A DNA stretch of 64,000 nt from Felis catus (lineage: Eukaryota): positions 103,914,001 to 103,978,000 of the forward strand of contig NC_058368.1 of NCBI RefSeq assembly GCF_018350175.1, written 5' to 3'. Below the pieces are notes generated by a model. That model ran no database searches. It was not told the DNA's origin and saw nothing but the letters and a program-made list of their open reading frames with translations. How positions within the stretch are numbered: position 1 is the first letter of the stretch; each line of letters opens with the position of its first letter. Both the position numbers and the translations under genes were made by a program. Shown here in pieces: positions 1 to 64,000 of this stretch.

Positions 1-1400
1 ACCAGCAGGGAGACGTAGGGTTGAACACAACAAAGAGAGGGAAGCTCTCATGGACTTACCTTCTAGTTGAGAGAAACAGGTGGGAGGGTAGCAAATAAAC
101 TAATAAACTAACAAGAGGGACAACTCCTTTGAAAAACAAAGCAGAATGATGTGATAGTTTCTGCACAACGTGGGATCATTTCTGGAAAGGGGGTCAGGGA
201 AGGCACCCCTGAGGAGACAACATTTGAACCAACAACAAATGAGGATGAGAAGAGCCATCCAGGCAGAGGGCAGAGCAAGCGAAGCAATCTGGGGTTGAAC
301 AAGCCTGGTACGTTGCAGATCGGGAAAGAAACCAACGTAGGGAAGGAAGCATCGGCCAAATGAGGTTGGAGACATGAGCAAGGCCAGAGACTGCAACTTA
401 GATTTTTTTTTTTTTTTTAGCGAAATGGAAAATCATCAGAAGGTCTTAAGGAGCAAAGTAACATGGTCTAAATTTTTTCTTTCTTTATTTTATGTAACAG
501 AACACTTAATTACATCAGCTTTCCATCAACACACTAGTCATTTAATGAGGATTATATTGGCCATTACCAGTGGTTGGCAGGAGCTCTTCCACTGAAGGCT
601 CCCATGGTTTCCAATGTATCATTTTTCCTGCCAGACTTTTTTTCAGCCTGAAGAATCACCTCTTCTAGTTGGCCACCCTGAAGTGGGTCTTCTAATTTCT
701 CAACATCTGGTTCCGCTTTAACCATACCCCACTTCTCATTTGTAATCCATTCTATATACTTGCTGTAAGCTGCATTTTTAGGAATTTGCTCAAGAACATC
801 AAGAATCTTTGTGTATGATACTCTTAGACTCTCGGGTGGACCCTCACATACAGCCAATCCCACAAGGCTGGTGGTCTTCCTCAGCAAACCGGCCAAGACA
901 GTGCCTATATTTATGTCTTAGATCATCTTGGCTCCTGATGGCAGACGGAACACAAGTAGAAACAAATGGAACAGTGCGGTAATTGTCCTCATAAGAGATG
1001 ATGTAGCTTGACCAGAAATACACATGGAAATGGAGAGGAGCAGTCACATTCTAGATGTGTCTTGCAAGAACAGACCGGTTGATACAGTGCACATGGTGAA
1101 TGAAGGTATCAGAGAAATCAACATCTAAATTGCTGTTTGACAGACATGGAGGCCAATTACTAAGGGTTAACTGGGCAAGAAAATTTTAGAGGAAAGCTCT
1201 GAATTTAAAATGCTGGTTTGGTCACACTAAATTTGAGATGTTTATTTAATACAGGAACAGTCAAGAGAAAATTATGAGATTTCATAGTCATCAGTCATCA
1301 CCACATCATAAGAATAGTATTAAAGCTCTAGGGCTGGATAAAATCACCTAGAGAATGTGTAGAGATAGAGTATCGGGGATTGCACCCACTGACTCTACAT
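1..1400 (-). mobile_element. Old L2 LINE fragment, interrupted by the NDUFA5 retrocopy
   Basis: Degenerate antisense L2-like motifs (ggggtcagggaaggc..gagg, ccaggcagaggg..agcaag, tttgagatg, ggataaaatcacctagaga). The L2-like text resumes at about 910 after the retrocopy. Confidence 0.6.
473..905 (-). pseudogene. NDUFA5: Processed pseudogene of NADH:ubiquinone oxidoreductase subunit A5
   Basis: Intronless minus-strand frame reads (L)[66 protein letters not shown], matching recalled NDUFA5 end to end. Start codon is TTG (894-896), there are two frameshifts and a premature TAA (564-566), then AATAAA (484-489) and an A-rich tail (473-482). Confidence 0.95.
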
Positions 1401-1584
1401 TGTTGATGTACTGTTACTCTCTCAGTAAGACTACAGTAGTTATGAAAAAAAATGATGTAGTTAAGATCAGTATCATTAAGGTGAGAATAATAATACTCCA
1501 CATAGTATTGCAAGAAATAAATAAGGAATACATAGAATATCTAACACAGTGCCTGACACAAAGTAGACAACCAAGAAAATATGA

Positions 1585-2063
1585 TTTTTTTTAAAGATTT
1601 TATTTTTAAGGGGTGCCTGGCTGACTCAGTCAGTGAAACATGTGACCCTTGATCTCAGGGTTGTGAATTCGAGCCCCATGTTGGGTGTAGAGATTACTTA
1701 AAAAGAAAATCTTAATGGGGCACCTGGGTAGCTCAGTTGGTTAAGTGTCTGACTCTTGATCTCGGCTCAGGTCATGACCTCACAGTTTGAGAGTTCTGAG
1801 TCCCACTGCACTCACCTTGTGGAGCCTGCTTAGGATTCTCCCTTTCTCCCTCTCTCTCTGCCCCTCCCCTGTTCTCATGTGTGCACTCTCTCTCTCTCGC
1901 TCTCTATCAAAATCAATAAACTTTAAAAAAGCAAATATTAAAATAATAATAATAATAATAAAGATTTTCTTTTGAAGTGACCTCTACACCCAACATGGGA
2001 CTCAAACTTATAACACCGAAACCAAAGTAACACATTCCACCAACTGAGCCAGCCAGGTGCCCC
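1585..2063. mobile_element. Nested SINE cluster: two + SINEs (1609-1712, 1716-1960) inside the tail of a - SINE
   Basis: tRNA-derived heads ggggtgcctggct and ggggcacctgggt. Flanking near-repeat aaagatttt..aag at about 1593 and 1959, with the minus-strand SINE body at 1975-2063. Confidence 0.85.
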
Positions 2064-2351
2064 AAAATATTATTTTTTCCCCGTTTCCTTCCTTGGTAGA
2101 AAGTGGAACCAATAACTGGTCACAGCACATTCATAATCACTGTATTTTTTGACCCTGATGAAAACAATTATTTGGACGGTGTTCTGGCACTGTGAATGGT
2201 GACTTTTACATTATTCAGTAACTTTTGTGTGTGGGGCAGGAAGAGAGGGATGGAACCCAGAGACACCGCACACATTACAACCTATCTTACCACCCCCCAT
2301 TTTGTGACCCTCTTTATATACTTTTTTGTTAAAATAAAAGCATTGTTGCTA

Positions 2352-2413
2352 GAAGGAAGGAAGGAAGGAAGGAAGGAAGGAAGGAAGGAAGGAAGGAAGG
2401 AAGGAAGGAAGGA

Positions 2414-2465
<52 letters not shown>

Positions 2466-2466
2466 A
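2352..2466. repeat. Compound (GGAA)n(GAAA)n microsatellite
   Basis: Directly visible tandem tetramers. Confidence 0.97.
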
Positions 2467-4029
2467 AATGGAATTAGCTGTAAATTGCAACAGAACGAAA
2501 GATCTATTAGCTCAGATGTCTTTATAGCCAAAGGAAATCGTAAGAGTCATCTGACTGTACATTTCCAAAATGGCATTCTTCCTTTAGGTTCTTAAGAGGT
2601 TTCCAGGATCGCTATGACAGACTTCTTGAATACAGACCTTCACAAAGGTCTCTAAGGGATGGATGGACCTTGTAGATAGCATTTCCCAACTTTCACATGG
2701 GCTAGGGAAATTGTCCACAGACCACAGTTCAGGAAAGCACTGATTGACTCCACACCCACATTTACAGATGAGGAAACTGAGCACAAGGGGGATTAAGTCA
2801 CCCGGCTTGGAGCTTATTATTATAAAAGGCACCATTACGATGACAACCCTTGCCCCCACTTTCCCACCAGGCTTCCCCGCTGAGTGGCCTCTTCCTGCTG
2901 TTTTCCCAAAAGCTGAGTTTATGAGGGGTCTACAATCGGCTTTCAGGTTGATAAGATGACTCTGGTAGGGCTCGAGTTCCTTCATGTGTCTGAAGGAGAA
3001 TGCATGCGGTTCAGCAGGTACTGCCTAACTCGAAAGACGATGTTACATATCCATACTATGGAACGGGAGGTAGATTTTTAATTTTTTTCAAAAGTACAAA
3101 TTAGACACTCCAACTATTACTACATTTATGGCTTTGCTATATTTATGGCTTTGCCTCTAATCACATGTGTGACTTTGGATCCATTCACATCATGTAAAAT
3201 CTCTGAACTATCATTTATCTGGCTGTTAATAATAAGGGCCGTAAAATTAGAGTTAATATTTGCTAAAGCTTTGGCCCATATTCAAGGTTTCTAAATCAGC
3301 AGTAACTATCTTTACCAATGACCAAAAGAACGCTGGACTCGCTTTCTGAAAAGTCAAACCTTCTGTTTTTCCCTAACTTCTTTCTGTAACTGTGAAGTTG
3401 AGCAGGAGAGAGACAGAGCAGAGCTTTGCTGAGGGCCTTTCCCCACCACCGTTTTGCAGAAAAGAAAAACAGAGTACATAAATGCGAAACCCTTAGCACG
3501 TCTGAGGGTTCATCACGCATGAGGCAGGAGGCAGGACTGGGGGTCACCTTTGACTGGTGCTAGCCCTTCAGTGCAAAACCCTGGAGCGCAGCTGATATAG
3601 GGGATGGAAGAAGGGCTTCTGTGAAAGACCCGAGAAGAGTGAGTCATGGGTAGTGCGGTCTGCTGTGCAGGGGGAGGCTAGCCTGGGGAGTGGGAATGCC
3701 GTGGGGGAGGTTGGGGAGCATGCGTGTGGGGACGTCATGGCAACGGTTTGTAGGTCTACCGGCTACAGCTTTGAGATCTCTAACTGATGCCACCCACCTG
3801 ACCTTAAAACTATGTTCTCTTGTGTCTAACAATAGCCTTCTGAAGTGCATGGGACTACGATCCCAGGAAGATTCCATTGCATGCCCTAAGTTTCCCATCT
3901 TCACTTACTGAAACCAAAGACACTCTCAAACTTACATTCGTTTAGCTCAAACAGCTGACAACAGTTAAAATATAATAGTCCCTGGAAGGACTTACTACTG
4001 ACTTACACTATTAGTATTACCAACATAAG

Positions 4030-4680
4030 ATGTGAAGTTGTTAGCTATTACCGCTTACCCGTCTCAAAACATATGCTTTATTGTATTTTAATTTTCATTT
4101 TAGAGAGAGAGCAAGCAGGGGAGAGGGGCAGAGGGAGAGAGAGAGAGAATCTTAAGCAGGCTTCATGCCAACGCAGAGCCCGACACGGGGCTCAATCCTG
4201 CCACCCTAGGACCGTGACCTGAGCTGAAATTAAGAGTCAGATGCTCAACCGACTGAACCACCCAGGTTGGCCCCTCAAAACACAGGGGTTTTAAAAATCT
4301 ATTTATTATTTCTTAGGAGGCTACCAGTTGGCAGGTAGTTCTACTAATCTAGACCCGTCAGATTTTATCTGGGCTCGGTCTGTGGTCAGATGGCAGGTCA
4401 ACTGGGAGCTGAGGGCTCCATGATAGCTAAAATGACCCAGTTCTTCTCCATGTGGCCTCACATGGAGCATGCCCCAAATGCAGACTTGTTGTCATGGTGA
4501 CCACAGAGAAGCCAGAGAGGGAGCAGAAACATGTAACATTTCTTGAGGTCTAGACTCAGAACTGTCACATCATCACTTCAGCCACACTGTACTGGCCAAA
4601 GCAAGTGACAAGGCCAGCCCAAATTAGAGTGAGCAGGGACTACAAAGATATTGGGCAAAGGGTACGGATAAACAGAGGCC
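4030..4680 (-). mobile_element. MLT1-type (MaLR) LTR remnant interrupted by a - strand SINE at about 4085-4274
   Basis: MLT1-like motifs ctcagaactgtcacatcatcacttc and tggccaaagcaagtgacaaggccagccc. The SINE is flanked by ctcaaaaca repeats. Confidence 0.65.
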
Positions 4681-4977
4681 ATTAATTTAATCGAGATCAT
4701 CAACACCTTCGGACAAATTTTGATTCAAAGAGTAGAAAAGGGAAGATAGAGAATAAAAGTTGTTTGCATTCTTAATAATCACATGCCTAGAAATCTTCTT
4801 CTATTATTTAGCCTTGAACTCAAGTAAATTGTACTCTTCCTTCTCATTTGTAAATCTTCGTCTTAGTTTTTCCTCTACAAGTAAATCACCTCCACACATA
4901 CGTTTTGTTTTGCAATGGTTATAGATTAAAATTTATTAAATACTTAAAAGTAGTTTATCATTTGAGTTCAGCCAATG

Positions 4978-4979
<2 letters not shown>

Positions 4980-5016
<37 letters not shown>

Positions 5017-5268
5017 AGAGACCGAGAGAGACAGGAGGTACAAGTGAGCAAGGGGCAGAGAGAGAGAGAGAGAGACAGAATATCCCACATGGGGCAGGAA
5101 GAGAGAGGGAGAAGGGGGCTCACCCAGGGCTTGTGTTTTACCCAAAGCAGGGCTCACATTCACCCCAAGCAGGGCTCAAGCTTACCCAGTGTAGGACTTG
5201 AACTCACAAACTGCGAGATCGTGACCTGAGCCAGTCAGATGCTTCATGACTGAGCCAACCAGGTGCCC
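4980..5268 (-). mobile_element. Feline SINE variant with reiterated internal B-box-like units and a long T tract
   Basis: Poly-T 4980-5014, (GA)n, three to four gggct../ggact..ac units at 5115-5205, head ending ggtgcccc. Confidence 0.85.
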
Positions 5269-5510
5269 TCATTCTTTTTTTATTCTTCTAATTAAGGAGC
5301 AACTTTAGTGTTTGCATTAGTGATTTGATGGAACAGCTAAAAAGAAAGAAGAATAAAAAAGATCAACTTTTTTTACAACTACTTTGCTGTAAAATAACCT
5401 TTTCTAGTATGACAAATTTATCAACAGGAAATATTTATTGAATCCCCACCATGAGAAAAGAACCATAATGAACACAGCACAAAACACATTTCTTTAAAAG
5501 TATATTCTGG

Positions 5511-5730
5511 AGGGCATCTGGGTGGCTCAGGTGGCTAAGTGTCTGACTCTTGGTTTCAGCTCAGGTCATGATCTCACGGTCGTGAGATAGAGCCCCACAT
5601 AGGGCTCTGTGCTGACAGTGTAGAGCCTGCTTGGGATTCTCTCTCCCTCTCTCTCTGCCCCTCCCCCACATGCACTCTTTCTCTCAAAATAAATAAGTAA
5701 ACATTTTTTTAAATAAAAATAAATAAAATA
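5511..5730 (+). mobile_element. SINEC (CanSINE)
   Basis: Head, (CT)n region and A-rich tail. TSD-like taaaagtatattctg on both sides. Confidence 0.9.
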
Positions 5731-5855
5731 AAAGTATATTCTGATTATAGAAAGCATAGCTGAGGCAGCGGTGATAAAACATTGATAATATCATTTAACA
5801 ATCAGTATCAAAGTTGTTGTGTTGGGCATGTTCAATGTAAACAATGTACAGTCAT

Positions 5856-6068
5856 GGGGAGCCTGGATGGCTCCACTGGTTAAGCATCTGCCTTTGGCTC
5901 AGGTCATGCTCTTACAGTTCGTGGGATCGAGCCTTGCGTCGAGCTCTGCACTGACAGCATACAGACTGCATGGGATTCTGTCTCCCACCCTCTCTGCCTC
6001 TCCCCTCTTTGGGCTCTCTCTGTCTCTCTGTCTCTCTCTCAAAATAAACAAAAACTTAAAAAAAAAAG
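5856..6068 (+). mobile_element. SINEC (CanSINE)
   Basis: Head, (CT)n and tail. acagtcat flanks both ends. Confidence 0.88.
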
Positions 6069-6681
6069 GCACAGTCATACAAAGAGGAGGAAGTGAGAGG
6101 AGGGAGAATTGGGGTGCAATCTCTGAGGTAGCACATTCTCACTATCTTCTGAAGGGAGGAAAGACATAAAGATTGGAATAAGACATAGGTCATCATGAGC
6201 AAGGGGTCAGTGTAAGTGACCTCACACCAGCATCAAGATAAGATGAAGCTCTCGAGGTGAGAAGGAATATTATCTTAGGAGTCACACAGGATGTTGCTTT
6301 TTCATAGGTGTGTCAAGCAGGGGTAGACTTCAAACCCTGGTTTACCAGAAAGCTCCAAATGACACCTGACCTGTCTGAGCTAACCACTCGCTGCGCCCAT
6401 GGAGGAGATGGGAAAGCATCGGTATCTGCATTTGAGTCATTTGCTGACCCACACGTGCATGTCTCAGGCGTGGCTGTGGCCGATCACATCCCCCTGAGCA
6501 GAGTCTGAAAGAGAAACCTTCTGAGATAGCACCTTATACAGTGAGGGAAAAGCAGGCCACCTGGCTGAAAGGGCTGTCAATGGCCCAATCAGGAGTAAAC
6601 TCAAAGTTCCTTCCTGGTACTCCCCAGAGTTTCTTGAAGATCAGCTGACCTCTAAAAGAGAAGATCAGCGGCCTCTAAAAG

Positions 6682-6809
6682 ATGTGGAAAAGGCAGCAGG
6701 CCATTCAAGCAAAGAGGAACATCCAGCAGATCTTACAAGCCCAGCTCCTGCCCCATAAGAGCATGTTCAAGAGGAGGGAAGTGAAGCCAATGGACCCAGA
6801 CCCACAACA
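6682..6809 (+). CDS. GRAMD2B: Putative alternative first coding exon 1a of GRAM domain-containing protein 2B
   Basis: ATG at 6682 opens 42 codons, MWKRQQAIQAKRNIQQILQAQLLPHKSMFKRREVKPMDPDPQ, plus CA, then a consensus donor GTAAGT at 6810. Same phase 2 as the other two first exons. CCAAT at 6585-6589. Assignment rests on position and phase, not on recognising the peptide. Confidence 0.7.
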
Positions 6810-7239
6810 GTAAGTGACAGGTCTCAGACCTGGAAAAAAAATAGGTGAGAAGAGGGTATTGCCTCTTTGTTATATAAAAGGTCTCTCTTTAGCATCTCAA
6901 GGACAGAAAGCCTCCACTTGAGGGAGGTCTTTGGCTGCCCATTGGGAGCATTTTCCTTGTTTATCATCAAGGGCTTGAGAAAAAACAAGAGTGATCCCAC
7001 ATGCTTTAGGAACCTAGGACATATCAACCTATGACACAAGCGTATTTTGCTTCTAGGGTTATTGCGTCGAAGAACTGGCAAGGTTTGAGGGTTTTTGTAT
7101 TATTCAAACCGAAAAAAGAGACCTCGAGTAGAGAAGGACAATGAGCAATGCTAGGAGAGGCTTGAAAAGTATGGTTGCAGGGCAGGACTCCATTTGTTCA
7201 AGAGAATTCAGTATTTTCCAGTGAAAGGAAAATGGGACA

Positions 7240-7345
7240 GAAAGAAAGAAGGAGGAAGGGAGGAAGGAAGGGAGGAAGGAAGGAAGGAAGGAAGACAGGA
7301 AGGAAGACAGGAAGGAAGGAAGGAGGGAGGGAGGGAGGGAAGAAG
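7240..7345. repeat. Purine-rich (GGAA)n/(GGGA)n low-complexity tract
   Basis: Directly visible. Confidence 0.9.
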
Positions 7346-9151
7346 GAGAGCACTGAATCCTAACCACTAGACTATCAGGGAGTATCTAAAGGAAAGGAAA
7401 AAAAAAGGAAGGAAGACAGGCAAGGAGGCAAGCAGAAAGACAGAGAGAAAAATACAACAAAAGAAAATGCAATTATGACACACTTGCACTTTCGCACTTG
7501 CATGTTTGAGTTTTAAGTTCCTTTTAATCTAGAAAGATAGGTTTGGTTTTAGGTGCGATTTCATCGACTTCCTTGTAAGCAGGCACTAAGGGTGAGGTTT
7601 TTGGTGTTCTGACTTTTGCTTTGTTCTCTAGTTTACATTTTGTAAAACCTCTGGGGGAGTACCAATTATATGTGGAGGAGTTTAATTTTTTAAAAAAATT
7701 CCTCGAGAATTCCAACTCTAATTGCTTTAAAATCCCTCAAAGAATGATGTCTTAAAAAGAAAGACAATTTTATGGGAAGGTTGTTAGGCTCAGCCCAGAC
7801 CTAGGGCAATAATAGAGAGAAAGCCTCCAGAAACACATTTAAAGGAATCACCATGGGTACACACAACACTGGGAAGACAAACATTGTCCATGAGACGTGA
7901 CGGGAACAGAAAACGTAACATAAAATGTAAATGGGCTGACGAGACAAGGAACTACGTGCTTTCTTTTACTTCCAGGAGACCATGTGTAATAAGGGAAAGA
8001 TGCGTGCCTTTTGATTCTACAAAGTTGCCCTTCAATCCTAGTTTTGTAGCTGTTTAACTGGAAGTGTGCACTAGGGTAAGAGACCATGTCTCCGGAGTTT
8101 GGTTGTCTTATCTTCTTATCTTCTGGAGATAAGGAATGCTATTCCCTAGCATTATTAAGAGGATTAAAAAAGTTTCTATACATAAAGTACCAGGCATATA
8201 GGAATTTAACAAGAATTAAGTTCCCTTGCAGTCTTTATCCTCTGTCCCTGAAAAATGAACCAACACTAGAACGGAGTTTCAGAGATAAACAGCCTATGTC
8301 CCCACAGCCCCCCATGATGGTCTGGTCCAAACACCAAACCCCACCTTAATTCACAGCATTTTCGTGGGTGTGTCAGGCAGGCATAGACTTCGAACTCTGG
8401 TTTACCAGAAACCTCAAAATGACATCTGAACCCGTCTGGCTAACAGCTCACCAAGTCTATGGAGATTGGGAAAGCATCTGGATCTATACTCGAATCTTAG
8501 CCTGCTTACTCACAAACTAGGAGACATGGACGAGTTCATTAAATGGTCTGAGCCTCCGGCTTCTCTGCAAAACGCGGGTGATAACTCCCGTACAGAGTCA
8601 CTTCCAGCACTGCACACAGCATGGTAGCAAACCGACCGCCTTCACCACAACTGCAGTGACCTTTAAAAAACTCTGTCCATTTGTTACCCAATTAGGTCAT
8701 CTTCTGCATTTGGGGGTAACTAGGAGAGAATATTTTGTATTTGTTGATTAGCCCTGTGCATTCTTTCCTCCACAAATTGCATGCTTATGACCCGGCTCAC
8801 ATCTTAAAAGGTCCTATGAGCTGAATTCTCAAGACCAGACTATCCTAGACAGCACCTGTTCTGAAGTCGGCCCAGCCTCGCTGCTCTTCACTGTTTTAAA
8901 ACCCTGCAGGATGAATCTTAAACCGAAGACCGGTAATCACTGGCAATAGCTCGTGCTATTATAAATGCCTGATGATTCTGTAGAGAGTCATCATTTTTAG
9001 TGTTCTTGGTTATTACTATTGTCACAAACAGGTGAAATAAGTATCTAAACAACATGATGTCATGACTGTCAATCAGGATAGAGGGAAAAGAGCAAAAATG
9101 CTGGCTCTAGACTTACATAGTATACATAAAAAAGATAAAAGCCTGTGTCTC

Positions 9152-9400
9152 CGGGGCACCTGAGTGGCTCAGTCGGTTATGCACCCGACTTTGGCTCAGG
9201 TCAGGATCTCATGGTCCACTGGTTAGAGCCCTGTGTCAGGCTCTGTGCTGACAGCTCAGAGCCTGGAGCCTGCTTCAGATTCTGTGTCTCCTTCTGTCTC
9301 TTTGCCCCCCACCTCCCACCCCCCTGCCACTCACGCTCTGTATCTCTCTCCCTCTCTCTCTCAAAAATTAATGAAACATTTAAAAAACTTTTTAGTAAGA
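9152..9400 (+). mobile_element. SINEC_Fc-type SINE
   Basis: ggggcacctgagtggctcag head, ctcagagcctggagcctgcttcagattctgtgtctcc body, tail. Confidence 0.9.
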
Positions 9401-9419
9401 TAAAATTTTTTTAATAAAA

Positions 9420-10720
9420 ATTTACAACGTTTAAAAATTTAAAAACTTGGTACTTCAAAAGACACTGTCAAGAAAGTAGGGGCACCTGGGTGGCTCAGTC
9501 AGTTAAGCGTCCGACTTGGTTCAGGTGATGATCTCATGATTTGTGGTTTCAAACCCCACATCAGGCCCTGTGCTGACAGCCTGGAGCCTACTTCGGATTC
9601 TGTGTCTCCTCTCTCTCTGTCCCTCCCCTGCTCATGCTCTGTTCTGTCTCTCAAAAATAAATAAATGTTAAAAAGGAAAGTAATGAGACAACCTATAAAA
9701 TGGGATAAAATATGTACAAATCACATATCTGATAAAGGACTTATATCCAGAATATATAAAGGACACAACCCAATAATAAAAAAACAACCCAATTTTTAAA
9801 TGAGCAAAGGATTTGAATACATTTTTCTCCAAAACAGATATATGAATGGCCAAAAAGCACAGAAGAGATGCTCAACATCATTAGTCATTAGGAAAATGCA
9901 AATAGAGAAACACGAGATACCAGTTCACCAAAAAGAAAAAAAATAGTTAAATGTTGGCAAGTGTGTGGAGCGATCGGAACCTTCATCTATTGCTGGCTAG
10001 AAAGCAAAATGGCACAACCGCTTTGGAAAAGATGCTGGCATTTCCTCAAAAAGTTAAACATAGCAATTTTACTCCTATGTATTTAGCCAAGACCACTGAA
10101 AATACATGTGCACACAAAACTTGTATGCAAATTTCCATAGCAGCATCATTCATAATGTCCAAAAACCAGAAACAATCCAAATATGTACCAATTGAAACAT
10201 GGATCCATAAGGTTTCATTATGGCTCATAAAAGGGAAATTGTGATGCGTACTACAACTTGGAGGAAACTTGAAAACATGTAGGTGAGGGAGGGGTGCCTG
10301 GCTGGCTCAACCAGTAGAGCATGCAACTCTTGATCTCAGGACCAGGAGTTCAAGCCCCACATTGGGTGTGGAGTGTATTGAAAAACAACAACAACAACAA
10401 AAAGGTGAAAGAAGCCAGTTACAAAAGATTACATATAGTACCTCCCATTTATAGGAAATATCCAGACTAGCTAGATACTTTCTATCTCTACGTGAAATGT
10501 TTCATCCATAGAGACAGAAAACAGTGGTTGCCCAGGGCAGAGAAGCAGGGAGGTAGGAGGATGGAGATTAACTGCCAATGGTTACAAGGTTTCTTTTTGA
10601 CGAGGAAAACGTTCCAAAAGGAGATGAGGTGAAAAGACAGTACCTCTGTAAACATGCTAAAAATCGCTAAGCTAAATACTTTAAACAGGTGGACTTGATG
10701 TTATATAAACTATACGTTAA
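9420..10720 (+). mobile_element. Old L1 (L1MB/MC-like) ORF2 end and 3' UTR, interrupted by SINEs at 9479-9672 and 10291-10400
   Basis: L1 motifs atatctgataaaggacttatatccagaatatataaa, agatgctcaacatcattagtcattaggaaaatgcaaat, catagcagcatcattcataat, agtggttgcccaggg. Confidence 0.85.
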
Positions 10721-11000
10721 GGTGTTTTTTTACTCTTCAAAAATAGTTCCTGTAACTAAGGCCCTATGATTTTACTATAAATGTTAGTAACAATAATTAT
10801 AATAGCTTATCATACAGCTGTTATATTATAAATTATAATTACAAATTGTAAAAGCTTATTATGTTTCAGGCAATATTCAAAGTCTTTACAAGTACTAATT
10901 CACTTTCCTGACAAACCTGGTAGGCAAAGACCATTATTATTCCCATTTCACAGATTAGAAAACTAAGCTATTAAGAGGCATCATAAGAATTCAAACCTAG

Positions 11001-11128
11001 AGGGGCACCTGGGTGCCTCAGTCGGTTGAGCAGTGGACTCTTGATTTTGGCTCAGGTCACGATCTCACGGTTCTTAGGATCAAGCCCTGTGTGAGGCTCT
11101 GTGCTGACAACATGCAGCCTACTTGAGA

Positions 11129-11227
<99 letters not shown>

Positions 11228-11270
11228 ATTACACACAGGTGCTCTCTCTCAACATAAATATTTACAAAAG
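11001..11270 (+). mobile_element. SINEC with an expanded (CT)n microsatellite at about 11134-11226
   Basis: SINE head, pure CT dinucleotide run of about 90 bp. agaattcaaac flanks both sides. Confidence 0.92.
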
Positions 11271-11406
11271 AAAACAGAATTCAAACACAGAGAGTCTGTG
11301 TTTTTAAATAAAATATATACCTGCTCCTGTAATCCAACAGCAAAATATGGGGAGGAAATCCCTGAAATTCAGAGAACTGGGGAAATTTTAAAATATTGTA
11401 ACAAAC

Positions 11407-11530
11407 AGGGGCACCTGGCTGGCTCAGTCAGAAGAGCATGTGACCCTTGTCTCCAGGTTATGAGGTCAAGCCCTATGGTGGGTATAGAGATTACTTAAAA
11501 CTAAAAAAAAAAAAAAAAAATCTTTAACAT
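11407..11530 (+). mobile_element. Short SINEC (b-type)
   Basis: ggggcacctggctggctcagtcag..tagagattacttaaaa. Confidence 0.85.
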
Positions 11531-11575
11531 AAAATAAAATATAATAAACGACAGAGCTTAAGAAAGTTAAAGCCT

Positions 11576-11805
11576 GGGGCGCCTGGGTGGCGCAGTCGGT
11601 TAAGCGTCCGACTTCAGCCAGGTCACGATCTCGCGGCCCGTGAGTTCGAGCCCCGCGTCGGGCTCTGGGCTGATGGCTCAGAGCCTGGAGCCTGTTTTCG
11701 ATTCTGTGTCTCCCTCTCTCTCTGCCCCTCCCCCGTTCATGCTCTGTCTCTCTCTGTCCCAAAAATAAATATAAACGTTGAAAAAAAATTAAAAAAAAAA
11801 AAGAA
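11576..11805 (+). mobile_element. Young SINEC_Fc
   Basis: CpG-rich full-length body. Perfect 16-bp TSD aagaaagttaaagcct at 11560-11575 and 11806-11821. Confidence 0.97.
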
Positions 11806-12740
11806 AAGAAAGTTAAAGCCTAAGAGCAAAATAATTTTTTTTAGTTACTTCACACAACAGCAGTGGAAAATGAAAGGCTGTAGATGACATGGCCATGTCC
11901 CTCTCTTGTCCTACATGAAAACAATATTAGTGGCTCAATCGGTTAAGCGCCTGACTTCACCTCAGACCATGATCTCGCGGTTCGTGGGTTCGAGCCCCAT
12001 GTCGCATCCTCTCTGAGAAGGGCTCATGACTTCACAGGAGGAATTAACCTCCTCTCCAATTGTGATCACAAAAGCCACAGACCACAGGGGCTTGAGAGGA
12101 AGGAACAAGGGACCTGAGATATGACCTATTTCATTAGTTAGACTGAGCATTCCAGGCTGCTTGGGGGGGCCATTAGCACCAATGTCAATACCCCATGGGC
12201 ACAAATTGGTAGTACTTGATCTCTCTCTCTCTCTCTCTCTGCGATTAGATTTTCCACAAGCCACATGCAGGCCCACAGCTGATGTCACATTCCAGAGAAG
12301 GAAATTATATCTTTGGATTGTATTATAATAAGACCACTCAACCATATCGCTAGTATCTTCTGCATGCTTACTGAGTACAGGCTTCATGCTTAAACTGTAT
12401 GTTATTGTAACAAGTCCTCTCCAGAGCCTTTTGAGACTGATACTGTTATTGCCATTTTTCCAGATGTTTGGAGAGGTTAAGAATCTTTCTAAAGTAACAC
12501 AGCAAGGAAACAATGGAGCTACCCTTCCAATGCAAATAACCTACCCTCCAAACACACATTATAAATCACTCTAGAAATGTGGATACATTCACAACATACT
12601 GAAACCGGTTTTCCATATACAGCTATTCCAAGATGAAGTCTGAATTTCAGGGCAACTCCACCAGAATACACACTTTTTTGCCCAAAAGTTACTAACATAC
12701 ACTTAAGAGTATAAAATTAATTATATTAATAATAACCTGA

Positions 12741-13432
12741 GGGGCACCTGGGTGGCTCAGTCAGTTAAGTGTCTGATTCTTTTTAATTTAATTTAATTTA
12801 ATTTAATTTAATTAATTTAATTTAATTTATTTTTTTTTTTAATTTTAGAGAGAGCGTGCACAAACAGGGAGAGGGGCAAAGGGAAATAGAGAAAGAGAGA
12901 AGGAATCTCAAGCAGGCTCCACACTCAGCGTGAAGCTCCATGCAAGACTCAATCCCACGATACTGGGATTATTACCTGAGCTGAAATCAAGTCACACACT
13001 TAACCGACTGAGCCAACCAGGCGCCCTTTTTTTTTTTTAAGTTCATTTATTTATTTTGAGGGAGAGATAAAGCATGCACACACAGGTGGGGGAGGGACAG
13101 AGAGAGAGGGAGAGAGAATCCAAAGCAGGGTCCACACTGCCAGCACAGAGCCTAATGCAGGGCTCGGACACAGGGCTCGAACTCACAAAAGGTGAGATAA
13201 TGACCTGAGCCAAAATCAAGAATCAGATACTTAAGGGGTGCCTGGCTGGCTTAGTGGGTTAACTGTTAAACTCGTGGTTTCAGCTCATGATATCACGGTT
13301 AGTGAGTTCGAGCCCCAGGGCAGTTCTCTGCTGACAGCACGGACCCTGCTTGGAATTCTCTGTCTCCCTCTCTCTCTGCCCCTCTCTCTCTCTCTCTCTA
13401 TCTCAAAAATGAATAAATATTAAAAAAAAAAT
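12741..13432. mobile_element. SINE cluster: + head fragment, two - SINEs, one + SINE, with a (TTTAA)n tail repeat
   Basis: Heads at 12741(+), 13026(-) and 13235(+). (TTTAA)n at 12782-12830. Confidence 0.85.
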
Positions 13433-14313
13433 ACTAACCTGAACACAGCATAATCCACCAGATAAATCTTAAAGCACAAATACCTGTAACACTGCTCAAT
13501 TGTAGAGGAAATTTAGTGTATTTTTAAATGCATATTCACAATCCATGCCTCTGGAAAGTTCAGTTTTGAGGCTGTGATGTTTATCTGGTGTTTTCAGTTT
13601 GGTCTTGTGCCCCAGCATCCCATTCCTACACCTCAAGGAGGAAGGGCGGGGCGGGCGGGGGGGGGGGGGGAGATATAGGCATGAGTTTCCCACCCCCCAC
13701 CCAGCTGAGCACCAGTAAGCATATTAGGTCCCTATTTGTGGACTTCAGAATGGCTAGACATAATAACTAAAGATAGTCATCACTGAACAAGACTTAAATT
13801 CTTGGAACTACAGACCTTGTTTCATTGAAGAAAGAAAACTCGGGTTTAAGGAGAGAAAATTAGGGCTAGAGAAGACTTTCAACACCATGTAAGCTGGCAG
13901 TGTTAAACTCAAAAGCACGTTTTTGAGAACTCAGTGAATCAAAGCAGGCAGAATGAGCCATGGAGAGGGCTGAGGGCAGAGGCAGCCTGCAGAGATCAGC
14001 CCCGCCACAAGGGGGCACTACTGCTTCGTATCAGCCAACTATTACCACACTTGCGGATCCGATTTTCTAGGCAAGGTCGGATAAAAATGTTTTCTGTGAA
14101 ATGTACAAGAAATTTCTACTTATGAAACATGGCAAAGGCCAAACAGCAGATGTCACCAGGCCAAATCCAGCCTAGTATCTTTTCATTCAATAGCAAGGAA
14201 AAAAGCGCAGAGATGTTCATTGAACTTACCAAATGGGAGAGGCGAAATTCATTGTCCTCTTTTCTACCTCAGAACGTCTTTTACAGCCTCTACTTATAAA
14301 GATATAACGTGAC

Positions 14314-14477
14314 TGGGGCACCTGGGTCCGACCCTGGCTCAGGTCATGATCTCACCGTTCGCGGGTTCGAGCCCCACGTGTGGGGGGAGCCTGCTTGGGA
14401 TTCTCGCTCCCTCTCTCTCTGCCCCTCCCCCACTCGCGTTTTCTCTCTCAAAATAAACCTTTTTTTTTTTTTTAAAG
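14314..14477 (+). mobile_element. Internally deleted SINEC
   Basis: Head and tail present. TSD aaagatataacgtg. Confidence 0.85.
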
Positions 14478-15134
14478 AAAGATATAACGTGTGACTTACT
14501 GGAGAGCATCAGAAAAATGAGATATTGGAATCATCGCTGGTCTTGCTTCAGGCTCCCTGCTGTCAGCTTCTGTCTTGTTTGGTTTTCGTAATCTCAGTTT
14601 CCATGGGAGGAGATAATAAGGTCTCTGCAATCCTTATTTGACATGTATTCTACCTACTGCCATTTTTTTCCAGTGTGTGTGCTACTGTTATAACTGTATT
14701 TATATAAATAGCCTACTCCAGGTGTTTATCTTTGATTGCCTGATCTTTGTTTTAATTTTCACACACAAAAATGAAAGCTATGGCACAGGCAAGCAGCACC
14801 CTGAGCAACGGCCACGTCTAAACAGCTGAAGGGGTCAAACACGGCAGGTGGGTGCCTGCGGATGTGGATTCCTGCACAGTGGGCAACTGCCATTAATCTT
14901 AAAAATAAAGCATCAGAATTCACGTTTTCTCTCTGTGGCCGTGTGCCTTTGGAACCTCATTCCTGCTTGACCATAAGGTCCAAACATAACGACTAGCAAA
15001 CTTTGAAACATTTAGCATAGACAGCTCCTAACCAGAAGTGAAGTTCAGGGGGCATGCCACAGCGGGATCCCACACTGACGCGGGTTCACAATGTCCATGC
15101 CACCAGCATCTGGGCATTTAAAACCTGACTGCCC

Positions 15135-15496
15135 TTGACTAATGAGTGATGTTCAGCATCTTTTCATGTGACTGTTGGCTGTCTGGATGTCTTCTTTGGA
15201 GAAATGTTTGTTCGTGTCTTTTGCCCATTTTTTAATTGGATTGTTCAGTGGTGTGTTTTTTTGGTTTTTTGGTTTTTTTTTTTTTTATGTTGACTTGTGT
15301 AAGTTCTTTATAATTGGTGGTTACCTGAGGGGAGGTAGGTGAGAGGATGGGTGAAGTAGGTGGTGTAGATTAAGAATACATTTATAGTGATGAGTACTGA
15401 GTAATGTATAGACCTGTTGAATTGCTATACTGTACACGTGCAAGTAACACAGCACTGTGTGTAAACTATACCAGGACTAAAAACAAAACAAAACAA
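15135..15496. mobile_element. Short L1 with an inverted 5' segment (antisense ORF2 part about 15135-15313, sense 3' UTR about 15314-15496)
   Basis: Antisense gagtgatgttcagcatcttttcatgtg..tcttctttggagaaatg abuts sense ttggtggttacctgaggg..ctatactgtacac..aactatac and an A-rich tail. Confidence 0.75.
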
Positions 15497-15497
15497 G

Positions 15498-15883
15498 TGT
15501 GCCCGGGTGAGCATCCGACCTCAGGTCAAGTCAAGATCTCACGGTTCGTTGAGGTTGAGCCCTACATCAGGCTCACTGCTATCAGATCAGAGCCTACTTC
15601 AGTCCTCTGTCCTCTCTCTGCCTCTCCCCCACCCATGCTTGCTCATGCTCTCTCTCGCACTCTCTCTCTCAAAAAAATAAACATTTTTTAAATTTTTGTT
15701 TATTTTTTGAGAGAGACAGAACACGAGCGGGCGAGGGACAGAGAGAGAGGGAGACAGAGTCTGAAGCAGGCTCCAGGCTCTGAGCTGTCAGCACAGACCC
15801 CAACACAGGGCTTGAACTGACAGACCACAAGATTACGACCAGAGCCGAAGTGAGATGTTTAACTGAGTCACCCAGGCGCCCCC
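15498..15883. mobile_element. Tail-to-tail inverted SINE pair (+ 15498-15690, - 15691-15883)
   Basis: The + body ends aaaaaaataaacatttttt and is immediately followed by the - SINE tail and body ending caggcgcccc. Confidence 0.88.
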
Positions 15884-17389
15884 AAAAAACACACACTAAA
15901 AAAACAAAAAAAAACTTGCAGGTCTCTAGGGAGAACATACACACTGCCCTTTTCTACCACTTTCTGCTGGCTTCTAGCCCCACCTCACAATTTTACTTGC
16001 TTTCCAGGCTCTTGACAGTACTTGAGTATGTGACCCCTGCTCTCCACTTTGAGCAAACCTCATCTTTGACACAATTTCTTCTGATAAGAAAAGAATTCGC
16101 ATCTTACATAAGAGTTCAGTCAATACTGCTTCAACTACTTCAGAGTTGCTTCCCTAAGACTGATAGCTGCTGCCTGAATGAAGTAATTGTATCACCAAGA
16201 CGCTTGAGGTCATTTTCTGCTTTCAAAATATCATGTCCATGGCCTTCAAATTCAGTTTGCATCTTTGTATTCCTACTACCTATGAGATAAAGCTTGAACT
16301 AGCCACTGGCGTTCGGGGTCCTTCATCACTCAGCCTCCACGTAAGTGTTCGAAACTATTACCTTCCTCACCAGTCTCCACTCACACACACACCTGGTCAG
16401 AGTCTAATTATTTGCTCATGAACTCCCCTCCCTTCCCCTTCTGCCTTTCCAATCTCTCCTCATCCTTCAGAGTTTAACTCACACTCCACCTGTCCCTGTA
16501 GGCTTTTCTAAATCTTCCCAGATTCAAATATCTTGCCTCCTCTTAAATGTAAATAAATAATCTCTCCTCCTTTTATATGCTTAATAAACATTTGTTGAAT
16601 GAACAAATGAATTGCAGCAGGGCCGCATTCTTATGGCCACTTAATTATGGCCAAGTTGCTTAACCGTTTTTAAGATAAAGTTTCATCGTCTGTAAAAATG
16701 TGGTTTGGGCAAGGATTGACTGAGATGTTATTTTAAAATTACCTAGCAGAGATGATACATAGACTCAAAAGATATTAGGTAGTCCACAGATGGGAGAAGT
16801 AATAGTCTGATTTACTGCCTTCCTTCCTCCTGTACTGTTAGTTAACTTTTCAGTTATGTACAGTGTCTCTTCCTAGCTTCATGATGGGAGCAGGGCCCAT
16901 GTTAAAAAAAAAATTTTGTATCATGCACTGTGGCTAGCAGGGAATTTTGCTAATAAAACTTTGTTGAGGAGTCAATAGCTTCTCTACTGAAAAATATACC
17001 CAAAGACTGCCTGCTGACACTGGAATTTCCTCCTTTAGAGACATCTTCTCCTAAGTTAAGCAGTGCCCCAGCTAAAATCCAACCGTGCCTGGGAGATGGT
17101 AACAAAGTCTGTTGCCTTAGTTATTAATACATGTGCCGTTTAGACTTTTTTGTTTACAAGGAGCAGAAACTAGCTCACAGGTTGTTGCTCTTATATGAAG
17201 TATGATATTGGTTTATTTAATCCAACACCTTAGTAAAACTTAGTTTATCTAATGTCTTTCCAACATTAGCATAGAGATAAGGGGGAAAGGAGAAATACAG
17301 ATATGGCACTATCAAAGAGGACAGAGAAAAGCTGGGCGAAGCGCACCATCAGAATTGCAGCCAGAAGGCGCTAGGAACCAGTGTGAGCA

Positions 17390-17840
17390 GGGAAGCATGG
17401 GTGGCTCAGTCAGGTGAGGGTTTGACTTGACTCAGGTCATGATCGTGTCTGGCGGTCCCGGAGTTCAAGCCCTGCATTGGGCTCCACGCTGAAAGTACAG
17501 AGCCTACTTGGGATTCTCATTCTCTCCCTCTCTCTCTGCCCCTTCACCACTTGCACACTCTCTCTCTTTCTCTCTCAAAATAATAAATAAATATAATTTT
17601 TTAAAAGGGGGGGGGGGGCGCCTGGGTGGCTCAGTCGCTTTAGCATTCGACTTTGGCTCAGGTCATGATCTCTCACCGTCCATGAGTTCGAGCCCGGCGT
17701 CTGGCTCTGTGCTGACAGCTCAGAGCCTGGAGCCTGCTTCAGATTCTGTGTCTCCCTCTCTCTCTGCTCCTCTCCCACTCATGGTCTGTCTCAGTCTCTC
17801 AAAAATAAACAAATGTTAAAAAAAAAATTAAAAAAAGAAA
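17390..17840 (+). mobile_element. Two tandem SINECs (17390-17605, 17615-17840)
   Basis: Two heads, each with (CT)n and tail. Confidence 0.9.
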
Positions 17841-17848
17841 GAAAGAAC

Positions 17849-17953
17849 CAGCATGACCAGCTGTAACGGTTTGCCCCACACTGAGCGGACACAGAAAGGC
17901 CTTCAGGGCTAAAACCAGAAACTCCTGGACAAACGGATAAGTTGGTCACCCTA
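17849..17953. mobile_element. MER81-like hAT non-autonomous DNA transposon
   Basis: Degenerate terminal inverted repeats (tgaccagc..cggtttgccc / ggacaaacgg..gttggtcacccta) and internal gctaaaacc, as in the recalled MER81 consensus. Confidence 0.65.
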
Positions 17954-18391
17954 TTAGGAACCACTAAAATCCCAGCAAAAGACATACTTCCTTTAATTTC
18001 AAAAGTGTACTTAGAGTCAGTGCTGCACACAGAGCAGCACAAACCTGTCCCTGGCTGGTGACCAGCTGGTTCGAGAAAAGGGCTAACGAGGCCAAGGCTA
18101 AAGATTTGATCTCCCGGGGAAACTTTGCTCTCTTCCACAGTCTGTGACTCACTCAAACCACCATTCGCCAATGCCAGTACGTGTGGCCACTCTGGACCAA
18201 ATCCTTCACTGCTGCTAGGACCATGGGTGGCGGGACACAGATGTTTTCCTTGTGCGTGAACACAGAGTGAGTGAATAACGTCACATAAAGAAACTCACCT
18301 GCTGAACTTCCTGCTTAAATGGGTTCTAAATAACAATAACACATAGCAGTATGGCAAATTTCCACAGCATTTTCTCCTAGATTTCATTCCC

Positions 18392-18587
18392 TTTTTTTTT
18401 TTTAATGTTTTATTTATTTTTTGAGAGAGGGAATGTGAGCGGGGGTGGAGGGGCGGGGAGGGGGAGACAGAGGATCCCAAGCAGGCTCTGTGCTGTCAGC
18501 TCAGAGCCCGATGCAGGGCTCGAACTCACAAGATCGCGACCTGGGCTGAAGTTGGACGCTCAACTGACTGAGCCATCCCAGGTACCC
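18392..18587 (-). mobile_element. SINEC
   Basis: Antisense tail, body and head. Confidence 0.88.
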
Positions 18588-18833
18588 GAGTACTGTGAGA
18601 CAGGCATAGCAGACACCACGCTCAGCAGGCTGGGGATGACCGGAGGTTACACAGCCAGAAAGCAACACAGATGGAACTGGAACCCTCACCTCCTACGGAT
18701 TATTTGTCTTTCTGGTGGTGGTGGGGGTGGCAGTGAAAGAGGTCACGGCTGCCCGTAACCCAGCAAAATCCACAGCCTGAATCCTGAGCTTCTCTTTGTA
18801 CGTTTCCCCTTCCGTAAGAATTCCAGAACTCTT

Positions 18834-19037
18834 GGAGCGTCTGGGTGGCTCCGTCGGTTGGGCGTCCGACTTCGGCTCAGTTCATGATCTCGCGGTCTGT
18901 GGGTTCGAGCCCACGTCGGGCTCTGTGCTGACAGCTCAGAGCCTGGAGCCTGCTTCGGATTCTGTGTCTCCCTCTCTCTCTGCCCCTCCCCTGCTCATGC
19001 TCTCTCTGTCAAAAATAAATACACATTAGAAAAAAAA
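18834..19037 (+). mobile_element. SINEC_Fc
   Basis: Full body. TSD gaattccagaac(t/c)ctt. Confidence 0.92.
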
Positions 19038-19439
19038 GGAATTCCAGAACCCTTCGGGTCCCAAGGACCATGAAGCACAGCCCCCGAGCTCTTGTGAGTC
19101 TTGCCAAACTTGCCCACAGTGTGGGCTGTGGCGTGCTGGTGGGCTGGTTATCTCCTGCACACGTGAAGGCATAAAGCACGTCCACATTCTCCACCCCAGG
19201 GGTCAGGCCCAGGAGATACTGCTGACAGTTTCTGCACCCCACTTTTTATGTGTTCACTTTCCCGGACACTTTGCTGCCTAAACCCACAGAGTTGTGTGGT
19301 GTTCATATTAGTAAACCGAAAGCTGAATTTCCCAAACACGTTTATTTTTTCCTTCAGAGCAAATGTGGGCAGGATGAAAACCACTCTGTGTCATACTTCC
19401 ATGTTACTCATTAACCGACTTCAAAAAAAAAAAAAATAG

Positions 19440-19589
19440 CCTCAGCCAGATTAGGCGTCACGTGAAGAGTTTCCTGCACTGGGGGAACGGAGCAAAGCCA
19501 AACGCAGGGATTTTCACATCATCAGAGGTGGGGGATTCAGAAATGAGCCTTTGAGCTTATTTCCTGACCTGCCGATCGGCACGGGCGCA
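19440..19589 (+). promoter_or_regulatory. Putative promoter / 5' UTR of exon 1b
   Basis: Locally CpG-enriched non-repeat sequence. E-box GTCACGTGA at 19457-19465 overlaps the half-CRE CGTCA. Confidence 0.5.
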
Positions 19590-19714
19590 ATGGTGAAGAA
19601 AAGGCTGTCTTCCAGTGACACGGTGTTCCGGTTTGACATTCCGGGCAGCCCAAGAAAGGCAGGCACCGAGGCCCCACACAGCGCCGCAGACTGCCCCAGC
19701 TCTGTGCTTCTCAG
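19590..19714 (+). CDS. GRAMD2B: Alternative first coding exon 1b of GRAM domain-containing protein 2B
   Basis: Strong Kozak gcaATGg. 41 codons, MVKKRLSSSDTVFRFDIPGSPRKAGTEAPHSAADCPSSVLL, plus AG, then donor GTGGGT at 19715. Resembles the recalled rodent Gramd2b N-terminus (MVKK..SSSD.VF.F.IP.SP..SHSSTDSPSSVFLS|SEAENG). Confidence 0.88.
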
Positions 19715-20240
19715 GTGGGTACATCTCGCGTGTCACCTTGGTGGCCTCAGCCACCTGACAGGTGTTCTGGGGAGAGCTCCTTCCTCATCCTCTGCCAAGG
19801 GGAAGGAGAAGGCACAAGCCGAGGCATCTGGGCCAGTGGACTGGAAGGGGGTACACAGCAAAGAATGTGACTTGCTGAGCAAATAGAGCTATGACCATGA
19901 TTAAGGGAAAATAATCGTTAGTGCCTTCTTTAGGACTTTTTTAGTACTAGACGACTAGCCAGCTCTGCCATTCTTTAATTCCCGATCACTTTCAGGTTCA
20001 TAGGAACTGAAGCCCAAATAGTTGAGCCCAAAACCTTACTTTGGTGTCAGAATTACTGTGTCAATATCAAAAAAGTAAATGCAGGGGCTTTCTAAATTAA
20101 TTATCAAAACAGTATTAGCTGTGCTGTGTGGTTCAACTACTTACCATATAGTGATTTATAGCTGCTTTGGCCTGATTCAGAACATGCTCTTTTTAGCTAT
20201 AAATATTAATGCCTATATTAACGTCACTCTGATAATTACA

Positions 20241-20436
20241 TTTTTTAAAATGTTTATTTATTTTGAAAGAGAGAGCATGCGTGCATGCATGCACAGGGGA
20301 GGGGCAGGGAGAAAGAGAGAGAATCCCAAGTAGGCTCCTAATGTCAAGACATAGCCAGATGCGGGGCTGGAACTCACAAATTGCGAGATCAAACCAAGAA
20401 TCGGACGCTTAACGGACGGAGCCACCCAGGCGCCCT
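20241..20436 (-). mobile_element. SINEC
   Basis: Antisense body. ataattacat flanks both sides. Confidence 0.88.
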
Positions 20437-20503
20437 TAATAATTACATATTTTTAATGAAAATTTGTGTCACAACTCTTTATTCATTTTGGTCTCATAAT
20501 AAT

Positions 20504-20551
20504 TCTCTAGGAACTTATGAAGTATACTTATACTTCATAAGTTCCTAGAGA
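20504..20551. repeat. Perfect inverted repeat, 23-bp arms and 2-nt spacer
   Basis: tctctaggaacttatgaagtata-ct-tatacttcataagttcctagaga. Confidence 0.97.
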
Positions 20552-20762
20552 TATAATTTGACATAAGATATCAAATGCAAGTGGAAATCAATTACAAGAA
20601 AAAGTTTCTTACCCAACTTTCATGTTACTTCCACTAAACCTGTCAAGGGAAGGCAGAGAAGTGACCTCCAAACAGGAAGTTGACTTTTTACACAGCACCA
20701 CAGCCAGAAAGGTGGTTGTTTGTTTTTTAATCATTTTAAATCATTTATACAAAAAAGTGCTC

Positions 20763-20914
20763 GGGGCGCCCGGGTGGCTCAGTCATTAAGCATCTGACTT
20801 CAGCTCAGTTCATGATCTCACTGTTCGTGAGTTCAAGTCCCACATCTGGAAGCCCACTTCTCTCTCTCTCTGTCCCTCACTCACTTACACCCTCCCTCTC
20901 TCTCTCTAAAAAAG
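20763..20914 (+). mobile_element. SINEC (short)
   Basis: Head and tail. TSD aaaaagtgctc. Confidence 0.88.
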
Positions 20915-21509
20915 AAAAAGTGCTCAAAATTATAGCTTTTAAAAATTAAACAGAAACCAAGAAATCCCACTTCATTTAATGGTGTTTGGGTATCAGAATG
21001 TCGGGTTACAGAAACAAGCGAGGACATTTTTTTAAAGAAGTTTTAGGAACAAAGAGCCTGAATTTACGCAAAATGTTGCATGATGCCCCTATTTTAAGTT
21101 AACTTAATTTTTCCATCCATCTTTAACATCCATCTATCTGACGTGAATTGTCTGAGCATGAGCACAACTCCTATGACTGAACATGTAAAATCTTTGTATT
21201 ACTTTGTATTACTTCCACATTTGAAATGTTTCTCGAATCATTTTGTCTGCTTCATCTGTCTCTTGTGTAGGCTGTAATGCAGACGTTTCTAGGAGTTCAA
21301 GGTCTAATCAGGCAAAATGAAATTAAAGTACATAAATAAATTTTTAAATGCAAAAAATACAGAAAATATAATTTAAATAATATGCATATATTATTTACAT
21401 AAGTATAAATAAATAGGATAAAAATAAAAACCTACATCAACCTAAATTCAAGCCCCTTTCAAAAACAGCCCAGGCCTATTTTACCTGCATATCAGAATAT
21501 TCAACATCA

Positions 21510-21726
21510 GGGACGCCTGGGTGACTCAGTTAAGCATCCAACCTTGGCTCAGGTCATGATCTCATGGTTCATGGGTCTGAGGTGCCCACGGACTCTGCAC
21601 TGACAGCTCAGAGCCTGGAGCCTGCTTCGGATTCTGTGTCTCCCTCTCTCTCTGCCCCTCCCTGGCTCATGATCTGTCTCTCTCTGTCTCAAAAATAAAT
21701 AAACGTTAAAAAAAAATTTTTTTTAA
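21510..21726 (+). mobile_element. SINEC_Fc
   Basis: Full body. TSD agaata(t/g)tcaacatca. Confidence 0.92.
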
Positions 21727-22109
21727 AGAATAGTCAACATCAAACGCCTATATCAGTAGCTAGAAGCATTTTTTTTTAATGTGTATCAGAACCAATCTAA
21801 AAACATCACACGTATCTCCAAACAGTTTGAGCAATGAAGGACTTTCAGTCTAGGTGAAAAATCTACTTAAGGTATTATATATTAAATCATTCAAAATAAT
21901 TCATGGAAACACATTGGTCAGTTATTTCAGGTAAAAAACAAAAACAAAAACAAAAACAGGTAAACACTTCCCTTTAACTTCTAACTAAATACTAAGAATT
22001 TATGTGGCTGATGTGGGATCCCAATACCCTTTCCATGAACTAGAGCTAAAAGGTATTCTGAGATCAACATACTGCTTCAAGTAGGCACAGATACAATTTA
22101 TGCAGTTTT

Positions 22110-22625
22110 CTTATTCAATCATTCAACAAAGATGTAGTGTGTGACTATCATACGCTAGGCTATGTGGAATGCACAGTGGATACAGTCATGAGCAAGACAG
22201 ACCTAGTCTCTGCCCTCATAGAGGTTATTAGTTTAATGTCAAAGAGGATAAAAAATTATGAACGCATGAATGCATCCACACATGCATACATAATTCTTGT
22301 TTTAACATATATTATCATAGGAAACAATTACAGGGCTGATATAGAGAATAAAATAGGGAAAACTAACTTAGATGGGGTGGGAAATAAAGGACTCTTCAAG
22401 GAAGTGATAATTCAGCCGTCCAAGAGGATGAAAAAAGAGCCAACCATGGAATGACTGAGAAGGAACACGTTGCCCTGAGGTGGGGAGGATCTTATGTCTT
22501 GAGGAACCAGGGGACAGTGGTGAAATCGGAGGGAGAAGCATTGGATGTAGGGGTTTAGAATTCTATTTTAACTGCAGTGGGAAACCAATGGGAGGTTTAG
22601 AACATGGGAGTATCACGATGTGTTG
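22110..22625 (-). mobile_element. L2 3' fragment
   Basis: attcaatcattcaacaaa..gagcaagacagacctagtctctgccctcatagag..gcagtgggaaaccaatgggaggttt. Confidence 0.7.
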
Positions 22626-22699
22626 TTGCCCTGTAGAAGGGCATTCTGGCCCAGAGATGGGCTCTGACGTTGCTCTGTCAAGAAATACTGCATCCTGCC

Positions 22700-23906
22700 C
22701 TTGCCTTGCCATGTGCTTGTAAGAGTGTCTGTAAAGTATGGACCCAGCGGAGGAATTGCTGGGTCACAGATTACAGGCACGACTAACCCTGCTCATGATG
22801 TCAACCTCTGTTCCAAACTGGTGTCATTTACACTCTCACCCACAGCTATTCCGCTGCCTCCACAACATTGGCATTGCCTGGCTTTTAAGTTTTTTCCAAT
22901 ATGGAAGCTGTGAAATGCCATCTCAATGAGGTTTCCATGTTCATTTCCCTGACCCTTTGGGTCAGGAGGCAGGGTTACTGCCTTTTTCTTTTTTTTCTTT
23001 TTTTTTTTTTTAGATATTTTTTAATGTTTATTTATTTATTTTGAGAGAAAGAGAATGTGTGTGCACCCACATGCGCATGAGCAGGAGAGGGGCAGAGAAG
23101 GAGAGAGAATCCCAAGCAGGCTCCACGCTCAGCGTGGTACTTGACAACAGGGCTCGCTCTCACAGCGAGGTCATGACCTGAGATCATGACCTGAGTCAAA
23201 AGTCAGTCGCTCGACCAACTGGGCCACCCAAGCGCCTCTTATTTTTACATAGTTTTAAAAACACTTCAGATACTAGATTTTTGGTCAATTATATGTGGTG
23301 TAAATATTTTATTCCAGCATATGACCTGTCTCTTCACATTCTATACCATATCCACATTCTTGTTTCTAATTTATCAACGCATTATTTTCTTAATGATTTA
23401 CACTTCTCATGACTTATGTAAGAAATCCCTCCCTACCCTGGGGTCATTAGAATGTTCTTACATATTTTCTGCTGAAAGTGTGCTTTCTTTCTTCTTTCTG
23501 TCATACATTGTTGTCTTAATTACTATGACTTTATAATTAAAAGTTTTGTTGCCTAATGAGACAAGAATCCTTACATAGTTCAGAAGTGATAGGCTACTCT
23601 TGACCCTTTTGCGTTTTCATTTACATTTTAGAATCAGTTTATCAAATGAAGATTTATTTTTAATTGAAATCGCATTAAGTCTATTACTCAATTTGATGAA
23701 ATTGCTTTAAGTCTACTGCTCATTTAGGGTGTTAAGTATACCTATTCATGCACGTGGTTTGTCCCTCCATTTATTTAGGACTTCTTTAATATCCTTTGAT
23801 AAAGTTTTAGAATATTCTACACAAAGACCTTATACGTTGTTAGATTTATTCTTAGGTACTCTACACCTCTGTTGCTATTGGAAATATGTGTGTGTGTGTG
23901 TATATG

Positions 23907-23969
<63 letters not shown>

Positions 23970-24500
23970 TAATGTTTATTTATTTCTGAGAGACAGAGCA
24001 CAAGCGGGGGAGAGGCAGAGAGAGAGGGAGACACAGAATCCAAAGAGGCTCCAGGCTCTGAGCTGTCAGTAAACAGCTAAACAAGGGACTCAAACCGTGA
24101 GATCATGACCTGAGCTGAAGTCGGTTGCTTAATCCACTGAGCCACCCAGGCACCCCTGGAAATACATTTTTAATTGCAATTTCTTTTGATGATGTTACAA
24201 AGAAATGTAACTAAATTTCTGAGTTTATCTTATATTCAACATTCTTGCTAAATCTTATTAATTTTAATAATCAATCTGTAAAATCTAAGACATTTTCTTT
24301 ATAGACAATAACATTATTTGAAATAATAAAAAAAAATTTGCTTTCACGATTCCATTCTTTACTCCTCCTAAATCTTTATTTTATCACACAAGCAATGAAC
24401 TCCATGATAATGTTGAGAGTGAGTAGTAATTCCAGACATTCTTGTTTTGTTTCCTATTTTAAATGGAATGCTTTTAACATTTCAGGTTTTATCAGTCCTT
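22700..24500 (-). mobile_element. Old, degraded L1 fragments, interrupted by - SINEs (about 22985-23237 and 23965-24156) and a (TG)n(TA)n microsatellite (23887-23964)
   Basis: T-rich antisense L1-like motifs ggaattgctgggtca, catttccctga, ttttagaatcagttt, ctccatttatttag, acattcttgttttgtttcc. Confidence 0.7.
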
Positions 24501-24561
24501 TTCTCTCAGGTTAAAAAAGGTCTACCCCCCCCAAAAAAAATTTTTTTTAATTAAACAAAAA

Positions 24562-24782
24562 GGGGGGACTTAGTCGGTTAAGCATCTGACTTCAGTTTAG
24601 GTCATGATCTCACGGTTCATGAGTTCAAGCCCCACGTCAGGCTCTGTGCTGACGGCTCGGAGCCTGGATCCTGCTTCAAATTCTGTGTCTTCCTCTCTCT
24701 CTGCCCCTCCCCACTCATACACTGTCTCTCTCTCAAAAAAATAAATAAATAAACACTAGAAAAAAAATTAAAAAAAAAAAAA
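24562..24782 (+). mobile_element. SINEC_Fc
   Basis: Body with (CT)n and A tail. Confidence 0.88.
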
Positions 24783-24954
24783 GGTCCCTTCCAATGTTCC
24801 AAGATGTCATTGAAACTATTGAATACTTTCCTGGCCTCCACTGAGATGATCCTTGTTCGAAAATCTTTAACATCATTTCCCCAAATATACAGAACATTGG
24901 GCAACCTTGAAAAACATGAATTACTCTAACCTCCTCTTTTTTTTCCTGAGAAAA

Positions 24955-26345
24955 GGTTATTTATTTATTTATTTATTGTCAATGAAGAATAACTGGCATA
25001 CAGTATTGTATTAGTTTCAGATATACAATGTAGTGCTATTTATATACATTATGAAATGCTCACCTTAATAAGTCTAGTTACCACCTGTCACCATACAAAG
25101 TTGTTACAAGGTGACTGACTCTATTCCCTGTGCTGTACCTTACATCCCCATGTATATCTTATTTATTTTGTAACTGGAAGTCTGTACCTCTTAATCCTTT
25201 TTACCTATTTCATCCATTCTCCCACTTCCCTCCCCTCTGGTAACTCTCAGTTTGTCCTCTGATCTCATAAGTCTGCTTTGTTTTCTTTGTTTTGTTTTTT
25301 AGAATGCACACATAAGCAAAATCATATGGTAAGTTGTCTTTCTCTGTCAGACTTAATTCACTTAGCGTAATACCCTCTAGCCTCTCCCTATTGCCACAAA
25401 TGGCAACATTTCAATTTTTAATGGCTAATACTCCACTGTGTGTGTGTATGTGCCCGTGCGCGATATCTTCTTTATCCATTCATCTATTGATGGACATTGA
25501 GGCTGCTTCCATATCTTGGCTACTGTAAATAATGCTGCAATGAAAAGAGACATGTGTACAGCTTTTCAAACAGTGTTTCTGCTTTCTTTGGATAAATATG
25601 TGGAAGTGAAATTGCTGGATCCTACGGTAGTTCCATTTTTAATTTTTTTGAGGAAACTCCATATCGTTTTCCATGGTGGCTGTAGCAGTTTACAATCCCA
25701 CCAACAGTGCATGAGAGTTCCCTTTTTTCTGCATCCTCAGTAACACTTGTTATTTCTTGTCTTTTCGATACTAGCCATTCTAACAGACATGAGGTGCTAT
25801 TTCATTGTGGTTTTGATGTACAATTCCCTGACGATCAGTGATGTTGAACATCTTTTCACGTGTCTGGCAGCCATCTGTACATATTCTTTGGAAAAATGTT
25901 TATTCAGGCCCTCTGCCCATTTTTTTAATGGGGTTGTGTGTTTTTCTGCTATTGAGTTATATGAGTTCTTTATGTATGTTGGATTTTAAACCCTTATCAG
26001 ATATATCATTTGTGAATACTTTCCATTCAATAGATTGCCTCCTCATTTTGTTGGTTTCCTTTGCTGTGTGAAATGCTTTTTAGTATGATATAATCCCATT
26101 TTTTTAAGTTTGCTTATTTTGAGAGAGAGAGAAAAAGCTGAGGAGGGGCACAGAAACAGAGAAATAGGGAGAGAGAAGCTCAAGCAGACTCCGCACTGTC
26201 AGCACAGAGCTCGACACGGGGTTCAAACTCATGAACCATCAGGTCACAAACTGAGCAGAAATCCAGAGTTGGACACTTGACCAACTGAGTCACCCGGGGG
26301 CGCCTATTTATTTTTCCTTTTGTTGTCTTTGCCTGAGAAGACAGA
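24955..26345 (-). mobile_element. L1 (L1MA/L1_Carn-like) 3' UTR and ORF2 end, interrupted by a - SINE at about 26100-26304
   Basis: Antisense L1 motifs tatcttctttatccattcatctattgatggaca, ttggctactgtaaataatgctgcaatgaa, tttacaatcccaccaacagtgcatgag, cccttatcagatatat. Confidence 0.9.
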
Positions 26346-27498
26346 TTAAAAACAAACAAACAAACAAGATCCAAAACGATGAGGCAGCACTAAGCTGGAC
26401 TGTGGGACCACAGTGGGACCAGCTGAGGCTGGCTCAGACTCTTTCTGGGTTCTGCTTTGGGGACTACTCCAGGTTGCAGTCAACAACAACCCTGTCAGGT
26501 CCAAGGTAGCCCTGGAGTCATATGCATCATGTCTCCACCTAGTGGCTCCAATGGTTCTGTTTCTATTCTGCCTACTGTCCCAGCTGCCACCAGTAAGTGG
26601 CAGAGGAAGTGTTTGCCCTTCTTCTCTCCCTTCCCACCAGTCTTGATTTTTCTTAGCGACGCCCACTCCTCCTGCTATTAGGGAAAGAACAAGAGCACCT
26701 TTTGGTACCTAAAGAAGAAGAACACTGTACATGGCATATTATGACCCATTGTCACCAGAGGAGCCCATTGTCTCAGCTCCTGCTTGCTGGAGTTGTAGAC
26801 ATAAAGGGTTATATTTAGAACCTGGAGGGAGTAGAGTTCTGGGAAATGGGCTTCCTTCTCCAGGAAGAGGGATGAGGAGATAACAGTCAAAGAAAGCAGG
26901 ACTGTGTTAAGGGGATACAGTAGTAGCAGTGTCCTAAGTGTGGAGTAAGTATTTCAGTGAATGGAGTATTCTTAGTGGGTAAGGTTCACAGGCAGGACCT
27001 GTGAACTCGTCTGAGCCTCAGAGGAGAGTGAAGGGCGGGTTGCCAGAAGGCAGAGAAATGATGGAATACATCAGGATGAATGGGGCTATAGAAGTTGGAG
27101 CAAGGAGGTAATAAAGGACACAGGAACAGTCCTCTCTGGGAGCAGGTTCAGAATTTTCCCTGCAGGAGAAAACAGAACTCCCCCCACAGCTACCCTAGCC
27201 AGGGGAGAAAGGACCTGCAGTCTCGTTTCCAAGCTTTGCCAGACACTTCCCCACAGTCTCCTCACACCAGGCACCCAATGTTCTCTCAAAACACACGTTC
27301 TATCCTGGCCTCAGGTGTTGGAACGTGCTGGAAACCCACGTGACTGCCTCAAAAATTCACACTCATCTTGCCTGATGCACTTCCGGAAGGGTCTAGGATA
27401 GCATCTGGGGAGACTTCCTGCTTCCACCCCTCAGGAGTAGCAGTCTTTCTTACTTGTTGGCGCCATATTGTATATTGGCCACATACCAGAATGGATGG

Positions 27499-28188
27499 TC
27501 AGGAGGGATGTATTTATTATAAAGCCAGTGAAGCTTAATCTTCACTCACTCACACAGGCCTCTCCCAAGGCCCTGGGAGTGTCTACAGCAAGCTCTGCAC
27601 CTAGTCCTACATTTCTGTAAACTTCTCAGACAATCTCTTAACTATAATTACGACTCTCTCTCTCTTCACTCCAATTTTCTCTCTGTCGCACTTGCCCTCC
27701 AGTTGGGTGGGCAAGGGCATTTTTGGCATTATGAGCTAAGGGGAAGTTGTTTGGACATACAGTGACTTTGGGATTAGTGGAATTGGTCTATGTGAGTTGC
27801 CTGTGTACATGAGTTGCTGTTCGCCAACCTGACTCTCCAGAACGTTCCACTACCCACTAAAGGCCAGAGATGGCATCATGATATGAATATGTCCTCCGGG
27901 TACCATTTATCAGCAGTATGAAGACAGTGGAAGGAAAACAAGGCTGGAAATGTACAGAACCAGAAGGTAGTCTCTGGCAAACTCTTCTAGTAATCACATG
28001 TATAAATTGTGATTGATTCTCATCAATGCCAATGACAAACACAAGTTCTCTCCTGTTAGGACTGTAACCTCCATAATGCAGCTGATATCATTATAAAAGT
28101 ACACCAAACTTTCTTTTTTCTTTTCTTGTGGTAATTGCATGACTTATGAGAATTTCTGTGTTTATGGGGCAAAAACCCAAGGTAATAC
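27499..28188 (+). mobile_element. Arthur1-like hAT-Tip100 DNA transposon fragment
   Basis: Colinear similarity to the recalled Arthur1 consensus: tgaagcttaa, ccaaggccctgggag, gctaaggggaagttg, aaacaaggctggaaatgtacagaaccagaag, aagttctctcctgttagga. Confidence 0.7.
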
Positions 28189-28224
28189 TAAAAAAAAAAA
28201 AAAAAAAGCTATTGTCTTCTTAAA

Positions 28225-28427
28225 GTTATTTTATTTTTTAATATTTATTTTTGAGAGACAGAGCATGAGCGGGGGAGGGGCAGAAAGAGGAGACACAGAA
28301 TCCGAAGCAGGCTCCAGGCTCTGAGCTGTCAGCACAGAGCCAGACACGGGGCTGGAACCCACGAACCGTGAGATCATGACCTGAGCCAAAGTCGGATGCT
28401 TAACTGATGGACCCACCCAGGCGCCCC
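28225..28427 (-). mobile_element. SINEC_Fc
   Basis: Antisense full body. Confidence 0.9.
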
Positions 28428-29685
28428 ATAGCAGACTTAAAAAAAAAATTAATCAGCTTCACTTACATGCCTTCATCTCTCTCTCCTTCTCCCCTCCTTG
28501 TCTAAGGTAATGCTGGGCAAGCATACCTGAGCTACAAGTTCTAAGAGTTGCCTCCATGGGTCACTTTGTGGAGTTACAGGAGGGCAAGTTGTCCAGCCCT
28601 GCTGAGAAGTACATGAAGGATGAATGAGTACCTGTCTAGAGCCAAGAGCAGTACTAATAACCTCTTCTATTTGCACAGTGGCTTTTACTCATGGGAGCTT
28701 TTTACAGATGTGACTTGACAAACCTTAGTGGCTTTTCACTATGATTGATGGATTACGGTCGTTACTGTCTACATTGCTTAGATATGAAAGCAAGGAACAG
28801 AAAAAGGAAAAAAGGTTTTCTGTTGTGGCTGCGTGGCAAAATTAAGCTAATGACATTAGTTCAGGTAGTGAATGCACAGCCAGATAGGTGGCCAAATGGC
28901 ATTATCCAAGTTCACCGATCAATTTGTTTGCCTGGCGTGACTTCAAATCATTTGGGCTATTTCAGAAAATCAAATCCATCATCAGGGGTCATTGAATTCA
29001 GTTTCTTCAGCCCACCCAGGGGGACTGTGATGACCTCAGAAGGGACACCGGTTTCAGAAGTAGGCATGCGACTCGCTTTGAAAGAACAAGGTTAAGGGAG
29101 CCACCCTGGGATTCTCAGTTCTATACGGACCCATGATGTGGTTCTGTTGGTTCCCGTTAAATTCATTTGTAAAAAGACAAAGGTATGGGTCCTAGGTACT
29201 TTTCGGGAGTGGTGAAAGAACAAGTGTCATGGGTAATTTCATTTAACCAACAGTTCTGGAACACTGTTTCTGTAATCGCTGTAAGGGGACACGCTATACG
29301 GAGCCCTGTCTGGTGCGCATCTGGTTTCATCACTCACTGGCAGAGTAAACTCTCTGTGCCTCGCTTTCCTCAATGGTAAAAGGGAGACAATGGTAGGACT
29401 GTGGGGAATATGAAACAAGGTAACACATAAAGTGCCTGGCACACACCAAATGTTCTAACGCTAGCCGTGGTTATTGTAAGGCAGTAGGGATGATCCATAG
29501 AGAGATAATGGTATATTTAGTCACCACCAAGCACTCTTAGAGGCTGGAAGTACATTCTTTGCTCCCTATCCCTAGCATCTGGCACGTAGGAGAAACTATA
29601 ATGAGAAAGGAGCCTTGTGAAGTAAATTGATGGCTAAAGACCCAGCTCCCACTTCCAGAGGCTCCAAATTCTGTTGGTGATGGGC

Positions 29686-29718
29686 GCACGCGCACACACA
29701 CACACACACACACACACA
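29686..29718. repeat. (CA)n microsatellite
   Basis: Directly visible. Confidence 0.9.
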
Positions 29719-30835
29719 GGCTCCTGTACAAAGCAGGCAATGTGCATGCACTGTGAAGATTACATTATTACCCTAACTCTCTAATCTATAATCTCACACA
29801 GCATGTTGATGGCTTATCCCCATGTTGCAAAACTTACATCTAGAAATGACTGCACATTTCAAATGCTAAGTGCCACAGAATAAACCTTACCTGGTGTAAA
29901 AAATACTAATAGCTGTCAGGACTACCCTGGAGAAAAAGAAGGCTGTTTTATTATTGCCAACAAACCCATAGGGGCAGAACAATATGCCATGAATAAACCT
30001 GACTCCAAATGTGCTCCTGTGAAAAGGAAAGAAACCCAGAAGCAGGAATGGTGAGGTCAGTCAGCTGTGTGCCTTTATCCCACACACTTGTCCTCTGGAC
30101 ACTGGGAAATTCGTGTGTGACCTGGCCGCATTCCCTGGTCCCACCTCCAGCTCCAGGAAGCCCCCACTCCAGCCACGGACACTAGTTCTGTCTTGGCACC
30201 TTCTGACCCGCCCACAACACTCTGGCAGGGTAAGTTCTGTGCCATCCCTCAAACCTGGACCTTCAGAAAGCCTCCCCCGGCAGCCGACTCCGTGGTACAT
30301 TCTATCCTTTGCTGTCCTTCCACGGCAGCGTTTACCACACACTGAACGGCTCCTGTTACCTTTGTCTCTCTTCCTCATCCTGCTGCCTTGTTTCTAACCA
30401 ACCATTCAGCACAGTTCCTGGCACGAAACAGACAACGATCAGTGTCGCAGGGCTGAATAAATGGTGGTGGGTGTTACAACAATAAACCGCTCCCCTGAGT
30501 GTACAAGCAAGGCTGGTCCTTGCTGGGGTGCTGCTGACCTAGCCCCGGGAAGGCCAAAGGCTCAGCAGAACACTCAGGGCACACAAGTCAGCCATCGGCT
30601 CAGTGTGGAAGAGTAGCTAGTGGCCAAGCCAAATGATGCATCAGACCTCTGACTCATAGTCCTGGACCCTTTCAGTGTTCCACAGTCATTTATTATTAGA
30701 TCTGAACTGGCATTCGCCTCAGCTGTGGCCCCAAATGTTTCATCCCTGCAACTGGGAAAAGAGAAGGAAAAAATTACAAGGAGCAATAGAATGGCTGAGG
30801 TTTCTGTCTGCATAAATTTAAGCGCAAACTTAATT

Positions 30836-30866
30836 ATTTTTATGTTTTTAATGTTTATTTATTTGT

Positions 30867-30897
<31 letters not shown>

Positions 30898-31050
30898 CGA
30901 GTGGGAGAGGGGCGGAGAGAGAGGGGGACACAGAATCCGAAGCAGGCTCCAGGCTCTTGAGCTGTCCGCACAGAGCCCAACGCACGGCTCGAACTCAAGA
31001 ACTGAGACACCATGACCTGAGCCAAAGCTGGATGCCACCCAGGTGCCCCA
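30836..31050 (-). mobile_element. SINEC_Fc
   Basis: Antisense body. TSD ag(c/t)gcaaacttaatt. Confidence 0.9.
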
Positions 31051-31494
31051 GTGCAAACTTAATTTTAACTTACTTTCATGTTGAATTAAGTTTAAAAATA
31101 AACCTAATTATTATAAAATTGAATTAAATTAGATATGAGAGAAAAAAGAATTTAATAAGGCATTCATTTTTAATTTAATGAATAATCCCTCACACCCGCC
31201 ACATGCTTTCATACCTTCCTGCCTCTGCACTTGTTTGCTCTCTGCCCGGAATGACATTTCCCTCCAACAGTATTAAATCAGCAAATGTTTATTGTGTAAT
31301 AAGGTACCAGCAATCCAATGGTGAATACAACAGGGGTGGTCCATGTTCCAACATTGCTTTCATGAGAAGACACACATAAATAGGATTTTGAGCATCGTGT
31401 ATAGGAGAGTACAGGGCACAGGTAAATGGAGCAAAGGGACTGAACCTAGCCTCCGGGTCACAAAGCAGCACCTGGGGATACGCAGTTTGCAACA

Positions 31495-31660
31495 TAAAAA
31501 AGAAACGGCAACTGTGGGTCATGATAAAGGTGTTAGCTAACCCTACTGTAGTAATCATAATGCAATATACAAATGCATCAGAGCACCGGATTGCACAGGT
31601 CCAACTTTCACAATGTTATGTGTCAATTATAGCTCAATAAAAATAATAACTAAAAAAAAG
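31495..31660 (+). mobile_element. 5'-truncated L1 3' end
   Basis: ggtgttagctaacc..gcaatatacaaatgcatca..acaatgttatgtgtcaattatagctcaataaa plus A-rich tail. Confidence 0.75.
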
Positions 31661-31877
31661 AAATTAAATATGAGAGCTGAATGTGGGGCAAGGAGACAAC
31701 ACAGAAAACAGCTAGAACCCAACACTGAAGAAATAGCATTTGCTATTCTCTGTGCAACAGAAGAATGCATTTCAAATTGCTCAAAGAACCCTGAACCTCT
31801 GGAGCAAAGAGATGGAGAGGGGAAGTCAGAGAAAATGAGGCAGAGCTCAGACACACCTTCCTCAAAGAGTAAAAATG

Positions 31878-32128
31878 AGGGACACGCAGGTGGCTCAGTC
31901 GGTTAAGTGCCTGATTCTTAATTTCGGCTCAGGTCATGATCTCGTGGTTCATGGGATCGAGCCCCGCATCAGGTTAAGTGCTGGCAGGGTGGAGCCTGCC
32001 TCGGATTTAGGGCTCCCCCCCTCTGTCTCTCTCTCTGTCTCTCTTTCTCTCTGCCCCTCCCCTGCATGTGCGCTCTCTCATGCCCTCTCTCTCAAGATAA
32101 ATAAACAAATTTTTTAAGTTAAAAAAAA
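31878..32128 (+). mobile_element. SINEC
   Basis: Full body. TSD aaagagta(a/t)aaatga. Confidence 0.9.
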
Positions 32129-32484
32129 AAGAGTATAAATGAAACTCAAAGGCTTAATTTGGTCCCAATATCCAAACAAAATAAAACACCTGAGAGAAAT
32201 AATAACATCCCTATTTCTCTTCCTGTCGGAGATAGTATCCAGTTGATGTAGACTTTGAGTTAGCAGTGACTCTTTCAACATGCCACATTTGGGGAACAGA
32301 AGACATTCATTTCTCCTTTGTGGCTGTGTATCACATCACCACACAGGCTCTGCCCACTGGCCTTTGCCTGACTCCATGCTACCCAACACGCAAAAGCCAA
32401 TGCAATTCCAGATCACTCACTTACCGGAACATGAAATCGACAAGGAGGCTCACTCCAAACTGAGGAAGAACGGCCAACACAGGC

Positions 32485-33000
32485 TCTATGAGTTACCGAC
32501 TGCTTCACAGCACGTTACACCAAAACGTTACCCCTTAAAAACATAAGCATTTATTATCTTACGCAGTCTCTGTGGGTTTTGCATCTGGAAGGGAAAAGCT
32601 GGGTAGTGCTAGCTTAGGGTCTCCCATGAGTTGCAATCAGCCATCAACCAAGGCTGCAGTCATCCAAAGGCTGGATTGGGGCTGCGGGGCGTGTTTGCAA
32701 GCGACTCGCTTGGTTAGTACTGGTGTCTGTAGGAGGCTTTCAGTTCCTCTCCAAGTGGATAGAGGGCTGTTTACAACATGGCAGCTGGCTTCCTCCAGAG
32801 CAGGTGATTCATGAAAACAGAGGAGTGTGAAAGACACGACGTCTTTTATGACCCAGTTTCTGAAATACACCACCATTTTTGCAATATCCTGTTGATTAAA
32901 CGGGTCAGCCCTGTGGATTCAGTATGCAAGGGGACAATACAGGGTGATGGTACCAAGAGAGGGGGATCATCTGGGGCCATCTTAGAGGATGGTCACCACA
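32485..33000 (-). mobile_element. MLT1-type (MaLR) solo LTR
   Basis: catttattatct..ggctgcagtcatc..catggcagctggcttcctccagagc..ggggccatcttagaggatggtcaccaca terminus. Confidence 0.8.
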
Positions 33001-33858
33001 AGAGGTATTGGATGTCACCAAAGCTGCCACATGTTTCTAATCTGAAGGCAGTGAGAGCAGCCTTAGAATTGTGCAGGCCTGTATTTGATCACGATGCTGG
33101 TATTTGCCATTTCACCTTAATCCAGCGATCTGAACTTTCTAAACCTCAGCTTTCTCATTTGTGAGACGGAAAATATAACACCTACCTCTGAGGACTATTA
33201 TGAGCATTAAGTATGGATAATATATTGTTGCTGGCAAGTAAGAGCACTCAAGAATCGCTAACTATTATAGTAACAAAGTAGGCGAAATGTTACTATGGCA
33301 ACACAGTTGGAAGTCATTATCCACACAACCCTGTGTCAAACTCTAAGGGTTTTTTTTGATTTGTTTCTTTGTCCCGATCCATTCTTTTGTAACTTATAAA
33401 CGCCTTAAAGCTAAACACAGGGTGGGGGCAGTACATAATGCTAAAAAATAAGTATTTCTATTAATATATTTGGAAAGACGTGGACACCATGAAAACTTTA
33501 ACATCTAAACCTGAAGAACCCAGCAGCTGTCAGGCTAGTGCATTTTTCCCATGTGGCCCAAGTCCCCTATTATGATGACCTTAAAGGAACATGGAAATAA
33601 GGTAAGCAGGGGGGAAAGTATGGAGCTCGGTTGTTTTTTCAAAATCACAATTGTTCTGAAGGGGAAAATGTGATTATCTCTAGGAAAACAACCCAAGTTC
33701 AAGTGGTCAAGAAATATGTTCTTCACTCAGAAATTTGAGAGTTTGTGTTCTGGCTTTGTTGCAAACTTTTCCAACCTTAGCTTCTTCACCAGTAAAATAC
33801 GAGTAAAGACACTGAGAAGAAGCTTCTTCATAGTTGTACTTAGAATATTACCTCTCTA

Positions 33859-34080
33859 GGGGCGCCTGGGTGGGCTCAGTCAGTTGAGCGTCCGGCTTCG
33901 GCTCAGGTCATGATCTCGGGGCTTGTGAGTTCGAGCCCCAGGTTGGGCTCTGTGCTGACAGCTCAGAGCCTGGAACCTGTTTCAGATTCTGGGTCTCCCT
34001 CTCTCTCTGACCCTCCCCCCTTCATGCTCTGTCTCTCTCTGTCTCAAAAATAAATAAAATGTTAAAAAAAAAATTTTTAA
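33859..34080 (+). mobile_element. SINEC_Fc
   Basis: Full body. TSD agaatatta(c/t)ctctcta. Confidence 0.93.
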
Positions 34081-34447
34081 AGAATATTATCTCTCTAAAT
34101 TCATACACCAAGAGTTTAAGTGGAAAGAGCCCAGGCCTGGCCCTGATAGGCCTCTGTGACCTGGAACAAATCAAAGACCCTCTCTTTTTCCTCATCTCAC
34201 AAAATGGAGAAATCTACCATAGAGAGGATTTTTCCGGACAATGGAGAAATTAAAGGGAGGGGGGGAGAAAAGAAATGAGGTGAAATATATACATACCTGT
34301 ATTTTTTAAATTATAAGCTCCTTTTGGGGGAAAAAAGTGCATAATTCTTTTCAGGGATTACTTTAGTCTTATGGTATTCAACATTTATTTTATTTAAAAT
34401 AGAAAAATAAAAAATAAATGAATAAAATTTATTTTAGTGGCTATCTG

Positions 34448-34621
34448 ATGTGGTAGATTTACCACAAAGCTGATGAAGCTGAAATTTCAGGGCTGATCAC
34501 CTGAACGAACCCCTTCTAATTCAATATTCTTTGTCTGCAACTAATTTTGGATTTTTTTTTTCTGAAAGAAGTCCCCCATATTGTCTAAGCTGCAGGTCCT
34601 ACAAAACTGAATCTGCCCCAG
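34448..34621. mobile_element. Arthur1A/MER69A-like short hAT element
   Basis: gatttaccacaaagctgatgaagctgaaatttcagggc ... taagctgcaggtcctacaaaactgaatctgccc. Confidence 0.65.
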
Positions 34622-36693
34622 TTGCTGCTGTTAACACACATTTTTCAACCAAGACAATTTTCTAACATTATCACAGTATCTCTTATCAATAAAAGAGATA
34701 CTGTCCACTAACAACTTAACAAATCGATACAAGAAAGGGTTTTTCCAAAATGACTGATTCCTGGAAAATATGGAAATAAAATTTATCCCCTACAGATGTA
34801 TATTATATGACATTCATATTGTCATTTATACCAGATGATCATATTACATAAATTATATAATCCATGAGTCACATACACTGGAGTATATAACATATATTGA
34901 ATGTAGAATTTAATTTTAGTCTAAAACATAAACATGGTAATATCTTGATTTTCCTTCCTAAGAGAGAGAAAAAAATATTATTGAATCTTTTATTTATCTA
35001 CATTAGTACATCCCACATTTTGGGGGGTTTCAAGAAATAGAGATTCCAGAAATTCGCCAAGTTGCCCTACCGATAATAATTCCTCTTTGAGCTGAGAGAG
35101 AAGTAGCCTCGAACGGTAGTTAAGAACAGCAGGTGCTGAGCAAGACTGAGCGGGGTCCCATCTCAATGAAGAGATTGGCAAGTCTACACTTCAGGGTCTG
35201 CTCCTGTTACACAGGGGGAGTGACAGGTGCTATCTCACAAGGTGCTCGTGGGGAGTGAATGAGTGACCACGCTTGTGAAGTGCTGAGAAACCTACCTAGC
35301 GAATGCAAGCTCTGCCCCAGTGCAGTTTACAACACCTGAGACTACTTTTTACCCTAGACTGTCACCTCACAAACTGTTTTATCAACCTGGGTGATTAATG
35401 ACTGAAATTTTCTCATTTTACCCCAATGTCACTCTCCCACTAATGACAACATCTTGCCTCTAGATCACATATTGAATTGACATATTTATACTGGAAAAGA
35501 CTATGTTATTCATCTTTATATCATATTGTTAGCCCTGTGTCCTTAGTAAGGACAGAAGTAATCCCTAACAGTTTCTTTCGATTGCAAGTTAGTCGAGAAA
35601 TAGCTAAAATAGACAACCTCATTTAAATTAAATACGGCTTCATTTAAATGCTTCGCAGTATAGATTGTGTTTTTATTTCAAAAAGGTTCTTAATATTTGC
35701 TAAACTGTCCAGATTAGGAAATACAGTCATGCCATTACTGACCAAGAGTTTAACTTCTGATGATGAATAAACTGGCAAAATTTTAGGTTGAAATGTTTAA
35801 CAAAAGTTTTTTAAAAAGAAAGAAGGAAGGAAGGAAAGAAGGAAGAGAAAAAGAAAGAGAAAGAAAGAAAGAGAGAGAGAGAAAGAGAAAAAGAAAGGCT
35901 CTTTCTGTTAAGTATTAATAAGTTTATCTCTATTGGAAGGTGCCTGTGTGTCAGACTGCAGGAGCACTGAACTAAAGAGATGATTTGACTTTGAACTTTC
36001 AACAATATCTGGGTTTACAGTAATAAAACAAAGTGTGCTCTAATGTAGCCCTAAAGCACTCTGTACCTGTGAACACCAAATGATTGGATCATTAATATCG
36101 AAGTTCTGAGGTAATGCTATAAAGCACAGTAAATATTTAACGGAAATATCAAACCACTTTTCTTAAAGTCCTTCTATCTGAGTGGCAGGGAAGGAGTTTT
36201 GTTAATTTCCTTGTAATTCTATACATGGCCCTTAATTCATGAGAAATAAAAAGGAGTACACATTGTGATGAAACATCCAGTCACTGCAGATGCCAATTTT
36301 CTGCCCCTTCTTTTGATATCGAAAAGCAAAAGCATTGTTTATTCTTGAATTCAAAAGAAATAAAATCTTCCTACTATAGACCTATCAGATTTTTCCATGG
36401 TTCCAGAGGCTATATAACCATAAGCAAACCTAGTTTTATGTAACTTTTGTAGCCTTTCAAATATACATGGTTAAGAGCACAGTGATGACCATTGGGAAAT
36501 TCTTGATATGGGCCAGCCGTGGTTCTAAAATCTTGTAATAAAAAGGACAACAACCTAACATTTATTATATGTCTCCTGTGTGCTAGGTACACTACTAAGC
36601 CATTTTCACAAATTAGCTAATTCAAACTTCCCAATAACCTTATGAAACAGGAACTATTATTACCCCAGTTTCCAGATAGAAAAGAGGATTAAA

Positions 36694-37234
36694 GGGGCGC
36701 CTGGGTAGCTCAGTTGGTTGAGCATCCAACTTCGGCTCAGGTCATTATCTCACAGCTCATGAGTTCGATCCCAACATCAGGCTCTGTGCTGACAGCTCGG
36801 AGCCTGGAGCCTGCCTCAGATTCTGTGCCTCCCTCTCTCTGCCCAACCCACTCGCATTCTGTCTCTGTCTCTGTCTCTCTCAAAATAAATAATAATAATA
36901 AAAACATTAAAAAAAAAAGAAACCAGGATTTTAAAAAACGAAGTACTTAATTCCCATGATAAAAGCATTGACTCAATTTTTTTTTAATTTTTTTAATGTT
37001 TACTTATTTTTGAGAGAGAGACAGAGGGTGAGTGGGAGAGGGGCAGAGAGAGAAGGAGACACGGAATCCGAAGTAGGCTGCAGTCTCCAAACTGTCAGCG
37101 CAAAGCCCAACGCGGGGCTCGAACTCGCGGACAGTGATATCATGACCTGAGCCAAAGTCAGACACTCAACCAAGTGAGCCACCCAGGTGCCCCTTAACTC
37201 AATTTGTTTTTAATTTTTTCAATGTTTCTTTACT

Positions 37235-37270
<36 letters not shown>

Positions 37271-37436
37271 GGTGAATGGGGGAGGGGCAGAGAGAGAGGG
37301 AGACATAGAATCCGAAGCAGGCTCCAGGCTCTGAGCTGTCAGCACAGAGCCTAATACAGGGCTCGAACCCCAAAGTGTGAGATCATGAACTGAGCTGAAG
37401 TTAGACACTTAACCAACTGAGCTACCCAGGCACCCC
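36694..37436. mobile_element. SINE cluster: + 36694-36920, - 36975-37193, - 37203-37436
   Basis: Three recognisable bodies. tt(g/a)actcaat is repeated at the junctions. Confidence 0.9.
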
Positions 37437-37559
37437 TAGACTTGACTCAATCTTAAGACTCTAAATCCCATGTTATTTCTACTCCACTGGACGCTAGCTC
37501 TTGTAACTGTTAATCTCTTTTCATCTTGGAATAACAGAATTGGGCTAACGGATGTAGAA

Positions 37560-38275
37560 CTTCTAAAGTAAGTGTAGTTCTTAAAATCTGATATGAGAGT
37601 TAGATGTGACACCAAAAGTATAACCTACAAAAGAAATAATAAATAAATTTGACCTCATCAAAGTTAAATACAAAAGACACCACCAAGGGGCGCCTGGGTG
37701 ACTCAGCCGGTTCAAGCATCCAACTTTGGCTCAGTCATGATCTCAAGGTCTGTGAGTTTGAGCCCCACTTCGGGCTCTGTGCTGACAGCTCAGAGCCTGG
37801 AGCCTGCTTCAGATTCTGTGCTTCCCCCTCTCTCTGCTCCTCCCCCACTCGTGCTCTATCTCTCTATGTCTCTCAAAAATAAATAAACATTAAAAAAGAT
37901 TTTAACGGGGGCGCCTGGGTGGCGCAGTCGGTTAAGCGTCCGACTTCAGCCAGGTCACGATCTCACGGTCCGTGAGTTCGAGCCCCGCGTCAGGCTCTGG
38001 GCTGATGGCTCAGAGCCTGGAGCCTGTTTCCGATTCTGTGTCTCCCTCTCTCTCTGCCCCTCCCCCGGTCATGCTCTCTCTCTGTCCCAAAAATAAATAA
38101 ATGTTGAAAAAAAAAAAAATTAAAAAAAAAAAAAAGATTTTAACGTTTTTGACCACCAAGAAAGTCAAAGACAATCCACAGAATGGATGAAAATATTTAC
38201 AAATCATTTATTTCATGAAGCTCTAATATCTGGAATATATACAGATTTCTTACAACTTGGTAATGAAAGGACAAC
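37560..38275 (+). mobile_element. L1 fragment containing a SINE (37687-38150) that itself contains a young SINEC_Fc (37908-38129)
   Basis: L1 text caaaagacaccaccaag|aaagtcaaagacaatccacagaatggatgaaaatatttacaaatcat. Outer TSD accaccaag, inner TSD aaaaaagattttaacg. Confidence 0.88.
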
Positions 38276-38289
38276 ATATTTATTTTATT

Positions 38290-38501
38290 ATTATATATAA
38301 TTTTTTTTGAGAGAGAGACAGAGAGAGAAAGGGAGAGAGTATGTAAGCAGAGGAGAGGGCCACAGGGAGAGAGAGAATCCTACACAGGCTCCACACTCAG
38401 TATGAAGACAAACACAGGGCTCGATCCCCCAATGCCGGGATTATGACCTGAGCCAAAATCAAGAGTCGAATGCTTAACCAACTGAGCCACCCAGGCGTCC
38501 C
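38290..38501 (-). mobile_element. SINEC
   Basis: Antisense body ending ccaggcgtccc. Confidence 0.88.
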
Positions 38502-38745
38502 TCCTTTTTTTTTTTAAACTCACCTTCTGTAAGTACAAACCATAAAAATAATGTTTGCATGACCAACAAATTGGCATCCTGATTTTCAAAAGAAATGACA
38601 TATTTTTATTAAGCTAGATCTTCTAGATCAGTATTTTCTTAATTTGCCATTTAACGTTTTGAAAACATTTCCCTTTTATCCTTTCCCTGAAATTGTGCCA
38701 GGCTAAGGTAAGGATGTAGGAGAATAAGTACCGTAAGAAAGGGGT

Positions 38746-39296
38746 TGTTCCAGGGTCCAGATGACTAAAGCACACCCAGGGATTCACCAGAAGCACCCAC
38801 AGAACTCAGCATATAGTAGTACACAAGGCTAAGATTTAATAGCGTGATATAGTAAACTGGGCCATAGTGGCAAAGATTCAGGTGGAGTCTGGAGGAATCC
38901 TTATATAGGCTCCCTTATGCCCTCTCCCTCCCATGATAGGTCCCAGAGAACACCCTCTTCCCCCATCAAGGAAAATGTAACAACAGGCATATGATGTTTT
39001 TGCCCGGAGAAGCCCTTTAGAGACAGGGGAACCACGGTTTTTATTGGAGGCTGGTCACATAGGAACCCTCTGCCTAGACATGCTCCAAATTTAAACTCCC
39101 AGAAGGAAAGCAGATGTTGAGCATCAGTCACACTGCTTGCATAGTCTAGGCCCCATGAGCCACTTTTACCAGCCTGGGAAAAGTGGGAACACCCCCAAAA
39201 CCTAAGCTCCCAAGGGTCAGCTAAGAGCTGAGCTTGCAAACAAGCCCTTCTAAGAAGACCAGTCTCGGGCCTGCTACGGTGACTCTATTCTGCACA
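38746..39296 (-). mobile_element. ERVL-class solo LTR (MER21/MER68/MER77 group)
   Basis: TG..CA termini, 5-bp TSD GGGGT (38741-38745, 39297-39301), family motifs actcccagaaggaaagcag, ggctggtcacatagg and tctgcaca end. Confidence 0.85.
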
Positions 39297-40474
39297 GGGG
39301 TGAAAAACAAAGCCCTCAGAACCACCATCCAATGACACACAGATTCTTGAGGGAAAGACAAAGAGGACCGAGACGCTCTGGAATAGACTTAGCAGGGTTT
39401 CAAGGCCAAGGGGACACTGTAAGGTTTGGCTCCTACATCAAAAGTCTACCTACATCCATGACCTGGGAAGTTGGACTGGTTCAAGGACTAGCCTAGAGTC
39501 AGTTAGGCCTGAGCACTTTGAAGTACTCCTGGGATTTTCCAGGGAAAATTACCACCTGGCTATTACCACCATCAGGGTATTCCACTCCAGTCCTCTGGGT
39601 GAAGACACCTCCCCTAGTGCTATCCTGGAATCAGCGTGTCCTTTGGAAAAGAGATAAAAGGACAGGGAGATGAAGGGAAAAGGTTCTCTGACCTTTACCT
39701 TTCGCCTGTGGCATTCAAGAAAGAATCCTCGCAGATGTACAGGTGTTGAAATGGTTATCGCCCAGAACAGAGTTCATGACTCACTGCTGAAATACTGACC
39801 AGTCCCGCTGTTCCTGTAGCCCAGATGCAAAAGTCTACGAGGCAACCCCGAGAAAGAAACCTCAAGCAGGAGGAACCCGATTTCATCCATGTCCCCACTG
39901 CAAATGCCTCGTAAGAATATCTCATGAAAGCCTGGAAGGACCTACTTGCTGTCTCAACTGTTTCGAGAGTCAGTGACCACCACAAACTAGAATAGACTGG
40001 GGAAATAAAGTGGAAGGGACATCGTTTTTTTTTTTTGCCCCTAGAACAATGACTTTCTATTACATAAGAACTGCTGCACTTTGAGCAGTGAGTTACAAAA
40101 TGTACCGACGCAGGGCAGAACCCAAAAGCAAGAGAATAAGAGTGCAGGCTTCCGTGCCTGCTTGGCATTTCAGAAATGTCCTACCTTTTCTTTTATCACC
40201 TATTCCTAATTTCCTTCTACTTCTTTCACCCGCAGTCTCTTCTTCTCCCTCCCCCTCACTCCCCCAACTCCCCCGAACAGTTAGAAACTGGCTGTAATTT
40301 CCAACGGTTCAAGCAACTGAAACCAAGTGTTTTCTTTTACAATTTGATTTCTCCGATTGCCCAAAGATGGTATCTCACGAACAGATGATTTCTAGCAAAA
40401 ATTCCTGCATGTTTGCCTAAGCGTCTACTGCATCTTCCACATTAACAGTTTGATTTAAATGTTAGCTTCAGGAG

Positions 40475-40708
40475 GGGTGCCCAGGTGGGTCAGTTGGTTG
40501 AGCATCCCACTTCAGCTCGGGTCATGATCTCTCGGTCCATGAGTTCAAGCCCCACGTTGGGCTCTGTATGGACAGCTCAGAGCCTGGAGTCTGCTTCAGA
40601 TTCTGTGTCTCCCTCTCTCTCTGCCCCTCCCCCACTCACACTCTGTCTCTCAAAAATGAATAAATGTTGTAAATATTTTTTTAAAAAAAGAGTTTCTTAA
40701 AAAATAAA
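40475..40708 (+). mobile_element. SINEC_Fc
   Basis: Full body. TSD taaatgttagcttcag. Confidence 0.92.
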
Positions 40709-41534
40709 ATAAATGTTAGCTTCAGCAAATATTAAAGGTCATGAAAATCAGTAAATTCTTTTTTACACTGAATTGCACTTCTGGCCCTATGAAAAAATAG
40801 ACAGTGAATTCTTAGTTAGCAGCAGCCTTTCGAAGTCTTCCAAGCTCTGCCTTAACCATTGGACAGCCACATGGGGAAATCAGTTTTCCAGGATCAGACT
40901 TGGTAGCCCCATGACTCGCTTGACGGACAGGGAGGACACACTCTTGGCAGAGATCAATCACCCAGGGAGGGGCCCTGCACCAAACAATCCACATTTAATC
41001 TTCACAAGGAGTCAAAAGGTCTTGAATCCAAGAAAGTCACCTTAGGCACAAGACACAAGAGGTGAAGCATTAGCAAGTAAGCCTGTTTCCAAGATAGTAA
41101 TAGCCTTCCATTTAACTTGTCTTCCACTGAGGCAAGGTTTTACTAAGACTAATGGAGAAGTTTTCTGTGAAGAGTTGAAAAAATTGCTCCCTCCAAAAAA
41201 TTAAAAAGTTAAAGTTAATTTGATATCAAATAGCAAAAGTAGACTTCAGAATGAGTCACCATCCAATGCGTGTCAGGCCTTCCCTGAACCATGGTCAGGC
41301 TATGGAAAGGTAATGTTCTGCAGCATGCTCAGAGATCTGAGAGCACGAGTGAACACGCAGATCTATGTCGGCCGTGCAAGAACTGGGGATATTAGTCTGC
41401 AGAAGTAAACCTCAGAAGCCAGGTGGGGAGAGTAGGGCAAGAGGGTCAGCTCAGATACTTAAAGCTTTATCACGTTGTAGAGTCGATCTACATGGCCTGA
41501 AGGAGAAGAGATGACAGTCCAATCATTACAAAGA

Positions 41535-41741
41535 TTTTTTTAATGTTTATTTAGTTTTGAGAGAGAGAGAGCATGAGCAGGGGAGGGGCAGAGAGAGAGA
41601 GAGGGAATACACCATCCAAAGCAGCCTCCAGGCTCTGAGCTGTCAGCACAGAGCCTGACATGGGGCTCAAACTCATGAACCTCGAGATCATGGCCTGAGC
41701 CGAAGTCGCATGCTTAACCGACTGAGCCACCCAGGCGCCCC
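41535..41741 (-). mobile_element. SINEC_Fc
   Basis: Antisense body. agtc..aatcatta flanks. Confidence 0.9.
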
Positions 41742-42299
41742 AAGTCGAATCATTATAAAAGAGAAGGTGGAACAACCAGAATTCCCAAGGATGAACTGGG
41801 CTGCTGTGAGTAGTAATGAGCTCCCTGTATCCAGAAGTATTCAAGTCTTTGATAGGTTCATTCAACATTCTGCATTCCTTTATCAAGGGTTTACTCCAGA
41901 GGCTCCACACTGGCTACACACAGGTGACTGGAAAGGTTGTGATTCCTGCTTTGATCCAACTTAGGGTCTGGTGAGGTGATCTGCTCAGAGGTAGACTCTG
42001 AGGGAATTGCTAGAGGGGACTCAAACATACAACCAGATAGGACCTGTCAAGTTCTCCCTAATCTCAACAAACATTCCATGAAATAAAGCCCTAGGTTTTT
42101 CTACATTTGGAGAGCCCCAAATGGTTTTTTTTCTTGCCAAGAATGAGCCAGCCAGATTACCAACTCTTAACTATGAAACTGCTTACAGCTACCTTAAAGA
42201 ACATTTGGGAGGTTGTTGGGATCAGGGTTTTAAACCCATTTTCCTACAGTGAGCTATGAGAATCATTCTTCTGCTCTTGGTTACATTTCCCTTTTCTTC

Positions 42300-42498
42300 T
42301 TTATGCTGATTGATTGATTGAGTTTGGCTGTTTATTTTTTGAGAGAGCGGCTGAATGGGTAAGGGGCAAAGAGAGAGGGGATCGGAAGCGGGCTTTGTGT
42401 TGATACGCTGAGCACGACGTGGGGCTCCAACTCACAGAGCGTGGGATCATGACCTGAGCGGATCCCAGACACTCAACCAACTGAGCCACCCAGGCACC
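42300..42498 (-). mobile_element. SINEC
   Basis: Antisense body ending ccaggcacc. Confidence 0.85.
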
Positions 42499-42504
42499 TC
42501 AGTT

Positions 42505-42577
42505 ACAGTTCTTATAACTTAGAACTGTTATGAAAGTTCTTATAACTTAGAAAGTTATGAAGCATGCTTCATAACTT
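42505..42577. repeat. Composite direct and inverted repeat with a perfect 26-bp palindrome
   Basis: agttcttataacttagaa at 42507-42524 and 42535-42552. aagttatgaagcatgcttcataactt at 42552-42577. Confidence 0.95.
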
Positions 42578-43068
42578 CATGGTTACAAGACACATTTCCT
42601 TGGGAATGACAGTGTTATATACTTAGGAAGGCAACACAAGTCTGGTATACATTGAGGAAACGTAGGAAAAGGATTATTTTTAATGGCTCACATTTATTCT
42701 CAGAATTAATTCCTTAACACAAAGCTGATTCTCGTCTCTTAGTTATAATTAGTGAAGTTCATTTTCTAATCACTTGTAATATGCACATTTTAAGACAGGA
42801 TGACTTTGCTCCAATCTCAATTTCACAACTATGATCTCAGGTTCGAATCACATGATGATATGGAAAAATTACCTCTTGTAGCTACAAGGCCCCTGCGAGT
42901 TTGCCTAGTTTGACCATGGGACACAGGTGAGAAGCTTTGGGAAAATTCCAGGAAGTTAGCCTCAGTGAACCTCCCAGTATGCCTTTAGGCAACAAAGAAT
43001 TCATAAACATGTCTTGATGGAAAATAAACTGGCACTAACAAAAGCTCATTTCACTTCTCTTTTGAAGC

Positions 43069-43285
43069 GTTTTTTTTTTTTAAGTTTATTTTTGAGAGAG
43101 AGAGAGAGAGAGACAAAGAGAGCGGGGGAGGGGCAGAGAGAGAGGGAGAGATAGAGAACGTCAAGCAGGCTCTGGGCTGTCAGCGCAGAGCCTGATGTGG
43201 GACTTGAACCCACAAACCATGACATCCTGACCTGAGCTGAAACCAAGAGTCAGACACTTAACCAACTGAGCCACCCAGGTGCCCC
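43069..43285 (-). mobile_element. SINEC
   Basis: Antisense body. TSD tgaag(c/t)gtttttt. Confidence 0.9.
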
Positions 43286-44247
43286 TGAAGTGTTTTTTAA
43301 ATACTAAAACTAATACAAAAAAATCTACTAGGAAATTGTGTGTTAATTAATGCTAGAATGCCAGAAGTTTAAAAGACAAGGAAAAGAACAATGTTAGGGA
43401 CTGCCAAGTCATAAGCAGCAGGAGAGAACCTGCTACTCGGTTTCCAGAACAAGAGGGAATGCTTTCTAGAAACTTCTAGATATAGACCTGTTTTACCTAG
43501 TCCTTCAATAGAAAGGTTTACTATCAAATAGAGCAATGATACTTTCCATTAATGTACAGTTTTCTAACTATACTCTTGAGCAGATCTTATCTCTGCTGCT
43601 GGTTAAGCTCCGGCAATTAAATACTGAGATAACCCTTAGGACCCCCAGGCATACACAGGATCACAAATGTATAAATCACACAAGTAAGATAATAAGGACA
43701 ATGGGGCTAACCGAACATTGGAAAGTTTCCAGTTCGTTGTTAGGCTTTCAAATTCTAACAACACACACTGGTCGGCTTACATAGCTGAGGGTCACTTATC
43801 TCATGACAGTGCAACCAGCCAGAGAGATTATCAAAAGTGTAGGAGGGGGTCCTTGAATCAGGTTTCAGGCCGAACCCTGCCCCAGTATTGGTCCTCCCGT
43901 CCAGCATCCTCAACAACATCTTGCCTTTTCCTCTATCTTTAGGGCTCCTCCCAACATCCCCAATGGGGCTCCAAACCATCCATGTACCTTCCTTCCTAGC
44001 ACCGACAGTGGAAAAAAGTCTTCTCTCTAAGTAGGACAGTTCTTTTACCCAACTCAGAGAGCCTGGCTTGATGAGCAAGTAGACCTCCTGATAAGAAATG
44101 TACAGCTAATGAACCTACGAGTTGGCTAAACCAAGAAGCCCTGGTAAAAAAAACCACCTAGAAAGATATTCTCAGCCTTCTGGTCAAAGGAGGTGATTCC
44201 CCTCTATCTCTAGGTAGGATCCCTGCTGCTCAAGAACCTGCCCAGGG

Positions 44248-44471
44248 GGGGCGCCTGGGTGGCGCAGTCGGTTAAGCGTCCGACTTCAGCCAGGTCACGA
44301 TCTCGCGGTCCGTGGGTTCGAGCCCCGCGTCAGGCTCTGGGCTGATGGCTCGGAGCCTGGAGCCTGTTTCCGATTCTGTGTCTCCCTCTCTCTCTGCCCC
44401 TCCCCTGTTGATGCTCTGTCTCTCTCTGTCCCAAAAATAAATAAATGTTGAAAAAAAAAATTTAAAAAAAA
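44248..44471 (+). mobile_element. Young SINEC_Fc
   Basis: CpG-rich body. Perfect TSD aagaacctgcccaggg (44232-44247, 44472-44487). Confidence 0.97.
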
Positions 44472-45150
44472 AAGAACCTGCCCAGGGTTCTGAGACTAGG
44501 ACAACCTTCATTGTTTTCTTTGTTGAGCCATTATTTCTTTGGGATTCCTGGTCCACAGTCTCCTACCAGTAAATCTGAGGTAGGAAGAGCTTTGAAAACC
44601 ACACCACCTTCATCACTTAGCTAGCAGAATCTGAAATGCGGTGATGTGAGGCTGTAAGCTGCCTCTCCTTAGAGGACTTAGCAGGAATAGTCACATATTT
44701 AGCTGAAGAAATATTGTTTGATTGAATTACAAGCTGGGGATATTTTGTAACAGGCAGCATATGCGTCATATTACTTTGCTAAAATCCAAAAATATCTCTG
44801 TATTCAAAACATATCTGGCCCCACGGGTTTTGGATCAATGCCTGCGGATCTGTAGTAGCTTCAAAATTAATTCCAGAATTTTCCTTCACTATTTCCCTCC
44901 AGGGCCTGAATTAATTATACTGGATTTTGTGGCTAAAAGGAAAAGGTCACATATGGAAATTGGAAGTCTTCATAATTTAGTGGGGAATTTAATGGGAGGG
45001 GAGTACTTTTATAGAGCCAGGGGTTAGGGTAGAGTCTCCCCCAAAGACCTGGAGAAGACAATATTTACCCCTGAGCAATGGGTTCCTCACCCCTTTGTAT
45101 ACCTTTGGCTAATATTCACCCAGGAAGGAGACTACAAAGAGGGAAATTTA

Positions 45151-45347
45151 GGGGCACCTGGGTGGCTCAGCTGGTTAAGCAACTTACTCTTGATTTCAGC
45201 TCAGGTCATGATCTCACAGCGTGTGAGTTCGAGCCCCACATCAGGCCCTGCGCTGACGGTGGAGAGCCTGCTTGGGATTGCCTCTCTCTCTCTATGCCCG
45301 TCCCCCGCTTGCGCTCTCTCTGTTTCTCTCAAAATAAATGAATAAAA
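45151..45347 (+). mobile_element. SINEC
   Basis: Full body. agggaaat flanks. Confidence 0.9.
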
Positions 45348-46989
45348 AGGGAAATCCATTCCCTGATTCAGTTGGGGAGCTCATCATAAGGTAAGAACTG
45401 CCTTCACTATACAAACAGGCTTTAAAATGAAGATTTGATTCACTAACCAAGCCAGAAAAGTTTGCTTCTGGAGTAGCAAAAACAAGAGAATTGACACTAT
45501 GGGATCAGATCACTTTTATAAGCCAAGCTTGGAATCTACATTCCTTTTACATTACTTTTTATATGAGAAAATGTATTCTGCATACAAAATGCCATGTAGA
45601 GCACAACGCATTTCTAAGTCGGACACTAGCTATAAATACGTAATATTCTTCTAAGTGTCACCATTTTATTGTCCAAGAAATATGTATTGGGCACTTATAA
45701 CAGGTACTCAGAATAGAAGGTTCAACAAGAGACAATGGACCAGACCTCACACTATTCAGACACTAGGCAGAGAGACAATGGGGAGAAAGTAAAACGCAGA
45801 TTAAAGTAAACTCAAACTGACCAGCCGTGAGATCATGACCTGAGCAAAAGTCAGAAGCTTAACCGACACAGCCACTCAAGTGCCACATTTGAAACTTTCT
45901 AAATACATATATGTATCCTCCAAGTTCTGCTAGTAAGAAAGAATTTATCTGGAAAAGAATCGCTTACAGAGTTCACAGTAGAATAAAAGCGTAATTTTCC
46001 CAAAATTTAGATGTTGAACACTATTTGAATCTCAAGACAATAGTGCGGAAGTTTGTCATTAAAAAAAAAAAAAAAAAGTTCTCAACTTTGCCAAAAAGGA
46101 GATGGAGCGTTCGTGTCTGATCTGATAGCTGCCATCCACATTTTTAGAAAATGTGTCCCAATATTCTACATACCATCCTTTTGAAAACAACAGTCTAGTG
46201 CCATTGAAATGCCAAGATTAAATTTTCTAAGTGGAAACCAAAAAACAACTTCTACCTTCCCTGAAATCAGGAAATCCTAGAAAGTCCACAACACAACCCA
46301 AGGAAACAAAGCCTTGGATTCACACAAGTCCTTTTTCTAATGGCGGTTATTTGGTAGAAAGTGCATATAAAGGAAAGCAAGAAGACAAAAAGGGCTTACT
46401 TTTCCCCATGGCAGCTCGTAGCGCGGTTGAGGGTACCACCATCAGCAGAAACGGGAAGCTGTAGGTTGAAAGCACACAGAAGAATTACATGCTTGTTCCC
46501 TTAGGCCAGTTCGCATCAACCACATAATACCAAGGACCGAAAGTCAGTCCATGCTTGATGTTAATCCCCTAAAGGAACAAAAAAGAAATAACCAAGTCCT
46601 GAACTGAGTCTCGGGCATAACGCAACTACCCCTGTACTTTCAGATTTCTAAAAGGCATGAGAAATCCCGTGGGACAGAAATGCCCGCCTGGAAATCAGTA
46701 ATCAGGATCCTCAAGAATAAGGTCTGGGAGGTGTGGAGTACGTACTTGATGAAGTTATTAACTTGGGAAATTTGGACCATGGGGAAAATTTTGAAGGTCA
46801 TTAACCAGGAAAGTGAAATCAGTCCAGGAGGCCTGTGTTCAGTGTCTAGAATTATGAAGCACTCATCTCGGCACTAAAGGGAGAATTACAAAGATGTGTA
46901 AGACATCACTTCCATCCCATTGAAGACACAAGCCTGTATACATATAACCAAAAATTGAGTATTGTGCACACAGTAACAACAGCTAATTA

Positions 46990-47011
46990 TTTTTTTAACA
47001 TTTATTTATTT

Positions 47012-47046
<35 letters not shown>

Positions 47047-47206
47047 GGGAGGATCAGAAAGAGAGAGGGAGACACAGAATCCGAAGGAGGCTCCAGGTTC
47101 TGAGCTGTCTGCATAGAGCCTGATGCAGGGCTCAAACTCAAAAACTGTGAGATCGTGAGATGAGCCAAAGTCAGATGCTTAACCAATTGAGTCACCCAGG
47201 CACCCC
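46990..47206 (-). mobile_element. SINEC_Fc
   Basis: Antisense body. TSD cagctaatta. Confidence 0.9.
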
Positions 47207-47684
47207 AGCAGCTAATTAGTAATACTCACAAGATACATATTACATGCCACATGTCATTCTAAAGGGTTTTCCATGTTTTATTATATATCACAACCACCCC
47301 ATGAGACAGGTGCCATTATTATGCTATTTTACAGTGAGAAAACTTAAGCTCAGAGAATCTGAGTAACTTACGTAAGGTCACACAGCTCCTAAGTGGTAAC
47401 CAGGGATGTAAACCCAGGCTCCAGATGCCACTTACCTCTCTGCTCACCACACAACATAAGATGCAAAGGGTTCTAATTCTGACTACAGTAAGTTATGGAG
47501 GCAGGATGAGGTGGGGAGGTAGGGAAAGGAGAAGAGGGAGCTTCCAGGAGGAAGTAGAAATTGAGAGGTATGTTGCCCAAATGGACACAATATAACCTCC
47601 AACAAAACAACTGGGTTCCCTAGATCTAGTTTCCTTATCTCTAAGCAAGACTGATGAGATTATCTCTCAAGTCCCTTTGGATCT

Positions 47685-47850
47685 TTTATTTTTAGTTTTT
47701 TTAATGTTTATTTTTGAGAGAGAGACAGAGCATGTGCGAGCAAGGTAGGGGCAGAAAGAAGGACAGACAGAATCCCAAGCAGGCTCCCCATTGTCAGTAC
47801 AAAGCCCATTGCGGGGCTCAAACCCATGAACCATGAGATCATGACCTGAA
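47685..47850 (-). mobile_element. 5'-truncated SINEC
   Basis: Antisense tail and body ending at gatcatgacctga. Confidence 0.82.
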
Positions 47851-48257
47851 CCATCCCCTCTTTTGACATGATCTTTTAAATCACTTCAGAATTCCCCTCT
47901 TGTGACATCACCAAAGACAGTACAAAAAGAAGGAGCTTTGGGACAAAACAATTGAATAATAGCTATGTGACACTCAGAGAGTTGTCTACCTTTTGGAACC
48001 TTAGTTTCTTCGTTGATACAGTGAGATCATCTTTATAAGGTTGTTGTACAGGTTAAATAACCTATGCACAGTGCCTGGCACATAGGAGGGATTGGATTAA
48101 TTTCAGTCTCTACTCCCCCTTCTTTTTCCTTTAACTGCAAAAAATTTCAGTTCTTGAACCGAGCTAAACTTTAGATGAGTGACTGGCCACACATTAGGAG
48201 AATTTGGAGGAAGATTGAAAAATAAAAGGATATTTTCTAAAATATCTCAGAGATTTT

Positions 48258-48684
48258 GGGGCACCTGGTGGCTGGGTCGGTTGAGCATCTGACTCTTGAT
48301 TTTGGATCAGGTCATGATCCCAGCATCATGGGATTGAGCCCCACATTGGGCTCTACACTGAGCATGGAGTCTGCTTAGGATTCTCTCTCTTTCCCCCTGT
48401 GCTGCTCTTCCCGCTCATGTGCTGTCTCTCTCCAAAATTAAAAAAAAAAAAAAAAAACAACTTTTTCCTTCTCTTGATCTTTTTTTTTTTTAATCTTTAT
48501 TTATCTTTGAGAGAGAGACAGACAGACAGAGCACAAGTGGGGGAGGAACAAAGACAGAGGGAGACACAGAATCCGAAGCAGGCTCCAGGCTCTGAGCCCG
48601 ATGCGGGGCTCGAACTCACAGACCACGAGACTGTGACCTGAGCCAAAGTCAGACTCTTAATTGAGTGAGCCACCCAGGCGCCCC
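48258..48684. mobile_element. Inverted SINE pair (+ 48258-48458, - 48480-48684)
   Basis: Two bodies tail-to-tail, about 20 bp apart. Confidence 0.88.
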
Positions 48685-49129
48685 TTGATCTCTTTCATTA
48701 TACAACTCAACTACCTTAATGAACAGTCACATGATAAACTGGAAATCAAGAGGTGAATGCACATACTATTTATAAGCCATGATTTATATGGCCTAGGAAG
48801 CTTTCAATATTCCATAAGTTACAGAAAAGTGCACAGTTAAAAGAATCAAAGTCTTTGTAATGTTACATACTGGAGTGGACTAGTTTGTTTGAAAGTTTTC
48901 AAAGTTTCAAACTGGCATAGTTTGAAGTGTTATTATCAAAGATTAAGTAAAGATAGAGATCATGAAGCATATCTGTAGAAGGGAAATGACAAATATATTG
49001 AAATCCAGGAGAAAACAAGATTATGTAAGGAGATGTTTGGTTTCTTCTTGACTAACTCAGAATACATTTTTTTTTTTTTTAACCAGCACTAGCTCAGGAG
49101 ATTTGAGGCTTTTCTTTCCTTCTTACTTC

Positions 49130-49310
49130 TTTTTAATTAAGGTTTAACTTAACATATATTAAAGTGACCAATCTTAACTGTACAGTTAATTTTAATATAT
49201 GCATACACCTATGTAATCATCACCCAGATCAATATAGAGAACATTTCGAGAATCCCTGAAAGTTTCCTATCCCCTTTTCAGTCCACACCCAAAAGGTAAC
49301 CTCTCTCCAC
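49130..49310 (-). mobile_element. Old L1 3' end fragment
   Basis: aatcttaactgtacag..tacacctatgtaatcatcacccagatcaatatagagaacatttc. Confidence 0.65.
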
Positions 49311-51074
49311 AATTTTAAATACAAAAATAGGCAATGATCAGTGAAAAAGTAAAGGAGTCCTAAACGTAATTTTGTTGTGTTTCCTAGGGTGTGCTAGTTT
49401 TTCATTACAAACACTACTCATGGGCAGTTTAGTAACCAATAGATACCCAAGGTGCTAAGGAATTAGCCCACTGGGTGATAAACTGAAACCCAGAGCCTAG
49501 AACATTCTTACCCTACAAGAGTCCCATGACCCATTTCTTTTTTCTAGAGCAAGATGCTTAAAGAAAGAACTGCAAGAATTAAACCAGACTGTCAGCAAAC
49601 CTAGTGTCAATATAAAAGACTCATAAGTGACTCAATGAGGGCTCAGCAAAAATTCTGCCTTGGGGTTAGCAAAGTCAAGATAGGTAATAACAATGAGTCA
49701 GACCCCAACTCTTGCTTGGATCATGAAGCAGTCAACTGTGCATAGAGATGCCTCTGATTTGACACCAATGGAGCACGAACTTTGAGTTGTTTCCCAACTG
49801 TCATAGTTTGACATTCTTGCATACATTTCTTTTTTGCAACACATTTGTTCTGATAACTTTCAGGTCTTTTAGTAAAAGTTGGGAATACTATGAGTGACAC
49901 AGGGGGTCTACTGGGCAGCAAGGCAGTAAGATGTACAAGTTTGGTTCGTGCCTAATCTCAACACCTGAGCTAATGCCATATTTTAGTTTAGTCAAACTAT
50001 AGATTGTCTGTTAATAACTTTTCCAAACATGGATACCTTTTGAGAATAAAAGGGGACTCTCTTATAAATACGCCATAGTAGTGGGACTGAATCAGGACTC
50101 TCAAGGCAACCAGACTCTATAATCATCCTCTGTCAGACTTCATATTGATTACCTCCTAATTCCAATGACTCCTTTATCATTAAACTAAAGCTTTTAGAGT
50201 GGCAAAGACATTTGAGAGAGGAAAAAACCCAGGACACGTCAGAAACTACAGATGAGGCCTAGCAGGCTAAATGTATCGATGTCACTGATTTAAGGATGGA
50301 GTCTTAGTTTGTGATATAAGGAAATTAGGTAGAAGAGGACTGAGGACTCAGAGGGGAATAGATGTTACATCTTCTATAGTTAGTAATGCCTTCTAGCAGG
50401 TGACACAATGATTTAAGGGGCTGATGATCTAAGGGAGGGCAGGACATTCAATTTGTTAAAATGTTATTCTCATCAATAGCAACCTGATAAGGACAATCAA
50501 CAGTTTACTGTACTAATTCCTTTATATACATTAGCTTTTTAAATTCCCCCATGATCCTGTAACATAGATACTACTGCTATTCCCATTTTTTTCCCCACAG
50601 ATGAGGAAACTGAGGCTTAGAGGAGGTAACTCACTAGTCAAAGATAGTAAAATGCATATTAGGACTCTTAGATCAGTTTGAATCTCAATCATTCTGTATT
50701 TTACCTCACTTCATCCCCACCCTTCCCCTGGCTGAGACTCTTTTGCCACAGGACAATTCCCTCAAGTAACTCCAGTAAGGGGAGTTATTTACCAAAGGAC
50801 AGAGACAGAGGGGCAGAAAAGCAAACACCCTAGCACTGCATGAGCAGTTCAGCTGAGAAGCCAGGAATCAAGACCATTCCCACCAGCTCTCACCTCCTGT
50901 TTCTTTGTAGTGTCTACTACTAATTTATACATTTTCTCAAAATCTGGAGACTTTGAGATTCTTCGGGATTCTATAGGACTAAGCATTTCCAGTGTCTGAA
51001 TCTCCCCCTAATGTGTGTTTTACTAAAGCGATTATTATATGTTTTTTAATAAAAAGGAAAGATGAACTTTTAAT

Positions 51075-51275
51075 TTTATTTCTTTTTTTAAAGTTTATTT
51101 ATTTTATTGTGACAGAGAGAGACAGAATGTGAGCAGAGGAGGGGCAGAGAGAGCAGGAGAGAGAAAATCCCCAGAAGGCTAGGTGCTGTCACCTTGAACT
51201 CACCAACTGTGTGATTATGACCCTCGCCAAAATCCAGAGTCGGATGCTTACCCAAGTGAACCACCCAGATGCCCC
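51075..51275 (-). mobile_element. SINEC
   Basis: Antisense body. taattttattt flanks. Confidence 0.85.
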
Positions 51276-51540
51276 TAATTTTATTTTTGACTACTACTAA
51301 AAGTAGGAATTAAATTCTGATTCTAGTCATCCTGTGATCATAACACACAGGGAAACATTCTGTTGTGATCTGGTATGCTTTTAGAGGTAGAAGCCAATAC
51401 AAAGAAGCACAGGGCCCCAAAGGAAGGAGGCGAATGCACTTACTTTCCCAAGAGAATAGACTGTAATAATTACTCTCGCCTCAGGAAATTTATTGAAAAC
51501 TGTCATTTTGCAATTGGTACTTCCAACATTTCTGGGTAAT

Positions 51541-51765
51541 GGGGCGGCTGGGTGGCTCAGTCGGCGGAGCGTCTGACTTCGGTTCAGGTCATGATCTCAT
51601 AGTCCGGGAGTTCAAGCTCCGCGTCGGGCTTTATGCTGATAGCTCAGAGCCTGGAGCCTGTTTCAGATTCTGTGTCTCCCTCTCTCTCTGACCCTCCCCC
51701 GTTCATGCTCTGTCTCTCTCTGTCTCAAAAATAAATAAATGTTAAAAAAAAAAATTTTTTTTTTA
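51541..51765 (+). mobile_element. SINEC_Fc
   Basis: Full body and tail. Confidence 0.92.
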
Positions 51766-52284
51766 AAGTTTCCCCCCCCCTTCATTCTTTTAGTTTCTAT
51801 AAGACGGAAAGGGATACAGCTGTAACCACGAAGTCTAGAGCCCCTTCCTTGAGGCCAGCATTCTGTTACTTCAATGCTGTATTCCATTAATAGATGCACA
51901 TTCCAGCACAAAGCACAGTGCCTGGACCAGACCCCAGTTCTCCTGACTTCCAGCCTAGAGTCTTTCCAACAAGTTGTGCGCATGTGTGTGTGTGGGGGGG
52001 GGGGGGGCACGTGGAGAGTGGGAGTGACTTGTGTGTGACCCGAAACAGAAGAATGTGAAGCATCCCATGGCCATCACCTGCCCCTTCCCACCATCTGACA
52101 TCCAAGGGTCTGGTCCTGATATATAAACGTGATAGGTTTTGACTGAGGTTCTGTGTATGTATATATTGTAAATAACCATTTACTGAACTCTTTTCCAGTG
52201 GACTGTGACCTCACTCAGAGCACATAGGTGCTTATTTATTTTAAATCTCTATCATGCAGAATATAGTTTGGCACATGAAAGGCA

Positions 52285-52306
52285 AAAGAAAGAAAGAAAG
52301 AAAGAA

Positions 52307-52390
<84 letters not shown>
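52285..52390. repeat. (GAAA)n microsatellite
   Basis: Directly visible. Confidence 0.97.
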
Positions 52391-52484
52391 AAATACTGGT
52401 TAGAATAAAGGAAGGAAGGAAAGAAGGAAGGCCAGACTGCAAAATTTGCCTCAAATGATGGGTCTATTTATAAAACTGAAACTG

Positions 52485-52702
52485 AGGCACCTGGGTGTCT
52501 CAGTCGGTTGACTGTCGGACTTTAGCTTGGGTCATGATCTCACAGCTTGTGCTTTCGAGGCCCATCGGGCTCTGTGCTGACAGCTCAGAGCCTGGAACCT
52601 GCTTTGGATTCTGTGTCTCCCTCTCTGTCCCTCCCCCATTTACACTCTCTGTCTCTCTCTGAAGATAAATAAATAAATAAAACATTAAAAAATAAAATAA
52701 GA
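52485..52702 (+). mobile_element. SINEC_Fc
   Basis: Body and tail. tataaaactgaaac flanks both sides. Confidence 0.88.
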
Positions 52703-53446
52703 TATAAAACTGAAACAAAAAGTAAAAGCAAAATAAATCCGTGGCTACTTGAGGGAAACAAAAAAACTTTCTTGTTTGTCTGAAGGGTTTTCTCCATTCG
52801 CTCCTCCCCTGTTCCTCCTGTGCTATCGTTTTTGTTAAGCAATTCTTAGAAAGGAATACCATCAGAAAACCAATTGGAAGAAAGGATAACAAAATGCTAA
52901 CAGGAATTGTTGAAAAGGAGTAACATGAAAGCAGGTAAAAAGGAAAGAAAATCCAAAGAAATAAAAAGTGTGCAACTGGTGATATAAAGAAAAAAATTTA
53001 ACAACAGTAACTCCTTTGAATAATTCAGTATTAACTGCTTCAAAACAGTGTCCTAATTGCACTATGCAGACTGATTCCTCAGAACATTTCACAGGGAGCA
53101 AAACAGCACATGTGAAACCCAGGCACAAGGAAAGAGCACAGCCAGTGCTTATAAGGAGGGCATGATCATCAGTTCCCAGAACAAGGAAAGGAAGTTGCTG
53201 TATGAATGTTTCCCTAAGAAAAACTGAGAGATTCCCTAACTTACAATCGTTGCCTGTGGATTATAAACAGTGATTCTTGGACTTACTTCGGAGCCAGACC
53301 ATCTGGGAGTCATGGGACCTCTCTGACCCATTTGAAATACGTGCCGTCCTAGCATAAACCAAAGGTTTTCTTTTTTAAGTTGGAGGTGCGGGGTGAGAGG
53401 ATTTGATTTAAATTTCTTTTTCATGAACTCTCTTTTTCCCCTGCAA

Positions 53447-53449
<3 letters not shown>

Positions 53450-53499
<50 letters not shown>

Positions 53500-54063
53500 C
53501 AAATGTGGGGCACCTGGTTGTCTCAGTAAGTGGAGTATGTGACTCTTCATCCCAGGACTGTGAGTTTGAGACGCATGTTGGATGTAGAGATCCCTTTTAA
53601 AAATTAAAAATTCTTGGGGCACCTGGGTGGCTCAGTTGGTTAAGCGTCCGACTTTGGCTCAGGTCATGATCTCACGGTCCGTGAGTTCGAGCCCCACGTC
53701 AGGCTCTGTGCTGACAGCTCAGAGCCTGGAGCCTGTTTTGGATTCTGTGTCTCCCTTTCTCTCTCTGACCTTCCCCCGTTCATGCTCTGTCTCTCTCTGT
53801 CTCAAAAATAAGTAAACCTTAAAAAAAAAAAATTGAAAATTCTTGAAAAGAAGGTCAGGGGTGCCTGGGTGGCTCAGCTGGTCGAGCATCCAACTCTTGG
53901 TTTTGGCTCACGTCATGATTTCATGATTTCGTGAGTTTGAGCCCTGCATCAGGCTCTGCGCTGGCAGCGTGAAGCCTGCTTGGGATTCTCTCTCTCCCAC
54001 TCTCCCTCTGCTCCTACCCCATTCACGTTCTCTGTCAAAATAAATAAATAAACTTTAAAAAAA
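53450..54063 (+). mobile_element. (CA)n microsatellite (53450-53497) followed by three tandem SINEs (53507-53610, 53616-53832, 53857-54063)
   Basis: Three heads: ggggcacc, ggggcacc, ggggtgcc. Confidence 0.9.
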
Positions 54064-54339
54064 GGTCCAATGCTACTACTCAACATTAGAACATCTCAGG
54101 TCATCTGGAGTTCCAAAAGATTATGGCTGAGAACCACCGGTTAGAAACAACCACCCAATGATTCCTTCATTCATTCAACACATATTTATTAAGCTCCTAA
54201 CATTAACCAGGTACTGTGGATAGAATGGCAAACACACACCCCTTTGGGGGCGGGGGGGGGGGGGGTGGAGATTCCAATCTTATGGGAGGGGACAGATAAG
54301 AAACAAATGGACAGAGAAGATAATATCTCTATGAGACCA

Positions 54340-54770
54340 TCTCCCACCAACCTTCTCTTCCCTCCTTATACACCAGGCACAGTAGAGAACAGTGGCCTTT
54401 TTTGCTGTCCCTAGACTATGGCCAAGGTCAGACTTGCCTCGACACCTTTAGCCATGTTCTCCCCAGTGGCTGCCCAGATATGCACTCAGACTTCACATGG
54501 CTTCTTCCTTTCCCTCTTTCAAGTCTGACACGTCACGCCTTAAAGAGGCTTCCCTGATCTTCCTGTGTAAAATAGCCCTCCCTCGTTCTCCATTGTTTTC
54601 TGTTTTTGTTGTTTGTATCTCTCATCTGTTGAAATTGTGTTCTTGATGTGCTTATTGTTCTCATTTTCAATTGTCCCACTAGAATGCAAGACCCAACACA
54701 CCATGGATATTTCCTGTTTTGTTCACTTGTATACCTCATGCATGTACAAAAGTGCTGTTAGAAATGCTCA
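54340..54770 (+). mobile_element. L2 3' fragment
   Basis: acatggcttcttcc..ttcaagtct..agaggcttccctga..ccactagaatgcaag..ttttgttcac. Confidence 0.7.
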
Positions 54771-54775
54771 TTTAT

Positions 54776-54986
54776 GGGAAGCCTGGGTGGCTCAGTCAGT
54801 TAAGCATCAGATTCTTGGTTTCTGCTCAAGACATGATCTCACAGTTCATTCAATGGAGCCAGCTTGGGATTCTCTCTCTCATCCTCTGCCCCTCTCCCCT
54901 TCTTATGCTCTCTCTCAAAATAAATAAACATGAAGGAAGGAAGGAAGGAAGGAAGGAAGGAAGGAAGGAAGGAAGGAAGGAAGGAA

Positions 54987-55063
<77 letters not shown>

Positions 55064-55590
55064 AGAAAAGAAATAAAGAGAAAAGGGGTTCCTGGGTGGC
55101 TTAGTCAGTTAAGCGTCAGATTCTTGGTTTCTGCTCAAGACATTATCTTACAGTTCATTCAATGGAGTCCAGTGCTGGGCTTTGCGATGGCAGCATGGAG
55201 CCAGCTTGGGATTCTCTCTCTTATCCTCTGCCCCTCTCCCCTTCTTGTGCTCTCTCAAAATAAATAAACATTAAGAAAGAAAGAAAGAAAGAAAGAAAGG
55301 AAGGAAGGAAGGAAGGAAGGAAGGAAGGAAGGAAGGAAGGAAGGGAGGAAAGAAAGGAAGGAAGGAAGGAAAGGGGCACCTGAATTCAGGCTCAGTTGGT
55401 TAAGCATCTGACTTCACTCAGGTCATGATCTCACGGTTCATGGGTTCGAGCCCCCCACTGGGCTCTGTGCTGACAGCTCAGAGCCTGGAGCCTGCTTCAG
55501 ATTCTGTCTCGTGTCTCTGGCCCTCCCTTGCTCACACTCTGTCTCTCTCTTTCTCTATCAAATACAAAATAAAACATAAAGCATTTAAAA
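54776..55590 (+). mobile_element. Tandemly duplicated SINE plus microsatellite unit (54776-55084, 55085-55372), followed by a third SINE (55373-55590)
   Basis: The first two copies share unusual variants (tcagattcttggtttctgctcaagacat, cagttcattcaatggag, ccagcttgggattctctctc). Each is followed by a GGAA/GAAA tract. Confidence 0.9.
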
Positions 55591-55667
55591 AGAAAAAACA
55601 AATGCCCATTTATTCACATCCACATTGAAAAAGTATCCAGTCAGAGAGCCTCATCTATTACCTGCAC

Positions 55668-56191
55668 TGTGGAAGCCACTCCCCAGACATGGTCCCTGGT
55701 AAACTACACTCCAGGTATTTACACCTTGATTGTGGGCTGGCTCTGGGGCTCACCTTTGACCACTAGAAAGCAGAGCTGAAGCTGCCTGATATCCAAGGCT
55801 ATCTCATAAAAAGCCTTGTGGATTCCCCTTTAGCATTACAGAACACGTGCTCTGGAGGAAGTCAGCCATCAGGTAAAAAGTCGAAGTATACAGAGATGGC
55901 CATGTTGTAAGGAAACCCACCTGGCCACGGGGCGGGCCATGCAGGGAGACAAAATGCTCCACTACTCTCCACCTGTTCCAGCTATCCCAGCTGAAGGACC
56001 AGACATAGGAGGTGCATGTCTAGCTCCATCGAGTCTTCAAATGACTCCAACGACAATGACTGCCTGAGAGACCCCTATGAGAACTGTGCAGCTGAGCCCT
56101 GTCAACCCACCGTACCATGAGAGGAAATATTAAATTATCGTTTTAAGCCACAAACTTTGAAGTAGTTATGCAGCAATATTTAACGACAAAA
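55668..56191 (+). mobile_element. MLT1-type (MaLR) solo LTR
   Basis: Starts tgtgg, has cagctgagccc..tcaaccc..ttttaagccac..ttatgcagcaata end motif. Near-TSD tgcac/tgcag. Confidence 0.78.
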
Positions 56192-56542
56192 TGCAGCCAC
56201 CAAAGATAGCTCTAGACTCCAACAGTTCTTTGCTCACAAACATCATACACGTGTAGGGTCCTTGGGATCTCCCTCCCACACACTCTCTGGTAAGGTACGT
56301 TTCTCTGACATTCTGCTCACTCTCCTACACCCCTACAACTACCCAGTGAAACTCAGGAAAGCTGAATTTTCATCCTCAAGGGATCACTGTCATCTTGGCC
56401 AAGTCCCTCAACCCTCTGAAGCTCAGGCTCTTCTCTGAAAAAGGACTGTAGATTTCATTTGAAATTTTTGTTCAGTGTGGCACAAGCAACACTTTTCCCC
56501 TTCTTCAAATATAAACTAATACAGAACACAAATACATGAAAG

Positions 56543-56714
56543 AGGGGCCCCTGGGTAGCTAAGCTGGTTAGGCATCCAACTTCAGCTCAGGTCATGATCT
56601 CGCAGTTCGTGAGTTCGAGCCCCGCGTGGGGCTCTGTGCTGACAGCTCAGAGCCTGGAGCCTGCTTCAGATTCTGTGTCTCCCTCTCTCTCTGCCCTTCC
56701 CTGCTTGTGTTCTG

Positions 56715-56750
<36 letters not shown>

Positions 56751-56783
56751 TCAAAAATAAACATTAAAAAAACTTAAAAAAAA
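56543..56783 (+). mobile_element. SINEC_Fc
   Basis: Full body. TSD aaatacatgaaagag. Confidence 0.93.
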
Positions 56784-57079
56784 AAATACATGAAAGAGAT
56801 TTAAGAGGAAGAGGTCTAGCAGAAGCAGGAGAGGCTGTGTATCTGAGTGGTGCTAAAAGGGAGGCTGTTGTCAGAAGACCTCAGTTGAAAGGCCGGCTCC
56901 TCAACTCTCTAGTTCAAAGAGCCCTGACTCTCGCAGAACCTGGTGTGAAAACCACATACCGGATGGTCTCAGGGGCTTCCTTACTTCACATGTGACCTGT
57001 AACTAACCATACAGAAAACAGATATCTACTTTAAACCTCTGGGGTCGATTTCAATGTATTAATTATGTGGCATTGTGTA

Positions 57080-57272
57080 TTTTATTTTTATTTTCATTTG
57101 ACACAGAGAGTATGCATGCCTGAGCCAGGGAAAAGGGCAGAGGAAGAATCCTAAGCAGGCTCCACACTCAGCACAGAGACCGATGTGGGGCTCAATCTCA
57201 CAACCCTGGGATCATGACCTGAGCTGAAATCTAGAGTTGGACACTCAACTGACTGAGCTACCCAGGTTCCCC
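57080..57272 (-). mobile_element. SINEC
   Basis: Antisense body. TSD tgtgtatttt. Confidence 0.88.
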
Positions 57273-58817
57273 TGTGTATTTTAATTTTTAAAAAGAACAT
57301 TGGACCGGCAGAGTTTTGTTTACTGCTGCTGCTTTCTCCCAGAACATGACTTAGACTAGTGTTTCCCAGCTACTGCTGGCCCCTACACCAGGAAGCCCTT
57401 ACCACCTTGTCCACTTCTCTCAACATGGATGCTAAACTTGGTTCGTGCCTCATCCCTAGAGAGAGGAAGAGAATATTTCAAGTTTTCCCATTTGCAGTAT
57501 AACCTGGCTTGGGAAATACTGGTTTAGAACCATTCTATTTTTAAATATTTTAAATATAGAACCATTCTTTTTTTAAATATTATTCTCAAAGATGTGCAGA
57601 GTAGGAGATTCCATGCCTTACTATAGATTTCCATTCCAATGTTTAATGGCTGTGCTCATCAGGAAATTTCCCTTCCTATAAGTAAATGCTTCTCAACTTT
57701 CATTCTTAAAACTTTTTTTTCGAAGTCTTAAAATCAAACCCTTCAGGGTCACCATGGGGCTCTCTTCTGAACTCGTGCAGTGTTTTCCATTTTCTCCTTT
57801 GAACACTGAGCTTAAATTGAAAACGGGAATGGTCTGATGAGTGTTCATGAATTTCTTTGACTTATGACACTGATACATTGAATATTATGCATAGTGATGA
57901 CAGCTTGTATCTTGGTAAGAATATCAACAGCTTCTTAAACATGTCGTCAGACAATAGTTATGAAATTACAGGCATGTGATGATCCTTTAGTGTACCTCTA
58001 TTGACTAATAAATACATTGCCTGCCATTTGTTATCAATTAGGCAATTACTTGACCACACCTTACACTCTTATCTCCACTCAAATCTCTAAACTCATATTT
58101 GAACTCTGCCCCTGAGACTATGCACGCACAGTGTATCTGATCAATGTAAAAAAGACACTGACTTTGGTCGATATTCCAAGCCGTTAAGTAGGAGTCTTCT
58201 GCAACCTGAAAGGTGATGGATTAGGCATTTACTACTGGATCTGATTAAGTAACTGGAAAAAGTAACAGCTAGAACTCTTCTTTGATGTTAGAAACAAGAA
58301 ATTAGGTGCCCAGAGGCTAGGAGGAAGAAAAGTAAAGGGTCTGTTATTGGAGCAAAATCAAGGAGCCCTCTAAAATATATTTCAGACATAATCTTACGTT
58401 TCTATTTGTCACACTACAGTGAAATTTCCCCTATCATCTACTGCTGCTGCCTTTTAAATACCGCATTCCACTTTCCTGTATGATAGCCCCATGAATAAAC
58501 AAATTATGAAGCTGTCTGACAAAGTCTTTTAAACCCAGACAAACATCACTAAGTAAAATAATAACATTTACTTCCTCCTTTGTAATTCTTCCCCGTTCTG
58601 GGGAAGGACTAGCTGCTATTTCCACCACCTGCCCCTAAACCCACCCCCCTCCCTTCCTTTCTCCCTTAAGATCACACTATTTTCAGTCCTCATCCTACAC
58701 ATTACAGAACAAGTTTGAGGGCACCCAAGTGCGCATTGATTGAGCTGTAAGCCCATGCTGAGGAAGCTTTCAACACTGGTTTTTATTCACGCATCAAAAG
58801 AGGCCTAGCCAAGGTAT

Positions 58818-59392
58818 CTCAAAAGGTTAAACATGTAACTACCATCTGACCAGCAATTCCACTCCTAGATATATACCCAAAAGAAATGAAAGCAAGGACG
58901 TGAACAGGTATTTGTGTGTCGTTCACAGCACTATTATTCACAAGAGCCAAAAGGTAGAAACAGGTCAAGTGTCCATGAACAGGTCAACAGATAAACAAAT
59001 GTGGGGTATACACACAATGGATTATTATTCAGCCATAAAAAAAAGAATGAAGTGATGAGATACGCTATAACTTAGGCGGAACTTGAAAACATTATACGCA
59101 GTGAGACAAGCCAAACATAGCAAGAAAAATATCACATGACTGCACTTACATGAAGTATCCAGAACAGACAAATTCAAAGACACACAAAGTAGAATAAAGG
59201 TTACCAGGGACCCAGAGGAAGGGAGGAAGGCTTATTGTTGAATGGATACAGAGTTGATGTTGGATAGGACAAAAGTTTTGGGCATAGAGAGTGGTAACTT
59301 TTACACATACTGTGAGTATATTTAATGTCACTGAATGTACGCTGGCCAATGGCGAAAATGATATTATGTATACTTTACTGCAATAAAAAAAT
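58818..59392 (+). mobile_element. L1MB-like 3' end
   Basis: ccagcaattccactcctagatatatacccaaaagaaatgaaa, gttcacagcactattattcaca, tattattcagccataaaaa, ending caataaaaaaa. Confidence 0.9.
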
Positions 59393-59797
59393 AGTTGGGG
59401 CAAAAACTGAGCTCTCCTCTGATCCGTAGTGGGTGCTGTTAGGAAGGCACCCGAGATTTAAGGAGAGAGTACTACCCAGTTTAGGACGGTGATAACCTCC
59501 TATATTTCAGGCCCACACCTGTCATGAGTAGGAAAGTTGGCTAGAGAAGGAACCTGGCGGCTGAAGGTGTAATGTCCCCAGGAAAAGCCAGGAAGGGATA
59601 CCTAAGAGAGCTTGCAAACCTTCTGGTCACACAAAGCCTTCCCCACCACACCCAGCCAGGCTTCCACAGGAGTCAATGGTGAAGAGCAACCCCCCTTTGC
59701 AGCAAAATAGGTGAGAAAGAGAGAGCGCATGAGAGACGGGGCACGATCTGCCAGGCCCACTCTCGTAGATTTTACAAAAACATTTTTATTTTATTTT

Positions 59798-60026
59798 CTT
59801 TTTTTTTTTAATTTTTTTTTCAACATTTTTTATTTACTTTTGGGACAGAGAGAGACAGAGCACGAACGGGGGAGGGCCAGAAAGAGAGGGAGACACAGAA
59901 TCGGAAACAGGCTCCAGGCTCTGAGCCATCAGCCCAGAGCCTGACGCGGGGCTGGAACTCACGGACCGCGAGATCGTGACCTGGCTGAAGTCGGACGCTT
60001 AACCGACTGCGCCACCCAGGCGCCCC
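59798..60026 (-). mobile_element. Young SINEC_Fc
   Basis: CpG-rich antisense body. TSD tattttatttt. Confidence 0.96.
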
Positions 60027-60564
60027 TATTTTATTTTTTCCAAGTGTTAGGACAATTTTGGAGCAAGCAGGCTACAAAAAGATGCTTTCGTTCTCTCAGC
60101 CTAATCACACAGCTAGTAAATGAAAAGGCAAAAAGAAATCTTTGGAAAGGCCTTGATCCCCCAACTGTGTGCAGTTATCCGAAAGGGTAGGTGTTTTCTT
60201 TGACACACACCCTATATACACAGATACACAAACATAAACAAAAACACTATGGTTCCGTAGTCTCTGCCATTATTCTGAAATCTAAAATTTAAATTTAAAG
60301 AAACAGAAAGGCCTTGCAGCCGCAGGCAGGGCCGAAAGATCGCTCCCCCCCCCCCCCCCCAGCCATGTCATGAACTATTGTTGCCACTTGTAATTGTTTT
60401 AAAGTCAGTTTGGGCTTCCAACAATAAGGTTTTACATTCCTCTTACTGTCAACGACTTAGAAAATCACCAACACACACTTTATTTGTTATAATAAGGGAA
60501 TGTTTAGAAGGATGCCTGGCACCTAGAAGCTCTCAAAACTATGTGAAAGAAATGGATGATGTGG

Positions 60565-60809
60565 GTTTTTTTTTTAATTTTTTAATATTTAAAAATATTT
60601 ATTTACTTATTTACTTACTTACTTATTTACGTACTTATTTATTTATTTTGATGGGGTGGGAAGGGGCAGAGAGAGAGAGAGGGAGACACACAATCCAAAG
60701 CAGGCTCCAGGCTCTGAGCTGTCCGCGCAGGGGCTCAAACCCACAAACCGTGAGATCATGACCAGAGCCCAAGTCGGACGTCCAACCAACTGGGCCACCC
60801 AGGCGCCCC
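60565..60809 (-). mobile_element. SINEC_Fc with a (TTAC/TTAT)n tail
   Basis: Antisense body. tgga(t/g)gatgt flanks. Confidence 0.9.
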
Positions 60810-61069
60810 TGGAGGATGTTTCAAATGCAAACTTTGAGACAGATTCAGCAAGCCAAAACCTCACCAAAAAGCGGGAAGAAGAGGCATTCCTTTTCCAGGT
60901 GGGGGGCACAGTCGACGCTAAGTTGCTAATGAGATTTTGAGGAACGCTCTCCCTGCACCCCCACCCCCACCCCTCTCCCCACCCCCATAACGGGGAAGGG
61001 TTAACCAGACAACCTCTAGAGACAACCACGTCTCGCTACCTTTGTCACTGAACTGACCTATTGTTGGAG

Positions 61070-61990
61070 CCCCGACGGAGCAGTCCCCAATGAGGCAATA
61101 TCCTGTCTGAATAATTTAGGCCGGGACACCGCGCAGCCCACAGCGCGCATCTGGGAGACCGAGCGCCTCGCTCAGTCCGAACCATTTCCTGTAGCCGCAG
61201 AAGGCCGCCCGTTTTTAAAACTCCCCGGTTACAGCTGGAGGGGGGGTGCTAGGGGGGCGGGAGGAAGCCCAACTTACCAGGAGGCTAAATATACGGAGCC
61301 TACTTAGGCAACTGTTCCACCTGCGTGGCCAATTAGCTTCCTCCCCCAGCCAGACTAGTTCAACAGGTTTGCAGGCGCTCGGGCCGGGCCTCGCGGGTTG
61401 GGGCAGGAGGCTGTCACTTGCCTTCGGCCCTCCCCTTCCCTCCCCGGCCCGCACGCCGGCGCCGACCAATCGCGGCCGCCCGGACGTGTCCAGGTTGGCG
61501 GCCCCGCGGCTCCGGGCCGGCCTGGATGCGCTGAGCGGCCGGGAGCGCGCGAGGAGGGCGCACGGAGGGCGCGGGGAGAGGCGCGGCTCGTGGGGCCTGC
61601 GCCCGGAACGCTGGGAGCCGCGAGGGGACGTCTGAAGGTGCCCTCCACCCGCGGCCCCGATGACCGAACTACAGCAAGATGTGGAAGACGCAAAGCCTGC
61701 CAAAGTGCTCGCGAAGAGAGACAGCAAAGTTGGCTCAGCCCAGTAAGTAGCGTCCGGCCCCGGGCGGGCGGGAGCGCGCTGCCCAAACTTCTGTGCCGGG
61801 GACGGGTTTGGCTTGGAACTTGACCGTGGACGGACAGCCCCGTGGCTTGAACTCTTTCGGGGGGCGCCCGTGCTCTTCTTTCTCTCCGATGCTGTAGTGG
61901 GGAACGAGGCACAGCAGCGTTTGAGGAACGGACCGCAACTTGCAGTCTGGTGGGGATGTGAAGGATTGGAGCGAAAGCACGATTGGCGTG
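61070..61990 (+). promoter_or_regulatory. CpG island promoter of GRAMD2B exon 1c
   Basis: Dense GC/CpG non-repeat sequence, strongest at about 61370-61930. CCAAT at 61329-61333 and 61466-61470, GC-box-like motifs, and it spans an ATG exon and donor. Confidence 0.9.
61660..61742 (+). CDS. GRAMD2B: First coding exon 1c (canonical isoform) of GRAM domain-containing protein 2B
   Basis: 27 codons, MTELQQDVEDAKPAKVLAKRDSKVGSA, plus CA, then donor GTAAGT at 61743. Matches the recalled human GRAMD2B N-terminus MTELQQDVEDTKPAKVLGKRESKLGSAH. Confidence 0.95.
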
Positions 61991-62324
61991 GTATCTGTCC
62001 CGAGGGAGGTCTGGGGCAGGCATTCAGATGTCTAAGTCAGGTCAAGGAACAGCGCTGACCCTTTCTTCTGTTCCTTACTTCTTCGTGACGTGTATGAAGA
62101 CGAAGCTACCTCGCAGAGGCCATCTGGTTATTAGTTTCACAGCGATGTGTATTTTGTCATTTGATCCGGAACTAAAGGGTCTTTTCCCCATCTCCTTCGT
62201 TTCTGCTCAAGTGAGAGAAGTAGGAGAAAACATGAAATACGCTTTATCTTTCCCTTCAAGGACTGTCTGCCTTTGCTTGGGAACTTGACACAAACTCGCT
62301 ACATACTTTTCTTTTTTTTCCTTT

Positions 62325-62363
<39 letters not shown>

Positions 62364-62622
62364 TTTTTTGAGAGAGAGAGGGTGGGGGAGCGGCTGTAGG
62401 AGCACAATGAATATATAATAACATAAAACATTTCGAACATTGGGTTATGACAATCCTCTTAAAAGATTCATGTTCATAATAGGATTGGCACATTGCTGGG
62501 CCTAGAAACTCCTCTGGTTTCAGAAACGGAAAACTCGGATACTTGGATCACAAGGATTACCTTCCTGTAACAAAACTTATTTATCTTCCCCTGTACTACT
62601 GTTTTTAAAATCCAGAAGTATT

Positions 62623-62856
62623 GGGGCGCCTGGGTGGCGCAGTCGGTTAAGCGTCCGACTTCAGCCAGGTCACGATCTCGCGGTCCGTGAGTTCGAGCCC
62701 CGCGTCGGGCTCTGGGCCGATGGCTCAGAGCCTGGAGCCTGTTTCCAATTCCGTGTCTCCCTCTCTCTCTGCCCCTCCCCCGTTCATGCTCTCTCTCTCT
62801 CTCTCTCTCTCTGTCCCAAAAATAAATAAAAAACGTTGAAAAAAAAAATTTTTTTA
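62623..62856 (+). mobile_element. Young SINEC_Fc in the intron after exon 1c
   Basis: CpG-rich full body. Imperfect TSD aaaatccagaagtatt / aaaatccgtaagtatt. Confidence 0.96.
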
Positions 62857-64000
62857 AAAATCCGTAAGTATTATTTCCATGCTTGTTCTTGCCAAACATT
62901 CTTCTTTCCAAAAGGAAAAGGATCAGTATTTGGTTATTTTCTGTGTCGCTGTAACTTTAAGTGTTACTAAGATAAATATATAAATAACCTGTTAAAGAAG
63001 CCAAATTTTTTTTTTTTTTTTTTTTGGTACCAACCTGTTGGGGGTAGCTAAAAAACAGTGAAAGTGCGATCTCCATTGTTTCAACATTTACTCAATTTTT
63101 ATAACACAGTGTGGTTCCACATAAAGAATGGTGTTTATAAAAGCATATTCCATCTGTGTATTGGAGTTTGGGCTGAAGTTTTGGAAGAAAAATAGCTTTT
63201 CCTAGCTGCTTTGATTTGTTGTGTCGAAGGCTTTGGTCATAATCTCTCCCAGTGTCTGCTTTCCTTGGCTGCCCTTTCTTCTGCCCCTCAGCTTTGTCAA
63301 GTTCAGCTGATATTCTTTCCTGTTTAAATGAACGATAAAAAGATGATTGAGGGGGGAAAAATGCCATAGGTATAACCCTCACAAAATGTTTTTGTTTTCT
63401 CTCCCCAAAATAAAGTCCTAATTCTGTTCTAATAACTCAAGCCCAAGAAAGAGATAAAGTAGCAAAGGACATTTCTTTTGCAGTTCATCCTTTTATATAC
63501 TTCTCTTAAAAAAGAGGGATTGTGGCATTCTAAACAGCACTTCATAGTGGTGACAGGAGTGTTAAGTGGGCCAAGCAAGACTAGAAATCTGGACTGTAAA
63601 CTCCTAGCCTAGAAGTCAGCCCAGGCAGTGCTAAGTTCCAGTTACACAAAGCAAAATGATTCAAGTCCATGCGGCCGCTGGTAAGTCTTTACATCTTTGC
63701 ATTCCCAGTAGTCTACTCAGTTGAGGAGAGTGTTTTAATAGATTGAGAAAGCCTGTTATCTGTTCAGATGAATTCTGTTAACTTCAAACTCTTCAGACGC
63801 TGGGGAAAATAATTTTATAGACAATAAACATAACCACCTTGAAGTGGAAGGCCCCAAACAGCCACACCCTCATTTGGAACAGCTAGTTTCACAAATTCAT
63901 TTCAGTTCAACAAATACAGGAACGCCTGCTGTTGGTTCCATCGTGGTGGGGGAATACAGGAATGAGGGTTCAGAGGACATTGCTGGGGGCTGTGGCTACA

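What the first reader, a model, noticed from the sequence alone, without database searches (positions are those of the whole stretch)
6682..61742. Three phase-matched alternative first coding exons spread over 55 kb give GRAMD2B interchangeable N-termini
Seen: three ATG-started exons (128, 125 and 83 coding nt) each end two bases into a codon (CA|GTAAGT, AG|GTGGGT, CA|GTAAGT), so all could splice in frame to one acceptor. Known from recall: exon 1c matches the human GRAMD2B start, exon 1b matches the rodent start, and both continue into SEAENG. Inference: a three-promoter system attaches unrelated N-termini (basic/Gln-rich, Ser-rich, or mixed-charge) to the same GRAM-domain membrane protein. 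This is the strongest biological signal here, although alternative GRAMD2B starts are probably already annotated in human.
Basis: partly seen in the sequence, partly recalled or inferred. Interest (0 to 1): 0.7.

Follow-up and report, generated by a model that had tools for sequence, protein, structure and literature searches.

The report
Alternative first exons of feline GRAMD2B
These are three real alternative starting exons of the cat-family GRAMD2B gene, each already annotated in cats and other mammals, so the finding is ordinary; one side note is that the farthest start can also splice into a dead end created by an old retroposon.

Summary
The three exons are there as described: 128, 125 and 83 coding nt, each ending in phase 2 at a GT donor. 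The pattern alone is at chance level: 9 such candidates on the + strand, 8 on the - strand. Homology settles it. Each peptide is letter-for-letter the N-terminus of an annotated felid GRAMD2B model that continues into SEAENG: 1a clouded leopard XP_058593573.1, 1b cat XP_019687133.2, 1c Felidae XP_007087869.1. Orthologous starts occur widely in placental mammals. 'Three' is an undercount: a fourth start (not in the window) and a +1-frame start inside 1c (ATG 61679) are curated human isoforms. Against the simple picture: of 4 runs laid on exon 1a, one gave one contig. It leaves at donor 6809 but joins 14478, an acceptor formed by a SINE tail, where the frame stops at once. 1a-to-exon-2 splicing in this organism was therefore not shown. 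Promoters were not tested. Verdict: already known alternative first exons, low interest. No earlier scan note on this gene was found.

The parts
6682..6809 (+). Exon 1a, coding part (42 codons + 2 nt, phase-2 donor). Basic and Gln-rich, net +6 over 43 residues.
   Evidence: Identical to the N-terminus of Neofelis XP_058593573.1. Donor used exactly at 6809 in one contig of run X1. Composition.
6464..6681 (+). 5' untranslated part of exon 1a, as far as the contig reaches. Contains a 23-nt tandem duplication (6636-6682) and, in the window allele, a 22-codon upstream ORF from 6580.
   Evidence: The X1 contig runs 6464-6809 without a joint; contigs cannot show a start..
14315..14477 (+). Diverged sense-strand SINE whose tail holds a run of 14 T and an AG, forming a splice acceptor at 14477|14478. 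Flanked by a 14-nt target-site duplication (14298 and 14478).
   Evidence: It is 1 of 12 + strand copies with a recognisable tail, and the only one with a T-run of 8 or more. The label 'carnivore SINE' is recalled, not from a repeat library.
14478..14520 (+). Start of a cryptic exon joined to donor 6809; its 3' end is unknown. The exon 1a frame stops at 14485-14487 (window allele) or at 14518-14520 (X1 allele).
   Evidence: The loose end of the X1 contig matches 14478-14507 at 29 of 30 letters, the only match in the window. Stops.
19590..19714 (+). Exon 1b, coding part (41 codons + 2 nt, phase-2 donor). Ser/Thr-rich with a basic start, net +2.
   Evidence: Identical to Felis catus XP_019687133.2 and jaguarundi XP_040300658.1..
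60751..62250 (.). CpG island around exon 1c, the likely main promoter.
   Evidence: CpG observed/expected 0.63-0.97 in 500-nt windows. The 500 nt before the ATG are 71% GC with 3 GC boxes and 2 CCAAT sites.
61660..61742 (+). Exon 1c, coding part (27 codons + 2 nt, phase-2 donor). Canonical start, net charge 0.
   Evidence: Identical to Felidae XP_007087869.1 and two lion entries. 23 of 27 identical to human NP_076416.2.
61679..61742 (+). Second ATG in exon 1c, in the +1 frame (21 codons + 1 nt, open to the donor).
   Evidence: Matches Prionailurus GAB5566652.1 (21 of 22). Orthologous to curated human isoform 9, NP_001336473.1.

Best explanation
This is the 5' end of GRAMD2B (GRAMD3) in a cat-family genome. 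Separate first exons (1a, 1b, 1c, and a fourth outside the window) each carry an ATG and end two bases into a codon. Each is spliced to one shared exon 2 that begins with a pyrimidine and reads SEAENG, so one GRAM-domain, ER-anchored protein gets a different 12-43-residue tip ahead of a long low-complexity linker. Shown: the exons, their phase, and their identity with annotated isoforms. Inferred: each exon has its own promoter (CpG-island 1c as the broad one, CpG-poor 1a and 1b as tissue-biased ones). Also inferred: the arrangement mainly serves transcriptional control, with the peptides tolerated or at most tuning membrane contact through their basic residues. In this lineage part of the 1a output is caught by a SINE-made acceptor at 14478.
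For: Exact N-terminal matches in felid models for all three exons, each followed by H or S and then SEAENG. Among 299 retrieved proteins (redundant, not a random sample): 115 of 1c type, 79 of 1b type, 28 of 1a type, 32 of the fourth type, 15 with the +1-frame start, 9 starting in exon 2 in the +1 frame, 21 other (the 1a and 1b counts each include one unspliced read-through). In the 257 of 299 with a recognisable junction, the junction residue is never K, E, Q, M or W, as expected if exon 2 supplies a pyrimidine as third base. 1a keeps an open frame of 41-43 residues from aardvark to primates, bats and carnivores. Donor 6809 is used in an RNA contig. The GRAM domain is present in all three felid isoforms tested. 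The GRAM domain, not the tip, targets the paralogues GRAMD1a and GRAMD2a to ER-plasma-membrane contacts (PMC5823543, section 5 read).
Against: The felid entries are predicted models whose read support I could not see. The single contig at exon 1a goes to 14478, not to exon 2. No RNA was laid on 1b or 1c. The 1a peptide is weakly conserved: 46-67% identity in 8 comparisons, against 80-88% for the first 40 residues after the junction. Models with a closed frame would not appear as proteins, so its open frame is partly an ascertainment effect. No human 1b-type protein was among the 14 human-labelled proteins retrieved. Three bat models put a further exon ahead of 1a, two of them matching window 3560-3643, so 1a need not always be the first exon.
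Confidence: 0.85

Rival explanations
1. In this lineage exon 1a is largely uncoupled from GRAMD2B. The SINE-tail acceptor at 14478, 7.7 kb downstream, wins over the real exon 2, which lies more than 57 kb away. The 1a promoter then makes mostly a short, effectively non-coding RNA with a 45-56-codon frame.
For: The only record laid on exon 1a (1 contig, depth 15.7, in 1 of 4 runs) runs straight through 6809 into 14478, with no second contig going elsewhere. The frame stops after 2 or 13 further codons. The cat model labelled X1 is the 446-aa 1b form, while the clouded leopard X1 is the 447-aa 1a form; reading the absence of a cat 1a model from this numbering is inference.
Against: One contig from one run; contigs drop rarer forms, and records like human DNA (which exon 2 would be) may be filtered out (tool notes). 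The window peptide is identical to the clouded leopard 1a isoform, with ATG, frame and donor intact. The SINE is diverged (best match to another copy in the window 76% over 136 columns), so it may predate the felid radiation and be present in the clouded leopard too; not testable here.
Confidence: 0.2
2. The N-terminal peptides are functional modules. The basic, amphipathic 1a tip (and the basic starts of 1b and of the fourth exon) binds acidic plasma-membrane lipids and changes where or how strongly GRAMD2B tethers the ER.
For: 1a has net charge +6 and the highest helical hydrophobic moment of the four tips (0.72, against 0.30-0.46). All tips are kept across placental orders. Q15 and Q19 are invariant in 17 aligned 1a isoforms.
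Against: Low conservation of 1a. GRAM deletion alone abolishes contact-site targeting of the paralogues (PMC5823543). No paper on isoform-specific GRAMD2B function was found.
Confidence: 0.25
3. Exons 1a and 1b are chance ATG-plus-donor patterns or annotation artefacts.
For: The pattern alone is common: 9 of 23 candidates on the + strand are phase 2.
Against: Orthologous exons are annotated across many orders with conserved length and phase, and donor 6809 is used in RNA.
Confidence: 0.03

Closest known systems
Annotated GRAMD2B isoforms of felids: Neofelis XP_058593573.1 (1a), Felis catus XP_019687133.2 and jaguarundi XP_040300658.1 (1b), Felidae XP_007087869.1 (1c), Puma XP_025779257.1 (fourth start)
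   Same: N-termini identical to the window's three peptides, each continuing into SEAENG.
   Different: None in sequence. No 1a-type model labelled Felis catus was among the proteins retrieved (1 cat-labelled protein seen).
Human GRAMD2B isoforms: NP_076416.2 (1c), XP_047273564.1 and XP_011541895.1 (1a), NP_001139794.1 and NP_001336471.1 (fourth start), NP_001336473.1 (+1 frame of 1c)
   Same: Same set of alternative starts and the same phase-2 junction; 1a 27 of 42 and 1c 23 of 27 identical.
   Different: No human 1b-type protein among the 14 retrieved, though orangutan and monkeys have it. That a curated 447-aa human 1a isoform exists is my recollection and comes from no call.
Ordinary alternative-promoter genes with distinct first exons
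   Same: Unrelated short first exons spliced to common downstream exons; 3,296 human genes were studied under this definition (PMC2923625, abstract read).
   Different: Nothing in kind.
Variable-first-exon clusters (clustered protocadherins, UGT1A; recalled, and named in scan note e1-7274989)
   Same: Phase-matched alternative first exons joined to constant exons.
   Different: There the variable exons are tandem paralogues encoding whole domains. Here they are unrelated 27-42-codon tips with no significant cross-matches.
SINE-created splice acceptor, as in canine PMEL Merle (PMC6091007, passages read)
   Same: A carnivore SINE supplies a T-rich tract and an AG that compete with the normal acceptor.
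   Different: In Merle the SINE is antisense and is itself exonised. Here it is in sense orientation, its tail carries an atypical T-run, and the exon begins just after it, at the target-site duplication.

Membership tests
GRAMD2B (GRAMD3) 5' exons | Peptides match N-termini of annotated GRAMD2B proteins | tested here: met
   Exact matches for 3 of 3 exons.
GRAMD2B (GRAMD3) 5' exons | The product has a GRAM domain and no VASt domain | tested here: met
   3 of 3 felid isoforms tested give PF02893 and no VASt hit. These exons lie outside the window, so this was tested on database proteins. Family architecture as in PMC5823543.
Alternative first coding exons | Donor phase compatible with one shared acceptor | tested here: met
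   All phase 2. 0 of 257 junction residues need a purine as third base. The +1-frame isoforms read T at the junction, which implies that exon 2 starts with C (inference from the code).
Alternative first coding exons | Each exon is spliced to the shared exon 2 in RNA of this organism | tested here: inconclusive
   Only 1a was laid: 3 of 4 runs gave nothing, and 1 gave one contig joining 6809 to 14478.
Alternative first coding exons | Each exon has its own transcription start site | not testable with these tools
   No CAGE data. The contig reaches 6464 unspliced but cannot show a start. CpG island at 1c only.
Variable-exon cluster (protocadherin/UGT1A type) | Variable exons are duplicated paralogues encoding a domain | tested here: not met
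   No significant cross-matches between the three exon types. No Pfam family in 1a or in the extended 1b frame; 1c alone was not scanned.
SINE-derived cryptic acceptor | The acceptor's pyrimidine tract and AG come from an inserted element bounded by target-site duplications | tested here: met
   14-nt duplication at 14298 and 14478; T14 and AG directly before 14478; GT..AG intron 6810-14477. The family name of the element was not tested against a repeat library.

The most novel reading that the evidence does not exclude
In this cat lineage an old sense-strand SINE with a T-rich tail has become the main splice acceptor for the distal GRAMD2B exon 1a. It diverts a promoter conserved across placental mammals into a short dead-end transcript and so lowers or removes the 1a isoform, while the exon itself still looks intact.
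Probability: 0.2. Interest if true: 0.35.

Novelty: already known. Interest (0 to 1): 0.15.

Why it matters
Little beyond annotation. Alternative first exons of this kind are common in mammals, and all three are already in public gene models. GRAMD2B itself is of some interest: it was recently tied to beta-cell survival and glucose tolerance (PMC13226668, passages read). I found no study of its N-terminal isoforms, so knock-down and rescue work should state which start is used. If the SINE acceptor proved dominant it would be a small, tidy example of a retroposon muting one isoform without touching its exon.

Tried and rejected
No whole genome is held for this window, so exon 2 and the fourth first exon could not be read as DNA. 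The run search was made with the 1c stretch: no RNA holder listed. 4 of the 24 listed runs were laid, on exon 1a only. X23 and X24 (raw single-cell reads, about 1 in 100 read) and X20 (contigs) gave 0 records, which is no test. A direct search with the 1a peptide among longer proteins found nothing (2 candidates): a sensitivity failure, since and the profile search (3 hits) then found orthologues. One search listed only the best 120 of 228 hits. The AlphaFold model of the 1a isoform on 17 sequences had mean pLDDT 37.8; its helix at residues 2-30 is below confidence and is not used; no fold search was run. Rfam: 0 matches. A putative acceptor just ahead of 1a (about 6629), suggested by the bat models, was not used in the X1 contig, which reads through it. 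The fourth first exon was sought in six frames and by tblastn and is not in the window (best hit E 0.23). I noticed a shared 11-letter word at the 1a start and at the +1-frame start of 1c and set it aside as a post-hoc coincidence; it was not tested. Literature searches: GRAMD2B+isoform 13 papers; GRAMD3+alternative promoter 1; GRAMD3+first exon 3; GRAMD3 with transcript variant/isoform, at least 2 of 3 terms, 1 of the 30 listed mentions GRAMD3; GRAMD2B+N-terminal+GRAM domain 4; promoter terms, none of the 8 listed mentions GRAMD2B; GRAMD3+dual coding 0. None of the listings showed a study of these exons; most were seen as listing and abstract start only. PMC3714349 (passages) was irrelevant. 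Supplements were not read.
Full report
Observation. The three exons are present exactly as reported: 6682-6809 (128 nt), 19590-19714 (125 nt) and 61660-61742 (83 nt). Each is open from its ATG, ends two bases into a codon and is followed by a GT donor. The pattern is not informative on its own. With a simple donor matrix, 23 ATG-to-donor frames of 25-60 codons exist on the + strand (9 in phase 2) and 18 on the - strand (8 in phase 2).

Identity. The 1b peptide found GRAMD2B directly (3 hits among 8 candidates). A search with the shared region behind the junction gave 228 hits, of which 120 were listed; cluster look-ups and a profile search brought the set to 299 proteins. All three window peptides are exact N-termini of felid models. 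1a is Neofelis XP_058593573.1. 1b is Felis catus XP_019687133.2 and jaguarundi XP_040300658.1. 1c is XP_007087869.1 and two lion entries. Each continues with H or S and then SEAENG. The 1b peptide differs by one residue from the Panthera entry P0124, which points to a small-cat (Felinae) genome; this is inference. The three felid isoforms tested carry the GRAM domain PF02893. The shared exon 2 is outside the window, and no genome is held.

Breadth and phase. Of the 299 proteins, 115 are 1c type, 79 are 1b type and 28 are 1a type. Another 32 have a fourth short start, 15 start in the +1 frame of 1c, 9 start in the +1 frame of exon 2, and 21 are other. The set is redundant and biased to well-annotated species; the fourth class was assigned by pattern, and one 1a and one 1b entry are unspliced read-throughs. 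1a occurs in aardvark, primates, bats and carnivores, and no rodent was among the 28. 1b occurs in tamandua, primates, bats, carnivores, pig, whale, shrew and guinea pig. 1c occurs throughout. In the 257 proteins with a recognisable junction, the split residue is never K, E, Q, M or W, so exon 2 supplies a pyrimidine and phase 2 is right. Identity to the felid peptide is 46-67% for 1a, 59-78% for 1b and 56-89% for 1c (8 comparisons each), against 72-95% for the next 40 residues.

More than three starts. The fourth first exon is curated in human (NP_001139794.1, NP_001336471.1) and modelled in puma; it is not in the window. Exon 1c holds a second ATG at 61679, open to the donor in the +1 frame. 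Models from human (curated NP_001336473.1), other primates, bats, donkey and stoat read 76 residues in that frame and then rejoin the main frame. A Prionailurus model returns to the main frame through a different insert. A search for GRAMD3 with 'dual coding' found 0 papers, but the isoform is in the human reference annotation.

RNA. No holder on record as RNA was listed. I laid 4 of the 24 listed runs on 6080-7210. Three gave nothing, which is no test. Run X1 gave one 631-nt contig (depth 15.7) that covers 6464-6809 with 3 other letters and leaves the genome exactly at the donor. So the 1a donor is real and X1 holds spliced RNA. Its continuation is not the SEAENG exon: it matches window 14478-14507 at 29 of 30 letters, the only match in the window. 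The acceptor there is a run of 14 T plus AG at the tail of a diverged sense-strand SINE (14315-14477) between 14-nt target-site duplications. It is the only one of 12 comparable + strand copies with such a T-run. The 1a frame ends after 2 further codons in the window allele, or after 13 in the X1 allele. This is one contig. Contigs lose minor forms and human-like records may be filtered, so it shows that this splice exists, not that the normal one is absent.

How it most likely works. Independent promoters feed short first exons into a common phase-2 acceptor. 1c sits in a CpG island with GC and CCAAT boxes, whereas 1a and 1b are CpG-poor (observed/expected 0.26 and 0.50, against 0.88). This fits a broad main promoter and two tissue-biased distal ones (inference; start sites not tested). 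The tips differ in charge (+6, +2, 0). They sit about 85 residues ahead of the GRAM domain, which in the paralogues GRAMD1a and GRAMD2a is what targets the protein to ER-plasma-membrane contacts (PMC5823543, section 5 and passages read). I think the main role is transcriptional, and give about one chance in four to a real functional difference between the tips. The structure prediction was too poor to help (mean pLDDT 37.8).

Comparison and verdict. This is a member of the ordinary class of genes with alternative first exons (PMC2923625, abstract only). It is not a protocadherin-type cluster, since the exons are short and unrelated. All three starts are already in public annotation. No paper on their biology turned up in the searches listed under Tried and rejected. 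GRAMD2B as a gene is linked to beta-cell survival (PMC13226668, passages). The SINE-tail acceptor, which works like the acceptor in canine Merle (PMC6091007, passages) but from a sense-oriented element, is the only part I could not find annotated, and it rests on one contig.

Noticed in passing
window 564-917 (- strand): Intronless, degenerate copy of NDUFA5 (Pfam PF04716, E 1e-18), probably a processed pseudogene.
   Followed up: partly
window 61679-61742 (+): Second ATG in the +1 frame of exon 1c, the start of a dual-coding stretch that is a curated human isoform and is modelled in primates, bats, donkey and stoat.
   Followed up: partly
window 19455-19589 (+): The frame upstream of the 1b ATG is open for 45 codons and is homologous to an in-frame extension annotated in bats, horse and pig, but both upstream ATGs seen in those species are absent here.
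   Followed up: partly
window 3560-3638 (+): Matches an exon that two bat models place ahead of 1a (E 2e-4 and 4e-4); a donor AGA|GTGAGT follows 3638. A possible upstream exon; not seen in the X1 contig.
   Followed up: partly
window 18193-18266 (+): Matches an exon that a raccoon-dog model splices into the middle of 1b (E 6e-5); a donor AGA|GTGAGT follows 18266.
   Followed up: no
window 6636-6682 (+): 23-nt tandem duplication (91% matches) ending at the 1a ATG.
   Followed up: no
window 6580, 6587, 6755, 14485: Run X1 differs from the window at four places. One removes an upstream ATG (a 22-codon uORF), one changes a CCAAT site, one changes codon 25 of 1a, and one removes the first stop of the cryptic exon. 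Alleles or another population; no matching DNA run was checked.
   Followed up: no
whole window: Dense in SINE copies of about 230 nt and in simple repeats; no Rfam match.
   Followed up: no
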